From a virus (lineage: Duplodnaviria > Caudoviricetes), in IMG/VR virus record IMGVR_UViG_3300042257_000126, positions 1 to 64,000 of that record: a DNA stretch of 64,000 nt. One strand, written 5' to 3'. Below the pieces are notes generated by a model. The model worked only from the letters and a program-made list of their open reading frames with translations, was not told where the DNA came from and searched no databases. Both the position numbers and the translations under genes were made by a program. This document shows, piece by piece, positions 1 to 64,000 of this stretch. Positions within the stretch are counted from its first letter, which is position 1. The number at the start of each line of letters is the position of its first letter.

Positions 1-84
1 AACGTTCCGCAGGTAAATGCCGTGCCTGCACAATTTTCAAATCACGGCACAAACTTCAACAGCATGGCATTTGACCTGCTGTTA
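1..84. repeat. attC-like hairpin 0 (cut by window edge)
   Basis: AAC-GTTCC-GCAGGTAAATGCC...GGCATTTGACCTGC-T-GTTA, extra G in right arm. Confidence 0.8.
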
Positions 85-100
85 TAAAACGTTTTTAGCA

Positions 101-331
101 ATGGAAATTGAAGCGACAAATCTCAGAAAGGACTATAAATTTTTAACAATAAAATCACATTTTGGGAAATACTTGGTTGAGTATTATTCAAATAGAGTTC
201 CGGGACATAGGTCAGAAATATTTGCAACAATGCAAGCAGCAAAAAGATTTTGCACAATGGATATTCAAAACCCAAAATGGGGTAAAGATTATCCTAAATT
301 ACAGTGGCGTGCGAAAGCAAATGTTTTATAA
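101..331 (+). CDS. Cassette hypothetical protein (alternative start at 17, inside the hairpin)
   Basis: ORF fills cassette 81-332; its stop TAA is part of the TAAC core. Confidence 0.7.
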   Translation: MEIEATNLRKDYKFLTIKSHFGKYLVEYYSNRVPGHRSEIFATMQAAKRFCTMDIQNPKWGKDYPKLQWRAKANVL

Positions 332-455
332 CGTAAAAGCATTGCCGTCAGTGGCGGTTTAGAAGTACAAAAGTTTAATACCAGCACAAATGATTGATAG
401 AAGTACAAAAGTTGAAATAAAGAACGTCACCCGCCATTGCGGCAATGCAGTGTTA
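329..455. repeat. attC-like hairpin 1
   Basis: TAAC-GTAAAA-GCATTGCCGTCAGTGGCGG...CCGCCATTGCGGCAATGC-AGT-GTTA. Confidence 0.85.
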
Positions 456-1103
456 GGTGCAGTGCCTTATTCGGAAGTTTATTTGATGGACTGTGTCGCT
501 GGTTTGCGGCATTATCCAGACAATTATTTTGATTTGGCAGTAGTTGACCCGCCTTACGGGATAGGGATTGATGGGCAAAAGCAAAGTATTAATTTGAACA
601 ACCCGAAAGCAAACAGAAAAGAGCATAAATTCAGGGGATGGGATAATGATATACCTTCAAATGAATACTTTGATGAGCTGTGGCGTGTATCTAAAAATCA
701 AATCATTTGGGGTGCGAATTACTTTGTAGAACATTTAAACAAAGGCACAAAAGGGTGGATTGTCTGGTATAAAGGTCAAGAAGGATTAACAATGAGTGAT
801 GCAGAATTAGCATACAGTAGTTTTGATTGTGCCACAAGGGTTGTTAAAATAAACAGGGTTGAACTATTGAAGGACGGAACAATACACCCAACACAAAAGC
901 CTATAAAACTATATGATTGGATTTATGCTAATTATGCAAAGCAAGGAGATTTGATTTTAGATACACATTGCGGAAGCCAAGCCAGTCGAATTGCAGCGGA
1001 TAAGGCGGGTCTTAACTTTGTCGGATTTGAAATTGATGAGGAATATTTTAATGCCGCAAACAAGCGTTTTGATAACTTCAAATCGCAGACGAGGCTGTTT
1101 TAG
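390..1103 (+). CDS. DNA N6-adenine/N4-cytosine methyltransferase (beta-type motif order)
   Basis: DPPY catalytic motif, HPTQKP, ILDTHCGS SAM-binding variant, GFEID. Confidence 0.93.
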   Translation: MIDRSTKVEIKNVTRHCGNAVLGAVPYSEVYLMDCVAGLRHYPDNYFDLAVVDPPYGIGIDGQKQSINLNNPKANRKEHKFRGWDNDIPSNEYFDELWRVSKNQIIWGANYFVEHLNKGTKGWIVWYKGQEGLTMSDAELAYSSFDCATRVVKINRVELLKDGTIHPTQKPIKLYDWIYANYAKQGDLILDTHCGSQASRIAADKAGLNFVGFEIDEEYFNAANKRFDNFKSQTRLF

Positions 1104-1113
1104 GCATTGCACC

Positions 1114-1241
1114 TAACGTTTGACGGTAAACTCTCGTTGCCGTTCTAAATACGAGAGATAAATTTTCAAATTACTACAAAATGAAAAACGAAGCAGAAAA
1201 TATTGATAAACAACAAGGCGATGGAGTTTTACCGTGTGTTA
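1114..1241. repeat. attC-like hairpin 2
   Basis: TAAC-GTTTG-ACGGTAAACTC...GAGTTTTACCGT-GT-GTTA. Confidence 0.85.
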
Positions 1242-1387
1242 GCCGTAGTTTTATTGGCTTATTCATGCACTATGATAATGGCGATATGGTAAACATTCAA
1301 GATTTACCAAAACCAGAATACGAGAAATTTCTTGAACAAATGAACGCATTAAGAATGGCATACATCACCTTGGTTAGTCGTCCGTAA
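1181..1387 (+). CDS. Small cassette hypothetical protein
   Basis: 68 aa ORF starting inside hairpin 2 and ending at the cassette inverted repeat. Confidence 0.7.
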   Translation: MKNEAENIDKQQGDGVLPCVSRSFIGLFMHYDNGDMVNIQDLPKPEYEKFLEQMNALRMAYITLVSRP

Positions 1388-1395
1388 ATTACGGC

Positions 1396-1442
1396 TAACG
1401 GTGAGTGTAACAGGTCGTTTTAATGCCTGTTACACATTGTTA
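1396..1442. repeat. attC-like hairpin 3 (47 bp)
   Basis: TAAC-GGTGA-GTGTAACAGG...CCTGTTACAC-ATT-GTTA. Confidence 0.85.
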
Positions 1443-1474
1443 GGTGTAGTATGAACGGATTAAAAGAATGAAAG

Positions 1475-2059
1475 ATGAAAAAATATAAAACGATAATAGC
1501 AGACCCACCTTGGAAATATAAAGGGCGTGGTCCAGCATCAGCAAAAGAACACCGACCTAATAGTTACGGTGCTGCTCCAAGTAGTGAAGAACGCTATGGG
1601 GCAATGAGTATGGAAGAACTGAAACAACTGCCAATTAAGAATATGATTGAAGATAAAGCACACCTTTATTTGTGGGTAACAAACGCATTTATAGAACGTG
1701 GATGGCAGTTGTGTAAGGATTGGGGATTTGAGCCAAAAACAGTGGTTACGTGGGGGAAACTTAGAAAAGCAGACGGGCAACCAAGTATGAAAACAGGCTA
1801 CTATTTTAGAGGTGCGACTGAACACTTCATATTTGCAACCAAAGGTAACCTTAGATTAAAAGACAAAGCGGTTGAGCCAACACTGTTTTTGAGCGAAAGG
1901 CTGCCGCATAGCGTAAAGCCTGAATGGTTCTACGACCTTGTAGATAGGTGTTCTTTTGCAGACAAGTTAGAACTATTTTCGAGGCGTGAACGAAATGGGT
2001 GGGACTGCTGGGGCAACCAAGCTGAAAATAGCATTGACCTTAGTGAATATTACACCTAA
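1475..2059 (+). CDS. MT-A70 family adenine methyltransferase
   Basis: IIADPPW, LYLWVTN, WGF, TEH, HSVKP, LELFSR, GWDCWGNQ motifs. Confidence 0.93.
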   Translation: MKKYKTIIADPPWKYKGRGPASAKEHRPNSYGAAPSSEERYGAMSMEELKQLPIKNMIEDKAHLYLWVTNAFIERGWQLCKDWGFEPKTVVTWGKLRKADGQPSMKTGYYFRGATEHFIFATKGNLRLKDKAVEPTLFLSERLPHSVKPEWFYDLVDRCSFADKLELFSRRERNGWDCWGNQAENSIDLSEYYT

Positions 2060-2182
2060 CGTTTTGCGTGTATAAGAAGTGGTGGATTTAGAACCCGAAA
2101 CTTTCAATACAGCACTACACTTAATTTGAAAAACGAATGTTGAATATACCACTGAACACGCCATTTTTTATACACGCTGTTA
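2057..2182. repeat. attC-like hairpin 4
   Basis: TAAC-GTTTT-GCGTGTATAAGAAGTGG...CCATTTTTTATACACGC-T-GTTA. Confidence 0.85.
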
Positions 2183-2275
2183 TAAGCTGGTGCGGTTTAT
2201 TATCACAGAACTTGAATCGAAGAACGAAACCTTTTTCTTTTCTTTTTTGTGCAGTGGGAAAATAAAAATTTAATA

Positions 2276-2602
2276 ATGAAAGATAGAGAATATGTAACAA
2301 CTAATGGCAGAGCAGTATTTTACGCTGCTATGTGGAACGATTTAAGACAAGCTGCAATGGATAAAGGTTGGGCATTAGCCTTACACGGAAGCCTTGCAAG
2401 TGATATGGATATTATGGCGATGCCTTGGACAAAAGAAGCCACAAATGATAATGAAATGATAGAAGCAATTAAAAACTGTTTTACTGATTGCAGTAAAATA
2501 AAGGTGGAAATATCTAAAATGCCTAACAACAGGATTGTTTACACACTTTCAATATTTGGGGATTTTTATTTGGACATAAATATTATAAATAACAAAGGAT
2601 GA
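2276..2602 (+). CDS. Hypothetical protein, possible minimal nucleotidyltransferase fold
   Basis: ALHGSLASDMDI resembles the hGS..DhD Pol-beta NTase motif; ATG at 2276 follows an A-rich leader. Confidence 0.55.
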   Translation: MKDREYVTTNGRAVFYAAMWNDLRQAAMDKGWALALHGSLASDMDIMAMPWTKEATNDNEMIEAIKNCFTDCSKIKVEISKMPNNRIVYTLSIFGDFYLDINIINNKG

Positions 2603-3381
2603 ATATAGATTTAAGACAAGGAGAAGCACTCGCGGGAATGCAGAAAATGGTAGATGAAGGTATTGTTGTTGATATGATACTTGCAGACTTACCCTATGGA
2701 ACAACGAGTAATAAATGGGATGCAGTAATTCCGTTTGAACCAATGTGGGAACTTTATTGGAAGCTACTTAAACCAACAGGTGTAATTGTATTAACTGCTT
2801 CTCAGCCATTTTCAAGTGCCTTGATTATGAGCCAACCAAAATATTTTAAACACGAATGGATATGGTTGAAAAACAGAGGCAGTAATTTTGCAAATACAGT
2901 AAGAGAACCAATGAAGGAACACGAACATGTGTTGGTTTTTAGCAAGGGTAAATGGACTTACAATAAGCAAATGCAAGAAAGAACTGGTGCTGGACTTGAT
3001 AGAGTAAAATATAATGTGAAGTTTGAAAGTAAGTCTGAAAATTACAGAGAATTTGAAGGTAGGGTTGAAAACCAACTATCTGATTTGAGAGTTCCTTCAA
3101 GTTGGCAAAAATTCAATACCGATACAAGTGGATTGCACCCAACAATTAAACCTATACCGCTTTTTGAGTATATGATTAAGACATACACAAATGAAGGTGA
3201 AACGGTGTTGGATAACACAATGGGAAGTGGAACAACTGCAATAGCCTGTATGAATTTGAATAGAAATTTCATAGGTATTGAACTTGAAGAAAAATATTTT
3301 CAGGTAGCAAAAAAGAGGGTGGAAGAAAAAAGAAAAGAAAAAGATTTACAAGCAGGAACTCTATTCGGAGACGAAATGTAG
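2599..3381 (+). CDS. DNA N6-adenine/N4-cytosine methyltransferase
   Basis: DLPY, HPTIKP, VLDNTMGSGTT, GIEL motifs. Confidence 0.93.
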   Translation: MNIDLRQGEALAGMQKMVDEGIVVDMILADLPYGTTSNKWDAVIPFEPMWELYWKLLKPTGVIVLTASQPFSSALIMSQPKYFKHEWIWLKNRGSNFANTVREPMKEHEHVLVFSKGKWTYNKQMQERTGAGLDRVKYNVKFESKSENYREFEGRVENQLSDLRVPSSWQKFNTDTSGLHPTIKPIPLFEYMIKTYTNEGETVLDNTMGSGTTAIACMNLNRNFIGIELEEKYFQVAKKRVEEKRKEKDLQAGTLFGDEM

Positions 3382-3391
3382 CACTTGCTTA

Positions 3392-3517
3392 TAACGTATG
3401 GCGGTATGGTGTCGTAGCGGATTAGATGCACAAGCCTATCGAACTGTACGGAAGTAAATAGAAAGCAAAAAATATTGAATTAAACACTAAAACCGCTATG
3501 CACTATACCACGTGTTG
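3392..3517. repeat. attC-like hairpin 5
   Basis: TAAC-GTATGGC-GGTATGGTGTCGTAGCGG...CCGCTATGCACTATACC-ACGT-GTTG. Confidence 0.8.
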
Positions 3518-3539
3518 TAAACTGTAAATACGGTAAAAT

Positions 3540-4172
3540 ATGAACGAAATGAACTTAATAAATACAGACTGCTTACAAGCCTTACGAGAATGTAAAGACA
3601 AGCAATTCAACTTGGCATTAACTGACCCACCTTATAATGTAGGCAGAAAGTATAATGAATATGACGATACACGCCAAGCGAAAGAATACGAAAAATGGTG
3701 TAAAGATTGGTTAAATGAGCTTTTGAGAACTTGTGAAACTGTTGTAATGACTGTTGGTTATAAAAACCTAAAGTTTTGGATTAACCAAGACCCAAAACAT
3801 ATGATGATATGGCACAAACCAAACCAAAACAGTCCAAGCCCTTTAGGTGGATTTAATGCTTATGAACCTGTATTGTTTTGGGGTAAAAATCAAAAGCGAA
3901 TTGGACACGATATATTCAAAACAAATATTGCTATGCAAGAAGAAGCTGCTTGGCACGATTGCCCGAAACACCTGCCAAGTTGGACTAAATTACTTGATAT
4001 GATAGCTGATGAAGGAATGAATATAGTGGACCCGTTTTTAGGAAGCGGAACGACTGCAATTGCTTGTCATAAACTTAAAATGAATTTTACTGGATATGAA
4101 ATTGATAAGACGTATTATGATAAGGCTTGTAAGCGGATTAAACACTACACTTCGCAAATGGCACTATGGTAG
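3540..4172 (+). CDS. DNA N6-adenine/N4-cytosine methyltransferase
   Basis: TDPPY, HDCPK, VDPFLGSGTT, GYEID motifs. Confidence 0.93.
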   Translation: MNEMNLINTDCLQALRECKDKQFNLALTDPPYNVGRKYNEYDDTRQAKEYEKWCKDWLNELLRTCETVVMTVGYKNLKFWINQDPKHMMIWHKPNQNSPSPLGGFNAYEPVLFWGKNQKRIGHDIFKTNIAMQEEAAWHDCPKHLPSWTKLLDMIADEGMNIVDPFLGSGTTAIACHKLKMNFTGYEIDKTYYDKACKRIKHYTSQMALW

Positions 4173-4185
4173 TATTTATTGTTTA

Positions 4186-4279
4186 CAACGTAGATGCGGT
4201 ATGGTTAGTAAAGCCACCCACTATCGCAGCCTATGAAATACAAACTTTAATTGGCTTTATTAACTATGACCGCTTGTTA
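4186..4279. repeat. attC-like hairpin 6
   Basis: CAAC-GTAGAT-GCGGTATGGTTAGTAAAGCCA...TGGCTTTATTAACTATGACCGC-TT-GTTA, extra G in right arm. Confidence 0.85.
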
Positions 4280-4301
4280 GCGGTTGTTATTTACTTTACT
4301 T

Positions 4302-4511
4302 ATGGATAAATTAATAGCAGAAATAGGCGATACAATAAGTTGGACATTTGATGATAAGCCAACAGAGAGCGAAATGTTTAGAGGTAAAACATTTAGTGCA
4401 GAAGTGGCAATGGTAGATGTTGAAGAAAGGCACTACGGTGTATATGCGGATTACGGACAAGATTTAATACCATTTGAGCACGCCACTATTCAGCGGACTA
4501 ATAACCGCTAA
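4302..4511 (+). CDS. Small cassette hypothetical protein
   Basis: ORF fills cassette 4276-4512; its stop is part of the TAAC core. Confidence 0.7.
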   Translation: MDKLIAEIGDTISWTFDDKPTESEMFRGKTFSAEVAMVDVEERHYGVYADYGQDLIPFEHATIQRTNNR

Positions 4512-4544
4512 CTATGTTGTATATGTAATGCACACCCGTGCAAA
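4509..4544. repeat. Array-terminal conserved site, copy 1 (candidate attI-like site)
   Basis: TAACTATGTTGTATATGTAATGCACACCCGTGCAAA, 32/36 identical to 62746-62781. Confidence 0.7.
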
Positions 4545-4558
4545 CAAAACAAATAATT

Positions 4559-4789
4559 ATGAAACAACAACTTACACCAACAGAAATCAGGAAAATTCAA
4601 AATATATGTTTTCAAAATCCGGTCAGGGCTTGCACAGTTGCGCAAGTAATTTTAGATACGTGCCAGGTTGTGAGTTGTTCTACTTATGCAAGGTTGCACA
4701 AAAAAAGTAAGCGGACGGTTTTGTATCAATCAAAACACATGACCGGAGTGAATGTTGAGGACAGAAAGTTTATTGCATTATGTTCTTAA
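4559..4789 (+). CDS. Hypothetical protein, possibly DNA-binding
   Basis: Basic ORF after an A-rich leader; STYARLHKKSKRTV is HTH-like (weak). Confidence 0.55.
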   Translation: MKQQLTPTEIRKIQNICFQNPVRACTVAQVILDTCQVVSCSTYARLHKKSKRTVLYQSKHMTGVNVEDRKFIALCS

Positions 4790-5349
4790 AAGACAAACAA
4801 AACGATTTATTGACAAAAATGTCGGTGTTAAGAAATGGGTACTACACGAACTCAAACGGTAACACGGCACAGGGCAAACTGTGGCTGCTTGGCTACAATG
4901 ATTGCTGGCTATCTGGGTGTGAACTCAGGACGGCAAAAACAGGAATTCATTATATTGTGATCGAGTTAAAGCGAAAACCTGTTAACGTGGATGGGCTTAA
5001 AACAAAAGTGTCATTCGTGCCATACACCGATATTTTGTTCACGAAAGACCTAAAGAATTTCCTTGCAGGATTTGGTCACGCGCTTAAACCAAAGCCACCT
5101 GACATGAGCGAGAACACGTATATAAGGCACGTAAAGAACCGGGTGGATACTTTGATAGGTCAGAACATAAAAGTCGTTGTAACGTACTCCTACGAACCCA
5201 GACGGGACAAATACGGGTATCAGGTGGAGCGGAATAAGTACTACGACGAAAAAGAAAAAGTGTTTGATTGGCGTATGAATGTGTTTTATAACATAAACAG
5301 GGATTTGGATTGGAGGAAGATTTCAAGTGTTTTTGTTAAAGAATTGTAA
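4780..5349 (+). CDS. Hypothetical protein
   Basis: 189 aa ORF in the operon. Confidence 0.7.
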   Translation: MFLKDKQNDLLTKMSVLRNGYYTNSNGNTAQGKLWLLGYNDCWLSGCELRTAKTGIHYIVIELKRKPVNVDGLKTKVSFVPYTDILFTKDLKNFLAGFGHALKPKPPDMSENTYIRHVKNRVDTLIGQNIKVVVTYSYEPRRDKYGYQVERNKYYDEKEKVFDWRMNVFYNINRDLDWRKISSVFVKEL

Positions 5350-5395
5350 CGTACTTTGTGTTTTATTTATTATCTTTACAGAAAAATTTTAAATT

Positions 5396-5692
5396 ATGGG
5401 TTGGGGAACAATTTTAAAAGAAGTTTACATAAACAGGATTGTGCCAGAAGATGTTGAACACCTTATGGAAGAAGAAGAATCCTTAATAACAATGTATCGT
5501 GATGACTTGATGATGTTGGCGGCAGCCACACCGAGAGAAGTAAACGATGGCGACAGCGTTGAACCGTGGGAAGATTACGCATCAAGACGTGTTGGAGAAG
5601 CGATAGATGGATTAATGGAATGTGCCGTAAGGCGATACCAGTTTAATCTTATAAAGGAAGCAGACCCAAACGATATTGTGCATGATGCGTAA
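5396..5692 (+). CDS. Hypothetical protein
   Basis: Acidic 98 aa ORF with a good AT-rich leader. Confidence 0.7.
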   Translation: MGWGTILKEVYINRIVPEDVEHLMEEEESLITMYRDDLMMLAAATPREVNDGDSVEPWEDYASRRVGEAIDGLMECAVRRYQFNLIKEADPNDIVHDA

Positions 5693-6095
5693 GTACGTTG
5701 CACACCCACAGGATAAACACGATGCAAAGCAGGAGTTAGATCAGGTTCCATATCCTTATTTCCTGATGGCAGTGCGACACAAACCGGAAAAAGGAACAGA
5801 CGAATATGAGAAGTGGTTGCGGTCTAATTCGTTTTTTCATCGTTGCATTGTTCCAACGTTCTCTGAACTTAGTGGATTGGGGGAAAACGAAGCCAAAGAA
5901 GAACTGCAAAAAATGTTTGCATTGGTCAACGATTTACCGGACAGTTTTGAGGTAGAGAGCATAGCAGGAATGAGCCTACAACGGCTAACTCAGTTCAACG
6001 AAAACTGTCAGAATTTTTTAATAATGAATTACGGAGAACGGGCAGACGAACTTCTGCTGAATAATATTGGAAAAACAAAGAAGATTAAAAAATAA
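5676..6095 (+). CDS. Hypothetical protein (NinB-like resemblance, weak)
   Basis: Overlaps the previous stop; lies in the recombination cluster. Confidence 0.6.
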   Translation: MCMMRKYVAHPQDKHDAKQELDQVPYPYFLMAVRHKPEKGTDEYEKWLRSNSFFHRCIVPTFSELSGLGENEAKEELQKMFALVNDLPDSFEVESIAGMSLQRLTQFNENCQNFLIMNYGERADELLLNNIGKTKKIKK

Positions 6096-6112
6096 CTTTA
6101 AATTATAAAATC

Positions 6113-6280
6113 ATGGTATCAGACAAAAGTGCGCCTCATTCGCAGGCATTGACAATTTATTTTGACGCTGACATGAAGTCAAGTCAGGTAGTAAGACCAA
6201 CGAAACAGTTCGACGGTAGCTGGAAGCAGTTGGCAGATACGATTACAGGAGGAAACTATTACAAAATTAAAGTACAATAA
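6113..6280 (+). CDS. Small hypothetical protein (55 aa, below the ORF-track cutoff)
   Basis: ATG 6113 to TAA 6280 fills the intergenic gap; MVSDKSAPHSQ... Confidence 0.6.
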   Translation: MVSDKSAPHSQALTIYFDADMKSSQVVRPTKQFDGSWKQLADTITGGNYYKIKVQ

Positions 6281-6282
6281 TT

Positions 6283-6744
6283 ATGGATTTAGTAAAAGGA
6301 ATCATTCAGAAGATTAACGTTAAAGAACCGAAAGAAGGTAAGTACGGAAAATTCGCTGGTTACGGAGTTCAGGTTAACGGTGAGTGGTACAATGGACTTG
6401 CCAACGAGAAGAACGGCGAAGTGTGGCCTGTGGATAAAAACGGCAACAAAATGAAAGAAGGTCAGGAAGTGGAATTGCTTCTTGAAGAAAAGAACGGGTA
6501 CAAAAGTATTGTAACTAAAAGTTCAATGATACTCAGCGGTGGTTCGGCTGCACCACAACAACCTGCTCATCAACCACCTCAACAGGCAGTTACAGAGCAT
6601 CGTACAGCGTTTAAACCCGCCTTATGGGTGAATTGTCTTGATTCGGCTATCAACGCAGCTAAGGTTGCAGGAGCAGAAAAAGTTGATTCACAGCAACTAA
6701 TTCGTGTGGCAGATGTGTTTTTTAACGAAGCATTAAAAAAATGA
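6283..6744 (+). CDS. Hypothetical protein, possible OB-fold ssDNA-binding protein
   Basis: Beta-rich N-terminus, Q/P linker, close to ERF. Confidence 0.55.
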   Translation: MDLVKGIIQKINVKEPKEGKYGKFAGYGVQVNGEWYNGLANEKNGEVWPVDKNGNKMKEGQEVELLLEEKNGYKSIVTKSSMILSGGSAAPQQPAHQPPQQAVTEHRTAFKPALWVNCLDSAINAAKVAGAEKVDSQQLIRVADVFFNEALKK

Positions 6745-7034
6745 AAAAGCTAACGGAAGACTTGTACATCGACAGCGATCCCGATTGCTTTACGTTGTAC
6801 CAAAAGAGAACAGTAAAAGATAAAGACAGAAAGAACTTTGGCAAGGAATCGTTTCCTGTTGTCGGGTACTACGCTACTTACGAGCAGGTAAGTAAGAAGA
6901 TTGCTGAAATTGGAGTAAAAGAATATATTGATAAAGATTGGTTGCAGTGTGTGGAGTTTGTTAACGAAGCACACGAAAACTTTCTGAGTAACGTGAAAGA
7001 ACTTTTAAGTAAAAGATATGGAAAAACTAATTGA
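6741..7034 (+). CDS. Hypothetical protein
   Basis: ORF overlapping both neighbours. Confidence 0.7.
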   Translation: MKKLTEDLYIDSDPDCFTLYQKRTVKDKDRKNFGKESFPVVGYYATYEQVSKKIAEIGVKEYIDKDWLQCVEFVNEAHENFLSNVKELLSKRYGKTN

Positions 7035-7542
7035 AATACAAAGAACATTAAAAGCACCAAAGAACCAATTCAATAAATTTGGTAATTATAAGTATCGTTC
7101 AGCAGAAGATATACTTGAGGCCGCCAAACCATTGTGTACACAGAACGGTGCGTTGTTGACGCTTACTGATGATGTTGTTGAGATCGGTGGTAAGATATTT
7201 GTTAAGGCAACAGCTACGTTTCAACACGAATCGTTTACACACAGCGTTTCTGCTTTTGCTATGCACCCGGAAGATAGAAAGGGAATGGATGCAAGCCAGA
7301 TAACCGGAGCATCTTCGTCGTATGCAAGGAAATATGCTTTAAACGGGTTGTTCTGTATTGACGATGGGAAAGACAATGATTCCCTCGATTCTGCACACAA
7401 AAGAAAGCAAATTAAACTCCCAAGAGAAAAGGTTGACGACGCTGTAAAATTTATAAAAAGCGGTAAGACGATGGACGAACTAAAACAGTTTTATGACATT
7501 GACGCAGCCGTTGAAAAAGAAATTGTAAAGAAACTTGTATGA
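7018..7542 (+). CDS. erf: ERF family ssDNA-annealing protein
   Basis: KAPKNQFNKFGNYKYRSAEDILEA and QITGASSSYARKYALNGLF signatures. Confidence 0.92.
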   Translation: MEKLIEIQRTLKAPKNQFNKFGNYKYRSAEDILEAAKPLCTQNGALLTLTDDVVEIGGKIFVKATATFQHESFTHSVSAFAMHPEDRKGMDASQITGASSSYARKYALNGLFCIDDGKDNDSLDSAHKRKQIKLPREKVDDAVKFIKSGKTMDELKQFYDIDAAVEKEIVKKLV

Positions 7543-8162
7543 ATTTAAGATTTGACATAGAACAGGGAACACCCGAATGGCATGAGATTAAATACGGAAA
7601 GTTCAGTGCATCTGTGGCAGATAATCTACTAATGGGCGAGAACACCGCTGGCTACAACAGTTTAATTAGTCGTATTGTGGAGGAACGGTTTACCGGCAGA
7701 AAAACAGATGGTAAGTCTTTTAGCAATGGTTACATGGAACGTGGTATTGAAATGGAGGAAGAAGCTGTTGAATATTACGAGGCATTGCATTTATGTTCGA
7801 CACAAAAGATTGGTGTTATAGAGGTGGATGATTGGGTTGTGGTAAGTCCTGACCGACTTATTGGCGATGACGGATTGCTACAAATTAAGTGTCCTATATT
7901 CAATACACAGGTTGGATATTTGAAGTCAGGAAAAGTTCCGAACAACTACTTTAAACAAATGCAGTTTGAACTGTGGGCTTCCCAAAGGGATTATAATGTG
8001 TTTTTTTCCTATCATCCTGATTTACCACCATTGGAAGTTGTTGTTGAGCCAGACAAGAAAGTGTTTGAATTGATTGAAAGCAGACTTGAAAAAGCTAAAG
8101 AACAAGTCGTTGCTGATTGTGAATTTTTATCTAACTTAATGTTGAAATATGTTTCCACTTAG
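7539..8162 (+). CDS. YqaJ/lambda-exonuclease family nuclease
   Basis: EQGTPEW, SAS, MERGIEME, SPDRL, QIKCP, QMQ motifs. Confidence 0.9.
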   Translation: MNLRFDIEQGTPEWHEIKYGKFSASVADNLLMGENTAGYNSLISRIVEERFTGRKTDGKSFSNGYMERGIEMEEEAVEYYEALHLCSTQKIGVIEVDDWVVVSPDRLIGDDGLLQIKCPIFNTQVGYLKSGKVPNNYFKQMQFELWASQRDYNVFFSYHPDLPPLEVVVEPDKKVFELIESRLEKAKEQVVADCEFLSNLMLKYVST

Positions 8163-8514
8163 AGGCAAAGCACTAAAATATCGTGAACGGGACTACGATC
8201 CTGAGATTGATGCAGAATTAGGTTATGAAATAGGTTCAGTTGTGTACGAACCGTATTACGTGGACGGTGTGATTCTTGATGTTATCAAACTCACAGACGT
8301 AAAGGGTGATAAGGCATACGCGGGTAAAACCACAGACGAAAACGGTAAAGAAGTTGCAGAGTATCACGACGTATTCACACCTGTTTCCGGTGTGTATGTG
8401 ATCTTCGCTGAATACGATGAAAACATCTATCGGTTAGGTGTACACGACATTGCTAACATTCGGATTACAGATAAGACAATGATTGAATACGAAAAATTGA
8501 TGTGGAATGGATAG
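8149..8514 (+). CDS. Hypothetical protein
   Basis: ORF overlapping both neighbours. Confidence 0.7.
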   Translation: MFPLRGKALKYRERDYDPEIDAELGYEIGSVVYEPYYVDGVILDVIKLTDVKGDKAYAGKTTDENGKEVAEYHDVFTPVSGVYVIFAEYDENIYRLGVHDIANIRITDKTMIEYEKLMWNG

Positions 8515-9106
8515 TCGTGAAGAAGAAATGTTCTTTGAATACCTGACGGAGCTAAAAGATGCAGGATACATTACCGAGATAATCTACCAACCGGAATCAT
8601 TTGAATTAAGCCCTGAGAGGTGTGTAGGAGCGTCTGTAACGAAACGAAATGATGAAGTTGATAAAAGTATTGTCTTGGCGAAGAAACACGCTTATACAGC
8701 CGATTTTGACGTTACGTGGGATGAATCCGCACACGGGTTGTTTTACTGGCAGGAAGGCGGCGTGTATCCGAATAACTTTTATCCATATCGAAAGAGTTCA
8801 CATGACAGTTTTATACCATTTTTTGCTCAGCAGGGTTCTTCGTTGATTGATGTGAAGGGAGAGTTTATTGGCAGGAATAACACTTCTGCCATAACTTTCC
8901 CTATCAATCAGAAGTGGCTTCTAAGTCAGGGTGTGTACGTTCAAAAGGTGGTGGTGTCGTTAACAGAGAAGGGGATATTCGCACGAACATTTACACCGCA
9001 ATCCGTGGTTCAAAGTGAAGTTTACAAGGTAGGCGACAAAAAAGGGAGTAGTAAATTAAAATACAACTATATTAGTTTAGAAGAATATGTTCGTAATAGA
9101 GAATAG
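8507..9106 (+). CDS. PD-(D/E)xK endonuclease (DUF1064-like)
   Basis: DSREE, QPESFEL, YTADF, IDVKG motifs. Confidence 0.7.
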   Translation: MDSREEEMFFEYLTELKDAGYITEIIYQPESFELSPERCVGASVTKRNDEVDKSIVLAKKHAYTADFDVTWDESAHGLFYWQEGGVYPNNFYPYRKSSHDSFIPFFAQQGSSLIDVKGEFIGRNNTSAITFPINQKWLLSQGVYVQKVVVSLTEKGIFARTFTPQSVVQSEVYKVGDKKGSSKLKYNYISLEEYVRNRE

Positions 9107-9467
9107 AAGTATGGGTTTATCGTCAGACGATGTATTTGCGTGTGATGATCTGTTGCAATTAGAGGAGTGGTTAATGCAACAGCAGATGGATGTGGCTGCT
9201 ATTGATATGCAGTTGCTAAATGCAAAGCAATATTATGACGACACAGGAGAATATGAAAACACGCAACATTTTAACAAGATGCAAAAAGCAAAGTTGTTGC
9301 AGGGCAATCTATATAGTCTGTTGAAGAAAAAAATAGAAATGATTAAGGATGAAAGGGAATCTCTCGATTCTGCGTTAATCAAAATAATGAGAGAAAACAT
9401 AACAGACGAACATTGGAATGAGTTAGTTGATGAAGCAAAATTAAGATTGAAATGCGAAAGGCAATAG
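9087..9467 (+). CDS. Hypothetical helical protein (start may be 9111)
   Basis: ORF in the operon. Confidence 0.65.
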   Translation: MFVIENRSMGLSSDDVFACDDLLQLEEWLMQQQMDVAAIDMQLLNAKQYYDDTGEYENTQHFNKMQKAKLLQGNLYSLLKKKIEMIKDERESLDSALIKIMRENITDEHWNELVDEAKLRLKCERQ

Positions 9468-9649
9468 ACTTTTGGGACTTTATCGATCCTGACCTGTACT
9501 CTAATCCGAAGTACAAAGTAAAACAACAAACGTACTTTTTCTGGTCAGAAAAGAAACAAGAGTATCAGGAACATAAAGTCACAGAAGCATTGCAGTATAG
9601 GGATATTGAAGAATACGTTAAAAAGGGATTAATATGGTTGAATACATAA
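9452..9649 (+). CDS. Hypothetical protein
   Basis: ORF overlapping both neighbours. Confidence 0.65.
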   Translation: MRKAIDFWDFIDPDLYSNPKYKVKQQTYFFWSEKKQEYQEHKVTEALQYRDIEEYVKKGLIWLNT

Positions 9650-10101
9650 AAGGAAAGATAGCGTGGTTTCCGGCACACGAGTTAAAGAGGTTAAGCCCTG
9701 AAACACCGATGGACTTCTCTGACATAGGGGAATGGTACGACGTGCTTGAAGAAACGCTTCTTGAACAGGGGTTTATCCTACCCGAAAGCGACATTACGTT
9801 TCAGGAACAATACACAGAGAAAGGGTTTCATGTGTTTCGATACAATTGTGCGGTGGTTAAAACAACAAAACGCAACGAACAGTATATCTTACACGAAATT
9901 GGAATACAGTACTTGGGGATTAAGAAGTCGCGTGTAAGCGATTTGGATAAACTGAGCAACGTGTTAAACGTACTTAAAATGCCTGTGGACGGGAACGGGA
10001 ATCCTACACCGGAAGGTCAGGAAGCGTACAAGAATCTGAAAACGTATATCGAAAAAATGCGTGAACTTGGAGTTAGTAATCTTAAACAGTTGTTGAAATG
10101 A
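9634..10101 (+). CDS. Hypothetical protein
   Basis: ORF overlapping both neighbours. Confidence 0.7.
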   Translation: MVEYIKGKIAWFPAHELKRLSPETPMDFSDIGEWYDVLEETLLEQGFILPESDITFQEQYTEKGFHVFRYNCAVVKTTKRNEQYILHEIGIQYLGIKKSRVSDLDKLSNVLNVLKMPVDGNGNPTPEGQEAYKNLKTYIEKMRELGVSNLKQLLK

Positions 10102-10505
10102 GAGAAATAAAATTTAGGGGATTGACAGATGAAGGAAAGTGGAAAAAAGGAGAATGGGTTTACGGTGATTTATTTCATGCTGCAATAAATGACATTCAAA
10201 TATTTCCAATTGATTCGGATGATAGTTTTGCTGTTATTCCCGAAACAGTAGGTGAATATACAGGACTTAAAGACAAAAACGGGACTGAAATTTATGAGGG
10301 GGATATAGTAAAAGTGGATAAATTATATCCATTCACAGAAAAGATTTGTGTGATGGAGTGGTGTGAATGGCAAGTTGAGTTCGACTGGATGAAAAATAAG
10401 GCCGGATGGAATTTAAGAAAAATTTCAAATGGTTCTATGCAAATATGGACTAATAAAACAATTGAAGTTATCGGCAACATTCACCAAAACCCGGAATTGT
10501 TATGA
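10098..10505 (+). CDS. YopX family protein
   Basis: MREIKFRG...EYTGLKDKNGTEIYEGDIV...EVIGNIHQNPELL. Confidence 0.92.
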   Translation: MREIKFRGLTDEGKWKKGEWVYGDLFHAAINDIQIFPIDSDDSFAVIPETVGEYTGLKDKNGTEIYEGDIVKVDKLYPFTEKICVMEWCEWQVEFDWMKNKAGWNLRKISNGSMQIWTNKTIEVIGNIHQNPELL

Positions 10506-11365
10506 ACAAACTAATCATATCCGTTGACTTCGACGGTGTAATCGTAGTCGAGAACTACCCCGACATTGGAAACTTAATGACAGGGGCAAAAGAAACGATA
10601 AACAAGTGGTACAATCAGGGGCACACGATACTTATCAACACGTGCCGTGCAGGGGTGTTTTTAGAACGCTGTAAGGACTTTTTGTACGCAAACAGTATAA
10701 TGTTCCACCACCTCAACGAAAACCCGCCAGAACTGATAGAACGGTACGGTATGGACACACGAAAGCTATCTGCTGACATCTACATTGATGATCGAAACAT
10801 GGGTGGGTTCAGAGGGTGGAAACACGCTGACAAGTACGTTCATTGGATGGCATACAGAAAACCTTTAGTGATAGCTATCGTAGGTGAGTCCGGTTCAGGT
10901 AAATCCACACTTGCGGAATACATTCGGAACACCTTCGGGATACATTTGATTCAGAGTTACACCACACGACCACGACGCACACCCGACGAAGATGGACACA
11001 CATTTATTTCAGATGAAGAGTTCGACACGTTTGACGACATGATTGCGTTTACTGAGTTCGGTAAATACCGATACTGTTGCAGGGAGTCTGATGTGAAAAA
11101 AGAAAACACCTATGTAATAGACGAACACGGATTGCAGATGTTAAAGGCCAACTACGGTGAAGTGTACGACATAAAAACCATACGTGTACGTTGTGGAACG
11201 TCTGAACGTATTGACAGGGTTGGTGAAGAACGTGTTGCAAGGGACAAAGGACGCTTTAATATGCCCGCTGTGTTATTTGATTTAAATTTGCACACAGATA
11301 GTTGGCGTAAGCCATATCACGATGAACTGGATGAGTATGTCTTAAAATGGACTAATAGATTATAA
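10502..11365 (+). CDS. HAD-like hydrolase fused to a guanylate-kinase-like domain
   Basis: N-terminal SVDFDGVI, TCR, ADIYIDDR; C-terminal GESGSGKST, SYTTRPRR, YCC, YVID. Confidence 0.85.
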   Translation: MNKLIISVDFDGVIVVENYPDIGNLMTGAKETINKWYNQGHTILINTCRAGVFLERCKDFLYANSIMFHHLNENPPELIERYGMDTRKLSADIYIDDRNMGGFRGWKHADKYVHWMAYRKPLVIAIVGESGSGKSTLAEYIRNTFGIHLIQSYTTRPRRTPDEDGHTFISDEEFDTFDDMIAFTEFGKYRYCCRESDVKKENTYVIDEHGLQMLKANYGEVYDIKTIRVRCGTSERIDRVGEERVARDKGRFNMPAVLFDLNLHTDSWRKPYHDELDEYVLKWTNRL

Positions 11366-11367
11366 GC

Positions 11368-12609
11368 ATGGATTTTAACCAAGAATTATTTCAACAAATC
11401 CTTAACGACCCCCAAATGTCGTCAAGGCATACCGTTGCTGAAAAGTACGGCATGGGTGAACGAATAGCAGGATACTACTGGTGGCTTGTTCAAAATATAG
11501 ACTACGTGTCGAACATGTTTGAGACAGACAAGTCGCTGGTGGAACAAAACGTGCGATACCAAAAACAGAAGCAGCACATGATGGATATAAACAGGATAGA
11601 ACGCAAGTCTTTCCGCGAATATGCCAGAGTGGAAAATGCTGTTTCAGAGTACGCAAAAGAACTGATGCGTATATTCGATGATAATCCGTACAAAGTGGAA
11701 ACGGTTTATCACGATGTAGTTGGAGACGCCGTTGGTGTTATTCAGTTGTCAGACACCCACTTTAACGAACTGATAAACATTAAAGGGAATAAGTACGACT
11801 TCACGGTTGCATCACAGCGCATACACAAATTGGTTTCAGAAGCCATAAATTACTTTAACCTGTATAATGTAAGCGATGTGTTTGTATTTTTAGGTGGGGA
11901 CTTGATGAACAGCGACAGAAGGCTGGATGAATTAGTGTCAATGGCTACCAACAGGTCTAAAGCTACCTTCATTTCTGTTCAGATACTTGAACACGCAATA
12001 CTTCACTTAAACACACATTTTAACGTTCACGTAGCTGGAATAAACGGCAACGAATCCCGTGTTACAGGAAAAGAGTACAACTGGAGCAACGAACTCGTAT
12101 CCGACAACTATGACTTTACAATTTTCAACGTGTTGCGATATAAGCTAAAAGACAGCGATGGTATATCGTTTCTCGGACTATGCGACAAATATGAAGAAGT
12201 AGTTGATGTTAACGGTAAAAACTTTCTGCTTGTACACGGACACCAAATAGGAAAGGACATATCCAAAGACATTAGCAAGCTGATACGAAAGTACGCCGTT
12301 AAGGACATTTCGATTGACTTTGTTATTTGGGGGCACATACACGAAGCAATGATAGCTGATATGTATGCACGCAATTCGTCCGTGTGTGGTTCAAACAACT
12401 ACGCAGAAGATGCGCTTTTACTTGTAAGCAGGGCAAGCCAAAATCTGCACATCGTGTTTGACGGAGACAGAATTGATTCTATTAAGGTTGATTTGCAGGA
12501 CGTATCAGGGATCGAACCATACCCGACACAAGACTGGATAGATGCCTATAATCCAAAATCAGTAGATAAGGCACACAAACAAGAAACGATATTAAGAATA
12601 ACAATATGA
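11368..12609 (+). CDS. Calcineurin-like metallophosphoesterase
   Basis: LSDTH, GGDL, GNE, HGH, GHIH motifs. Confidence 0.85.
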   Translation: MDFNQELFQQILNDPQMSSRHTVAEKYGMGERIAGYYWWLVQNIDYVSNMFETDKSLVEQNVRYQKQKQHMMDINRIERKSFREYARVENAVSEYAKELMRIFDDNPYKVETVYHDVVGDAVGVIQLSDTHFNELINIKGNKYDFTVASQRIHKLVSEAINYFNLYNVSDVFVFLGGDLMNSDRRLDELVSMATNRSKATFISVQILEHAILHLNTHFNVHVAGINGNESRVTGKEYNWSNELVSDNYDFTIFNVLRYKLKDSDGISFLGLCDKYEEVVDVNGKNFLLVHGHQIGKDISKDISKLIRKYAVKDISIDFVIWGHIHEAMIADMYARNSSVCGSNNYAEDALLLVSRASQNLHIVFDGDRIDSIKVDLQDVSGIEPYPTQDWIDAYNPKSVDKAHKQETILRITI

Positions 12610-12878
12610 AAGAAGAATTTGAACTAATATCACCGCTGACACGATACAGGGCAAGTTTTGTAGCATCGTTTGGGTACGACTGCAAATTAGTGGAGAAAGC
12701 AGACAATTATTTAGACGACAGGATGAGGATTGTGACACCAAAAAGTTCACACGTGGTCAGCAGGAAGGGGTTGTTTGAGTTCATTCAGCGTCGCCACCCG
12801 GTTGTGCTTACAAACAAAAAACCTGAATTACATGTTATAGAACATCCAAATTGGTTTGAAAGTTTGCGATATATTTAG
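12606..12878 (+). CDS. Hypothetical protein
   Basis: ORF overlapping the previous stop. Confidence 0.6.
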   Translation: MKEEFELISPLTRYRASFVASFGYDCKLVEKADNYLDDRMRIVTPKSSHVVSRKGLFEFIQRRHPVVLTNKKPELHVIEHPNWFESLRYI

Positions 12879-12886
12879 TATCTTTG
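12855..12886 (+). promoter_or_regulatory. Bacteroidota housekeeping promoter for the tRNAs
   Basis: TTTG (12855), 20 bp spacer, TATCTTTG (12879); matches the -33/-7 consensus. Confidence 0.75.
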
Positions 12887-12902
12887 TTGAAGTTATTTAC
12901 AT

Positions 12903-12976
12903 TGCGGGGGAGTGAAACGGAAAATCATTCTGGTCTCATAAGCCAGAGATAGTGGGTTCGACTCCCACTCCCGCTA
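12903..12976 (+). tRNA. tRNA with CAT anticodon (Met, initiator-like 1:72 mismatch)
   Basis: Acceptor TGCGGGG/TCCCGCT, anticodon arm CTGGT-CTCATAA-GCCAG, T arm GTGGG-TTCGACT-CCCAC. Confidence 0.85.
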
Positions 12977-12980
12977 CTTT

Positions 12981-13053
12981 GCCGGATTAGCTCAGTTGGT
13001 AGAGCATGTGTTTTGTACTCACAGCGTCAGGGGTTCGATTCCTCTATCCGGCT
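12981..13053 (+). tRNA. tRNA-Thr(TGT)
   Basis: Acceptor GCCGGAT/ATCCGGC, D arm GCTC-AGTTGGTA-GAGC, loop TTTGTAC, TTCGA T loop. Confidence 0.9.
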
Positions 13054-13073
13054 CAACTTTTAAAATTTATGTT

Positions 13074-13220
13074 ATGAAGCCACTACCATTTATTTTAATA
13101 CCAGTTGTTTTAGGGTTTATTGCCTGCCTGTTTCTGCACCCCCCTTTTTGGGTCTGGGTGGTAACATGGATTGTATGTATTGGTGTTGGTCTTTGTTGGT
13201 TGTGGAAGAAGTCACAATAG
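13074..13220 (+). CDS. Small two-TM membrane protein
   Basis: MKPLPFILIPVVLG..., two hydrophobic stretches, ATG just after the tRNA. Confidence 0.6.
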   Translation: MKPLPFILIPVVLGFIACLFLHPPFWVWVVTWIVCIGVGLCWLWKKSQ

Positions 13221-13234
13221 GCCTCCAGACGCAA

Positions 13235-13308
13235 TTTAAGCCGTTTTGAGCCACTTTCTCAGTTGAAACGATAAAATATACCACGTATGATAAAAACACG
13301 CTTAAAAT
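13235..13308 (+). repeat. Dispersed tripartite element, copy A
   Basis: Shares an exact AAACGATAAAATATACCAC and flanking blocks with 21618-21692 (-). Confidence 0.65.
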
Positions 13309-13589
13309 ACACTTTTGAGAACCTCGTGTACGTTATTGAAACAAACTACTGCGGGGACAACTTTAAATGGAATGAAGAACTAATAGTGTTTGCAGACGCA
13401 GAGGTATATATCACAGGTGGAATATACGCAGACTATAAACACGACATGGGCGACTACTGGACACCACCGGATACGTCGCTTATCAATCGGTGGGCAGATA
13501 TTTATGAAGTTTTAATTATAATCAACGATGAAGAAAAAAGATTCACAGACGAAGAAATCTACGAACTGGAAGAACGTTTACGGGTTTAA
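13287..13589 (+). CDS. Hypothetical protein
   Basis: Acidic 100 aa ORF containing GDYWTPP. Confidence 0.65.
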   Translation: MIKTRLKYTFENLVYVIETNYCGDNFKWNEELIVFADAEVYITGGIYADYKHDMGDYWTPPDTSLINRWADIYEVLIIINDEEKRFTDEEIYELEERLRV

Positions 13590-13836
13590 GGTAAGCGATG
13601 TTCTTGGTTCGTTCAGCAGATGGTTTAGCGACGCCACAGACGGCGACGATGTTATGAGTAACACTCTGCGTGAAATAATGCTGAGGCAAGCACCACAGGA
13701 CTTTAAAGATGCTTATGAGTACTGCGAGTGGGTAGCACGGCAGAACGGGTTTGAGTTCAAAGAATTGACTGAGGCAGACTTTAAGAAAACAGGCAATCCG
13801 ATAAAAAAGTTGTTTAATAAAATATTTAAGAAATGA
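13528..13836 (+). CDS. Hypothetical protein
   Basis: ORF in the operon. Confidence 0.65.
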   Translation: MKKKDSQTKKSTNWKNVYGFKVSDVLGSFSRWFSDATDGDDVMSNTLREIMLRQAPQDFKDAYEYCEWVARQNGFEFKELTEADFKKTGNPIKKLFNKIFKK

Positions 13837-14084
13837 GTTGGAATTACAGAATGATGGTACAACCGGACAAAGACGATTACTTTTTCTCCGTTCACGAAGT
13901 ACACTACGAGAAAGATGGTACTCCGTATGCTTATTCAAAGGAACCTGCAAGTGTGGCTGGAAGCTGTATTGATGACTTAACATTTGCATTGAACAAAATG
14001 AAGGATGCTATTTTAAATAAACCCGTATTGTGGGCTAATGAAAGATTTCCAGAGGAATTTGATTACGATAAAAAAATGAAATGA
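13833..14084 (+). CDS. Hypothetical phage protein
   Basis: MSWNYR...HEVHY pattern; overlaps both neighbours. Confidence 0.75.
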   Translation: MSWNYRMMVQPDKDDYFFSVHEVHYEKDGTPYAYSKEPASVAGSCIDDLTFALNKMKDAILNKPVLWANERFPEEFDYDKKMK

Positions 14085-14635
14085 AACTACGCGAACTAAA
14101 GAAAGCAATCCGGGGTGTGTTCAAACAGCCTGTAAGAAAGTACTACTTCGGCAAAGCACGGATTGGCACACCGTATTTCTTCCCGTGGCACTACAACGGT
14201 AGTATCCTCACCATACGCAAACTAAAGCGTAGAACACACGAAGAATACGAACAGCACGTACACGGAAGATCGTGGCTGCGTGATAAACAGAGTTCTATCT
14301 ACAAAAACCTTCCAATGGTTCTACGAAACAAGTATTGGATTGTACGCGACTACTACATAGCTGTTGGCTGGCCTATCTCTATACATTGGACTAACTTGGG
14401 ATGGAAGGACAAATACGGAACACCACGCTTTGAGTGGCCGCCTCAGTTTTCTGTTTTTTTCTTTGGATTACAGTTCTGTGTTTGGTGGGTTGACCCGTGT
14501 GGTGATGATGATAGCTACTACGAACAAATACTTTGGTATCTGTATTACACCAACAGAACAGTAAAAGAGGCAGAAGAAACATGGCCGTGGACAAGCAAAG
14601 GTAAATCAACGTGGAATAAAGACTATTTATTATGA
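14081..14635 (+). CDS. Hypothetical Trp-rich protein
   Basis: 184 aa ORF overlapping both neighbours; LGWKDKYGTPRFEW. Confidence 0.75.
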   Translation: MKLRELKKAIRGVFKQPVRKYYFGKARIGTPYFFPWHYNGSILTIRKLKRRTHEEYEQHVHGRSWLRDKQSSIYKNLPMVLRNKYWIVRDYYIAVGWPISIHWTNLGWKDKYGTPRFEWPPQFSVFFFGLQFCVWWVDPCGDDDSYYEQILWYLYYTNRTVKEAEETWPWTSKGKSTWNKDYLL

Positions 14636-14967
14636 GAACACTACTATTATTTTTATTGCTTTCTTGGGGTGCAACAGCACAGGTCGCTTACACCGTACAC
14701 GTAGAACTGTTCCCCAAAGACTATGTGGGTGTGGGGTATCACATCTTCGTTCAAAACAGCGTGTACAGAGAAAACCTATACACGATGACCCCTGCCCAAA
14801 TTGATACGATTGCCAGACGGCAAACGGGGTTTAAAGTGAACACTTATCTAAAACTGCAAAACAACACGTTCTACGAGTTTCGTACCGACGATGTGTGGAT
14901 TGCCGTTGAGAAGAAACGTGTGTATAGGAAGAATGATAAATTAAAATACAAAAGATGGGTAAAATAA
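14632..14967 (+). CDS. Hypothetical exported protein
   Basis: Signal peptide MRTLLLFLLLSWGATA|Q. Confidence 0.7.
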   Translation: MRTLLLFLLLSWGATAQVAYTVHVELFPKDYVGVGYHIFVQNSVYRENLYTMTPAQIDTIARRQTGFKVNTYLKLQNNTFYEFRTDDVWIAVEKKRVYRKNDKLKYKRWVK

Positions 14968-15188
14968 TAGCCTGCATACCGGCAGACACAGAAAACAAGT
15001 TATTTATTAAAGATTTTCGTATGGACAACGACAGGGCGTTTGTCAAATACCGGAGTACGTATAACGATATACCGTTTGTTGAAACACAGATATATTCTGT
15101 TGACGGTGGGCAAAACGTTGCCATAACAGGTGACGATGGAACTATTTTATTTAGGTTTAGTATGAATTGGATTAATAAAATTAAATAA
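14955..15188 (+). CDS. Hypothetical protein
   Basis: ORF overlapping the previous stop. Confidence 0.6.
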   Translation: MGKIIACIPADTENKLFIKDFRMDNDRAFVKYRSTYNDIPFVETQIYSVDGGQNVAITGDDGTILFRFSMNWINKIK

Positions 15189-15189
15189 C

Positions 15190-15594
15190 ATGGAAGAGCA
15201 GCTTGAAAAATTCCTAAAAGAGAATGGTGTATTTGACAGGTTTTGGGCTAATGCAAAAGACGACTATGCCGATGTTATGTACGTTTATAGTGCAGACTTG
15301 TGGATATTACGGGCATTTGGATGGATTGATTCACCGGAAGGTTTTGAGTTTTGGAGCGACATAGATGATATGTGGCAGGATAAAATATCTGAATTAATTG
15401 CAACAGAAGACAGGGATATTGGGTTTAAGTACATGTTTCCACAATACAGCAAATCAGCCGTTTTAAGCAACGTTCTCCATCGGGGTGATAAAATATACCT
15501 CTCAGAGATTTTAAACGATTCTACGCTACCTAAAACGGCTGTGGTGGACGAATTGATACACGGGAAAGGTTACGTCGAAGTTTACTTGAGGTGA
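15190..15594 (+). CDS. Hypothetical protein
   Basis: AFGWIDSPEGFEFW motif; last + strand gene before the convergence point. Confidence 0.7.
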   Translation: MEEQLEKFLKENGVFDRFWANAKDDYADVMYVYSADLWILRAFGWIDSPEGFEFWSDIDDMWQDKISELIATEDRDIGFKYMFPQYSKSAVLSNVLHRGDKIYLSEILNDSTLPKTAVVDELIHGKGYVEVYLR

Positions 15595-15672
15595 ATCCGT
15601 TCATACAGTTTCCACCCCAAGTAACCTGACAAGATAATTACTGTTGCTACTAAAACCATGATAAGAGGGGAG

Positions 15673-15993
15673 CTATTTGCTCCCTTTTTTTGGTTTAACA
15701 ACTACGATAACATCTTTCCATTCGAGTACAGCTTCTTTTCCTGCTGCGATCACATCTTTCACGCTGCTCTCAACCAACTTGCCGTCGTCTTTAATTGCTT
15801 TGTCTGCTTCTGCAAATACATCTGACGTTTCTAAAAACGCCTCACCGATCTCTTTAGTGATCTTAGATGCTTTGCTAAAGATAGCTTTCAGGTTCACGCC
15901 CTTCTTTCTAAAGAACGTTACGATAACTCCTGCAACAGCTACGGCTACGCCGCCCATTGCCCATTCCGAAATGTTTAAAAATAGTAATTCCAT
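15673..15993 (-). CDS. Membrane protein, holin-like candidate
   Basis: One N-terminal TM segment followed by basic residues; end of the late operon. Confidence 0.55.
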   Translation of the reverse strand: MELLFLNISEWAMGGVAVAVAGVIVTFFRKKGVNLKAIFSKASKITKEIGEAFLETSDVFAEADKAIKDDGKLVESSVKDVIAAGKEAVLEWKDVIVVVKPKKGSK

Positions 15994-16421
15994 TATGCTA
16001 ATAATTCTGGTTCGTTATACGCTTCGTGTGTGGCTGTCAACGCTGTCCGGTAGTCCAACCCCGTTAGCTCCCTGTTTAATTCTGTCGCAATACCTAAGTA
16101 CAACAAGCTGCGACGTGCCTTGTTGTAGCTGTTGATCTTCGCTAACGATGCTTTTAACGCTTCTTCTTCGTTGATAGCATCGTCCCACTCTTCGAGTTCT
16201 TTAAGAATCTTCGGAAGTGCCTTGCGGACACGTTCAAGTATCTTGTTGTCAATTTCTGTGTTCACAGTTAGTTCGACGATAACATCAGCAATCTGTGAAT
16301 CGGTTATCTTTTTTATCACTTCTACTACTTTTATCCCAACCGGGATTAGTTTCTTCGCTGCACCTGTTATCTTCTGAAACAGTTCAACTACTTTGTTTTT
16401 TATTTTTGTTAGAAAGTTCAT
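15993..16421 (-). CDS. Hypothetical helical protein
   Basis: 142 aa ORF with an amphipathic N-terminus. Confidence 0.7.
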   Translation of the reverse strand: MNFLTKIKNKVVELFQKITGAAKKLIPVGIKVVEVIKKITDSQIADVIVELTVNTEIDNKILERVRKALPKILKELEEWDDAINEEEALKASLAKINSYNKARRSLLYLGIATELNRELTGLDYRTALTATHEAYNEPELLA

Positions 16422-16433
16422 AAAATCACTGAA

Positions 16434-17186
16434 TTATAATTGCTTCCACCCTGCCGGGTATGCATCCGGGCTCCAGGTGTTGTTATCAATCAGGCTTTCC
16501 CAGGTTTTGCCATTATACAGAACTTTTTCGCCGGTTTGGTAGGCATCATGTGCGCCAGTGGGTTGTACCCATTCGGTAATTTCGCCGGGTACACGGTATG
16601 CGGTATAGAGGCTTTTTGTGGTTTCGGGTAACCAATCTGCTTGTGAGGTGTGTGTCTGGATAACGCGAAAAAGCAGGCCGTCTTTTACGAATACTTCGTT
16701 GGCTTCGTAGTATTCGTTTATGCGCCACTTCGGGTAAATGGTGGCAAGGTCTGAAAGCTGCTGTTGGGTTACTGAATCACTTTCGAGTACATTTTTTGTA
16801 AGAATGCGGAGCAGGCGTTTCATGGCCATGATATCCATATCGATGTCTATGGCATCGAGAACAGCTTCTTTTTCGGCCTGTAATTCTTCCACTGTTTTAT
16901 CCAGTACCGGGTAAGTAACGGCATCCATGTCCTGGTTGTAATACCGTTGGCCGAGTTTTTGGGTAGTTGGGTCATATTCCGGCACAATTACATCACGCCA
17001 ACCGTCATTATAATGAATGCTATCATGTACATTTTTATACCCACCCCAATAAAAAGTGCCATCCTCGCAGGTAAACTTTTCTGGAATGCCGGTTTGGATA
17101 ATTTCATTATTTTTTATTAATGCTTTCTGCTGGCTGAATGCCGTAACAGAAAGGAAAAGTGATAGTATTAAAAGTGTTGTTTTCAT
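16434..17186 (-). CDS. Signal-peptide protein with C-terminal CBM5/12-like carbohydrate-binding modules
   Basis: MKTTLLILSLFLSVTAFS|Q; QTHTSQADWLP; WVQPTGAHDAY..GEKVLYNGKTWES..NTWSP. Confidence 0.8.
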   Translation of the reverse strand: MKTTLLILSLFLSVTAFSQQKALIKNNEIIQTGIPEKFTCEDGTFYWGGYKNVHDSIHYNDGWRDVIVPEYDPTTQKLGQRYYNQDMDAVTYPVLDKTVEELQAEKEAVLDAIDIDMDIMAMKRLLRILTKNVLESDSVTQQQLSDLATIYPKWRINEYYEANEVFVKDGLLFRVIQTHTSQADWLPETTKSLYTAYRVPGEITEWVQPTGAHDAYQTGEKVLYNGKTWESLIDNNTWSPDAYPAGWKQL

Positions 17187-17198
17187 GTTGTATAATTT

Positions 17199-18092
17199 TT
17201 AATAAGAATATTGTCTAAAATTATCACCTGTATAATCTTGAATAATGATTGTTCTTGAACCAGTATCTATTTCAAAGTCCCACGGATAACTAATACCACT
17301 TGCCTGGTCATTTGTAACATACCTATACGACGAAATACCATATGGGATTCTTAAATTTGCATGATAAAGCATACCCGAAGTATATGTTGTGCAAAAAAAG
17401 TCACAGCCATTATTTATAAACTTTATTGAGGGAATATTACTAATTCCACCTGTTATGTAGGTTGTTAAATCATCCATAGTATATAGTATAATATCGTATG
17501 TTGCACTTTCAATATCATAGGGAGTTGTTAGAACATACCTTAATACCCCAATAGTATTGTCTTGAATTAGTAAATGACTTCCGCTTTCAACAAAACTAAA
17601 AGTATATCCCAAGCTAAATTCGGTAAAATCAATATTTATTGCAGTTCCCTTTGTTGATAAGTCAAAGGGGGTTGATAAAACATATTTTTTAACATCATAG
17701 GTGCTGTTATATTCTAACATGTAAATCATAGTGCCGTCTGCACTAATTAATACATCCTGTGAGTTTTCTATACCTGCTGATAATAAAGTTTGACTGTACA
17801 CCATAGTACTTAAATCCCACGCTGTGGACATAGTATATTTATCAATATCATCTCCCGAGGAACCAGTTAAAAATAAAATCGTTCCATCCTCACTTATACA
17901 AGTCCCACGCCCAGTACTCTCTTGGGTTGAATAACCAAAAAAAGTACCCGTATAAGTCAATGTTGAATAACCCACATTATCACCGCAACTTGCAGTTTGT
18001 ATGCCCGGTATCTGAAATGCCCCAATGCTCGGCACCTGTCCATTACAGGCAAACGCAAAAAATAGACTGATTAATAAAATTAGATTTTTCAT
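17199..18092 (-). CDS. Signal-peptide beta-propeller-like protein (putative receptor binding)
   Basis: MKNLILLISLFFAFACNG|Q; repeats YTMSTAWDLST, YVLSTPFDLST, YVLTTPYDIES. Confidence 0.7.
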   Translation of the reverse strand: MKNLILLISLFFAFACNGQVPSIGAFQIPGIQTASCGDNVGYSTLTYTGTFFGYSTQESTGRGTCISEDGTILFLTGSSGDDIDKYTMSTAWDLSTMVYSQTLLSAGIENSQDVLISADGTMIYMLEYNSTYDVKKYVLSTPFDLSTKGTAINIDFTEFSLGYTFSFVESGSHLLIQDNTIGVLRYVLTTPYDIESATYDIILYTMDDLTTYITGGISNIPSIKFINNGCDFFCTTYTSGMLYHANLRIPYGISSYRYVTNDQASGISYPWDFEIDTGSRTIIIQDYTGDNFRQYSY

Positions 18093-18093
18093 T

Positions 18094-21000
18094 TTAACTT
18101 GCCTCTTTAGTTATGGATACTGTGAAAATTGAACTTGAAATACAGTGAATGTACACGTAAAATGTACCATCTTCCAATGTTGCCGAACCGTCCAGAATTT
18201 TAGCCGATGCTGGCCAGCTTATTGTTGCACCACTTAACGTGAGTACTACTGTTATACTTTTATTTACCTGATAATTTGAGAATGAAACAGTACCGCTTGA
18301 AGGCGTGCAGAAAATTATTCCGTTTGCCGAAAAGTCCCAAGTAAGGGTGTTGTTTGTGGTTGAACTTTTCAGTGTTTCATCCACATTGCCGTAATCAATT
18401 ACATTATCTGCTACTGTTGCAGCAACCGAACCAGTGCCGCTTGCTGTAACTTCACCGGTTAATGCAGTAATGCCATCGCCTCCTGAACTTAACCCGGCTA
18501 TACTGTCTGAAATTTCTCCACGCATTTGGGTGTAAGTAGGAATAAGGGTTGTGTCAACTTTTAGCACATTGCCGCTGGTTCCGTCGCCTGTTAGCGTAAT
18601 GTCTGAGTTTACTACATCATTACCCCAGTTATCTCCACCAGTAAGGATTATATTATCAACTGTAGCATCAATTTCATCAATTGCTGCTTGTACATCAGTA
18701 GCAGTAAGATTACTTGTAGTATTTGTATATGATACTTCTGCTGCAGTTTGGTCGTCGGTGCCCGAATCGCCCCATCGTGTAGTGTCGGCCTCCGTAATTT
18801 CGGTTTTGCTCCAATATCTTGTGCTATCAACACCAATCTCCACACCACCATTACCACCTAAATAAGTAAGAGAAATTCCATCTCCTGCGACCATATTCAA
18901 AGTATCAATGTCTTGATCTACTCGAACGCTGTCAATTAACAAGTCAAATCCTTTTGGAATATATGGCTGTTTGGGGTCACCACTTGAAGTATAATCGCTA
19001 TCGTAATAAACAAACGTAATAGCCGATTCTACTTTCGTAGCCCTTGTTAAAGCGTTGTTAACTACGTACACTTGTCTTTGCATAAACTGTTTTGGGTCTT
19101 CATCGTAGGCATGAAAATACACATAGCCCAAACCACCAACAATAACATTGACTCCTGTGTTAAACACACTTATAGTTACAGGCTGTGCGTGTATATCATA
19201 CACAAAATCGCTTATTGCTTGTTCGTAGGCGTAATCATCACTATACTCGATGGTATTATTCCGTGAAACATAAATACCCATATCTAATCTTGCTTTTACC
19301 GTTCCATAGTCTTCGCCTGCTATCGTAGAAACAATATTATACGACGTTGGTGTGGCCGACAATGGAGTTACAGGTGTAGATTCAAGCGTTATAATAGCGT
19401 CTGTATTGCCCTCTAAAAACTCTCTCCCAGAAGGAACCAAATATGTCTTAAAATCGCTTCTGTAATTCAAACAATCGCCACTGCCTGCTGTTAGGTACGA
19501 TGTGGATTCAAACACCTTAGTAACGTTGTTTTCGTCGTACACCCACCAATACGGGTCTGCTACACCAAAACCATGATGTGCATCTTCTCCTAACGAACAT
19601 GTGGTTGCTGTCCACGCATCATTGTCAAACCCCGAATGGTCTGACCTGATTTTCTTGTAATAGATTCTATCGTTAACGTCACTATACAAAACTAAGTATT
19701 CATCACCATCAACAACGCTCGTAGCTGCTGTTATATCATAATTCGTTACAGTACTTCCGTAAAACACGGGTGTTGGACTTGCCGATGTCTTATTTATATA
19801 ATACGCTTCTCCTCTTGATATAGCGTATATGCCATCACTTGCACCTATTAGCCACTGTATTTCGTTGTCTGCTGCTGGCAAAACAATGGTAGTATCGTTT
19901 TCTATGTCGTATCTATAAACAGATGTTCCACTGGCCGTCCAGATATAATTTTCCTCTGAGTATGATTTATTAGCAGCCCAGTCAGCCGTTGGTGCATTAC
20001 TTAAACTCAACGCTGTGCCTTCTGATATATCATAAGAATACAAATAACCCGAAAAAGCAATATAGGCATCTGGTTCGTGAATAAACCTATCGAGCGCAGA
20101 AGCAATATGAACCCTTCCCGGACTTGCATAGCTCAATACTATGTTCTTTCCGGCAACTAAATTAAGCGTATCTATGCTTGTTTCCTGCAAGGCATTATTT
20201 ATAAATAAATCTACACTTGGATCAACATCGCTTAAAAAATCTTCTACGTGAAGTTTGTAATGAATCCCTGCGGAAGCATCATAAAAAGCAAACCAGTCCG
20301 CAGCATTATCAACTGTACTGACAAAGGCAGGCAACGATGGGATACTTACAGCCAAGTTTATATCATTTTCCATAGAACCACCACCTGTCAATCCAGTTCC
20401 TGCGGTTATTGTTTTTAATGCCAAGTCTAAATCAATGGTGCTATCACCTGACGCAAGATTGACAGTAAGCAAGTCCGTCAAAGAAGCAATTCCCCTAAAG
20501 TCGAGTATAGTGTCTGTTTTTTGTTCAAACACCCCCACGCCACGACTATTAACATTCCTCGCAAGGTTGGTTTCCCCAAAACCAGAAGGTAAATCCTGCC
20601 ATACGGCAGTATCACCCGAAGCCACTAAGTACATTCCAGCCACAGCACCACCATTGTAGATGTTGGTATGACTTAGGCTGTCTTTGTCTATAAAAATATA
20701 CCCGTAAGTATTAATATCTCCCCCAACGTTCAAATCAAACGAATCTACCAATGCGGTATTTATGTGAACCTTCGTGCCGTAATCTTCGTTGTTGTAAATA
20801 TAGACACCATCGTTTAACCAATACCTTTCTAATCCTTCAAGGTCTAACACCTTCCACGTAAACTTAGCATCCGAAGATACACGCATCCATTTATCGGTAG
20901 CTGATGGATTTTTGCTCCATGTTACAGAATCGGAACTGAACTCATGGTACGTCACATCTGTCAAATAAACCGTTGTATCAGCCGACTTCATAAAATCCAC

Positions 21001-21114
21001 GTCAACAATAAGTGAATCCTTAGCCCGTATTAAATTATCGTAATACCCAAATATGACTTGACTATTAGAAGCCACAGCCAAAAACATAAACGCTATAAAA
21101 AGTATTTTCTTCAT
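18094..21114 (-). CDS. Tail fibre/spike-like protein with signal peptide (start reassigned to 21114)
   Basis: MKKILFIAFMFLAVASNS|Q directly after a -7 box at 21129-21136; fibre-type motifs AGTGLTGGG, LTATDVQAAIDEI, LTGDGT. Confidence 0.75.
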   Translation of the reverse strand: MKKILFIAFMFLAVASNSQVIFGYYDNLIRAKDSLIVDVDFMKSADTTVYLTDVTYHEFSSDSVTWSKNPSATDKWMRVSSDAKFTWKVLDLEGLERYWLNDGVYIYNNEDYGTKVHINTALVDSFDLNVGGDINTYGYIFIDKDSLSHTNIYNGGAVAGMYLVASGDTAVWQDLPSGFGETNLARNVNSRGVGVFEQKTDTILDFRGIASLTDLLTVNLASGDSTIDLDLALKTITAGTGLTGGGSMENDINLAVSIPSLPAFVSTVDNAADWFAFYDASAGIHYKLHVEDFLSDVDPSVDLFINNALQETSIDTLNLVAGKNIVLSYASPGRVHIASALDRFIHEPDAYIAFSGYLYSYDISEGTALSLSNAPTADWAANKSYSEENYIWTASGTSVYRYDIENDTTIVLPAADNEIQWLIGASDGIYAISRGEAYYINKTSASPTPVFYGSTVTNYDITAATSVVDGDEYLVLYSDVNDRIYYKKIRSDHSGFDNDAWTATTCSLGEDAHHGFGVADPYWWVYDENNVTKVFESTSYLTAGSGDCLNYRSDFKTYLVPSGREFLEGNTDAIITLESTPVTPLSATPTSYNIVSTIAGEDYGTVKARLDMGIYVSRNNTIEYSDDYAYEQAISDFVYDIHAQPVTISVFNTGVNVIVGGLGYVYFHAYDEDPKQFMQRQVYVVNNALTRATKVESAITFVYYDSDYTSSGDPKQPYIPKGFDLLIDSVRVDQDIDTLNMVAGDGISLTYLGGNGGVEIGVDSTRYWSKTEITEADTTRWGDSGTDDQTAAEVSYTNTTSNLTATDVQAAIDEIDATVDNIILTGGDNWGNDVVNSDITLTGDGTSGNVLKVDTTLIPTYTQMRGEISDSIAGLSSGGDGITALTGEVTASGTGSVAATVADNVIDYGNVDETLKSSTTNNTLTWDFSANGIIFCTPSSGTVSFSNYQVNKSITVVLTLSGATISWPASAKILDGSATLEDGTFYVYIHCISSSIFTVSITKEAS

Positions 21115-21142
21115 GTTTCTATTTTTAGCAAAGATACAACCT

Positions 21143-21625
21143 TTACACGAAGGATATATTTTTGCCTGTTTCAAACAGATACCACTCTGCTTCACGCCGC
21201 TTAACTAATCCGTTTAGCTTCACACCGCCTGCCGTAATGTAAGTTGACAACCACCAATCTTTTATGTTACCCCTTTCATTTACCAACCTGAACAGCGTTT
21301 CCGATCCACCTGTATTGTAAGTATGTGAAACAAGTGCATCGAACTCATGTTGTTTCAGTCCTTTTGTGTTCTTGAGTACAATCGCTTCATACCGTGGCAG
21401 GTCTTTCTTCAACAACGCCTCGGCTTCTTCTTCTGTTATCGTCATTAGATTTGGGTACTTCTTTGCCAGTTCTTCAAGACTGCCTTTCCCAAGTGCGTGT
21501 CCGTATCCTACTGTCCACACGCCGGCAGGACAAAGTTTCGGTTGTAGCCCAATCTTCGTTAAGTCTCCGTCGTGGGTTCCCTCAAAAAATTTTATAAGCT
21601 GTACGCCGTTTTCGCTTGTTTTCAT
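21143..21625 (-). CDS. Lysozyme (GH24 endolysin)
   Basis: IKFFEG...CPAGVWTVGYGH...FDALVS..YNTG...GLVKRREAE. Confidence 0.93.
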   Translation of the reverse strand: MKTSENGVQLIKFFEGTHDGDLTKIGLQPKLCPAGVWTVGYGHALGKGSLEELAKKYPNLMTITEEEAEALLKKDLPRYEAIVLKNTKGLKQHEFDALVSHTYNTGGSETLFRLVNERGNIKDWWLSTYITAGGVKLNGLVKRREAEWYLFETGKNISFV

Positions 21626-21692
21626 GCGTTATTTTATTTGAGTGGTATATTTTATCGTTTGCGTAGAGATCGTTGCTCAGATCGTCTTAAAC
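21618..21692 (-). repeat. Dispersed tripartite element, copy B
   Basis: Similar to 13235-13308; overlaps the lysozyme start. Confidence 0.65.
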
Positions 21693-21756
21693 GCCCTCTG
21701 ACAGCAAAAAGGCTGCCGAAGTAGCCCTGAATGTTTCTAATAGTTCCAAAGGTGAA

Positions 21757-22446
21757 CTAAATCACATACGGTTCCCAATACCTGTTATAAGGTATATCAC
21801 CATCGGGTTTAGTTGTATTAGCATTTATTTTATTTATCCATAATCCATCTTCTAATGTCGGATAATGAACAATAACGCCTGTTGCATAAGCATCATGCGC
21901 CCCGGTAGGTTGTACCCAAACCGGATAATCTTCTCCTGTATGTATTTTCGTCCATATTGCAGGAACTAAATCAGGTGTTTGCCCTTCCACTGTCAAGGTT
22001 TGACCCGCTCCTGTAAATTCGTACTGTTCACCATTATATACTCGCTTCCATCCGGGTTTTACATACTCATTTGGAATCCATTCTAAATCATCTGAATTTT
22101 CACGGAAATAAGTAAATAAAGTCGGTACAGTTTCCGGGTCAAAGTGTGCGTATTCTTCCCTATTGTGGTCTGAGGCAACAATTAACAAGTGCGAATAAGT
22201 TCCTTCATATCGGAAAATAGTACCCTTTGTAACCATGCCAGTTTCCGGTAATTCAACTATATCCTGAACATCACCGTTTGCCGCTTCAATCTTTACCTTT
22301 GCCTCTGACAAATCTTCATCTGACAAACAACGTTCAGGAATGATATAATTTCCGTCAGGTAGTGGGATAGGCTCAATTGCGCTATACTTGCCGTATCTGC
22401 CTTTAATTTGCTCGGCTTGTTGTGCTGAAATGATTATATGACTCAT
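21757..22446 (-). CDS. Protein with a C-terminal CBM5/12-like module
   Basis: WVQPTGAHDAY motif shared with 16434-17186; no signal peptide. Confidence 0.7.
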   Translation of the reverse strand: MSHIIISAQQAEQIKGRYGKYSAIEPIPLPDGNYIIPERCLSDEDLSEAKVKIEAANGDVQDIVELPETGMVTKGTIFRYEGTYSHLLIVASDHNREEYAHFDPETVPTLFTYFRENSDDLEWIPNEYVKPGWKRVYNGEQYEFTGAGQTLTVEGQTPDLVPAIWTKIHTGEDYPVWVQPTGAHDAYATGVIVHYPTLEDGLWINKINANTTKPDGDIPYNRYWEPYVI

Positions 22447-23318
22447 GATATTACTCCTTTCCCGTTAGAATCCATGTAGGCTTCGAAGGCATCGCAAACA
22501 ACATTGTTTTCTGCCGCAGTTAATGCTCGTGAAAAAAACGCAAAAGATATTTGTCGTTGCGAAAAAGCCAATGGTGTACCCCCATTGTTAGCAGAAAGCA
22601 AATACATTTCAAAGTCAGTCATCGCAATATCGGAATTATGTAGTTTTGTTCCCATTAGCGACTTATTATTATATACTTTTATACTTCCAGAATCTATTCT
22701 GTTTGCCGTGAACAATCCTGTCGTGTTTGAATTGGTCACAAGACTGTCGGGTGCACCTGCTGATGTGCCATTTATAATTGCTCTTATTGCATTGTCTGCA
22801 ATCATACTAAGTCCGAACACATTTACCTTAGATGAAGATGAATCGCGTCCTCCAATTTCATACTGGTCTTTTCCTATAATATTTGTCCTCGAATAAACCC
22901 CCATCCCAGCATCATTTAAGGTAAAGTTTACATGATTAGAAAGGGGCTTGTAGTTACTTCTAATGTAACTGTCTATAGCATTTCCTGCAAACCCTTCAAA
23001 TGCTGTGAAGGCAGGAGAATTAACAGCCGTGGCGTGGTGAGCATTTTTAACAAGGTTTCGCAATCCTGCCTCTGCTGTTTCATTTCCAAGAACGTACATT
23101 ACATCAAAAACATCCGACAAAGCATTTATGTTAAGTCCGGTTTTTAACGCCTTAATAAAGGTATCAAGTTTTATAACTTGTGCCGAAGAAAGTGGCGTTG
23201 TTAGTCCCGAAATGTAGGCTTCTATTTCAGGTGATAGGTTCAACTTTGAGCCAATGTGTGCGCCTTTCCCTATCACACGCCCTATCGTCTTATATAGTGG
23301 TCTTCCTATTGTTTTCAT
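22443..23318 (-). CDS. Putative tail-associated lectin/LamG-like protein
   Basis: C-terminal ISFAFFSRALTAAE pattern; lies in the fibre cluster. Confidence 0.6.
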   Translation of the reverse strand: MKTIGRPLYKTIGRVIGKGAHIGSKLNLSPEIEAYISGLTTPLSSAQVIKLDTFIKALKTGLNINALSDVFDVMYVLGNETAEAGLRNLVKNAHHATAVNSPAFTAFEGFAGNAIDSYIRSNYKPLSNHVNFTLNDAGMGVYSRTNIIGKDQYEIGGRDSSSSKVNVFGLSMIADNAIRAIINGTSAGAPDSLVTNSNTTGLFTANRIDSGSIKVYNNKSLMGTKLHNSDIAMTDFEMYLLSANNGGTPLAFSQRQISFAFFSRALTAAENNVVCDAFEAYMDSNGKGVIS

Positions 23319-23704
23319 TAGTTGTCGTTGTCACCCGGTTTGATAATATACGCTACGTTGCCCGTTTCTGTGGTTCTCGTTAAACTAATCCGACACAAAA
23401 CTCTACGCGGCACGTAGAACGATTCCACGGTTGCCGTATCCTTAACCAGTGTCCCTGTTATATCCGTGTCAGATGAATCTTTTGCTGTCGCCCAATTAGT
23501 TCCGTCTAAGCTAACCTGCAATGTCCACGTTACGCTGTCGCTAATGTCGTCTGAAAATAGTTGAAAAGTGAACTTCTCTGCTTTGTCTGCTTCTACATAT
23601 CCGTCAGCCAGCGTGCCGTTTCTCAATGTCAGTTGTGGAATTATAGTATCGACTGCGACATCTACTGTTCCCTTGTACCGTGTGTTGTTTTCGTTGTATA
23701 TCAT
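23318..23704 (-). CDS. Small beta-sandwich structural protein
   Basis: LQVSLDGTNW motif; -7 box at 23719-23726. Confidence 0.65.
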   Translation of the reverse strand: MIYNENNTRYKGTVDVAVDTIIPQLTLRNGTLADGYVEADKAEKFTFQLFSDDISDSVTWTLQVSLDGTNWATAKDSSDTDITGTLVKDTATVESFYVPRRVLCRISLTRTTETGNVAYIIKPGDNDN

Positions 23705-23770
23705 GTTCTATTTTTTTACAAATATATTACTATTATAGATTATTATCCAATAAGCCACACACACGTTTCA

Positions 23771-26119
23771 TTAATTCGATTCTCCGTATGTTAGCATTAC
23801 ATAGGTATTCGTGCCATCACTCACACAATCAAACGCTATCGAAGTGGTCTTATTCAGCGTTGACGATACGATTCCAAACTCTATTTCTGTTAGCCCAGTT
23901 AACCCCGCATCAGAAAATGTGTTGACTGTTATTCCGCTTGGATTAGTAGCGATATTAAGATATATCACACCACCAACCCCACTTGAAAGATTATGGATAT
24001 TCACAACCAACGCACCTGCGTTATCTACCCGATACGCTCCTACGTTGCCATTCATTACATCGTGGGTTATATCACCTGTCTCTGTCCCGCTTAACACGTC
24101 TTGTTTTAACATCTGAACAGTTAACGTACTGTCAAAATCAGCCGTGTTAGCACTGGTATTTCCAATCGCCAGCACATCATCCAAACTTTGAGAATTATAA
24201 TCCGTACCATCCACAGCAGCCGAAATACTCCCTGCACCGTTCGCTTTTACAATTCCATTGACTGCCCCAACGATAGGGTCTGTTTCCGCCTCAAGAAACC
24301 CTGTTATAACAGCATCAACACTCCCACCCGCATCTGTAACCGCAATCGTGTTTGTGCCATTATTCCAGCTCATTCCCGTGTTCAATTCATTGGTTGTTGA
24401 CCCGTCCACCTCTGTCGTCAAGTAGTTTTGGAGATCAGATATTTGGTTTTCTGTTATGAGGAAACCAGTTGTGTCGTAATCAGCAATCAAAGTGTTTAAA
24501 ATAGTATCACCCCCTATAAACAACGTGTCCAAGCTAAATGTAACATAAGTAGAATCTACCGTAGCACTAATATAAGGAGTAGGATCGTCATAAGTAAAGC
24601 TAACATGTCTCGTGTCTGCCAAAATATACCCAACAGCATCTTGTGCTTGTTCGTCTGTATAACCCCCTGCACCAATAGTCGTGCTATCCACGTAAGCCTT
24701 TGATGCCAATATTAAATTGTCAGCAAGACCTGGTGCTTCTTTTTGTATGGCTATGGCGGTGTCCCCTGACAGAAATAATGTATCCACAGACACCCACGTA
24801 AAAATAGAATCAATGCTACCTAAATTGGTTATCTGACTTTGATCTATTCTAAACCCAGTGGTGTCGTAGTTCGCTATTATGTTGTCAACGATAGTATCGC
24901 TCCCCACGAAAAGAGTATCTGTGTTTAGCCACACAAAAGTCGAATCATAACTTGCAGACAACAAATAAGCAGAAGCCGCCACGCCACCCAACGAATCTGC
25001 ATCAGGTGAGTTTATTACCGTCAACTCCTGATTGATTACTGTTATCGTAGAATCGTCCACACTTTGATTTAGGTATCCTATCGTAGTGTCTGTCGCGCTC
25101 GCATATACCCGACCAATATCTGCCACAGTTGACAACAACGAATCCACGTTTCTTATCGCAATATAATGCACCCACGCTGAATCAATAACCGATAAAACCT
25201 TAAATCCATCTGTCGCTAAACTATCGTACTGTAAGTCCTGTCTGTTACCGTTATCCAAAACAGCATAAAGAGAAGCCATGATATAGTCAGCGGCAGGTAG
25301 CGGTGAACTAAATTCTATATTCGTATCACCCGATGCTACCCTCACTGTATCTGTTCGCCAGTAATCATTTTCCCCGTTCACAGGGTCTAACGTCAAGTCA
25401 AGATACACTTTCCCTGCACCTAAATTCTCCAAGTGATCAGCCGGCACAACGAGTTCAACAACGTTTTCCACCGAAGGATCGTCATCAATCTCCGAAACAG
25501 TCAGTTCACCCGACGCCCCTGCACCAATCAAATCAGGGTGTGGCTCCCAGTTGCCTGTAATCTCATTGTACTTTAACACGTACCCATCTGCCACGCCTGT
25601 CGTGTCCACATCTTCGTTGTCACCTATATAGATAACCAATTCGTGTGTGTGTGTCAACGTGTCCTGATAGTTCACAGTAGAACCTGTTATTGTGTCTGGC
25701 TGTGGTATCTTAACAAATTCTCCCACCAACACGGTATCCACTAAAGTTCCATAGTCCACAAAGATTGTGTCAACGCTGCCACCACCCTCTTGTATCGCTC
25801 CGTTGCAGGTACAGAAGTTAAACACCCACCAGTCATCGTGATAACCCGACAGTCCTGTATAGGGATTGGTTGTGTTCGATGTCGTATTGGCAAACCGAAT
25901 ATAACAATCACCTTCTTGGAAGTCTTTTCTCCACGTTAGCGAGTCCGCACTAAATTCGTGGTAGGTTATATCCTGAACGGGTGTATAAGTCCCCTGATAG
26001 ACAAAATGCAGATTCGTCTGCAAAATTTCAATCGCACGCACGTACCTCTCCACAAGTCCTTGTGCGTTTGTTACGACCGTAACCATTACCAGTATAAACA
26101 ATATCCAAAGTTTCTTCAT
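23771..26119 (-). CDS. Tail fibre-like protein with signal peptide and internal repeats
   Basis: MKKLWILFILVMVTVVTNA|Q; DGYVLKYNEITGNW, YTDEQAQDAVG, ITENQISDL, ETDP, LDDVLAIGN fibre-type motifs. Confidence 0.75.
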   Translation of the reverse strand: MKKLWILFILVMVTVVTNAQGLVERYVRAIEILQTNLHFVYQGTYTPVQDITYHEFSADSLTWRKDFQEGDCYIRFANTTSNTTNPYTGLSGYHDDWWVFNFCTCNGAIQEGGGSVDTIFVDYGTLVDTVLVGEFVKIPQPDTITGSTVNYQDTLTHTHELVIYIGDNEDVDTTGVADGYVLKYNEITGNWEPHPDLIGAGASGELTVSEIDDDPSVENVVELVVPADHLENLGAGKVYLDLTLDPVNGENDYWRTDTVRVASGDTNIEFSSPLPAADYIMASLYAVLDNGNRQDLQYDSLATDGFKVLSVIDSAWVHYIAIRNVDSLLSTVADIGRVYASATDTTIGYLNQSVDDSTITVINQELTVINSPDADSLGGVAASAYLLSASYDSTFVWLNTDTLFVGSDTIVDNIIANYDTTGFRIDQSQITNLGSIDSIFTWVSVDTLFLSGDTAIAIQKEAPGLADNLILASKAYVDSTTIGAGGYTDEQAQDAVGYILADTRHVSFTYDDPTPYISATVDSTYVTFSLDTLFIGGDTILNTLIADYDTTGFLITENQISDLQNYLTTEVDGSTTNELNTGMSWNNGTNTIAVTDAGGSVDAVITGFLEAETDPIVGAVNGIVKANGAGSISAAVDGTDYNSQSLDDVLAIGNTSANTADFDSTLTVQMLKQDVLSGTETGDITHDVMNGNVGAYRVDNAGALVVNIHNLSSGVGGVIYLNIATNPSGITVNTFSDAGLTGLTEIEFGIVSSTLNKTTSIAFDCVSDGTNTYVMLTYGESN

Positions 26120-26124
26120 TATTT

Positions 26125-26712
26125 CTATGTATCTAATTCTGCTACATAATTAAGTGTTCCTGCCTCCAAAACATCATCATACACGAACCCGCTTGCGTAC
26201 TTCGCACTTACAACGATATTTCTCTGTTCGTATCCCGATGCTGTTTTTACATATACAGTAAGCCTGTAATTAGAACTTGCCAACGGCGAAGCTACTCCGT
26301 TTTTAATAAACGTTACAGTTCCGCTTCCTGCTGATACAGCAACTTCTCCTGCACGATAATGGTCGTCTGTTGTAGAATCAGTTCCGGGCACACACGTTCC
26401 ACTATCTCCGTCATCTGTTACCACGTTTGAGTAATCAGACAAATCTACGTCTGAAAATATGCCGTTGTAGTGCCATATCTTCCCGTTTAACGAAGCCAAA
26501 CTTGCACCTGATAGTTCGGTATCCCCAACGTATAAAAGTCCCCCAGATTCTCTTATTTCGCTTAACACGCCCCACAGGTAGTGTAATCTCAAACAGTGAT
26601 CCAGTATATCCGAAATCTCATCCGTGCCATTGAACATTGCATCTACCAATCCATTGCTGTACTGAACAAGTACACTGGCACAGTTTTCTTTTATGTATTC
26701 AAACTTAGTCAT
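26125..26712 (-). CDS. Hypothetical structural protein
   Basis: 195 aa ORF in the late operon. Confidence 0.7.
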   Translation of the reverse strand: MTKFEYIKENCASVLVQYSNGLVDAMFNGTDEISDILDHCLRLHYLWGVLSEIRESGGLLYVGDTELSGASLASLNGKIWHYNGIFSDVDLSDYSNVVTDDGDSGTCVPGTDSTTDDHYRAGEVAVSAGSGTVTFIKNGVASPLASSNYRLTVYVKTASGYEQRNIVVSAKYASGFVYDDVLEAGTLNYVAELDT

Positions 26713-27217
26713 ACTGCAATATTTGTTTTAACAGGGCAAGCCTCGAAGTGAAATCCACGCGTTTCTGCAACGTCGGGTCTTGATCTTCGATAGCGTCCAT
26801 CTCCGCAACGAGCATGTGCGCTGTGTGAAGCACCCTGTCAATCCGAAAGTCAGGTGCATACACATCAACGAATCCATGTTTACTGTAAACTTTTCCCTTA
26901 GCGGTCAGCGTGTACCCTATACCTGCTTTGTTGGACAGATAAGCATCACTATCCCCTGACAGTTCAAGTGAATAGAAATCGTCTGCCACGCTGCTGCCGA
27001 TAACATCTGACACCGCCAAAGACACTTCTCCATCTGCTTTCAGCGTTGCCAGTTCACCCGCTGTGAGCGTGTAGGTATTGTCTGCCGTTGAAAGGTCGTC
27101 TGAGTAAAGGTTAACAACCATAGACGACACGCTGGTCAGGCTTGTGCTATCTGTTTGCTTAACGGTAATTTCCGTCTGAGCCTTATTCTTTGAACATTTA
27201 ATTTTAAAAGTTGCCAT
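26705..27217 (-). CDS. Hypothetical structural protein
   Basis: 170 aa ORF overlapping both neighbours. Confidence 0.7.
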   Translation of the reverse strand: MATFKIKCSKNKAQTEITVKQTDSTSLTSVSSMVVNLYSDDLSTADNTYTLTAGELATLKADGEVSLAVSDVIGSSVADDFYSLELSGDSDAYLSNKAGIGYTLTAKGKVYSKHGFVDVYAPDFRIDRVLHTAHMLVAEMDAIEDQDPTLQKRVDFTSRLALLKQILQYD

Positions 27218-27639
27218 TATTCTTTTACGCTTCTTGATTTGTAATTAAAAATCCTCAACAATCCTTCCTTAGTTTTTTCATTAAACGCCTTAGCTTCGTC
27301 AACATATCCAGCACGATCAAGTGCATCAGTTTGCCGGTCAACAACCTCCCCCAAACTCATAAGCAATTCCTGTTTTGTTGCAAAATCAGCATCCACAAGA
27401 TTGTCAACGGTGTTCTTAATGGTAAAACCACCTATCACAAACGGAACAATCACCGTTATAAAAAATGTAATGGCGATGTTCCTGAATACCGATAGTGTCT
27501 TTTCCATGTGGTTAATTCTTTTATCAAGCAAATCCTGATACAATGCAATCTGCTTTTCGTTTACCTCAGCCTGCTGTTTTAGTTTGCCAAATAGTTCTCT
27601 CGCTTCACTAATTAGTTTACTTAATTCTTCGTCATACAT
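27217..27639 (-). CDS. Coiled-coil single-TM protein (start reassigned to 27639)
   Basis: -7 box at 27658-27665 lies inside the longer ORF; TM segment NIAITFFITVIVPFVIGGF. Confidence 0.65.
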   Translation of the reverse strand: MYDEELSKLISEARELFGKLKQQAEVNEKQIALYQDLLDKRINHMEKTLSVFRNIAITFFITVIVPFVIGGFTIKNTVDNLVDADFATKQELLMSLGEVVDRQTDALDRAGYVDEAKAFNEKTKEGLLRIFNYKSRSVKE

Positions 27640-27685
27640 GGGCTGGTACTTTTCACACAAAGATACACACTTAACCATGCTATAC

Positions 27686-27715
27686 AAAAAAAGCCCCACT
27701 TCAACAAGTGAGGCT
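27686..27715 (-). terminator. Intrinsic terminator
   Basis: Hairpin AGCCTCACTTG..AAGTGGGGCT plus T tract on the - strand. Confidence 0.75.
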
Positions 27716-27740
27716 ACAATCTCAAAACATTTTAATCAAA

Positions 27741-30700
27741 TCATTGAATAATTTCTGCATCCTTATCATATTTCACAGGAAAATCCTGTGATGCTGCAAA
27801 CACAGCTTTCTTGGCATTATCGACAATCTCCCTCCATGACTTATCCAAAAAGTCAACCATCTCCTGCCCTTCCAAACCATCATTTGCTGCCTGCTGAACA
27901 GCTTTCTCAAAAGCCATTCCAATTGCCTGATCGTAGTCGTTAAACAACTCTACCTCGTTTCTCCTGCCGAAACCTCCCTTTAATTTTCTTCTAACAATAT
28001 TACCGTCTTCGTCATATAGCAAAAACGATGTGTTATTCATTTCGTGAATAGGGCGTTTGTACCCATTATTAAGATAATACTGAATCAACGGATTCTCCTT
28101 ACTGTTGCCAATAATCGACTTAACAGAAAAAGCAGCCGGTATTTCGTATCCAAACACGTCTAACGCCGTTCTCCCGAATGGCTTCACCTTGCCATAAAAC
28201 GGTATGTATTGCAACAACTTTTCATATCCTGTAATGGCAGTCTTGTGTGGTTCTCCATTTACGGTGTCCCATATATCTTCAAAATCACTAAACACACGTG
28301 GAACAGGTATAAACCCCGTTCCCATGCCTCCTGTAAGTTGAAGTAACTTATTAAAACCATCATCTCCCCCTTTGGTTATATCAAAGAAAGCATCTGTCAA
28401 TTTCCTTAATCCAAATATAGGCGTAGTTTCCAATATAAGCGGAATACTAACCAACAATCCTTCGAGAAACAGTGCCATATCCGATTTTTCGCTACCCTGA
28501 TACCTCTGCTGATCCCTCATGTACCCAATAGCCATCAATGGGGGGGCAAATTGGCGAAGCAAGCGATAGTCAATATGGAAATCCTTTTCGCGATTAAAGG
28601 GGTTTGTAACAATAATAGAATACTGCCTCCATCCAGTCGGTTCTAATTCTTTTTTGTTTCGTTTATAATCACCAGTGCCATTAAGCGTAATCTGCAATAC
28701 AGGGTCTTCGTCATCCTCTCCGGGTTCTGTTAATATGTACAACAGGGTATATAGTGTGGCAAGCTGCCATATCCATCTTTTAGATGTCGTTTTTTCCAAC
28801 TCAGTCATTTCAACCCTATAAGGATCGTTTTTACCCAAAAATATTCCATACCTGCCCTTTCTCGCACGATCAATAGCGACCAACAAATGACCGCCCAATG
28901 CACCTGTGGCAACGTTAGCAACTATACGGGTAAATGCCATAACTAATGCCAGTGGCTTAACCTTAATTTCCTTTCCTTCCTGAAAAGTAAAAACAGGTCG
29001 TCCCTTTTTGGTTATGTTTTTTAGTTGGTAAATAGGCTTTCTGAACGTCGCTTCAACTTTTCGTAACATTTGATTAGACGCCACAGTAACCACTCTTCCA
29101 ATAAGCCCATACGGAGCGATATTACCCAAAGTCCTTCCTGCTATATCATACGCATCTTGAACAATGTTAATCGGTCTGGCCTCGTTAATCAGCTCATAAA
29201 CACGGATAGCTTTTCCCATTTTGGAGTAACCTGTTCGTGGTTCTCCCAACGATTCTTGCAGGTCGGCATATTCTTGTGATTCTTTTTCAACCTTCGCCTC
29301 AATTGTTGCACGTATGTCCGGTGTCAATGCCAACTTTATGTCAATTTCCTTCTGCACTTGTCTTCGCAATTCCTTTGTCATTTTCTGACCATAATGTGAG
29401 GCCAACACCTCTCTTGTAGCCATTACGTCTGCCGCTACTTCCTGTGCAGACGCATAAATAAGTGAATCGAATCCCGGAAGCAACCTTAAATTGTACTTCA
29501 ATGCGTTCTTGTACCAATTCAAAAGTGTCATATTCACCTTGCCTATTATACCGCTACCCTCTGCTGCTGCAAAATCACCCCTTTCCAAAATACCCGGAAT
29601 ATCGAATCGTTTCTGAATAGGGGTAACGCCTGTCCACATCGTCTCTCTAAGCCGAACACCGCCCTCTTTCCAATATCCCCTAAAGTGAGCCAATATAGCA
29701 CGTTTTAACACCATCGGGTTAAGTCCCGCCATCTTGAAAGTTTCTACCCAAGAACTAATGTAAGCCTCAAAATAGTTCTTCGTATGAGTTCCCATGCCAA
29801 ACAAAACATTACCGTACCAAAACCCAATCGCTACTTCTGCCGGATCAACCTTTTGAAGCGAATACACATACGACATCAACCTCTGTGCATTTTTGTGGCG
29901 TTCCTGTGGGCTTTTGGTTTTCTGAACTAACATAGAAAGATTCTTTATTCTTGTTTTTTCCTCTGAGGTTAAATTCCTAACGCCATACAAATCCAACATT
30001 AATTCGTTACCCTCGACGGTATCAAGAGCGCCTATGTTGACCAATTCAATAAGCCTTGCTACTTCGTCTTTGTGTTCTTTTTTTGTTTGCTTTTTGTTTT
30101 TCTTTCCTAAGTACCTGTCAACTATTTTTGTTCCCTTTTCGGCCATCAGGGTATTAAACGCATTATCAATCACATCTGCCAACTCCTGTGCCGCTTCCCC
30201 ATCAAGTCCGGCTCTTTTCTGTAAATCTCTTATAAGTTGTTGTTTGTGTAACTCCTTGCGATCGTAATGATCCCTGACAACATCGTCAATCGAAATGTTT
30301 TGTTCTCTTAACGTATCCCGGATCAACTGTTGAACCTGCCGTTCAGACACAGAGAACTCAGTGGCATTTTTATAAGCCTGAGCCACTCTTTCTTTGTACA
30401 ACTCTTTTTGTTCAGCAGACAAATCTTCGTTCCCGTCAATCAGGTCATCAACTTCTTTCTTGGCTGCCTTCCATACACTCATGTATTTATCCTTGTTGAC
30501 AATAGCCTCTGTAACTATGTCAAGGGCTGATTTTCTTTTTGGCTTTTCACCTTCTTCTGCTCTTTCCTTAAATTTAGACACAAGGACGTTAACCATTTGC
30601 AAGACCGGATCATCCTTCTTTGTCTTTTTGTCAGCCACGTGTCCAAATTCTTTTAACGCCAACCTTTCAGCGGCCTCTTGTATCGCCTGTTCTTTTTCTA

Positions 30701-33700
30701 ATGTTTCAACATCCTTCCCGTCAATTTTAGGAATAACACTTTTTGCCTGTTCGTCTGTTAAGGTCAATCCAACATCAGCAGCATCTTTCTTTAGCTTTTG
30801 AACCAACTGCTTAATATTGACAAATCCGAGTTTAACATACTCAACGGCAATGTTACCAAGTATTTCAATTTCCTCACTTGACAACCCGACAATAGACATA
30901 CTTGCAGAACCACGCCTTGCTGCCCTTAACTGATCTTTAAGTGAAGATATTCTATTGCGTATCTTTTCCTTTTCCGGGTCTTTCTTTCTGGTAGCTTTTT
31001 TCTTGGCTTCTACTACACGCTGTTGTTTCCCGACTTCTCTTAGCACACTTCTTCGCAAATCACTCAACTCGCCTTCAACAATAGTCTTGGTGTCCTTAAA
31101 GCTCTTACTCTTGCGAATATCATCACGACGATTGGTAATGCTTCTTTCTATTTGCCTTGCTGTTTTATACGGTGTAAGAATTTCCATGATAAGTTTATTG
31201 CCAAATATAGCAACGTCCTGACCCGATTCCTTAGCCAAATTATCCTGCATGGACTTCATCACAGCTTGCTCCCTGTCAATAAAGTCATCACCGTTTTTTA
31301 AATCACCTGCCTTTAAGAACTTCTCTGCATGATTTGAATATTCCTGTGCCAACAACGCACCTACAACAGTTCGTACCCTGCGTGGTAATTGTTTGTTGTC
31401 AAATATACGCTGAATCTTATCCAAATCATTCAGTTCCATTATCGACTTGGCAATGGCAATAACATCTTCCTGCTTCTCAGGATCGTATTCGTGAAGTCCT
31501 TTTGCTGCGTATTCCTCTTTTGCTTTCTCACTAAATCCTTCACCAAAGGCATAACGAACACCTAATCTTGATTCCTTTACGCCTTTTTTTGGTGGCTTGG
31601 TTTCCACCCTGTCTTTCTCATCGTCCCGTACACGTACCTGTCGCACCTCTTTTTGCTCAGTCCCTTTTTCTTGCACTGGCTTTTTAACTTTTTCTCCAAT
31701 TTCTTCGGCATAACTTTTACTTTTTGTTATTTCATTGTCCTGTAAATCTTCAACCGGAAGGTTGTTTTCCTTAACGAATGACTTCACGCGATCCACCAAC
31801 GCCTGCCCCGCTAATTCAAACTCCGTCTTAACGTACTCAATAATGTCGTCAATAAGCTGCTTGCGAATCTGTTTACGTTCATCACCTACAACGTCTTTTC
31901 TTGCACCCGTTAGCCTTGCAGCATTCTCAAATATACGCGCCAACCGTTCCTTGTTCTCTGCTTTTTTTGTTTCGCGTTCAAGTTTGGCACGTCTCTGTTC
32001 CATACTTACCCCAACCACATCTTCTCCTAACATAGCACTGTACACGGCACGCATCTCGTCGTTCAACTCCAAGTCAATTTCACTGCCTGTGATACCATTA
32101 TAAATGTCAGTCAACCACTCTTTAAACCTGTCAAACACTTTCTGCAACGCTGTGTTCGGTGCTTTCCCTTCTGCTAAATACTTCTCAAACCCACGTGCAA
32201 ACTTCTCACTTGTTTCTGTTGTCCATTCTTTGTGTTTAGCCCATTTTAATACAGCATCGCGTTCTGCCTTGCTCATGTATTTTTCGTACAAGTGTGCTAT
32301 TTCGTGTAGCGGTGTGCTGACATTCGGGTCTGTCAACGCATGGATAATAGCATTACCATCCTCTAAAAATTGGATTGCTCCTTTTGCACCCTGTCCGCGC
32401 TGAAATTTAATGTGTTCTTCTATTTCAGCTACGTTTTCATCAAATATTACATAGTTAAAACTTTCTTCATGTGTTCCCTTGCGGGTTATTTCAGTAGGGT
32501 ATTTTATTCCATCAATTTTAGCATCAAGTAAAAACAAGGACGCTTCTTTAGGTGAACCTAAGTAAGACTCTATATACTTATAAACATTTTTACCATCAAA
32601 ATTATCATTCCGAGCAGACGCAGGAACAACACCTTCATCTCTCCATCTTTCAAGATTTTCCCCTAAAGATTTATCCTTTTCTTTTATTCGCTGAATAACA
32701 TCATTGGAAACTTCTTTATCCCACCTCAAATAATTAAAGTCATCTATCGCTCGGTCGCCGTGTAGTTTTACTTTGTAGAGGTTGCGCTGCGGAGATTTTA
32801 TGTTTTTTTCATCTATGCTTAGCACATCATCTTTTATCTTTTGTGCTATATTCATTTCTCTTTTTACTGCATAATAATCAGTGCCTAAAACATCAAAGTC
32901 TTCATCCGTTAAAGAATCGTCTTCAATCAACTTTTTATTTGATTTGATTATTTTATCCAAACTGCTTATTAAATCTGCTTTGCTTTTTGATATATCAAGA
33001 AGTGGATTGTTCAAGAAAAACCTATCTGACGCAAATTCATTGCCAAGCAAGGAGGAAACATAATCTCTAAATTCAATACCATTTACTTTGATAACATTCC
33101 TGTTCCCCATCTTAGCATACCCCTCTGCTATGCCTTTTCTGTCAGTAAAATACAATCCCCACCCAAACGCCTGCGCACCTTCTCCTGTTCCTATCTTGTC
33201 TGTTGTGAATTTCTCAAACGCATGAGGACTTCCATGCCAAACCGCCTGATACAGATTTCTTGATTCTTTGCTTAAATCTTCAAGTGTACTTTTCCTGAAC
33301 TCTATTTCAGAATAAACTTTGGACTTATTCACACCTCTACGTTTTGCTATCTTGCCGATAATTCTATCTACAACGACAGCCTGTGCCAACGCCTGCGCCC
33401 TGTTCAATCCAAATACTTCACGACCCGCTTTGTACACATCACGAACATTCTTTGGTTTTATTCCTGCGCCTTGTTCAACTTTGGCTGCTTCGGCTTGCGT
33501 AGGGGCTGTTTCAGCCACTTTCTCTTTCTGTGGGGTAGTAACACCTTTTTCGGGAGAAACGCGGTCTGAGGGCTTCTGTGGGGCTGTGGTGGGCTTTATC
33601 AATTGTGCGCTCGCATCCCTATCCAGTACAGATAAAAACGAAGTAGCCATATCAATAGCATCCTGTTCCGATTTTGCCTCAACAATAGTATTATTGTATT

Positions 33701-36389
33701 CCACCGCAACAGAACCGTCATTACGCTTTATGACGTCAACGGAATTACGAACACCACCCTCAATGATTTTGTTCGGGTATTTCTTTTTAGACCACACACG
33801 AATACGCTCAAACATTTTGCCACCGCCTCGATCTTGTGGTGCAGCAACATCTTCTCTGTCTATTTCAACATCAAATTCTTCTTTTTCCAACTTGGTTGGA
33901 TCATAGAAGTTCGTTCCAGACTTGTTAGTTTCAATAGGCTTATTTACCGCTTCCTCCCCTGCCGCTTCAACTGCCTCTGCCGTTTCCTCACCTCTTTCGG
34001 TAACTTCGTCTTCGGGTTTCTGTACCCCTTGTTGCGCTCCTTCGCGCTCTTGCATTTCTTTGCCATCTTCTTTTATCTTTGGTTTAACTTCAACAACTTC
34101 TTCTGCTCCTCTTTCGGTAACTTCGCCAGTTTCAGTTTCGCCGACAAACTTACCCGTTTCTGCTTGTTCTTTTGCATAATTTTCTAATTTAGTTATTTCT
34201 TCACCTAAAAATTCCTGCATGGATTCAATCTGTTCTGTCGTGTAAACACGAGAATCAGACTGCTTCATTGCCTCTAATTCATTGTACTTTTCATACAACT
34301 CATCGCTGGCTTTCTTTAAAAACTCATTGGTAACAGGTTCACCATTATCAAGCTGCTCCAACGTCAATTCAGTGTCATCGCTTATCTCTACGTCAGGCGT
34401 TGTTTCCAACCCCAACCGTGCTTGTGCTTCTGCTATCTGTCCGTCTAATTCAGCGTTACCCTCTTTTATTGCTTTCACACGTTCCTGACGATACAACTTA
34501 TCCACGTCAGCCTCTTTGCTTCCATCGGGTACTTCTACACCACGCTCTTTCAGGTAATCCAACTGTGTTTGCATTTCACCGACAGGTTCAACTTTGCCTA
34601 CGGTCGGGGTTTCTGTTTCGGCAACACGTTGTTCTTGCCAATTTTCATTTTCTGCTGTTTCCTGAACCCTTTCTTTAACCTTAGCTTTGGCGTATCGCAA
34701 AACATTAGCAGCCATGTCAGCAGGGTTCTCACCAAGTTCCTCTTGTGTTGCCCTGTCGTTTACACTCTGAATAATTAAATCATATTGTTCTTTTACGCCT
34801 AATTCAGTATCACTAAGGATAACGTCAACTTCTTCACGTATATCTTTAGGAACAATATTCTCAAGACGTTTCATCTTAACCTGATCGTACACGCGACCTG
34901 CCTTATCTAAGGTTGTAACAGCCCCTCCCGGTGCACCTACCATTATGGACACAGACCCTAACGTAACCGCAAGATTTTCTTTGTCCACAAATTCATTCCA
35001 AAAAGAACGAAAGTCTTTGTAATCCTTCGGAGCAGTAGCAATCTCACTAAACTTTTCTTCGGTGTATTCTTCTGCAATATTCTTAACAACGCCAGCATAT
35101 CCCTTATCTGTTGCAAAGTTGATACCCATCCTTCTAAAAATCCTATCGGCTGCACTGAGGGCATCTTTGGTAGCAGGATTCTTTAAAAAGATACGTTCTG
35201 AAAGCGTTTCTGCACCAAGTTCCCAATAATTGTCCAACATCGACTTGCCAAACGATTCACCCTTAGACACGTCCAATGCAATGTTGCGATACAATGTAGG
35301 CATTGCAGCAACTTGTATTCCCGACTGTGCCAACTTAGCCCACGCTCCAACACCCATACGGCTTAACTTTCCCGCCCCCGCAAGTCCCCTAATGGTAGTT
35401 GCAGTGCCAGCACCGGCGCCTGCCGTAGCTGCAAACTCTGCCATAAATCCAATGGACTGACCAACGGCTTCACCTATCTTGAACGAAGTGGGAACTTGTT
35501 CTAACAACGATGCACGTGTTTGATAGTTGTCAACAATAGCACGTGCAAGTATTCGCTCATCGGTAGTAAGGGATTCCCAAAATTCTTTTTTATCTGGATT
35601 GTCCGAAAACAACTTATCTTCCATCTGTTTAACAGCGGGATTAGAACGCAAATCATCAGAAAACTTAGCCCAATCCACCAACCATTTTTCAAGCCCTTTG
35701 CCCGTTCCGCTAACAATCGATCCCACACCACCTTCCTCAGATGCAGCCTGACGAACATTTTTAGTGTCCATTAAAAGTCGTTCAGTTGCTAACGCCTGTG
35801 GATTCTTTAACACTTCTTGTTCGTAATTCGTCCAATTCGGGTTTCCTGTATTTACATCTCCCATCATACCAAAAGACACCGGGGGACTGTAAACCTTTCC
35901 TTCAATAGCATCAACAGATGCTTTAATAGATTCGATATTTAACGCATTAACATCTTTTAATTTAGACTTGATGGCTTCAACATCTGAACTAAGTTCAGGA
36001 AAATACTCTGGCAACGCATTTAGCCTACGTTTCATATTTTCCACATCAAACAAAAATTCAGTTGGACGCTCTGCTGACTTAGCAGCCTGATTAACCTGAT
36101 TGTAAAAATCTAAAGATACACCCAAACTGTTTGCCGCTTCAACCTTGTCCTTATTATCGAACAATCCCATATAATCAGGAACAGATTCACGCTCCTGTTC
36201 ACGAAACGACAATCCCTGAGTAGTTACGTCGTCAGTCCCAACCGAAGTAGAAGGTTCTTCCAAAGATTTTGAAACTTCCGTGGAAGGTTCTTTTTTTTTT
36301 GAATCTCCTTCTATATCTGGCAATGCCGAATAATCGACTTCCTCAATATCCGGTAAAGCGTTATAATCTATTTGTTGTTTCTTAGCCAT
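27741..36389 (-). CDS. Large polyvalent (cargo/ejection) protein with ART-like and zincin-like domains
   Basis: 2882 aa; WHGSPHAFEKF...GEGAQAFGWGLYFT...DGIKY...NYVIFD (ART-PolyVal-like); STPLHEIAH (HExxH). Confidence 0.8.
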   Translation of the reverse strand: MAKKQQIDYNALPDIEEVDYSALPDIEGDSKKKEPSTEVSKSLEEPSTSVGTDDVTTQGLSFREQERESVPDYMGLFDNKDKVEAANSLGVSLDFYNQVNQAAKSAERPTEFLFDVENMKRRLNALPEYFPELSSDVEAIKSKLKDVNALNIESIKASVDAIEGKVYSPPVSFGMMGDVNTGNPNWTNYEQEVLKNPQALATERLLMDTKNVRQAASEEGGVGSIVSGTGKGLEKWLVDWAKFSDDLRSNPAVKQMEDKLFSDNPDKKEFWESLTTDERILARAIVDNYQTRASLLEQVPTSFKIGEAVGQSIGFMAEFAATAGAGAGTATTIRGLAGAGKLSRMGVGAWAKLAQSGIQVAAMPTLYRNIALDVSKGESFGKSMLDNYWELGAETLSERIFLKNPATKDALSAADRIFRRMGINFATDKGYAGVVKNIAEEYTEEKFSEIATAPKDYKDFRSFWNEFVDKENLAVTLGSVSIMVGAPGGAVTTLDKAGRVYDQVKMKRLENIVPKDIREEVDVILSDTELGVKEQYDLIIQSVNDRATQEELGENPADMAANVLRYAKAKVKERVQETAENENWQEQRVAETETPTVGKVEPVGEMQTQLDYLKERGVEVPDGSKEADVDKLYRQERVKAIKEGNAELDGQIAEAQARLGLETTPDVEISDDTELTLEQLDNGEPVTNEFLKKASDELYEKYNELEAMKQSDSRVYTTEQIESMQEFLGEEITKLENYAKEQAETGKFVGETETGEVTERGAEEVVEVKPKIKEDGKEMQEREGAQQGVQKPEDEVTERGEETAEAVEAAGEEAVNKPIETNKSGTNFYDPTKLEKEEFDVEIDREDVAAPQDRGGGKMFERIRVWSKKKYPNKIIEGGVRNSVDVIKRNDGSVAVEYNNTIVEAKSEQDAIDMATSFLSVLDRDASAQLIKPTTAPQKPSDRVSPEKGVTTPQKEKVAETAPTQAEAAKVEQGAGIKPKNVRDVYKAGREVFGLNRAQALAQAVVVDRIIGKIAKRRGVNKSKVYSEIEFRKSTLEDLSKESRNLYQAVWHGSPHAFEKFTTDKIGTGEGAQAFGWGLYFTDRKGIAEGYAKMGNRNVIKVNGIEFRDYVSSLLGNEFASDRFFLNNPLLDISKSKADLISSLDKIIKSNKKLIEDDSLTDEDFDVLGTDYYAVKREMNIAQKIKDDVLSIDEKNIKSPQRNLYKVKLHGDRAIDDFNYLRWDKEVSNDVIQRIKEKDKSLGENLERWRDEGVVPASARNDNFDGKNVYKYIESYLGSPKEASLFLLDAKIDGIKYPTEITRKGTHEESFNYVIFDENVAEIEEHIKFQRGQGAKGAIQFLEDGNAIIHALTDPNVSTPLHEIAHLYEKYMSKAERDAVLKWAKHKEWTTETSEKFARGFEKYLAEGKAPNTALQKVFDRFKEWLTDIYNGITGSEIDLELNDEMRAVYSAMLGEDVVGVSMEQRRAKLERETKKAENKERLARIFENAARLTGARKDVVGDERKQIRKQLIDDIIEYVKTEFELAGQALVDRVKSFVKENNLPVEDLQDNEITKSKSYAEEIGEKVKKPVQEKGTEQKEVRQVRVRDDEKDRVETKPPKKGVKESRLGVRYAFGEGFSEKAKEEYAAKGLHEYDPEKQEDVIAIAKSIMELNDLDKIQRIFDNKQLPRRVRTVVGALLAQEYSNHAEKFLKAGDLKNGDDFIDREQAVMKSMQDNLAKESGQDVAIFGNKLIMEILTPYKTARQIERSITNRRDDIRKSKSFKDTKTIVEGELSDLRRSVLREVGKQQRVVEAKKKATRKKDPEKEKIRNRISSLKDQLRAARRGSASMSIVGLSSEEIEILGNIAVEYVKLGFVNIKQLVQKLKKDAADVGLTLTDEQAKSVIPKIDGKDVETLEKEQAIQEAAERLALKEFGHVADKKTKKDDPVLQMVNVLVSKFKERAEEGEKPKRKSALDIVTEAIVNKDKYMSVWKAAKKEVDDLIDGNEDLSAEQKELYKERVAQAYKNATEFSVSERQVQQLIRDTLREQNISIDDVVRDHYDRKELHKQQLIRDLQKRAGLDGEAAQELADVIDNAFNTLMAEKGTKIVDRYLGKKNKKQTKKEHKDEVARLIELVNIGALDTVEGNELMLDLYGVRNLTSEEKTRIKNLSMLVQKTKSPQERHKNAQRLMSYVYSLQKVDPAEVAIGFWYGNVLFGMGTHTKNYFEAYISSWVETFKMAGLNPMVLKRAILAHFRGYWKEGGVRLRETMWTGVTPIQKRFDIPGILERGDFAAAEGSGIIGKVNMTLLNWYKNALKYNLRLLPGFDSLIYASAQEVAADVMATREVLASHYGQKMTKELRRQVQKEIDIKLALTPDIRATIEAKVEKESQEYADLQESLGEPRTGYSKMGKAIRVYELINEARPINIVQDAYDIAGRTLGNIAPYGLIGRVVTVASNQMLRKVEATFRKPIYQLKNITKKGRPVFTFQEGKEIKVKPLALVMAFTRIVANVATGALGGHLLVAIDRARKGRYGIFLGKNDPYRVEMTELEKTTSKRWIWQLATLYTLLYILTEPGEDDEDPVLQITLNGTGDYKRNKKELEPTGWRQYSIIVTNPFNREKDFHIDYRLLRQFAPPLMAIGYMRDQQRYQGSEKSDMALFLEGLLVSIPLILETTPIFGLRKLTDAFFDITKGGDDGFNKLLQLTGGMGTGFIPVPRVFSDFEDIWDTVNGEPHKTAITGYEKLLQYIPFYGKVKPFGRTALDVFGYEIPAAFSVKSIIGNSKENPLIQYYLNNGYKRPIHEMNNTSFLLYDEDGNIVRRKLKGGFGRRNEVELFNDYDQAIGMAFEKAVQQAANDGLEGQEMVDFLDKSWREIVDNAKKAVFAASQDFPVKYDKDAEIIQ
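33497..33572 (+). repeat. Dispersed tripartite element, copy D (inside a CDS)
   Basis: TTCAGCCACTTTCTC-N9-GGTAGTAACACC...GAGAAACGCGG. Confidence 0.45.
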
Positions 36390-38071
36390 TAATCTACAAT
36401 TTTATATTGGTCTCCAAACCGTGCCTGAACTTGCGCCTTCGTATAGTTCTTTCCTTTAGCTTCATTGTATTTAGAAACAGAAAGCACGGGTTTTTCATTT
36501 CCTTCACCCCGACCAGTCTCACCCTTTGTTTCACCAACATCAATCGGTTGAAGATTCATAACATCCTTCCCTTCTACAAGAGCTTTTTTTCTCCACCCTG
36601 CCAACAAGGGCTTGTGCCTTTCATACGGCAACTTAAAAATACTTTCTGCCCCTACATCTTTTTTCTTTCTGAACCTATAAGTGAACGTTTCACGTTTCTT
36701 AAACTTATCCCTTTTACTATCTCTGGTTCTATAATCAACAGTGCCAGACACCACAATTATATCGCCTTCTTCCCTCATGGGATTTAAAGATACATTATCC
36801 ACAACAATATTTCGATTGCCCTTTTCCCTTCTAAGTGTACTCTCAACCGCAGGTTGCATTTTGGAAATATCCTTCAAATCATCAACAGTAGCCAATTTTT
36901 TGTTGGCTGCCTCCTCTGAATCAATAGAAGTTCTCGTACCAATACCACCAGCAGTATCTAACGCTTCATACCCAACCTTCCCGTCTTTCATCACATATCC
37001 ACCTTCACCCTGCGCTAAGATGACCGGTTCCCCCGTTTTTTTGTCGTAACCAACACCCATTATACGGATAGGTTGCCTTCCGCTTATTGGCTTTCCTGTG
37101 GTTGTATTAATAGCACCAGATTCTTCCCCTATTATAGTTGGCTTTTCTGGTGTAGCAACGTCTCCGGGCGTACCTACCATTAAAAATTCCTGATCGCCAA
37201 ACGATACGTCCTGTAAATCATAATTTGTAGCACCCTTGTAGAAACCGCTATCACCTGTACTCTGACGATACGGCTTCATTTCTTCCAATATCCGTGTGAT
37301 GTTATCTTCCACAGCCTGCTTTTCACGTGCATACGCTTCTGGATTAAGAGAACCGTCAGGATTTGTGTAACGATATTTTATACGCGGGTCTTCCAACAAT
37401 CTGTCACGCAAATTAACCGCTTTCTCTGTTAATGCCTGTGTTTTCGGATCAAGACCAACCAATTCCGTCTGTTTAAACACATTTCCACTAAATCCACCAA
37501 CTGCGTATTGCTCTAATGATTTTAATTCGTTTCCGTAAAACTTCGACACAATATCACCAACGCTGGCCGGCACTCTGTTTTTCACAACCATTGCCAGCGG
37601 ATCACCAATAAACTCGCCTCTATCCAACGCTTCTTCTGCTTGCCTCAACTCATCAACAACACGCGGGTCATAAGAATCATAATTAGCAACAATCATGTCC
37701 TGTGCCTTCGCCAACTGCTTCAACTGAAAAACGTCTGCCGCCTGCCGTTTCTGTAAATCAACAAACCCGTCCTGTATTTCACGTTCATCGTCTAACGACA
37801 ATTTCCCCTGATTGCTTATTAATTTATTTCTTACATTATCACGATATTTTTCTATCTCTTTCTGATAACGAACACGCATATTTTGCGACAACCCTTCTAT
37901 TGTAGAAATAGACATTGCCTTCAATGCTTTCTTTACGTTTTCGCTTACCTCTAACTTATTAGCTTCTATTTCAGCCAAACGAGTTTCAACAGCAGAACGC
38001 ATGAATATCTGTCCTGCCGAAGCTATATCAAGTGGTGTGCTGCTTACGCCTGTTGCAAATCCGTTTGCCAT
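36389..38071 (-). CDS. Putative cargo/ejection protein
   Basis: 560 aa; sits between a small Gly/Gln-rich protein and the giant protein. Confidence 0.6.
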   Translation of the reverse strand: MANGFATGVSSTPLDIASAGQIFMRSAVETRLAEIEANKLEVSENVKKALKAMSISTIEGLSQNMRVRYQKEIEKYRDNVRNKLISNQGKLSLDDEREIQDGFVDLQKRQAADVFQLKQLAKAQDMIVANYDSYDPRVVDELRQAEEALDRGEFIGDPLAMVVKNRVPASVGDIVSKFYGNELKSLEQYAVGGFSGNVFKQTELVGLDPKTQALTEKAVNLRDRLLEDPRIKYRYTNPDGSLNPEAYAREKQAVEDNITRILEEMKPYRQSTGDSGFYKGATNYDLQDVSFGDQEFLMVGTPGDVATPEKPTIIGEESGAINTTTGKPISGRQPIRIMGVGYDKKTGEPVILAQGEGGYVMKDGKVGYEALDTAGGIGTRTSIDSEEAANKKLATVDDLKDISKMQPAVESTLRREKGNRNIVVDNVSLNPMREEGDIIVVSGTVDYRTRDSKRDKFKKRETFTYRFRKKKDVGAESIFKLPYERHKPLLAGWRKKALVEGKDVMNLQPIDVGETKGETGRGEGNEKPVLSVSKYNEAKGKNYTKAQVQARFGDQYKIVD

Positions 38072-38073
38072 AA

Positions 38074-38838
38074 TTAACCTCCTATTGGTTGAACGGGTTG
38101 ACGATTGTAGTTAATATTCAAAGTAGGTTGCTGATACCCCATATTATTAGACGGCAAACCCTGTCTCGATGGCTGATTCATAACATTGCCCCAATATTGG
38201 TTTTGTGGTGGTGTTAATCCGTATTGTTGCATCATAGCATCGTACTGATTTTGTGCACTTGCTACCTGCGCTGCTCCTGCTGCTGTACTTCCCAACGCAG
38301 ACATACCCATTCCTATTTCCTGCGTGCCTCTTGTTTGATACGCTTCTGCCTGTCCCAACATTTGATTGTAAGGATAAAGAACATTATACTGCCACTTCTG
38401 ATCTTCATATTGTGCCATTTGTCCTAACGCGCCTTGCAATTGGTTCTGCATCGTGTCGTACCGTCTGGCTCCCTGCATTACAATATCTTGTTCTCCTAAC
38501 ATCTGATTACCAAACACGGACGCTAACACGCCAAGAACATCACTTGAACTTGTTGCCGCTTGCTTAGCCTGACCCACTGCCTGTCCAGTCACCTGACCCA
38601 TCCGTTCACGTGCAATATCCTCACCGGGCATCCTCAATCCACTTGCCTGTCGTTCAGCTACCCCTAACGCAGCCTTAGCGGATTCAGGTATCTTGTATTT
38701 ATTTTTTTCGTAAAATGACTGTGCTTCTTTTAGCTTACGCGATCCTTTTACCCTGTCGGCAATGCCCAAACCAGTCTGCGCTAATCCGGTTACACCACCC
38801 ACAATAAGTCCTGCTGTCATTAATCCACCTAAAGGCAT
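38074..38838 (-). CDS. Putative cargo/ejection protein
   Basis: Gly/Ala/Gln-rich with a hydrophobic N-terminus, typical of podovirus internal proteins. Confidence 0.65.
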   Translation of the reverse strand: MPLGGLMTAGLIVGGVTGLAQTGLGIADRVKGSRKLKEAQSFYEKNKYKIPESAKAALGVAERQASGLRMPGEDIARERMGQVTGQAVGQAKQAATSSSDVLGVLASVFGNQMLGEQDIVMQGARRYDTMQNQLQGALGQMAQYEDQKWQYNVLYPYNQMLGQAEAYQTRGTQEIGMGMSALGSTAAGAAQVASAQNQYDAMMQQYGLTPPQNQYWGNVMNQPSRQGLPSNNMGYQQPTLNINYNRQPVQPIGG

Positions 38839-38839
38839 A

Positions 38840-39262
38840 TTATATTGTGTTAAATTTATACGCTACTCCACCATCAACTTCATAAAACTTAACACCACCG
38901 TTCTTTTCAAAAAAACGAATAGCGTTATAGTTGTCACTCCACACGCAAATAAAAAACGAATATCCAAGCAATTCTCTTAATGCCTCCCAGAACAATTCCT
39001 TTTTATCGCGGTGTTCTACCTTTATTCCAAAAGACCTGACAACGCTTAATTCTTTATCAACAGCAACAAAACCATATTCGTCACCATAAGAATAAACTTC
39101 TACGTTACCAAATCCATCAAACAAAGAACTCATGGTGTGGCGAACAAGCCCGTCTAAAGTTTTATCGTCTCCGTGCCATCTTCTTAAATACAAATCTTCA
39201 TCTGTACTAAACACGTTCCGAATAAGAACTTCTATTTCATCACCAAAGACTTGTTTCACCAT
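38840..39262 (-). CDS. GNAT-like protein (start reassigned to 39262)
   Basis: VWSDNYNAIRFFEKNG GNAT-type motif; -7 box at 39273-39280. Confidence 0.6.
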   Translation of the reverse strand: MVKQVFGDEIEVLIRNVFSTDEDLYLRRWHGDDKTLDGLVRHTMSSLFDGFGNVEVYSYGDEYGFVAVDKELSVVRSFGIKVEHRDKKELFWEALRELLGYSFFICVWSDNYNAIRFFEKNGGVKFYEVDGGVAYKFNTI

Positions 39263-39300
39263 ATTTTTAACACAAAGATACAATGTTAATGTATCGCAAT

Positions 39301-39329
39301 AAAAAAAGCCCCGTTACAAGAACGAGGCT
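39301..39329 (-). terminator. Intrinsic terminator
   Basis: AGCCTCGTT..AACGGGGCT plus T tract on the - strand. Confidence 0.7.
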
Positions 39330-39381
39330 AAAAAACCAAATGAATATGAAAAAATCTCCCACTACAAATATACAAAACAAA

Positions 39382-39741
39382 TCACAAACCGTCTTGATTC
39401 AACATAAATCCTTTTTTCTTGTCAAAATGAAGAACGTTATTATCATACACGTAACCAACACCATCAAACGCGGCTCTACAAGCATCATTTTCATACAAAA
39501 TATTAATATTGGGATAATAAACATAAACAATAACAAATTCATCTGTCATCCAAACAATAGGTTTAAAATTTTTTATTGTTTTTGTATTCGTACAAACCCA
39601 AACAATCAAACCGCCTTTCGCATGTGGATATTCCAGAACCTTATCAAAATGCAATTTCCTTTTTGTCAAAAAATCAATGACTTTGTGCGTTGCTGTTGTC
39701 CTTTGGGGAATCATAAGACGATTGTCATTAATGTTATTCAT
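39382..39741 (-). CDS. Hypothetical protein in its own transcription unit (moron-like)
   Basis: -7 box at 39760-39767 upstream, terminator downstream. Confidence 0.55.
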   Translation of the reverse strand: MNNINDNRLMIPQRTTATHKVIDFLTKRKLHFDKVLEYPHAKGGLIVWVCTNTKTIKNFKPIVWMTDEFVIVYVYYPNINILYENDACRAAFDGVGYVYDNNVLHFDKKKGFMLNQDGL

Positions 39742-39825
39742 AATATTTTGTTTACATGACAAATATACAAAACAAATCCTCATCAACAAAACATTTTACA
39801 AATTATCAGCAAAATACTTTACAGA

Positions 39826-42800
39826 TTACCTGTTAACAGTAAATCCTGCCGTTGCTAATCGTAACTGAAACTCAGTCGTTCCATCATCTTCAAACGTAAT
39901 CTCAAAGTAACGACCCGTCATATCCACGCCTGAATGTATCAAACTTAAATCTTCTACGCCACCTGCCCTTAAAATATTGCTATACACAGCCGACGTGTAA
40001 CCACCTTCTCTCAATCTAAACGATTCAGGGTACAACACAGTTTTTTGCCCTACCGTTCTTGTACTTGTAACAGGCGAAGTAATTATAACGTTTGCCGCCC
40101 TGTTTGAATCCGTTTGAAGCGATCTGAGGCACTTTTCTTCGTTGGGGTAGGTATTTAATAGTCCAGTTACAGAAAGTGGCTTAGAATCGCCAAAAAACAC
40201 ATTGTACGTCGTTCCTGACTCAAACTTCCATACATAACCAGATTTAAGCCCTATCGTCAGCGTATCCAAGTTGCCGTAACAATCAACAATGTTTCCAGAT
40301 GAATCCGTGTAGTCCCTGCGTTCAGTCCAAACATTTGCACCTTCTTTAAAAACCCACGATTCAGCAGTCCCTCTTATATCAAATGTAATAACAAACTCAT
40401 CGTTTTTTAAATCATAGTGCCCCAACACAACAACGCTTCTGCTATCAACGGATAACGCATCGTCAATGTCTCTTTTTATACGCAGAAACTCAGATTTCAT
40501 GTTGTAATCAGAAATAGGTATCTGTCCGTTAGGAGATGAACGTATCACCTGACCCCTGTCGTTATCCCAATAGTACAAATCACGATTGTTCTTTACGACA
40601 CTCAACGGAAACCGTGTGCCATATTCTGTTTGCATAGGATAAACAGTACCGATAAACTCATTGGTGTTCACAAGGCTCAACGTGCCGTCTGCATTGCTTA
40701 TCTGCTGCTTGCCTATGTACATGGACGTTTCCTTGTTGTCCTGAATCACTTTCAACACATCACCAACCAACTTAATACGCTGTATCTGTCCGTCTTTTTC
40801 ATCTAACTGTTTTCTGTTGACAGCCGAAAAGAAAGATATTCCGTTTATTTTTGTGTTGTCTAAATAAGGTTCACTCCACACGAAATCCTGTAAGTTAACC
40901 TGACCTTGTGTGTCGAACTCTACAAGCACACGACCCCTGCTCCACGCACGAATACCGTCGTCAACATTTATATAGAAATCTTCTACGGCCTCAGTGGTAG
41001 TTACTTTCTTCGGTTCCGTTTCAGAACCATTAAAATATTCAAACTTCCTTTCAACAAACCACGCATCACCCTCTCCTACATATCCGGTTGTCGTATTAAA
41101 CCCTGTTGCCGAAGTATCGTAGGTTGTGAAATCTTCGTAGTAGATTAGATTTTCAACTTCTGACTTCGGTCTGTATATGTACGCCACAGAATCAAGGTAA
41201 TCAGCAACGGCTTCTTCGCCTTTTGGAAGTATCAACCAAAACCCTGAGTATTCTGTTCCACTTACATCAATCAATGTACGTGTTCCAATTATAGTTTTTA
41301 CTATCGTAGTTATTTCTGAACCCGAATCTTTTTCAAGTTGAACGTAATCTCCTTTGGCAAACTCATAGCTCAGATTCTCAGGAAGCCGAATGGCTATCAC
41401 TTGTTTGCCGTCAATAAACACATCATCAAACGCGTTTTCACCTGCTGTGTTCCCCGTAACAAACGGATACACACCTGCAAAGTTCACCGACTCTGTAACA
41501 GCAAACCTGAACCTCGTAGCCCAACTTGGTACGGTCGGACTGTTCAGCGTGAATTTTATCCTTGCTCTTTTATTTCTGTCTGCGTAATCTCTTTCACCGT
41601 TGGACGGAATGTAAATACGCTGTGGACTTAACACGCCCGATGTTCGGCTTCTTTCATCATAAAACACACCGCCTACGTTATAATAGCTTCCAGACTTATA
41701 TGTGGCAACCCCTTCTGGCACTGTTTCAACAGTAAACTGAGAACCACGTGTTCCTGCTCTTGTTTTATAAGACCCATCGGTCACTCCGGGTGCATCTCCA
41801 CCAGAAGCACTATAACACCCAACAACTGCTAACGTAATATCATATCCACCATAGTCAGCAACTCCTTGTATCAAATAATCCGTACCATACAAGGCCGTGG
41901 CAGTTTCAAGGTCTGTTGATATAAATTCTGCATTATTATTTATGTCATTAATAATTGCGTTCTTAATATCAATTTGTGTATCACCATCCGCAACAATATA
42001 AGAAAAAGAATATCCGAGCATGAAATTATAACGCAATGAACTCCAGTATTGCTCATAAGACCGAGACAAACCAACATTAATCACAGTTCCAACAACCGGC
42101 ACATCAGGAACATTAAAAGAAACATAAAACATATTCATTCCCGCATCAACCCCATACGTTGAATCCAAATCAGAAGAATTTCCACTAACATAAACATCAG
42201 CATACTCCACCTCAACAGAAAAATTAAAATCTGTCTTATCGTACCCTTTTGTTACATTTGCCAATCCTATCCTATTCTGAACAGCAACAACGGTCTTTGC
42301 TTTCAACGGCACATCGCTGTACAACGCCAACGCTTTATCTATCGGTATAAACTCTCTGGCTCTATCATTGTAAAACGAAATAGTCCTGCTTGTTTCGGTA
42401 GATGCTTTGTCGTACTCATCAACTTTAAACCAACTTCCCGTGTTACCCTCTCTTGCCAATAAAACAACAGACTGAACATCTGTACCACCTAAACCATAGG
42501 ACACAGACAAATAATTACCAATGTAGTTGTCTTCATAGGTATTATCTTCTGCTGAAAACACGGACGTACTCACCGCTACCTTGCTGTAAGGCGACAGAAC
42601 AGAGTACGTGTAATCATTATAAACAAAATAGGTAGCAAACTGAAAGGTCTTTCCTATTAATTTGTTTATTTTTCTCGAAGAATCACTTCCTACAACGAAC
42701 TCAGGTGCATCAACGGGGTGCTTGCGTGCTAATTGAATAGAATCAGATGTTACAGACGACAACGAGCCAGATCCTACACGGGAACTGCCGTTTCCAACAC

Positions 42801-43215
42801 GAATTTTGCGTGGTGGATTTAAACCATCCGTAAACACACACCAATCACCCATAAAAGCAGCATCAACTAAATATTCAGGATTGAAATTAAGAACACCGCT
42901 CTGAACACCTAAATTAATAACGCTATTTCCGGTAAACAAATAAATACCGTCGTTGCCATTGGAATTATAGTTAAACAACACGCCGATTTCTCGTTCCTTA
43001 TCTTCTGCATATCCTACAAAAATATTAGTTCCAGAAGGTAGATTTGCATTCACGGAAACCATGCTCGGTATCGACACATTAACACCAACACGCCCCCCAT
43101 CAGCCGAATGTACCCTGCAATTCTGCCTGCTCAAAACCTCTCCCCTTGCCGTGTCTATCAACAATGGGTGTACGTCCTTATTTATCCCGCCGTTCATCGG
43201 CATTAATGCTTTCAT
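39826..43215 (-). CDS. Tail stabilisation/muzzle protein (crAss/P22 gp10-like)
   Basis: 1129 aa; GGINKD N-terminus, FTDGLNPPRKI, FQFATYFVYND.TYSVLSPYS, YYWD; follows the ring genes. Confidence 0.8.
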   Translation of the reverse strand: MKALMPMNGGINKDVHPLLIDTARGEVLSRQNCRVHSADGGRVGVNVSIPSMVSVNANLPSGTNIFVGYAEDKEREIGVLFNYNSNGNDGIYLFTGNSVINLGVQSGVLNFNPEYLVDAAFMGDWCVFTDGLNPPRKIRVGNGSSRVGSGSLSSVTSDSIQLARKHPVDAPEFVVGSDSSRKINKLIGKTFQFATYFVYNDYTYSVLSPYSKVAVSTSVFSAEDNTYEDNYIGNYLSVSYGLGGTDVQSVVLLAREGNTGSWFKVDEYDKASTETSRTISFYNDRAREFIPIDKALALYSDVPLKAKTVVAVQNRIGLANVTKGYDKTDFNFSVEVEYADVYVSGNSSDLDSTYGVDAGMNMFYVSFNVPDVPVVGTVINVGLSRSYEQYWSSLRYNFMLGYSFSYIVADGDTQIDIKNAIINDINNNAEFISTDLETATALYGTDYLIQGVADYGGYDITLAVVGCYSASGGDAPGVTDGSYKTRAGTRGSQFTVETVPEGVATYKSGSYYNVGGVFYDERSRTSGVLSPQRIYIPSNGERDYADRNKRARIKFTLNSPTVPSWATRFRFAVTESVNFAGVYPFVTGNTAGENAFDDVFIDGKQVIAIRLPENLSYEFAKGDYVQLEKDSGSEITTIVKTIIGTRTLIDVSGTEYSGFWLILPKGEEAVADYLDSVAYIYRPKSEVENLIYYEDFTTYDTSATGFNTTTGYVGEGDAWFVERKFEYFNGSETEPKKVTTTEAVEDFYINVDDGIRAWSRGRVLVEFDTQGQVNLQDFVWSEPYLDNTKINGISFFSAVNRKQLDEKDGQIQRIKLVGDVLKVIQDNKETSMYIGKQQISNADGTLSLVNTNEFIGTVYPMQTEYGTRFPLSVVKNNRDLYYWDNDRGQVIRSSPNGQIPISDYNMKSEFLRIKRDIDDALSVDSRSVVVLGHYDLKNDEFVITFDIRGTAESWVFKEGANVWTERRDYTDSSGNIVDCYGNLDTLTIGLKSGYVWKFESGTTYNVFFGDSKPLSVTGLLNTYPNEEKCLRSLQTDSNRAANVIITSPVTSTRTVGQKTVLYPESFRLREGGYTSAVYSNILRAGGVEDLSLIHSGVDMTGRYFEITFEDDGTTEFQLRLATAGFTVNR

Positions 43216-43952
43216 AATCTCCTTACATTTTGAGATGAAGTTTCCATTATCATATCCGCTAATTCATCCAACGACGGTAAATTCAGCGCATCGTACATAT
43301 TCACCTCTTCCCTGTAATTTTCTTTCTTATCTGCTATGTAGAAACGACTATATTTGTCGGGTCTTGATTCCACCAATTTATATTCAATATACGAAATCAA
43401 AAGGTTAGCGGCTTCGTTTGGAATATAGGTCGTATCCAAATCGTCAACACCCGTCGAAACATATCTAACCAAAACCTCACTTCTGTCAGCAAATCTCGTC
43501 CGGTCAACAGCTAACCTGCCTAAAACTATCCTACGTTTATTTGGCTCGTCTTTATAATAATACTCAACATTTGACCCTTTAGTCCCATACCCGTCTGTCG
43601 GTGTGCGTTCAAGTGAATCATCTTCTTCCCTGTCAGTATCAAACACCGCATCTATCGGACTTGATATGGGTGAAATCATCTTATCAGACCGCGTGAAAGT
43701 AAACAACTCTTTATTTACAGATACACCAACGGTAATAACCCTCATTACATCTTCTGGATAATTTACAGTGTTTATAGCAGTTATTGGCAGCCACGCTTCC
43801 TTTACGCACCCGGCTTCGTGAAACAGTTTAAAAGTCCTGAACCCTCTAAGAAAGTACATCGCTGCCTCGTTATAATACTTGCGTTCAAAATCCTGAACAC
43901 CCGCAAGCGATTCATCTATTATCTGATTTGCTGTATAAAACCCTTTCATCAC
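43212..43952 (-). CDS. Tail ring/adaptor protein
   Basis: VNYPEDVMRV motif; position between capsid and muzzle genes. Confidence 0.65.
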   Translation of the reverse strand: MMKGFYTANQIIDESLAGVQDFERKYYNEAAMYFLRGFRTFKLFHEAGCVKEAWLPITAINTVNYPEDVMRVITVGVSVNKELFTFTRSDKMISPISSPIDAVFDTDREEDDSLERTPTDGYGTKGSNVEYYYKDEPNKRRIVLGRLAVDRTRFADRSEVLVRYVSTGVDDLDTTYIPNEAANLLISYIEYKLVESRPDKYSRFYIADKKENYREEVNMYDALNLPSLDELADMIMETSSQNVRRL

Positions 43953-44566
43953 TGATTATTGTTAGTTTTATCTTGGTACACGCCTGCCATCCAAGCTAAT
44001 GTCAATTCCATTATCCCGTCAATCCTACCGCCGGGTACTCTGATTTCTTCATCATCGTCATACGCTGAAAACGCCCTGACAATTCCATAATCAACAGTTC
44101 TTACGTCAGTAAACGGACTGTTGCCTATTTCTTCAAATATTATCTGTATGTTATCTGAAATGTTTCCTAATCTCCAATAGGTTTCGTTTATTACTTTGCC
44201 AACAGGGAGGTTTCTGAAAAACGCGACACTTGGCCTGCGTGCCTGTGAAAACGGCTTGCCACCACCCGAAGGCTGAACGTACCACACCCCTCTACCTTCA
44301 CCAACGGGAACAACAGCATCGGACACACCAACGTATCTGTACCCGCTGGACTTATACACAGGTTGATTGTAATAGTGCTTAACAAAGTATTGTTCTACTT
44401 GCAATTTGCCATCTTCATTCATTGGCATCTGTCCCAACAAAGTGTCAAACGCATACCCAACACCCTGTTCAACCCGTTTGAAGTGTACGGTCTTTTGGTT
44501 GTCTGCTACTGCTTCACTTTTTAATATGGCAGTACGAACAAATTCAACTAATGCTTTTTTATTCAT
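43949..44566 (-). CDS. Tail ring/adaptor protein
   Basis: Position; C-terminal QDKTNN. Confidence 0.6.
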   Translation of the reverse strand: MNKKALVEFVRTAILKSEAVADNQKTVHFKRVEQGVGYAFDTLLGQMPMNEDGKLQVEQYFVKHYYNQPVYKSSGYRYVGVSDAVVPVGEGRGVWYVQPSGGGKPFSQARRPSVAFFRNLPVGKVINETYWRLGNISDNIQIIFEEIGNSPFTDVRTVDYGIVRAFSAYDDDEEIRVPGGRIDGIMELTLAWMAGVYQDKTNNNQ

Positions 44567-45242
44567 TGCTTACCCTTTCCCCTAAAGCTACAACATCCTG
44601 CCGTTCTATATTTGTTCCTGCGTCCCTTAAAATACGATACGCGATCTCCACAAGCTGTTCATCGTACCACTCAGGCGTAGAACTGTTCACCGAATCAAAT
44701 TCTTCTAACAACGTTGTTGAGTTCGTTGTGGTTTGTATAACAGCGTCGTCCGGTTGCTTGTAATACGTTATGCTGATTGAAGTAATAGTACTTGGGTAAA
44801 TAGCTATTGAATTTGCCCCTGTCCACACAAACGCCGGATCATCAGTAGTTGGTGCAACAACAGCACTTCCAATCCTGTCTGCCAGTTCATCAGGTTCTAA
44901 TTCATCAAACCCCCTACCCGTTACTGTTGTAGGATTGATAGCAACCAAATATCCCAATGTTTCATCCAAATTTGTAAAACTGAACGCACCACCTGTTATT
45001 GTTTTTGTTTCCCTTCGAAGAAACGGTCTTAGTTCCTGTGAAATCTTTCTGGACACGCCAACACCCCTGCGTGCTATCGGTGCATTTAACTGATATTCGT
45101 TTGGAAGTCCTAACTTCTCTGCAAACAGCATGTGACTGTTAGCATTAAACAACGACTGAAACTCTGCTGCCGTGAAAGCACGACCGTTCAAGTCCTTGTT
45201 TAAAACCGTGTTGACTATATTGATTACATCACCGTATGTCAT
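44559..45242 (-). CDS. Tail ring/adaptor protein
   Basis: LNKDLNG.AFTAAEF, IAIYP, ITYYKQP motifs of crAss-like ring proteins. Confidence 0.7.
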   Translation of the reverse strand: MTYGDVINIVNTVLNKDLNGRAFTAAEFQSLFNANSHMLFAEKLGLPNEYQLNAPIARRGVGVSRKISQELRPFLRRETKTITGGAFSFTNLDETLGYLVAINPTTVTGRGFDELEPDELADRIGSAVVAPTTDDPAFVWTGANSIAIYPSTITSISITYYKQPDDAVIQTTTNSTTLLEEFDSVNSSTPEWYDEQLVEIAYRILRDAGTNIERQDVVALGERVSNE

Positions 45243-45259
45243 CGTATCTTATTTTAACA

Positions 45260-45318
45260 CAAAGATACGCATGAAAGGGTACAACACAAAAAAAGCCCCA
45301 CTCCAACGAGCAGGGCTT
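45260..45318 (-). promoter_or_regulatory. Terminator (45288-45318) followed by a TATCTTTG -7 box (45260-45267)
   Basis: Hairpin plus T tract, then the Bacteroidota -7 consensus upstream of ATG 45242. Confidence 0.7.
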
Positions 45319-45337
45319 GCACTACGAGAAGAAACTA

Positions 45338-46372
45338 CTATGCAGACTTGGGCTGATATTCCAATTCCATATATTCACACAATTTTTTCAATAAATCTTC
45401 TTTCTTGTCGCTGTTCGTGGTTGTCAACCCCCTGTCGTTTGCCATTCGCATTAACGTCGGTCGATCTAACTCACGTAAGTCGTCAAGATTATAACTTTCA
45501 TCTTCACCCATAGCTGCAAACAATCGACTCTTAATGTTAGAGTTGTTAATCACCTCCTGAATGAACACTTCGTTTCTGTCCTCAATTTCATCTGACTTGA
45601 ATCCCATCAGCTTCTCAGCATATTCACGTCCTTCTTTCAACCACATGGCTCTGTCTTTATAGCCAACAATGCCATCCTGAATAGCCCTGCGTGCAACAAA
45701 CGCTGCCTTGCGCTTTTGGTTACCTTCTGTCAGTTCTTCAAATTTCTCAAAGTTAATAAACCTGTCTTTTCGTTTCTGTCCGTCAAGGATAGTATTATAC
45801 AGGTCTAAACGCACTTCATCAATACTACGACGCTCTACGTCCTTAACACCAAAAATCTCTGCTGCCTGTTTGATGAGTGTTTTGTCTTTGGCAATGGGTG
45901 ATGTTTTACCCATGATCATGTACTTAATGTCAGCATCACTTGACATTACCTCAATTTGTTTCTTGGCTTCTTCTTCCAAGTTCTCAATCACAATACGTCC
46001 TGAACGAACTGCGGATGCCTTGTATTCCAAGAACCACACAAACTCAATGTCCTTTTCAGTATAGAACGTTTTCCACGTCACAAACCTGTGGTGGTCGTCG
46101 TATTCACGCTGACCGTTCTTAATTCGTGGTCTGCTTTTTGAATACCGCCACACACCGTCAGGGCTTGTTAGCTCAATCGGGAACTTCTTCAAAACACCAA
46201 ATGTTCTGAAATCTCCTTCCGGTCGTCCCTTCGGATAAATGAGTGTTACTTTTCCTAATGTGTTTGGTGAGAAATACTTGGCCTGAATTTTTTCCATCTC
46301 CTTCTTGACCTGCATGTCAATGTCAGATCGCCCATGTTTCCAATTAACTTCTTCGTCTAAATAGAAAATCAT
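45338..46372 (-). CDS. Capsid-region hypothetical protein with a C-terminal Rho-N/HeH-like motif
   Basis: 344 aa; LRELDRPTLMRMANDRGL...KKEDLLKKL. Confidence 0.7.
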   Translation of the reverse strand: MIFYLDEEVNWKHGRSDIDMQVKKEMEKIQAKYFSPNTLGKVTLIYPKGRPEGDFRTFGVLKKFPIELTSPDGVWRYSKSRPRIKNGQREYDDHHRFVTWKTFYTEKDIEFVWFLEYKASAVRSGRIVIENLEEEAKKQIEVMSSDADIKYMIMGKTSPIAKDKTLIKQAAEIFGVKDVERRSIDEVRLDLYNTILDGQKRKDRFINFEKFEELTEGNQKRKAAFVARRAIQDGIVGYKDRAMWLKEGREYAEKLMGFKSDEIEDRNEVFIQEVINNSNIKSRLFAAMGEDESYNLDDLRELDRPTLMRMANDRGLTTTNSDKKEDLLKKLCEYMELEYQPKSA

Positions 46373-46429
46373 ATCTGCATATTTTAGTTTCTTCTACAAA
46401 AAAATGGAAGGGGGACTAAGCCCCCTATC

Positions 46430-46936
46430 CTATTTCACAAGTTTAATCTCTAATTCCTTCAATAGTGAGTTCTGCGTGCTGTCTGTTTCAGCTTCTACAT
46501 AAAATCTGTAAAAGCGATACGGCTGAACAGTTGTGGAATTCACGTACAGAGAAGTATCTGCGCCTGTAATACTCGTTACCGAGGCAGTATCAATTCCTGT
46601 CCATGAATCATCCCAGAACGTCTTGCCTTGCAAGATAGCACTAAACGCGGCTTCACCACTTACTGTATCTACTTTAAAACGCGTGTACACAGCTAATTTG
46701 TCATACAAATTGTCAATGGCAAAGGTGTACGCAAAAGTAGAATCAGCTACGCTGGATAACGTATCGGCAGAAGAAAAATACTTATGCCAATAGGTTACAG
46801 GTGTTGCAAGCAAATTACCTTTCACATCCAGAACAACATCAACGTCGTTCTTGTGATTGGTAATGTTGTCAATAGTCTGTCCGTAGCTAATAACTGCGAA
46901 CAGCAACGATGTCAATATGAAAGCTATTCTTTTCAT
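46430..46936 (-). CDS. Signal-peptide protein directly after the major capsid gene (decoration-like)
   Basis: MKRIAFILTSLLFAVISYG|Q; PYRFYRF beta-sandwich ending; overlaps the capsid stop. Confidence 0.75.
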   Translation of the reverse strand: MKRIAFILTSLLFAVISYGQTIDNITNHKNDVDVVLDVKGNLLATPVTYWHKYFSSADTLSSVADSTFAYTFAIDNLYDKLAVYTRFKVDTVSGEAAFSAILQGKTFWDDSWTGIDTASVTSITGADTSLYVNSTTVQPYRFYRFYVEAETDSTQNSLLKELEIKLVK

Positions 46937-48363
46937 TATGCACCTCCTCCTTCTGTTGCGTCTTTCTCAACAAGAATTGCTTTGTGCAGGTGAGTGAAGA
47001 TAGGCATAACGTGTGCAAGTGTGTAGAATTTAACACCATCGTATCCGTTAGCCACAACATCTCCCATGCCAGCAAATCCATTCATACCCGGCTCAATTTT
47101 GAAGATACGTTTGCGATCTTCGCCGTTATTCTGAGGATAACCCAACGTCAGGTGAGGCAAGCGGAAGTTTTCTTTCATGCCAGCACCTTCAAGGGTTGCT
47201 TTGTATTCTCCCTGTGGCAGCAAGAAGCCCATATCACGATAGCCGTAAGAATCCAAACCGAATTTGTTCGGGTTAGAGAAAGACGACAGTTCGTTAATGT
47301 AGAACTTCACACCGTTAATCAGAACCTCACGCACATTGAATCCAACGCTGTTCAACTCCATGTAGAAGTTATGTCCGGCAGACGTGGCTTTCAACCAGTC
47401 AATCATTGACGTTTCAATAGAAGCGTTCAGGTTTGTTCCAACGAAGAAGTCAACGTTTTTGTTAACAATACCTACGTTTTCCAACAACACTTTAACCGCC
47501 CTGAATTTCTCAATGTCATACGCGGTTGTCCAAGTTTGTTCCTGTGACAACGCTTTCATTGTTTTAACCAAACCGTCTGCTGACGGAATAGCTGCTGTGT
47601 TACCGGAGACAGAAGTAGCGGTCAGGTTTGATGTGTTCCCGTTGGCAACACCTGTTAACAGAAATGAATCAATCTGGTCGTCAAGACGGAAGTCCATTTC
47701 ACCAAGTGAACGTGTCCAGATACCTTTTTTACCGTTAGACAGCTCAACTTCTTCCCAGCTTTCCTGAAATACAACACCGCCTTCAACACCTGCTGTATCT
47801 TTCAAGATACGAGTGTTGGTTGTACGGCTGTACATTCCAGAAGCCATCGGTTCGGGTTGGTTGGTTCCATATCCCCAAGACGAAGCACCCAAGAAGCAAA
47901 TAACATCTGACAACGCAGTTGTAATCTGAACGTCATCTTCATACGGTGTTCCAGTCCAAGTTGATTCGGAAACGGTCAAACGCAACGGAACGTCATAATC
48001 TTTGTTGGTGTATGCTTTTGGCACAATCAGGTCAAACCCTGCACGTACATAGTCGTCTGAGTCATCTGCTGCCGAAAAGGTTACGGTTACACCAGCCGAA
48101 GCATCAGCCGATGTGCCAATAGAGCAGGTTACCGGACGTGTCGGTGCGCCTTGTTCAAAAATGGTGATAGTATTACTCTTAACCGGCATCACCTGTCCCG
48201 CCATGTTAAGGAAGTTAGTCACAGACAAGCCTTCGCCGTATCTCTGAATTATTTTACCGAGTGTCTGTGGCTTTAACTCAAGGTCATAAAGCGACCTAAA
48301 CGTTGAATCATACCACGATTGGGTTAAGGTAGATTCCCTGTAATTACTGTTTACTAAAGCCAT
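46936..48363 (-). CDS. Major capsid protein
   Basis: 475 aa, downstream of portal and scaffold, biased codon use; no diagnostic motif verified. Confidence 0.75.
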   Translation of the reverse strand: MALVNSNYRESTLTQSWYDSTFRSLYDLELKPQTLGKIIQRYGEGLSVTNFLNMAGQVMPVKSNTITIFEQGAPTRPVTCSIGTSADASAGVTVTFSAADDSDDYVRAGFDLIVPKAYTNKDYDVPLRLTVSESTWTGTPYEDDVQITTALSDVICFLGASSWGYGTNQPEPMASGMYSRTTNTRILKDTAGVEGGVVFQESWEEVELSNGKKGIWTRSLGEMDFRLDDQIDSFLLTGVANGNTSNLTATSVSGNTAAIPSADGLVKTMKALSQEQTWTTAYDIEKFRAVKVLLENVGIVNKNVDFFVGTNLNASIETSMIDWLKATSAGHNFYMELNSVGFNVREVLINGVKFYINELSSFSNPNKFGLDSYGYRDMGFLLPQGEYKATLEGAGMKENFRLPHLTLGYPQNNGEDRKRIFKIEPGMNGFAGMGDVVANGYDGVKFYTLAHVMPIFTHLHKAILVEKDATEGGGA

Positions 48364-48383
48364 GATTTATCTTTTTAATTTCG

Positions 48384-49475
48384 TTACCACGCGTTCAAAA
48401 TCTGCGTATCCCTGTCAACGGACTTATTTGTCGGTTTGGTAGCATTACTCAACGGACGGTCATTGTGGATTTCAGCACGAAGTTCTGATTTTATTTTTTC
48501 CCTTAAATCAGATTCAATCGACTTAACCACCTTGTCCATGTTACGCTCCAATATTCGGCTTCTTGCGTTACCAACGGCGTTTGCAAGTGCTTCTTCACTT
48601 GGCTTAACACCGCTTACTAACAACTCTGCCATGATTTCCTGCTCCAATCCTTCACGCATAGACTGGTCAACCACAAAGTCAATACCTTCTGCAATCTCAA
48701 TTTTGTCTAATCCTTCAATCGCTGCTTGCAATGGCTTTGACCACGATTCCTTCAACTGTCCTCGTGTGGCTTCCCAGTCTGTCTGTTCAGGAATAGTTAT
48801 TCCATCATACATTTTCGACAAACGACTTTTAGCCTCGTTAACCGAAATCTTCATCTTGGCTTTCGTGCTAATATCAAGTTCCTCGCCTTCTTCGATACCG
48901 TACTCGCTGTTAACATAGGCTTGGGCTTCTTCCCGTGTAAGACCACTGTTAACCACAAGGTCGGTAATCAACGCGGAGGCTCCATCCAGTTTCTTTACCT
49001 TTTCAGGGGTCAACGAAGACAAAGCATCAATAGCCTCGCTACTTAACTTATCTTTGTTGTTTTTCAAAAACTGCTGGCGAATGTACTCATCTTCGTTTAC
49101 AAAGTATGATAGGGGGTTAACACCTTCTGCTATCTTTTTATACTCTGACAACTTCTGATTGAGTTCTTCACTTGACGTCTTTAATCCGTCGTATTGGTCA
49201 GCTTTCTCAATGAACGCTTTTATTTCTTCTTCACTTTTAAACTCTTTGCCAGACCACTGACTGAACATCGAAACAGGGTCTGGTTTGTCAACCGGATTTT
49301 CAACCTTTGGTTCTTCTTTCGTTTCTGCCTTCGGTTCGGTTGGCTTTACCGTTTCTTTCTCAACTTGTGTTTCTTTTGGCAATTCGGAATTAGATTCCTT
49401 TGCCGTACCTTCAAGCACTTGTCCCATTAATTGTGCTTTTTCCTCTGCTGATACTTCTCTGCCTACTTCTGCCAT
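48384..49475 (-). CDS. Putative scaffolding protein
   Basis: Acidic helical protein with a disordered N-terminus between portal and capsid genes. Confidence 0.65.
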   Translation of the reverse strand: MAEVGREVSAEEKAQLMGQVLEGTAKESNSELPKETQVEKETVKPTEPKAETKEEPKVENPVDKPDPVSMFSQWSGKEFKSEEEIKAFIEKADQYDGLKTSSEELNQKLSEYKKIAEGVNPLSYFVNEDEYIRQQFLKNNKDKLSSEAIDALSSLTPEKVKKLDGASALITDLVVNSGLTREEAQAYVNSEYGIEEGEELDISTKAKMKISVNEAKSRLSKMYDGITIPEQTDWEATRGQLKESWSKPLQAAIEGLDKIEIAEGIDFVVDQSMREGLEQEIMAELLVSGVKPSEEALANAVGNARSRILERNMDKVVKSIESDLREKIKSELRAEIHNDRPLSNATKPTNKSVDRDTQILNAW

Positions 49476-49536
49476 TTTGTTTCTTCTTTAATGCGTTACA
49501 AAAATATAGTGTTAATTTTTATTCCTTAAAAAAGGC

Positions 49537-51927
49537 TTACACGACTTCCTCCTGAGTTGGCATCACGCGCTCAGGCTCTTGAATAAGTCCCTGTTCCTGT
49601 TGTGGTTGCTGTGGCTGTTCAGGCTGAACATTACCCAACATAGTCAACGCTTCCTGCCATGTCATTTGTCCCTCAGCTACCGCCTTCTCTATCACATCAG
49701 CACGTCCTCTTGCGTTTTCAACAGCAATATCAGCTTGCATTTTATCCATTACCTCCTGACGTTTGGCTGCTGAATTGACCTGTGCTGTTTGCTGCTGTTG
49801 TTGGCTGTTCATCTGAATGAATCTCATTTCTTTTGCTTCTGCTTCTTCTTTTGCTTTTCTGTTTGCAAAGTCCAATAACAAGGCAACACGTTTCAAACTT
49901 GCACCTGAGTTAATCATTGAGAAGAACCTCACAGCATCAGCCTCCGTAATACCGACCTTGCCGTCCCTACCGTTTTTCAACGACAGCATAATCATTTCTT
50001 TCAGTTCAGCTACGTCTTGTTCGGTTGGACGTGCGTGTGTGCGTATTCCATATTTAATATCGCCCCCCTCAGCGATTTTAAGCAGTTCTAAGGCACTTTC
50101 TCCTACCACATCGACATAAGCATCATACGCACGCTTATCGTGTCTTATAACGTGCTGTAAACGCAAACACATAGCTCTGGCTGTATCTGATTTAATGTCG
50201 TTGGCTTTCTTTAATACATTGTATAAAACATTGTTTGTTCCCGAAATAGCGTATTCGGTTACAGCTTTCCCTATACCGGGATCGGGCTGTGAACCCAACG
50301 CCACAGGATTAATTCCAGTCAACTGTTCAATCTGGTTCATGGCTAAGTCCATAACCTGAACTGATTCGGCTATCACAGCACCAGCACCACCGGGCAACTG
50401 CTCTATCGGTCTGGTTATCATTCCGGGGTTTGGACGTCCTGCTACATCGGTAGGCTTGAAGAACAATGTTCCTGTTTGCCTCCAAAATCTTAATACCTCT
50501 TTGGGCGACATTTTCTTACCACCCATGCTAAGGTTTGACACAGCATCCATGTTAATAGCATAGCCATTCATAGCCGCCATACTTATACCCTGCTGTAACC
50601 TCATCCATGCGTTCATATATTGGTCTAACGCCGGGATCAGTCGTGGAATAATAGGACGGCCTGATACTTTTACCATGTGCAACGGAAGTACTGGTTCTGA
50701 CATTCCATCTCTACCCTGAAATTCACACTTACCGTAATCGTAAACTATATCGCTTCCGATAACCCAACTTACTTCTCTGACTGTTTTGATTCGCGTTTGG
50801 AGTAACTTTTCTCTTTCTTTTGATTTGTATTTTGCATCAACATCTTTTGTTCTTACTTTTCCCTGACGGTTCTTGTATTCTTTTTCGTGTTTAAAATCTA
50901 CGTCAATCCACTTCACTACAAACACGGGAACGGTGAAGGCATCATAACCTCTATTGTACACCTGCTGTCCGTCTTTGTTCTGTGCGTTCCAATCTCCAAT
51001 ATTAGGGTTGCCGTAAAGATTTGAAAATGTTTTAGCAATGCCATACAACTCTTTATCCTTAAATCCCATTCTACGAAGTGTAGAAAGTTTTTCCCACTTC
51101 ACATAAAATCCATAGTCGGGATTGCGGTAAGAGGATTCCTGCGTAAACTGAACACCTGCGTATTGTGCGTCCCTGTATTCAGTCTTAACGTGTCCTGTTG
51201 TTTTGTCGTACACATCTTCCACAACAGCGAACCCAACGGTAACCAAGTCAAACAAAACTTTTTCAAGTATGTGTTCATCCCAATAAGAATGTTCAAACGC
51301 GAATTTCAACAGGCGTTCCATCACTTCTTCGTAGCCCAGCTTAAACCCACCTTCGGCTTCATACAGGTTCAGTTCCTCTATGCTACGCGGCGTGTAACCA
51401 ACGTCCTGCTGAGGAAGTGCCATCATTGCCCTGAGTGCATTGAATTCTTTTCGGAACTTACCGTCAACGTATGTTCCCCATTTAAGTTCTTCACGTCTTG
51501 CACCGCTGTAACGGTCAGTAGCATCAACGGAAACCCTGTTTACCAGTTTGGATAACGCCCCTATAATCGCATCCATAACACGTGGCATTGGGGATTGTAT
51601 ATCAAAATTTAGATTGGCATACGCATTTCTGCGTGATTTGCGTGAAGTGTCCTGACCCATGTTTTCCAGCACGTTCCCGGTTTGCTCTTTGCCGAAAAAG
51701 GTATCTTTGTACTTTTCCTGCGACTGCATACCGAGAGCGTAGTTGCGATTGGTGGTAACTGAATCGTACCAATCGTGATCTACATACGTCCCTCCACGTG
51801 AAAACTGTGAGTAAACATATTGTGCAACTTCCAATGCGTATTCGCGTGAGTCCTTATCACGCTTCGCATCTTCCCTGTCGGGCATTGTATATGTCCCGTG
51901 TGCATACTTGCTTGCTTCAAATAACAT
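49537..51927 (-). CDS. Portal protein
   Basis: 796 aa; NRNYALGMQSQEKYK, VSVDATD, IEQLTGIN, Gln-rich coiled C-terminus, as in crAss-like portals. Confidence 0.85.
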   Translation of the reverse strand: MLFEASKYAHGTYTMPDREDAKRDKDSREYALEVAQYVYSQFSRGGTYVDHDWYDSVTTNRNYALGMQSQEKYKDTFFGKEQTGNVLENMGQDTSRKSRRNAYANLNFDIQSPMPRVMDAIIGALSKLVNRVSVDATDRYSGARREELKWGTYVDGKFRKEFNALRAMMALPQQDVGYTPRSIEELNLYEAEGGFKLGYEEVMERLLKFAFEHSYWDEHILEKVLFDLVTVGFAVVEDVYDKTTGHVKTEYRDAQYAGVQFTQESSYRNPDYGFYVKWEKLSTLRRMGFKDKELYGIAKTFSNLYGNPNIGDWNAQNKDGQQVYNRGYDAFTVPVFVVKWIDVDFKHEKEYKNRQGKVRTKDVDAKYKSKEREKLLQTRIKTVREVSWVIGSDIVYDYGKCEFQGRDGMSEPVLPLHMVKVSGRPIIPRLIPALDQYMNAWMRLQQGISMAAMNGYAINMDAVSNLSMGGKKMSPKEVLRFWRQTGTLFFKPTDVAGRPNPGMITRPIEQLPGGAGAVIAESVQVMDLAMNQIEQLTGINPVALGSQPDPGIGKAVTEYAISGTNNVLYNVLKKANDIKSDTARAMCLRLQHVIRHDKRAYDAYVDVVGESALELLKIAEGGDIKYGIRTHARPTEQDVAELKEMIMLSLKNGRDGKVGITEADAVRFFSMINSGASLKRVALLLDFANRKAKEEAEAKEMRFIQMNSQQQQQTAQVNSAAKRQEVMDKMQADIAVENARGRADVIEKAVAEGQMTWQEALTMLGNVQPEQPQQPQQEQGLIQEPERVMPTQEEVV

Positions 51928-51945
51928 CTACGTCTAATTTTGAAA

Positions 51946-52005
51946 CAAAGATACACACAAGACACTAAGGCATAAAAAAAGCCCTACCATTGACAGTGGT
52001 AGGGC
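51946..52005 (-). promoter_or_regulatory. Terminator (51974-52005) then a -7 promoter box (51946-51953) for the portal
   Basis: GCCCTACCA..TGGTAGGGC plus T7; TATCTTTG. Confidence 0.75.
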
Positions 52006-52176
52006 ATGAGGTGTAAATATGAACAAATCTGAATCTCGTTACAAATATAAGCAATTAATCGTTATGATCCAAATTTTAACACGTTGTATATGCATTTTTT
52101 TCAAAATGCACATACAACAACGTTAGCGCAAATATTGAAAAGAAAACACGAGGATAATGCTTAAAATGATTTAAAA

Positions 52177-52596
52177 ATGGATACACAAAAAATTGAACAA
52201 GTCTTTTCAATGGCAAATAAAATAGCCTTTCATCCGACAAGAAATGTTCAAAAAGAACCATCTGTTGTCGGATTGGAATTTCACAAAAACTTATTAGGAG
52301 AAGCAATAGATTGCTATTCAAACTTAAAAAATGAATTAACACATAGAGACTTGGTGTTTACGTTTAAAAGAATTAAAAACGGAATAAAAGCATCAATAAT
52401 ATCAAAATCAAAAGGAGAAGTAATGTCATTTAGAATAAGTCAAGAAAAAGGAATGACTGAATTTGCCAAAGAAACAAATCCAAATCATCCTTTCGCTTTT
52501 GTAATATTACAGCCATCTAACGACGGATATCATCTTGTTCCTGATTCAAATCCTTATCAACCGATTGTTTTCGACAAATATGTTTTGATAGAATAA
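52177..52596 (+). CDS. Hypothetical protein inside cassette
   Basis: 139 aa A-rich ORF, antisense to the late operon. Confidence 0.65.
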   Translation: MDTQKIEQVFSMANKIAFHPTRNVQKEPSVVGLEFHKNLLGEAIDCYSNLKNELTHRDLVFTFKRIKNGIKASIISKSKGEVMSFRISQEKGMTEFAKETNPNHPFAFVILQPSNDGYHLVPDSNPYQPIVFDKYVLIE

Positions 52597-52669
52597 ACTT
52601 TCCATTAGGTGATTCTTTTACCAGAATATCTCTACCGTTTTTAGCAAATATAAAATCTACTCTTTTCAT
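52517..52669 (-). CDS. Small hypothetical protein (50 aa)
   Basis: MKRVDFIFAKNGRDILVKESPNGKF..., convergent with and overlapping 52177-52596. Confidence 0.4.
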   Translation of the reverse strand: MKRVDFIFAKNGRDILVKESPNGKFILSKHICRKQSVDKDLNQEQDDIRR

Positions 52670-52716
52670 ATAACAAAAATACAACACAAAAAAGAAACCG
52701 ATAAAAAAGCAGTAAA

Positions 52717-53088
52717 ATGGGACTATTCAGTTTTAACGAAGATGTATTAACAGAATTATATTTTCACGATACAGGAACAAGTATAAAACAAACAGTAGTA
52801 GGCAAAAACAAGGAAGAACTAATTGCCCAAAACGCAATTACTTTTATCGTCCACTACTTTTCAATTGTAAAAAACAATGAAGAAAAAATGGAATTACAAC
52901 TACAAAGAGATTATAAAACAAGTCACCTGTGTAAACGATTTCGCCTCATTGCTTTTATATTGTTCCATATACGCCAAAAACCAATAGTAAGATTAACAAA
53001 ACAGAGCGCATATAACACAGCAATATTAATTGCGTCTTTAGCGATGATCATGATAATGATAATCACAATCATTATGACGATTGAATAG
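52717..53088 (+). CDS. Hypothetical protein with a C-terminal TM segment
   Basis: 123 aa ORF with a hydrophobic tail. Confidence 0.6.
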   Translation: MGLFSFNEDVLTELYFHDTGTSIKQTVVGKNKEELIAQNAITFIVHYFSIVKNNEEKMELQLQRDYKTSHLCKRFRLIAFILFHIRQKPIVRLTKQSAYNTAILIASLAMIMIMIITIIMTIE

Positions 53089-53114
53089 ATAGACTTTTTT
53101 ATTGCAGTAATCAT
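52923..53114 (-). CDS. Small hydrophobic protein
   Basis: 63 aa, AT-rich leader, overlaps the 3' end of 52717-53088. Confidence 0.45.
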   Translation of the reverse strand: MITAIKKSIYSIVIMIVIIIIMIIAKDAINIAVLYALCFVNLTIGFWRIWNNIKAMRRNRLHR

Positions 53115-53136
53115 TAACTTTTAAATTTTATAAATT

Positions 53137-53364
53137 ATGAAACTTAATTACACCAAAAATCTCGACGAACTAACCGAAAAAGAATTAATGCAATTTATAA
53201 TCGGAACACAAACGTTAATTCTTCGCAGACTTGATGACATTGAATCAAAAATCAAAGACCGCAAAGAGCAAACACACCAAGAAACTGTTGACGAAATACT
53301 ATTCAAAGTAGAATCAAACATTGACAGAATAAACGAAACACTTGAAAGAAAAGCTACAAATTAA
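53137..53364 (+). CDS. Small coiled-coil protein
   Basis: 75 aa with a good leader. Confidence 0.6.
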   Translation: MKLNYTKNLDELTEKELMQFIIGTQTLILRRLDDIESKIKDRKEQTHQETVDEILFKVESNIDRINETLERKATN

Positions 53365-53551
53365 TGCTGTATCGCATCTTGACCATATAACAATCAGCAG
53401 TGGGATGGTCGTCTGCTTTTGGATAGGCAGTAATCATATTAATTTTAGCATCTACAATTTTTCGGTTTAGCAAATCAACTGTTTGTTCAATGTCCGCCTT
53501 GATGTTATCAATTTTTTCTTGCGTTAATTGGTCAATGACACTTACTGACAT
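53354..53551 (-). CDS. Small hypothetical protein
   Basis: ATG 53551 just inside the cassette boundary. Confidence 0.55.
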   Translation of the reverse strand: MSVSVIDQLTQEKIDNIKADIEQTVDLLNRKIVDAKINMITAYPKADDHPTADCYMVKMRYSINL

Positions 53552-53707
53552 ATTACTTATTTTTAAAAACAAGCAAATTGACTAAAAAGACAAAATACTT
53601 GCGCTAACACTGTGCAAATGCCACTCGCCTCTTAGCTTTTACGGCAGTTCCATCTCGTTAGCTGGTTATGCGCCTCTAATTATTGTTGACGGAAAAGCGA
53701 GAGGCAC

Positions 53708-53908
53708 TTGCACTTATCCGTCAAAAAGCACACAGGTGCAAAATGGGATAGAGACATGTCAACATATATTGAATATGTCAACATGAGAATGAACAATCAG
53801 AATGCACAAATCAATGAAGCTCTTCTAAACGATTACAGACTACTAATAAACGAGTTGTTTGCAAAAATAGAAGAGCTTCAAAAACAAATAATCAGGACAA
53901 AGGGATAG
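53708..53908 (+). CDS. Small coiled-coil protein (start uncertain)
   Basis: ORF convergent with 53892-54083. Confidence 0.45.
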   Translation: MHLSVKKHTGAKWDRDMSTYIEYVNMRMNNQNAQINEALLNDYRLLINELFAKIEELQKQIIRTKG

Positions 53909-54083
53909 TGTCATCATATAGCACTGCGCCTCTGTCAAACTGAGGAGACACGTACAGCTTGCCGTTCTTGTTTGAAATTTTTACCATATCAACCAATGGG
54001 AGCTTACGAAAGTTGTCAATCAATAAATTAAGCTCTTTGTTCAATTCATCTCTTCTTTGAAAAACGTAGTCGTATTGAGACAT
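53892..54083 (-). CDS. Small hypothetical protein
   Basis: ATG about 25 bp after the hairpin GTTA, AT-rich leader. Confidence 0.6.
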   Translation of the reverse strand: MSQYDYVFQRRDELNKELNLLIDNFRKLPLVDMVKISNKNGKLYVSPQFDRGAVLYDDTIPLS

Positions 54084-54254
54084 GACTAATAATTTAAAAC
54101 CGCCCTATAACACTCTGTATATAACACGCTTGGTGTCGTAGTACGGTGATAATACTTTATTTTAATTAACTCTTGCGGTTCGTATGAAATGATACAGATT
54201 TTAATACAAGCGCATTACATACAGTAACCGTTACAAATATACAAAAAAAATCAC

Positions 54255-56567
54255 TTACGTCCAAATAAAATCATTGTAATCGTAATCGAAATCCTCAATT
54301 CTTTTCAAAATATCTGTATAAGCACTTTTCGCCCCAAGCAATGCGACACCCCCTGCTGCCAACAAGTCATAATGCCTCATTTCTTCCATACCCCGAATAT
54401 CCTTTAATTCTTTCAATAATTCCATGTGCTGTTCAACACACGACCTGTTTTCAATATAATCACGCCACAACGCAAACATTTCCTGCTTGCTGCGTTCTAA
54501 CGAATCAACACCCGGCTTTTCTTTTACCCTACCTGTATATTTATCTATGTCATACAATAAGTAACCACCAAAACGGTGTCTAATCACATATTCATACGTT
54601 GCAGGAATATTGGTTTCAGGATATATAGACGCTCCAAAAAATATGGCAGCCTTAATCACATCTTCGTTGTACTCATCCGTGTTAGCAGCCCGAAAACGAT
54701 AAGTCAGCACGAACTTGTAAGTATCCCACTTTTCGGCAGATTTATTTCCGTCAATAGCCTTGTCGTAATTCCTTAAAATGGCAATACCGCCATCACTAAG
54801 TCTGGACTTTTTACCCAACTTCATTCCAACCTTTTCGTCTTGTTTGTTGCCAAACTTAAACGGGTCTGCCCCTAACGTGTACATTCCGGGATACATTGGT
54901 CGCCACATATCCACATTTTTCCCTTCAAAGGTACTGTAATGAGAAACACGAATCTTTCTGTTAGACACAGAATCAGGCGGCATTTCGGATATGGTAAACC
55001 TGCCGTGTTCCTCATCCTGAACAAATTCAACATCACCGCCAAATATTCCACCAACCCACTCCAACCGTCCTTTTAAAACGTCGCTGTGTCGTCTTAGTCT
55101 ATGAATAGCTGCATCTATCTTTTCAATGTTAAACCCAATAGAACCAGCTTCCCCAAGCCAACAATCTTCGTATTTTAACGGGAATAATTTCTTTTCTTCC
55201 CTTAACAGCCTTTGCGATTCAGAACTGTTATCACGCTGCAACGAATCTCGCTTGCCACGCAAATATTCTTCTGCTGTTTGCGTGAATCCCTCTGCACGCT
55301 GGTAATCTTCAATTTTGTCTTTTACGCTAAAACCATACGAATCAATAAACCCATCTAACCCCTCTGTGGCGGGAATAAATAACCTGAATATACCCGAATA
55401 AGTCTGTCCACTTGACTTAATCCTTCTGTAAAAATTAGATGTATTAGACAACGCCCGATAATACGCCGCACCTTCCGACACCTCAGACACTGTACTCGGA
55501 GCATCGCAATATCCATGTATCAACCGTCCATTTCCCTGAGACAGCGTGTTTTTTGACACCTCGTGGCGCATGGCTATATCAACCTCCGATGTTTTTCCAC
55601 TTTCTTCTATAAGAAGATACATCATCTTTTTGGAATCGTAGAATTTTTCAGAAGCCGTAGTAGCATAAGTACACTGTGTCTGTAATGCCACATCACCATA
55701 CTCGTTTTTCCCTACATTAAATTTCAAAGCATCTGATGTCCTTCCAGAAGTAGTGTTCGGCTTTAACCATATAGGCCAACTGTCAAACGCTGGCATCAAC
55801 AAGTTGTCAAAAGTCTCTTTGGCGTTTTGGTTGGAAAAACTTTGAATACCCATCCCGTGATTCAACATAGAACGGGTAACATATTCAAGTCCATTAGATA
55901 TACCTTTGTTGGTATTACCTGAACGACGATTTTTGGGTTGCATTTTACCATAACACACACGACGACCAACGTCAATCATTTTGTAACTGCCGTCTGGTTC
56001 AGCTATCGCATATCCATCTTCATCCAGCCGCTCAAATGTTTCGGTAGTAGTCAAACAGTAATGGGCAAAAATATATTCCTTCCAATCCCTGTGGCGAAAG
56101 TCGGGTCTATTCGTACCACTGTCGGTATTCATCGTATGAACATTCAAATAGAAAAAATGCCACGGTGAAATCCAATATGGCTTTCCTTTTATAAACGTCC
56201 AATAGCCATTCACCCGGAACCACCAAAACCTCCGTATAAACGCTATCTCTTTCTTCATAGACTTGTGCCGCTCCCTCAACAACTCCCAGAACTTCTTCTG
56301 AATCTTCAACAGCGTTACAACGTTATTTTTGTTCGTGCTTAAATCCTCTTTGGTTTTCAACACGGCCTCGGCCTCTAAGTCGATTAATTTACGCGGTATT
56401 TCCAAACGCTGAAAACGCTGTTCCTCTGGTGGCAGTCCATACCCGTCAATCAAATGTAGCGGTGGTGGTTTAGGCAAACTCAATACGATTGGACGTAGAT
56501 CAGGGTCGTTGTCGTTTAATACAACATACTTGTCTGCTTCTTCGTATTCGTATGGTAGTTTCTTCAT
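54255..56567 (-). CDS. terL: Terminase large subunit
   Basis: 770 aa; KNRRSGNT Walker A-like, LLIEESGK Walker B, LGADPF nuclease motif, PETN, YDLLAAGG. Confidence 0.88.
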   Translation of the reverse strand: MKKLPYEYEEADKYVVLNDNDPDLRPIVLSLPKPPPLHLIDGYGLPPEEQRFQRLEIPRKLIDLEAEAVLKTKEDLSTNKNNVVTLLKIQKKFWELLRERHKSMKKEIAFIRRFWWFRVNGYWTFIKGKPYWISPWHFFYLNVHTMNTDSGTNRPDFRHRDWKEYIFAHYCLTTTETFERLDEDGYAIAEPDGSYKMIDVGRRVCYGKMQPKNRRSGNTNKGISNGLEYVTRSMLNHGMGIQSFSNQNAKETFDNLLMPAFDSWPIWLKPNTTSGRTSDALKFNVGKNEYGDVALQTQCTYATTASEKFYDSKKMMYLLIEESGKTSEVDIAMRHEVSKNTLSQGNGRLIHGYCDAPSTVSEVSEGAAYYRALSNTSNFYRRIKSSGQTYSGIFRLFIPATEGLDGFIDSYGFSVKDKIEDYQRAEGFTQTAEEYLRGKRDSLQRDNSSESQRLLREEKKLFPLKYEDCWLGEAGSIGFNIEKIDAAIHRLRRHSDVLKGRLEWVGGIFGGDVEFVQDEEHGRFTISEMPPDSVSNRKIRVSHYSTFEGKNVDMWRPMYPGMYTLGADPFKFGNKQDEKVGMKLGKKSRLSDGGIAILRNYDKAIDGNKSAEKWDTYKFVLTYRFRAANTDEYNEDVIKAAIFFGASIYPETNIPATYEYVIRHRFGGYLLYDIDKYTGRVKEKPGVDSLERSKQEMFALWRDYIENRSCVEQHMELLKELKDIRGMEEMRHYDLLAAGGVALLGAKSAYTDILKRIEDFDYDYNDFIWT

Positions 56568-57277
56568 AGCTCAGGCACGTGATCCCCTACGAATTTAATT
56601 TTATCCACAACGTATCCGACGCCATAAGGCGAATCGGCACGCAAATCATCTCCGTTAGCTAAACCCTTCGCATAGTCCTCTGGTCGTAGTGCAAGCCTGC
56701 TTTGCTCAATCTGATAGTAGAATCTCGACACAAATTCTTCTGTTTCTTCAAACACGTGTCCGACTTCATTGCTTACTTTCTTGATCTCATCGTAAATCAA
56801 CCGAACCTCTTTACGCTCCTTGCTGTCCTGCTTAACCCCTGACAGAACATCGTGAGTGTATTGCATTAATGATTCCTGTAAGTAAACAAGGTGATTCCAC
56901 CGGGTGTTGTTCATCCACGCCAACACGAATATCACCATGTCTGCAATCTTCTCATCCTTCCCAATTACCATGTCAAGAACCCTGTCGTCAAAACGAGTGT
57001 GACCGTCCCGGCTTTTCTTCAACTCAAACCCGGCGTAAGCTGCTGATTCAAACTTCTTTGAATACCAATCCAACGAGTGCATTGACTGAATGGGACTGTT
57101 CGGGTCGTATTGCAGAATAATGTAACGATAAACCATAGCTTTAGTAAACCCTTTCTTCCATTCGTAGTCAACGCTGCCCAACTTCGGTATGTTTTCTTCC
57201 ATAAATTTTACCAACTGTGGGCTGTTGGGGTGAATTCTCATTTTGTCGCAATCAAGTGCTTTTACGTCGTACTGCAT
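56564..57277 (-). CDS. Protein overlapping the terL start, possible small terminase (start reassigned to 57277)
   Basis: -7 box at 57295-57302 inside the longer ORF; YIILQYDPNSP. Confidence 0.6.
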   Translation of the reverse strand: MQYDVKALDCDKMRIHPNSPQLVKFMEENIPKLGSVDYEWKKGFTKAMVYRYIILQYDPNSPIQSMHSLDWYSKKFESAAYAGFELKKSRDGHTRFDDRVLDMVIGKDEKIADMVIFVLAWMNNTRWNHLVYLQESLMQYTHDVLSGVKQDSKERKEVRLIYDEIKKVSNEVGHVFEETEEFVSRFYYQIEQSRLALRPEDYAKGLANGDDLRADSPYGVGYVVDKIKFVGDHVPEL

Positions 57278-57667
57278 ATAGTAGTTTTTTACCACAAAGA
57301 TAAACACACTCAAATAAACACACAAAAAAGCACGTAAAATGCTGATAATAAAACCTATAATCAAAAGCTTATAGCCCGCAAATTTATTATCAAGTTTTTC
57401 CTTATTAAGACTCATGTTAAGATTTTGAACAGATTGTAAATTTAATAATTTGCAGTGATTATCTATGACTTATGTTTGTTTTATATGAGCAAAATATGCC
57501 TTTTTTATTTCCTTACCAATTGTAATGTATATTTATAATACGTTGGCTAAAGGGCAGTGAATTGATGGCTTAGATAGCGGCAATGTTTTTAAAGTTTATT
57601 GTTTTGCTGTAGCTGTCCTCGCTGAGGTGAAAAGTTTTTTTTCATAATTTATAAAATTTAAATATTA

Positions 57668-57853
57668 ATGAAACAAAAAGGTTATCGTAATATTGGTTAC
57701 TCGTTTTGGTATCAATTTAAGGAGTCGATTAAAGATGGAGTTGTTAATATTTTTGTCGTGCTATCTTGTTGGCAGTTTTGGGTGTTTTGCTTGACCGTTT
57801 TTTTTGGGACAATACTTGTTTCTTTTTTAACTGATTTAATTATTTCTTGGTAA
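57668..57853 (+). CDS. Small membrane protein in an AT-rich insert
   Basis: 61 aa with a hydrophobic C-terminus; ends at a terminator hairpin. Confidence 0.5.
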   Translation: MKQKGYRNIGYSFWYQFKESIKDGVVNIFVVLSCWQFWVFCLTVFFGTILVSFLTDLIISW

Positions 57854-57855
57854 AT

Positions 57856-57883
57856 AAAAAAGGTGTACATTTCTGCACACCTT
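57856..57883 (-). terminator. Intrinsic terminator
   Basis: AAGGTGTGCAG..TGTACACCTT plus T tract. Confidence 0.7.
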
Positions 57884-58024
57884 AATCCAAACTCCTATTA
57901 AATTCCCAATTCCTTATCTTATTTATCGTTTCAAACGCCTTCCTGAGTGATTCTTCCTCTGTGTCTGTTTCTACAAACTTCAAAAACAACAACACAACGC
58001 ACAGTTCTTTTAAGTCTGAATCCA

Positions 58025-58717
58025 TCATAGCTTCCCTATTATCCAACAACGCTGAACAAAACCCAAATCTTCTTCCAACGTAGCAACTTCCTGCTGCTCC
58101 AACTCCGTCCAAAACGATCCCTCAAACACCACTTTGTCGCCTACCTCTACGTCAGCATCAACGGCGTCAGTGCCGTAGTATGCAGCGTTTTTCATGCCTA
58201 CATATCTTACGACACCAACCCGTTTGTTGTGAAAATCACCAAAATCCAGTACCAACCCGTTTCTTCTCATTTTCTCAGTGACTTTCTCTACTATTGCGTA
58301 TCCGTTCAGTGGGTATATTTCTTTGTTTCTTACACGCATGATGAGTTCTCCGTAAGGGATTAAATAGTACAAATCTTCACCAACGCGAATCGCCGGTGCA
58401 TTGGCACTAATTATCTTCCCGAAGAACACCACATCTCCTTCCTGTATTTCAATTTCTGTCAGCCATTCCATCGTTGCATCAAAAGCTTTCTGCTTTCGCC
58501 AGATTAACCGCTTTGGAACTTTAACAACTGTTCCATATCTTGCCACTCTTGCACCTTCATTCCAATCACTTCCCCCAATGATAACACCGGATTTGAGTTT
58601 GTATCCGTCCTCTGGCACAACGTCAATCTTCACCAGCACCCGATTGTTTAACATCGGTCTGTCGCTCAACTTATCTAAATGTATTATTTGTCTTGGCTCT
58701 GCACTCATTCTTCCCAA
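58025..58717 (-). CDS. Tandem GroES-like domain protein
   Basis: Two units: LNNRVLVK..GVIIG..GTVVKV..IQEGDVVFF and PLNGYAIVEK..GVVRYVG..VEVGDKVVF. Confidence 0.75.
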   Translation of the reverse strand: MGRMSAEPRQIIHLDKLSDRPMLNNRVLVKIDVVPEDGYKLKSGVIIGGSDWNEGARVARYGTVVKVPKRLIWRKQKAFDATMEWLTEIEIQEGDVVFFGKIISANAPAIRVGEDLYYLIPYGELIMRVRNKEIYPLNGYAIVEKVTEKMRRNGLVLDFGDFHNKRVGVVRYVGMKNAAYYGTDAVDADVEVGDKVVFEGSFWTELEQQEVATLEEDLGFVQRCWIIGKL

Positions 58718-58941
58718 TATAAAACTTTATTAACCGCAACTACTTTAACACCATCGTTGGTGAAACACTTCAACCCAAAGTACATCACGCTGCTGCCGGT
58801 AGGTACAACGTCGTTTCCGTCCACAACTTCACCCCACTCTATACGCGGGTCTTTAGCTGTTTCTGGCACGATTATACCACTTGCCAACACGCGTTCACGT
58901 GGCTTTGGTTTTATCAATATGTTATTTCCTAATGCTTTCAT
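58705..58941 (-). CDS. GroES-like co-chaperonin
   Basis: MKALGNNILIKP...SGIIVPETAK...GEVV. Confidence 0.85.
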   Translation of the reverse strand: MKALGNNILIKPKPRERVLASGIIVPETAKDPRIEWGEVVDGNDVVPTGSSVMYFGLKCFTNDGVKVVAVNKVLYWEE

Positions 58942-59059
58942 ACAATCGCTAAATCAAATTTATCCACCAACTTTCTGTAATTATCATTTTCCATAAACAC
59001 CTCGTGTGTGTCAAAGGGGGTTAACAGCACCTCTTGTTTAGGCGGGTCGCTTTCCTTTG

Positions 59060-59470
59060 CTAAAAAGGCAGGTCATCTGCACCACCGTCTTCAACACCAC
59101 CACCCAACAACGCCTGTATCTCCCGTTCTTTCTTTTTCGCTTCTTCCTGTGTCATTCGGTTCATATCTTCCTGCTCAATCACGAGGCTCCTATCCTCTTT
59201 AATTACCTCAACTTTATACGCAGTAGCAGACGTAAACCACTTGTCCTGCCAAGCACGGCTCGACACGTCAAACCAAACACGTATGTCCGATTCCAAATTG
59301 GTGTCTGACACAAATTGAATAACTTCGCTGTTCAGCGTTTCAAAATAAACACTCTTTGGGTACTTGCTTTCAACTTTTACTACAAAACCAAGTTTACTCC
59401 ACTGATTTCCTTTTTTCGACACACCGGATTGTATGTCTGTTTTCTGTATTAATTTACCTACTAAGTCCAT
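59060..59470 (-). CDS. DUF3127 family protein (Bacteroidota SSB-like)
   Basis: SGVSKKGNQWSK, YPK, SSRAWQDKWFTS, acidic DDLPF tail. Confidence 0.85.
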   Translation of the reverse strand: MDLVGKLIQKTDIQSGVSKKGNQWSKLGFVVKVESKYPKSVYFETLNSEVIQFVSDTNLESDIRVWFDVSSRAWQDKWFTSATAYKVEVIKEDRSLVIEQEDMNRMTQEEAKKKEREIQALLGGGVEDGGADDLPF

Positions 59471-59629
59471 ACTTTTTATTAAATCGTTTTAAATATTCTA
59501 AATTAATCAATGCTAATTGGGCATCAACAAAAACCTCGTCCTTGCAATCTTCACACACAGCGATACCCTCAATGTCAATGTCGGGACGTATCCTAAAATG
59601 TGCATCGTTTCCGCATTTTATACACTTTT

Positions 59630-60208
59630 TCATTTTATTCCGTACATTTCAAACCTGTCATCAAACTCCAAATCAACAGTAGTAATTTTATCAGGGTGCT
59701 CAAACAACGGCCTCGCTGCGTTCAGTAACATAGCTGATGCCTCAAAACAAAACACCTTCTTTCCTTTCTTATCATCCTTCGGCGACCAATCAACTTTCCC
59801 GTTAGACAAAATATAAGGTATCCACCACAGAAAATTAGTTATCTCATATTCAATATTCCCAAACGCCAACCTTAACGCTTCGTAGTAGATGTTGATACGC
59901 TCAGTAGTGTTCAACTGGTCTTTCAGTTTAAACACAACGATATTTTCAGGAACATGGAAGTCAACCAGTTCCCTGATGATATACCCACGTGCAACGGCTT
60001 CCGCAACGTGCGCAACCCGAACTCCGTCAACTTGTGGAACCATAACCACAGTCATTGTGTGATTATAATACTTGTCCAACTTTTTCCCGTAACGAATCTT
60101 AGCCCACTTCTTCATAAAATACTGAATCCCCTTTGGAAGAAACCCACTCCTGTTATGAACCGCTAAAATATCTCCTGTCCTTAATTCCGAAATGCTAATT
60201 TTGTCCAT
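59630..60208 (-). CDS. Permuted papain-like NlpC/P60 (YiiX/YebB-like) enzyme
   Basis: LRTGDIL, YNH, EA, EY, FCFE (His before Cys). Confidence 0.75.
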   Translation of the reverse strand: MDKISISELRTGDILAVHNRSGFLPKGIQYFMKKWAKIRYGKKLDKYYNHTMTVVMVPQVDGVRVAHVAEAVARGYIIRELVDFHVPENIVVFKLKDQLNTTERINIYYEALRLAFGNIEYEITNFLWWIPYILSNGKVDWSPKDDKKGKKVFCFEASAMLLNAARPLFEHPDKITTVDLEFDDRFEMYGIK

Positions 60209-60286
60209 TTTAAGCCACTTTTATTTTAGAGTTGATATATTATGCCACTAAGACAGAGAAAGTCGTTTATACACGCCCTACGAGGC
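60207..60286 (-). repeat. Dispersed tripartite element, copy C
   Basis: AAACGACTTTCTC-N9-GGCATAATATATC..ATAAAAGTGGCTTAAAAT. Confidence 0.55.
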
Positions 60287-60395
60287 TTTGGTGAGCATTT
60301 TTGAGATGTGGTAGCATTCCATAATCCTGATACGAATTTCTTCCACCTTGTCAGGGCGTGTTTTCTTTGCCTCTGCCAACGCATCTGACAACTCC

Positions 60396-60659
60396 CTAAT
60401 CCGCTTCTTGAGTATTGGGTTCATGATCAAAGTTTGGTGTGTAAATCTTGCCGGTAAATCCATATTCAACAACCTGATCTGTTATGTCCCATTCGTAAAC
60501 AGGCAACATATCGTCCTCTAATATCTGCTGGTCATAAAACCGACCCCAGTGATACACAGCCAACGCCATCCCCAATTTGTTCCAGTTGTCCCCAACGGTT
60601 ACAACACAAATGCTGCCGTTCTTTAAATCAACATCGTCCCGTTTGTCTTTAAACTCCAT
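60396..60659 (-). CDS. Hypothetical protein
   Basis: -7 box at 60687-60694 upstream. Confidence 0.65.
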   Translation of the reverse strand: MEFKDKRDDVDLKNGSICVVTVGDNWNKLGMALAVYHWGRFYDQQILEDDMLPVYEWDITDQVVEYGFTGKIYTPNFDHEPNTQEAD

Positions 60660-60767
60660 TTTTCTTCTCGTTTATTATTATGCCTACAAAGATAACTATA
60701 TTAACACACGCCACCAAATCAAAACGTATGTTGTGCAACATAAATTCGTGATTCTCAAATTGCAAAT

Positions 60768-60950
60768 TCAAGTATTAACATTTTTTTTGTTGTTAAACCG
60801 AATTCCATATTCTCCGTCATACAACTTCAAAATACGCCTTGAACTTTTCATTTTTTCGCTCGGTGTGATATGAAACAAAGTTTTTGTCGTGTCGGCAAGA
60901 AACTTTGGGTCTTCCTGCATATACCTAAAAAAATCAGTTAAACTTCCCAT
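60768..60950 (-). CDS. Small hypothetical protein
   Basis: -7 box at 60968-60975 upstream. Confidence 0.55.
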   Translation of the reverse strand: MGSLTDFFRYMQEDPKFLADTTKTLFHITPSEKMKSSRRILKLYDGEYGIRFNNKKNVNT

Positions 60951-61023
60951 AATTAATTATTTTCCAACAAAGATAACATTTTAAACGTGAAAGTGTGCCG
61001 ACAAGAATATGTTTTACAACATA

Positions 61024-61512
61024 TCAAGCCTCATCGTAATATCCATTAAACGTGTCTTTGCAAAATTTCTTCAATTCGCCTTCATAGCGAAACCATTCTC
61101 CACGAGACCTATTTGCCCAAAAGCGTTTATGAAAATTTCTTTCAACCACACGATCTCCTTCCACAAAACCAAGGATTCTTAAACTAAAAGGACAACCGCT
61201 CTGTAATGATTCAATCCTACTCAAAGGATTTTTACTATAACCAATTTTGCAAAAACCATAGTCCTCATTTACAAAAAAATATACATAATCTCCTTCAAGA
61301 TTTTGTTTTTTTCTCATTTGTTTCGCTTCACTGACTTTGTCCCAATATTCCAAAAAAGGAATTTGAAAAACATCCTCAAATAATTGAAATAAATGTTTTT
61401 TCTTTAAGTAAGATAATGGTTTTCCTTGATGGAATATAATTCTCTTTTCTCTTAATTTATTCCTACAAAGTTTAAGTTGTTGTTGAGATAAACTGTAATT
61501 GCTTTTTTTCAT
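61024..61512 (-). CDS. GIY-YIG family, T5orf172/MUG113-like protein
   Basis: YVYF..KIGYS..RIESLQSGCP..ERNFH..RGEWF. Confidence 0.88.
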   Translation of the reverse strand: MKKSNYSLSQQQLKLCRNKLREKRIIFHQGKPLSYLKKKHLFQLFEDVFQIPFLEYWDKVSEAKQMRKKQNLEGDYVYFFVNEDYGFCKIGYSKNPLSRIESLQSGCPFSLRILGFVEGDRVVERNFHKRFWANRSRGEWFRYEGELKKFCKDTFNGYYDEA

Positions 61513-62093
61513 TTGTATGACACTTTTGAACTCGTATCTTTTTCCGTGAAGGATATAGAAAGTCCTTTAGGGCATGAAAATGCTCTTTTTGTTGTTACTT
61601 TTTTTTTATCCTTCACGAAGGTTTTGCTTGCTTTGTTTGACACTTCGTCGCCCGTAGAGCCCCCTCCATGTTCGGCTACAAAGAAATATATGGACTTTGT
61701 AGCTTGCGTTCATATTAACCCATATCGCCTATACAGCCTGAACGCCTCATTTCAGCTTCGTTCCTTGCGTATTTTGTCCTGCGTGGTAAGAACGATTTAT
61801 TTGTGTACCCCACCGTTAATATTTTTTTGTTCCGTCGATACACAAAAAAACCACCCTCTTACACGAAGAAGGTGGAATGTTTCTATGCGAAAACCGTCAG
61901 AACGATTTTTTTTCAATTTAATATGTAACTCAAGTTTTCGCATAAAAAACTATTTTTAACACCGCAAATATAATAAAAAAAAATTAACCACCAAAAAAAG
62001 GTTTAAAAAAAGTTGTCAGCGTGTATTTAAAGTACAAAAACCCACGCCGACCGGGGACACCCCAATCCTTTGCGTGGGTCTTTTTAAGGGATA

Positions 62094-62219
62094 CTACCCT
62101 TTGCGTTTTTTCAGGTATTCTTCACCGGAAATTTTGTTACGCACAAATGCGGACAAAAGTTGGTCTTTTGCTCTCTTGCTTCTTCCGATTTTTTTGCTAC
62201 CTTTTTTTGAATTTTTCAC
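62094..62219 (-). CDS. Small basic protein (41 aa)
   Basis: GTG start, MKNSKKGSKKIGRSKRAKDQ..., -7 box at 62278-62285, hairpin plus T tract downstream. Confidence 0.4.
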   Translation of the reverse strand: MKNSKKGSKKIGRSKRAKDQLLSAFVRNKISGEEYLKKRKG

Positions 62220-62339
62220 GACGTTCTATTTTATAGTTTTACGTCATGTGTGCCTCCTTTCGTTTTTTGTGTTGTGGCAAATATAGTAAAATGTGTTGTA
62301 AAACATATAAAAGGTCTGCATATTTTGTTACAAAAATGT

Positions 62340-62347
62340 TACCTTTG
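62340..62347 (+). promoter_or_regulatory. -7 box of a rightward promoter next to the cassette hairpin
   Basis: TACCTTTG, divergent from the -7 box at 62278-62285. Confidence 0.65.
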
Positions 62348-62349
62348 TA

Positions 62350-62781
62350 TAAAGGTACTGCCGTATGAGACGTGCCGAGTAATTAATAACTAAAAAAAAA
62401 AATAATATGAAAACAAATTGTGGAAGTTCCCCTGATAGTTCAACAAAGCCGGAAGTCATGGATTATGACGGCATGTTAACAACTGGCTTTTATTGGCATC
62501 CGAGATACAGCCAGACCGATGAGCCAGACAAACAAGGACGGTGGTCGAGGCTTTGCTTTTATCGTAAATTTCTAATTGCATGGATAAGTAGGCAACAAGT
62601 GAACGAAACTGTAATGTATGTTGTAACTGATTTTTTCCCGACAAATGGAAATAGTAACCCATGCTTTGTGGAAGCTACCGAAGATTTTGAAAAAGCAAAA
62701 GAAGGGGTGGAAAAACGTTTCAACGAGTTTCTTAAAGCTTGTTGTTAACTATGTTGTATGTGTAATGCGCACTTGTGCAAA
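62350..62781 (+). mobile_element. Third cassette locus: hairpin 62350-62478, one cassette 62475-62749, terminal site 62746-62781
   Basis: TGCCGTATGA...TTATGACGGCA-T-GTTA; GTTAACAACTGGCTTT / AAAGCTTGTTGTTAAC; 36 bp site shared with 4509. Confidence 0.8.
62407..62748 (+). CDS. Cassette hypothetical protein
   Basis: Starts inside the hairpin and stops at the TAAC core. Confidence 0.7.
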   Translation: MKTNCGSSPDSSTKPEVMDYDGMLTTGFYWHPRYSQTDEPDKQGRWSRLCFYRKFLIAWISRQQVNETVMYVVTDFFPTNGNSNPCFVEATEDFEKAKEGVEKRFNEFLKACC

Positions 62782-62847
62782 TGTTTTTATGTGGTAAAAC
62801 ATGAAAAAAGTTTTCTGTCGTTGTGGAATGTTTTGTATATTTGTAAA

Positions 62848-63015
62848 ATGAAAATTAAATACATACCAGCAATCATTCTTTCGGTCATCGCCGGAGTTAT
62901 TTTTCTGGTGTACTGGTTGCTTGGCGCGTGTTTTCTTATTTTCACGGAAATATTGGAATATGGAATAAAGTTGTATTATAAAGTTAAACGTCCACGGCTG
63001 CGTGGACACAAATAA
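62848..63015 (+). CDS. Small membrane protein
   Basis: MKIKYIPAIILSVIAG..., TATATTTG at 62836. Confidence 0.5.
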   Translation: MKIKYIPAIILSVIAGVIFLVYWLLGACFLIFTEILEYGIKLYYKVKRPRLRGHK

Positions 63016-63025
63016 ATAATGAACA

Positions 63026-63445
63026 ATGAGTTTAGACGTAATGTTAGAGCGCAAGCGTTGGTTTACTTACGACAAGGTTAACTTTGATGAGGATAACGAA
63101 AGGTTGTATTCAGCAAATATTACACACAACCTCAATGTAATGGCAGAGGAAGCGGGTATTTACGAAGCATTGTGGCGACCACACCGATTGCAGCCCGGTT
63201 ATGATATTCCAGACGGGAATCATGAATTGGAATGGGCTTTTGAGGATGCGTGTGAAATAACAGCAAGTGAAATCATTCCATTGCTGGAAAAAGGATTGGC
63301 AGATTTAAAAGCACGTCCAGAACACTTCAAGCAGTTTGACAGTCCGAATGGGTGGGGAACGTATGTACACTTTGTTCCATTTGTGGAAGAATATCTAAAT
63401 GCCTGCAAGAAATACCATGATGCAATCGTAAGAGTTTCGAGATGA
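63026..63445 (+). CDS. Hypothetical phage protein
   Basis: ANITHNL..MA..AGIY..LW and PNGWGTY motifs. Confidence 0.8.
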   Translation: MSLDVMLERKRWFTYDKVNFDEDNERLYSANITHNLNVMAEEAGIYEALWRPHRLQPGYDIPDGNHELEWAFEDACEITASEIIPLLEKGLADLKARPEHFKQFDSPNGWGTYVHFVPFVEEYLNACKKYHDAIVRVSR

Positions 63446-63663
63446 AAAACTACTTAATCGAATACACGGTCAAGGACTATCGCGGCGTTGTCGTAAAACA
63501 CGGCAAGTACCGCGTGAAAAACAAGATGAGCGACTTTGAAGCTAAAGTCACGTTTGAGGCATTTTTAAAACGCAAACACCCGAAGTTTGGCAGCTTGATT
63601 ATACACTCGTGCGTTGAAGATAATGATATATTTTCATTTTTTGGCGACATCTTTAAATCTTGA
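63442..63663 (+). CDS. Hypothetical protein
   Basis: ORF overlapping the previous stop. Confidence 0.65.
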   Translation: MKNYLIEYTVKDYRGVVVKHGKYRVKNKMSDFEAKVTFEAFLKRKHPKFGSLIIHSCVEDNDIFSFFGDIFKS

Positions 63664-63940
63664 TTATCTTTACACAAAAATTATTATGGCAGTATCAGAT
63701 TTAGATTTAGACGTAAAATTGCAGGGTGAACGTATTATGGCTTCTGAACAGGGTGCAATGTTATATATTCGTCTGGATGAAGAAAGTAAAGTCACTTATT
63801 CTTTTGCAGGAGACGTTGTTGATGTTGCACGTGCGCTGATGTCTGCTATGCTAAACGATGAGGACGGCGTACTGTATGAAATAGTTGTTGCAGCGTTGGA
63901 TACATTTGAAGAATCGTTTACGTATCACAACGTGAATTGA
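63614..63940 (+). CDS. Hypothetical protein (true start probably MAVSDLD)
   Basis: Acidic ORF. Confidence 0.6.
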   Translation: MKIMIYFHFLATSLNLDYLYTKIIMAVSDLDLDVKLQGERIMASEQGAMLYIRLDEESKVTYSFAGDVVDVARALMSAMLNDEDGVLYEIVVAALDTFEESFTYHNVN

Positions 63941-64000
63941 TGAACGAAGTTTGATACCATAAGTCCTATTTTTGAGTGATAGTTCTGACAAGCAGGTTTG

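Follow-up and report, generated by a model that had tools for sequence, protein, structure and literature searches.

Predicted signal peptides and O-glycosylation motifs in late proteins of an uncultured Bacteroidota podophage suggest that parts of a tailed virus may mature outside the cytoplasm

To our knowledge, the accepted view is that tailed phages construct their virions entirely inside the cytoplasm and that these carry no glycans except where the phage supplies enzymes of its own; the glycosylated virions of mycobacteriophages involve phage-encoded cytoplasmic glycosyltransferases. Capsid decoration proteins such as lambda gpD, T4 Soc and Hoc and Dec of phage L bind mature capsids after assembly and can do so in vitro. 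Virion proteins with cleaved signal peptides are known from filamentous phages (pIII, pVIII), the Ff phages being assembled at the membrane by extrusion, and phage-encoded envelope proteins are exemplified by T5 Llp, lambda Lom and lambda Bor. For the Bacteroidota, excerpts of PMC5837995 and PMC10653852 describe a Gln rule, according to which signal peptidase I substrates combine an n/h/c signal and small residues at -3/-1 with Gln at +1. The O-glycosylation motif of the same phylum, D-S/T-(A/I/L/V/M/T), here termed the sequon, is given in an excerpt of PMC8550257, and excerpts of the review PMC12871550 state that modification takes place in the periplasm and is confined to non-cytoplasmic proteins, and that the system also glycosylates motifs of engineered or foreign origin; the word 'phage' is absent from this review. 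Proteins whose signal peptides are predicted to leave Gln exposed have also been described for Porphyromonas gingivalis prophages, where they are products of accessory genes of temperate phages and are read as host-surface modifiers; no sequon enrichment is reported for them in the excerpts of that paper (PMC10367356). The Cellulophaga phage phi40:1 (Pervagoviridae) possesses large modular fibres near its lysin, gp085 and gp087, annotated in its record as virion tail fibres detected by mass spectrometry (MS).

The window, i.e. the whole stretch of 64,000 nucleotides analysed, is part of the 73,569-bp (73.6-kb) genome of an uncultured podophage with distant relatives among the phages of Flavobacterium and Cellulophaga. 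Among the 79 phage records matching its 1129-aa structural protein, 78 have Flavobacteriia hosts and the remaining one has no named host; judged from sequence, the host of this tailed phage is a member of the Bacteroidota of Flavobacteriia type. An earlier note on this DNA had pointed to five ORFs with signal-peptide-like N-termini followed by Gln, and all five (A to E) are present. A sixth, F, was absent from that list.

14632..14967, plus strand: protein F, 111 aa, predicted signal peptide followed by Gln (GATA↓QV); N-terminus MRTLLLFLLLSWGATA followed by QV
16434..17186, minus strand: protein A, 250 aa, predicted signal peptide residues 1-18 (17133-17186), Gln at +1, C-terminal CBM5/12; N-terminus MKTTLLILSLFLSVTAFS followed by QQ
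17199..18092, minus strand: protein B, 297 aa, probable lipoprotein (FAFA↓C, Cys16), beta-propeller-like; N-terminus MKNLILLISLFFAFACNG followed by QV
18094..21114, minus strand: protein C, 1006 aa, fibre-like, predicted signal peptide residues 1-18 (21061-21114), Gln at +1; N-terminus from the ATG at 21114 MKKILFIAFMFLAVASNS followed by QV
23771..26119, minus strand: protein D, 782 aa, fibre-like, predicted signal peptide residues 1-19 (26063-26119), Gln at +1; N-terminus MKKLWILFILVMVTVVTNA followed by QG
46430..46936, minus strand: protein E, 168 aa, predicted signal peptide residues 1-19 (46880-46936), Gln20 at +1; N-terminus MKRIAFILTSLLFAVISYG followed by QT

Signal peptides were scored with a crude heuristic of our own (n/h/c-region plus -3/-1 rule), applied to 468 six-frame ORFs of at least 40 aa from the whole 73,569-bp genome. 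Thirteen ORFs pass, namely A to E, F, two small membrane-protein-like ORFs and five in non-coding-looking frames, and Gln follows a permitted site in none of the last seven. At a Gln content of 3.5 % in the proteome, Gln in five of five such positions would arise by chance with a probability of about 5e-8. The hydrophobic cores of the signal-like N-termini comprise 12-15 residues, corresponding to the length of signal peptides and not of transmembrane segments. According to this heuristic, A, C, D, E and F possess a basic n-region, such a core and small uncharged residues at -3/-1, and each has Gln at +1. These five, counted among six late proteins, are very probably exported. They resemble the bacteroidotal Gln-rule substrates in signal and cleavage site and differ from them in being encoded in the structural/late module of a lytic tailed phage, cleavage and cyclisation being predicted. 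F, which closes the early/middle operon on the opposite strand, has no family match (NCBIfam and further family searches).

The Gln rule, which the earlier note had applied to all five of its ORFs, holds for A, C, D and E, and gives way in B to a better-fitting lipoprotein signal, with the Gln at +3 after the lipobox Cys. In lipoboxes (PROSITE-type rule), a hydrophobic core is followed by an invariant Cys as the last residue. Since B matches this pattern and its two closest homologues with complete N-termini (P0086 and P0089; LWS↓CNGQ and AVS↓CIGQ) retain the Cys, B is probably a lipoprotein rather than a substrate of signal peptidase I under the Gln rule. Its neighbours in the ESM Atlas belong to viral SGL/lactonase propeller clusters (score 0.94-0.95). 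In protein A, residues 212-248 match PF02839 (CBM5/12; E 6.9e-11, 42.4 bits versus a cut-off of 26.2). The C-terminal region of A resembles a signal-less protein encoded at 21757-22446.

Signal peptide and Gln are kept throughout the families of D, C and E. Gln occupies the homologous site in all 25 D homologues, 19 of which pass the signal pattern, the other six being N-truncated or carrying one charged residue, and both features are found in six of the seven members of the C family. The E family comprises 43 representatives among 1.84 billion proteins; 39 of these were fetched, and in 38 a hydrophobic N-terminus followed by Gln was recognized by inspection. The strict signal pattern passes 34 of the 39, including P0039 as a false pass, and misses five that are truncated or have Lys near the site. 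M1 and Q20 are the only invariant columns of the 34-row E alignment (A2). The N-termini otherwise vary in sequence, with charge, core length, small -3/-1 residues and an invariant Gln all kept, which argues for a cleaved Bacteroidota signal and not for a structural element. It also weighs against the view that the N-termini serve assembly or tethering, or are cut off by a protease of the phage, and that the D-S/T-hydrophobic tripeptides are motifs of beta-rich fibre or jelly-roll folds. In favour of that view are the scoring of the N-termini by a crude heuristic only, the repeated segments contained in D and C, and the suggestion in an excerpt of PMC10367356 that the 'signal peptides' of some phage capsid proteins are perhaps removed by prohead proteases.

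The distribution of the sequon bears on the same question. The six proteins hold 49 sequons in 2,506 mature residues versus 42 in the 20,384 residues of all other ORFs, i.e. about ten times the density of the rest of the proteome. D contains 26 versus 6.55 expected, a count supplied in part by one internal duplication and reached by none of 2000 shuffles, and a non-permitted residue follows D-S/T only twice (8.4 expected). C contains 15 versus 7.79 (p 0.01 in shuffles; non-permitted third residue 3 versus 11.3) and E 5 versus 1.33 (p 0.005 in shuffles). No enrichment was found for A (2 versus 0.82, not significant), B (0 versus 2.0) and F (1 versus 0.18), for six control motifs including reversed and neighbouring ones, or for the pooled late signal-less proteins (31 versus 30.5). 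The D homologues hold 413 sequons versus 128 expected, 24 of 25 at p <= 0.018, in shuffle statistics that take no account of internal repeats or shared ancestry among homologues. Of 258 proteins of at least 100 aa in five related genomes, 11 reach p <= 0.02; eight of them, including the top seven, are signal-bearing members of the D, C and E families, and the three signal-less ones are about the number expected by chance.

Within family E, the sequon is the most conserved feature: its four columns are filled in 29, 27, 25 and 26 of 34 rows, Asp is at least 90 % conserved in three conserved columns, and the third residue varies inside the permitted set. In family D, sequon columns at reference positions 117, 128 and 326 are filled in 18 of 18 rows. 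P0039, the sole E homologue without a signal peptide, retains only one of the four conserved sequons (by eye), and membrane-anchored proteins beside the lysins of other phages are enriched (phi40:1, 3 versus 0.33; elemoF, 3 versus 0.76). The virion fibres of phi40:1, similar in composition, are not (gp085, 5 versus 5.1; gp087, 1 versus 2.9). Together with the flat control motifs, these observations are difficult to reconcile with tripeptides that merely accompany a fold, and the non-export view of N-termini and tripeptides is accordingly regarded as very unlikely. Being predicted non-cytoplasmic and enriched in sequons, C, D and E are probably glycosylated. Like Bacteroidota O-glycosylation substrates, they are signal-bearing and sequon-rich, with conserved Asp and a third residue varying in the permitted set (excerpts of PMC8550257 and PMC12871550); unlike these, they reach a density of up to 3.4 predicted sites per 100 residues, three to four times the composition-based expectation. 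Export to the periplasm, as proposed in the earlier note, is strongly supported by the family-wide signal peptide and Gln in conjunction with enrichment and conservation of the sequon.

D is composed of a conserved N-terminal region of about 370 aa and a variable C-terminus; its homologues cover 26-56 % of it from the N-terminus and differ in length and C-terminal domains. The ORF of C stays open upstream to a GTG at 21195, overlapping the endolysin gene, and its N-terminal 80 aa are paralogous to the N-terminus of D (37 % identity, E 9e-10). Homologues of C carry Fib_succ_major C-termini, and the C-terminal domains among D and C homologues include Peptidase_S74, C1q and Fib_succ_major. A conserved N-terminal part with exchangeable distal domains is thus found in both proteins, which renders their designation as fibres reasonable. 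The AF2 model of D is poor (pLDDT 40) and yields no usable fold prediction, and its ESM Atlas neighbours are head fibre and fibre-repeat clusters at a score of only 0.86. The likeness to gp085 and gp087 of phi40:1 extends to large modular fibres near a lysin in a related genome type, an N-terminal domain common to both proteins, and Peptidase_S74, which is present in the phi40:1 fibres and likewise in a D homologue. Unlike C and D, gp085 and gp087 begin with MARIKNT..., lack a signal peptide and are not enriched in sequons, and no sequence similarity was found between C or D and these two fibres. In all five genomes, D comes after the conserved structural module; its synteny after a giant protein is conserved in G001-G004, and a homologue of C is present in G004. 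D is always preceded by two further genes:

26125..27217, minus strand: two signal-less genes coding for proteins of 195 aa and 170 aa

Their synteny is likewise conserved in G001-G004, and the 195-aa protein shows in its C-terminal domain a weak resemblance to residues 251-321 of D (pairwise E 0.003); the two proteins are possible docking or adaptor partners. Chances are about even that D or C is carried on the particle.

E is encoded directly behind the capsid gene, its ATG overlapping the capsid-gene stop (TAATG):

46936..48363, minus strand: major capsid protein, 475 aa, no signal peptide

The capsid gene is located after portal and scaffold-like genes, and its product matches phrog_13704 'virion structural protein' (E 9e-12), shares 20 % identity over 300 aa with MS-detected gp093 of phi40:1 and contains two sequons in 475 aa. 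The major capsid gene directly precedes an E-like gene in 10 of 10 contexts, i.e. G000-G004 and five other head modules, several of them unrelated: L035 and L038 with a PF05065 capsid, L036 with a phrog_267 major head, L037 with a weak capsid match and L039 with a capsid recognized by position only. The AF2 model of E (pLDDT 86) is a jelly-roll, and a structure search (VIA) returned generic CBM/TNF/viral jelly-rolls at Z 8-10. The earlier designation of E as a capsid decoration protein draws strong support from gene position, the one line of evidence that bears on it, and on this basis E binds the capsid somewhat more probably than it does not. Like gpD, Soc, Hoc and Dec, it is a small protein encoded beside the capsid gene for which post-maturation binding is mechanistically possible; the known decoration proteins are cytoplasmic and unglycosylated, whereas E, a putative capsid binder, has a signal peptide and conserved sequons.

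Compared with phi40:1 and elemoF, E is an insertion, the post-capsid gene of both phages coding for a different, signal-less protein, and E evolves faster than the capsid protein (33-37 % versus 46-66 % identity among relatives, the latter to the counterparts in G001-G004). Both observations would fit host-derived passengers (morons) that use late promoters and contribute nothing to the course of infection. However, a scan with the D alignment of one genome from each of 185,579 prokaryote species gave a single match, on a 21-kb MAG contig, the homologues reside on contigs of phage-like size, and position and signal are kept over deep divergence. A passenger origin is hence considered improbable. 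Among 50,697 deposited phage genomes, D and E have zero matches, and deposited phage genomes gave no homologue of C either.

C, B and A are positioned between the endolysin gene and a candidate holin gene:

15673..16421, minus strand: two small ORFs closing the late operon
21143..21625, minus strand: endolysin (Phage_lysozyme), no signal peptide; N-terminus MKTSENGVQLIKFFEG

The endolysin matches PF00959 (E 6.9e-25) and phrog_7 endolysin, and its lack of a signal peptide implies holin-dependent lysis. The ORF at 15673-15993 contains one hydrophobic helix (MELLFLNISEWAMGGVAVAVAGVIVTFFRKKG), has no family match (NCBIfam) and is the holin candidate. This site would also suit lysis or exit functions of C, B and A. 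It is a serious possibility, if somewhat short of even odds, that the proteins are exported and probably glycosylated, yet work in the envelope of the infected cell and are not virion parts. Exit help from the periplasm beside the endolysin, binding or masking of receptors against loss to debris, and superinfection exclusion are possible roles, the fibre-like modularity then, with the same reservation, reflecting ligand binding and not virion attachment. T5 Llp, lambda Lom and lambda Bor are precedents for such an envelope function. The chitin-binding-type CBM5/12 of A, the lipoprotein nature of B and the construction of relatives' virions without such proteins are in line with an envelope role, as is the reading of P. 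gingivalis prophage Gln-rule proteins of unknown function as envelope modifiers (excerpts of PMC10367356). Unlike those accessory proteins, the present ones resemble fibres or are linked to the capsid gene, and are conserved members of the structural module. An envelope role is hard to square with the E-like gene behind the capsid gene in all ten contexts, with D in the conserved structural module of all five genomes, and with an N-terminal domain shared by C and D as in co-docking fibres. Moreover, no T9SS C-terminal domain (Por_Secre_tail or type B) was detected in A to F (Pfam, NCBIfam) and only B has a lipobox, so that the proteins should remain periplasmic until lysis and external receptors would be out of reach. 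The proposal of the earlier note that they act on the infected cell surface is weakened by the same findings.

We assign a probability of roughly 0.45 to the reading that late proteins are Sec-exported, cleaved before Gln, O-glycosylated and joined to particles once the inner membrane has been opened by the holin; that they are actually exported, cleaved, glycosylated and attached to virions we infer from sequence data. A, C, D, E and F would pass through Sec and be cleaved by signal peptidase I before Gln, which host glutaminyl cyclase would convert to pyroglutamate, and B would be routed outward as a lipoprotein. C, D and E would be O-glycosylated at their sequons by the general glycosylation system of the host in the periplasm, where the exported proteins would wait, having no T9SS domain and, apart from B, no lipid anchor. 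Upon opening of the inner membrane by the holin they would meet and bind the DNA-filled particles assembled in the cytoplasm: E, a small jelly-roll protein whose expression presumably accompanies that of the capsid protein, would bind the mature capsid, and the modular fibres D and C, with their common N-terminal domain as presumed docking end, the tail or head. In their signal peptides the exported proteins are like pIII and pVIII of the Ff phages, from which they differ with respect to membrane extrusion assembly; in the predicted glycans on virion proteins they are like mycobacteriophages, with the difference that no glycosyltransferase was found in this genome (Pfam and other family searches). 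We know of no precedent for post-lysis attachment in tailed phages, and it looks inefficient unless it takes place inside a still-closed outer membrane. The nearest cultured relatives, phi40:1 and elemoF, build their fibres without signal peptides, and no signal-bearing proteins of the D/C/E kind were found in phi12:1; even among phages of this host group, therefore, the cytoplasmic route is the usual one.

Irrespective of a role in the virion, the sequon test represents a simple, checkable marker of periplasm-facing phage proteins in Bacteroidota, and the E family a widespread, unannotated head-module gene. Our findings suggest that parts of a tailed virus may mature outside the cytoplasm, and we tentatively propose a group of Bacteroidota tailed phages that complete their virions there, wearing a pyroglutamate-capped coat of jelly-roll proteins and fibres covered with host O-glycans. 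If so, the released virus would wear an O-glycan coat specific to its host species, each copy of E contributing four conserved sites and each fibre chain up to 36 sequons, and the E module would have spread among unrelated head types while always keeping its place after the capsid gene. Should the proteins be virion parts, the periplasm, glutaminyl cyclase and general O-glycosylation would enter phage morphogenesis, and mutations in the glycosylation system of the host would be expected to alter the stability of the phage or the range of hosts it infects. Bacteroidota are dominant in gut and ocean, and their phages may then carry host glycans affecting adhesion, immune recognition and decay.

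Five late genes of this uncultured phage had been read in an earlier note as encoding Sec signal peptides that end before Gln, and all five N-termini were recovered as described, with a signal followed by Gln (A to E below). Signals were called by a purpose-written simple n/h/c plus -3/-1 rule. Overall, 13 of 468 six-frame ORFs of at least 40 aa pass this rule: the five listed ones, one further ORF (F), two small membrane-protein-like ORFs and five in seemingly non-coding frames. Gln behind a permitted cleavage site was found among these 13 only in A to F. Since 3.5 % of proteome residues are Gln, five independent cases would arise by chance with a probability of ~5e-8.

Signal-bearing ORFs (coordinates, strand, description)
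16434-17186, -, A
17199-18092, -, B
18094-21114, -, C
23771-26119, -, D
46430-46936, -, E
14632-14967, +, F: 111 aa, signal then Gln, MRTLLLFLLLSWGATA|QV, at the end of the early/middle operon, no family match

The assignment as signal-then-Gln proteins holds for A, C, D and E and needs correcting for B, which fits the lipobox FAFA|C. B is probably a lipoprotein, because the lipobox fits and its Cys is kept in both homologues with the same N-terminus.

Signal and Gln are conserved in the respective protein families. The 25 homologues of D (782 aa) share the N-terminal third to half, beyond which length and domain content diverge, and in all 25 a hydrophobic segment is followed by Gln at the homologous site; the strict signal pattern is passed by 19, four others being N-terminally truncated and two having one charged core residue. 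For E (168 aa), 43 relatives were detected among 1.84 billion representatives, of which three low-complexity repeat proteins and one multi-domain F5/8-type-C protein were set aside; signal plus Gln was recognized by inspection in 38 of the 39 small relatives fetched. The E alignment comprises 34 rows (left out were the signal-less protein, one with an aberrant N-terminus, a fragment, a chimera-like protein and two truncated ones), and Met1 and Gln20 are its only invariant columns. Signal plus Gln is likewise present in six of seven homologues of C (1006 aa). The predicted signals vary in sequence and not in character, which is the look of cleaved signals. A search for related loci with the single E-family queries P0057 and P0053 found nothing.

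The window, the initial 64,000 bases of one 73,569-bp contig that is on record as a virus, has its late genes arranged as follows.

Late genes in their order (coordinates, strand, description)
54255-56567, -, terminase-like gene
49537-51927, -, portal-like gene
between portal-like and major capsid genes, -, scaffold-like gene
46936-48363, -, major capsid gene
39826-43215, -, 1129-aa structural protein
27741-36389, -, 2882-aa giant protein
21143-21625, -, endolysin

No close relative was detected among deposited phage genomes by megablast with 20 kb of the window, and tblastn of the capsid protein, D and E yielded no match there. The sole link to cultured phages is the 1129-aa structural protein, which matches 79 deposited phage records at ~25 % identity. 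Because 78 of these belong to phages of Flavobacterium, Cellulophaga, Tenacibaculum or Maribacter, all Flavobacteriia (the remaining record names no host), the phage, which is uncultured, is judged from sequence to be distantly related to the podophages of the Pervagoviridae and Elemovirus; most likely it infects a member of the Flavobacteriia. A scan of prokaryote genomes with the D alignment gave a single match, on a 21-kb contig (L032) in a MAG labelled Thermoplasmata archaeon, which is probably a mis-binned phage contig and tells nothing of the host. The entire structural module is retained in four related IMG/VR genomes (G001-G004), where homologues of E and D follow the capsid gene and the giant protein, respectively, each with signal and Gln.

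Further features of the genome were recorded. The giant protein (27741-36389, -) has weak, below-cut-off matches to ART-PolyVal (residues 1049-1101) and to a metallopeptidase toxin domain; being the positional homologue of the giant virion proteins in the nearest cultured relatives, phi40:1 and elemoF, it is probably a polyvalent ejected protein. A 230-aa protein (58025-58717, -) possesses a C-terminal Cpn10 (GroES-like) domain, echoing phi40:1 and elemoF, for which GroES and GroEL genes are annotated. Five DNA methyltransferase genes (three N6_N4_Mtase, one MT-A70 and one D12 class) in 73.6 kb suggest heavy investment in anti-restriction; they locate at 390-1103, 1475-2059, 2599-3381 and 3540-4172 of the window and at 87-773 of locus L033 (genome 64087-64773). 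Between the portal-like and terminase-like genes, an insertion forms an AT-rich island (52001-54200; GC 0.32 vs ~0.41) that carries small ORFs in either orientation. Genes for tRNA-Met (CAT) and tRNA-Thr (TGT) adjoin at 12904-13054 (+), the second being overlapped by the listed ORF 12996-13220.

In Bacteroidota, proteins located outside the cytoplasm are glycosylated at the motif D-S/T-(A/I/L/V/M/T), a modification that takes place in the periplasm (PMC8550257, PMC12871550), and engineered as well as foreign motifs are also modified according to a review that does not mention phages (PMC12871550). Enrichment of this sequon is, at the level of sequence, an independent marker of predicted export. 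The six signal-bearing proteins contain 49 sequons in 2,506 mature residues, compared to 42 in 20,384 for all other ORFs; the late signal-less proteins contain 30 in 10,149 residues and, when pooled for the shuffle test, 31 vs 30.5 expected. Against composition-preserving shuffles, which ignore internal repeats and shared ancestry among homologues, D has 26 sequons vs 6.55 expected (reached by 0 of 2000 shuffles), C 15 vs 7.79 (p 0.01) and E 5 vs 1.33 (p 0.005), while no enrichment was detected for A, B and F. D contains one duplicated segment, which the shuffles do not model. Six control motifs (reversed, with Glu or Asn replacing Asp, and others) were at expectation, and D-S/T with a non-permitted third residue is rarer than expected in D (2 vs 8.4) and C (3 vs 11.3).

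The enrichment extends to the families. Summed over the 25 D homologues, 413 sequons stand against 128 expected (p <= 0.018 in 24), and three sequon columns of family D are occupied in 18 of 18 rows. Of all 258 proteins of at least 100 aa in this phage and G001-G004, p <= 0.02 applies to 11, and eight of these, the top seven included, are members of the D, C or E families. Family E has four sequon positions, filled in 29, 27, 25 and 26 of 34 rows, with a nearly invariant Asp and a third residue varying inside the permitted set; only one of the four is left in the sole signal-less homologue, P0039 (by eye; n=1). In phi40:1, the virion fibres are not enriched (5 vs 5.1; 1 vs 2.9). Membrane-anchored proteins adjoining lysins are enriched in phi40:1 (3 vs 0.33) and elemoF (3 vs 0.76), and these spanin-like proteins may be glycosylated too.

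Lysin-adjoining membrane-anchored proteins
L002 3436-4035, phi40:1 gp084
L031 10392-10937, elemoF

In the complete genome G004, a C-like protein of ~995 aa (L019, G004 54857-58000, -) has its true start, with signal peptide, within a longer ORF. Over the first 77 residues it resembles the N-terminus of E, and it has 21 sequons vs 6.1 expected. The G004 head module also encodes a signal-less 418-aa protein with 7 sequons vs 2.6 expected.

E was modelled as a jelly-roll (pLDDT 86). Because fold searches retrieved generic jelly-rolls only (Foldseek TM at most 0.54, VIA Z at most 9.8), E cannot be assigned to a specific family, and complex prediction for the capsid protein with mature E (residues 20-168) scored 0.00, giving no answer either way. 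The strongest clue to a putative role of E is gene position. Its start overlaps the capsid stop (TAATG), and an E-like gene follows the capsid gene in all ten contexts, i.e. five of five related genomes and five other, unrelated IMG/VR head modules.

Unrelated head modules with an E-like gene
L035, PF05065 capsid, E-like, connector-like gene
L036, Mu-like protease, phrog_267 major head protein, E-like
L037, S78 protease, weak capsid match, E-like (capsid assigned by position and weak match)
L038, S78 protease, PF05065 capsid, E-like, gp6-like connector
L039, myovirus-type, maturation protease, 331-aa family-less protein, E-like (capsid assigned by position only)

D and C have the predicted architecture of fibres, a conserved proximal part with exchangeable distal domains, the latter including C1q, Peptidase_S74 and Fib_succ_major among the homologues. 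Their first 80 residues are common to both (37 % identity, E 9e-10), as in fibres docking at one site. PDB sequence searches found nothing matching D, C or the capsid alignment, and the AF2 model of D (pLDDT 40, from an 18-row alignment) is unusable, residues 251-321 being the only part modelled confidently. This part is weakly resembled by the C-terminal domain of a 195-aa protein conserved upstream of D (26125-26712, -; pairwise E 0.003, with the G001 orthologue E 3e-5). A carries a CBM5/12 module at its C-terminus, a region from which a ~95-residue domain is common to a signal-less 229-aa protein (21757-22446, -; 33 % identity, E 3e-6); the same module is therefore present with and without export signal in one genome. 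B looks like a beta-propeller (ESM Atlas neighbours 0.94-0.95).

In the main rival explanation, a possible one at somewhat under even odds, the exported proteins would serve in the infected cell's envelope: the endolysin and a holin candidate flank C, B and A, the cultured relatives do without such proteins, and for P. gingivalis prophages, Gln-rule genes have been interpreted as modifying the envelope (PMC10367356). The scan of the cultured Cellulophaga phage phi12:1 for signal-plus-Gln structural proteins found none, and tblastn of D and E against deposited phage genomes revealed no cultured phage carrying these genes. Signal peptides, the Gln rule, the O-glycosylation motif, decoration proteins and fibres are known already, and phage-encoded Gln-rule proteins were noted once before (PMC10367356). 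No report was found in the open-access literature and bioRxiv on tailed phages whose fibres or decoration proteins are exported via Sec (the closest being PMC10367356), conserved signal-bearing head-module and fibre-like proteins of tailed phages, sequon enrichment or sequon-rich phage proteins, or a capsid-gene-linked exported family.

For the preferred reading, binding to particles, the following course is proposed. The proteins, very probably exported, would leave the cytoplasm via Sec and be cleaved before Gln and O-glycosylated, the glycosylation being probable from the sequons. The phage genome yielded no gene for a glycosyltransferase, signal peptidase or glutaminyl cyclase, so any processing would be the host's. 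A T9SS C-terminal domain was detected in none of A to F (Pfam, NCBIfam) and a lipid anchor is predicted only for B; the six proteins should therefore accumulate in the periplasm. The endolysin (21143-21625) is without signal, and lysis should thus depend on a holin; once this had opened the inner membrane, the proteins would bind to particles built in the cytoplasm. E would bind the mature capsid, a placement favoured somewhat beyond even odds, and D and C would bind via their shared N-terminal domain, with an even chance that one or the other is on particles. For the whole chain from export via cleavage and glycosylation to particle binding, we estimate a probability of about 0.45.
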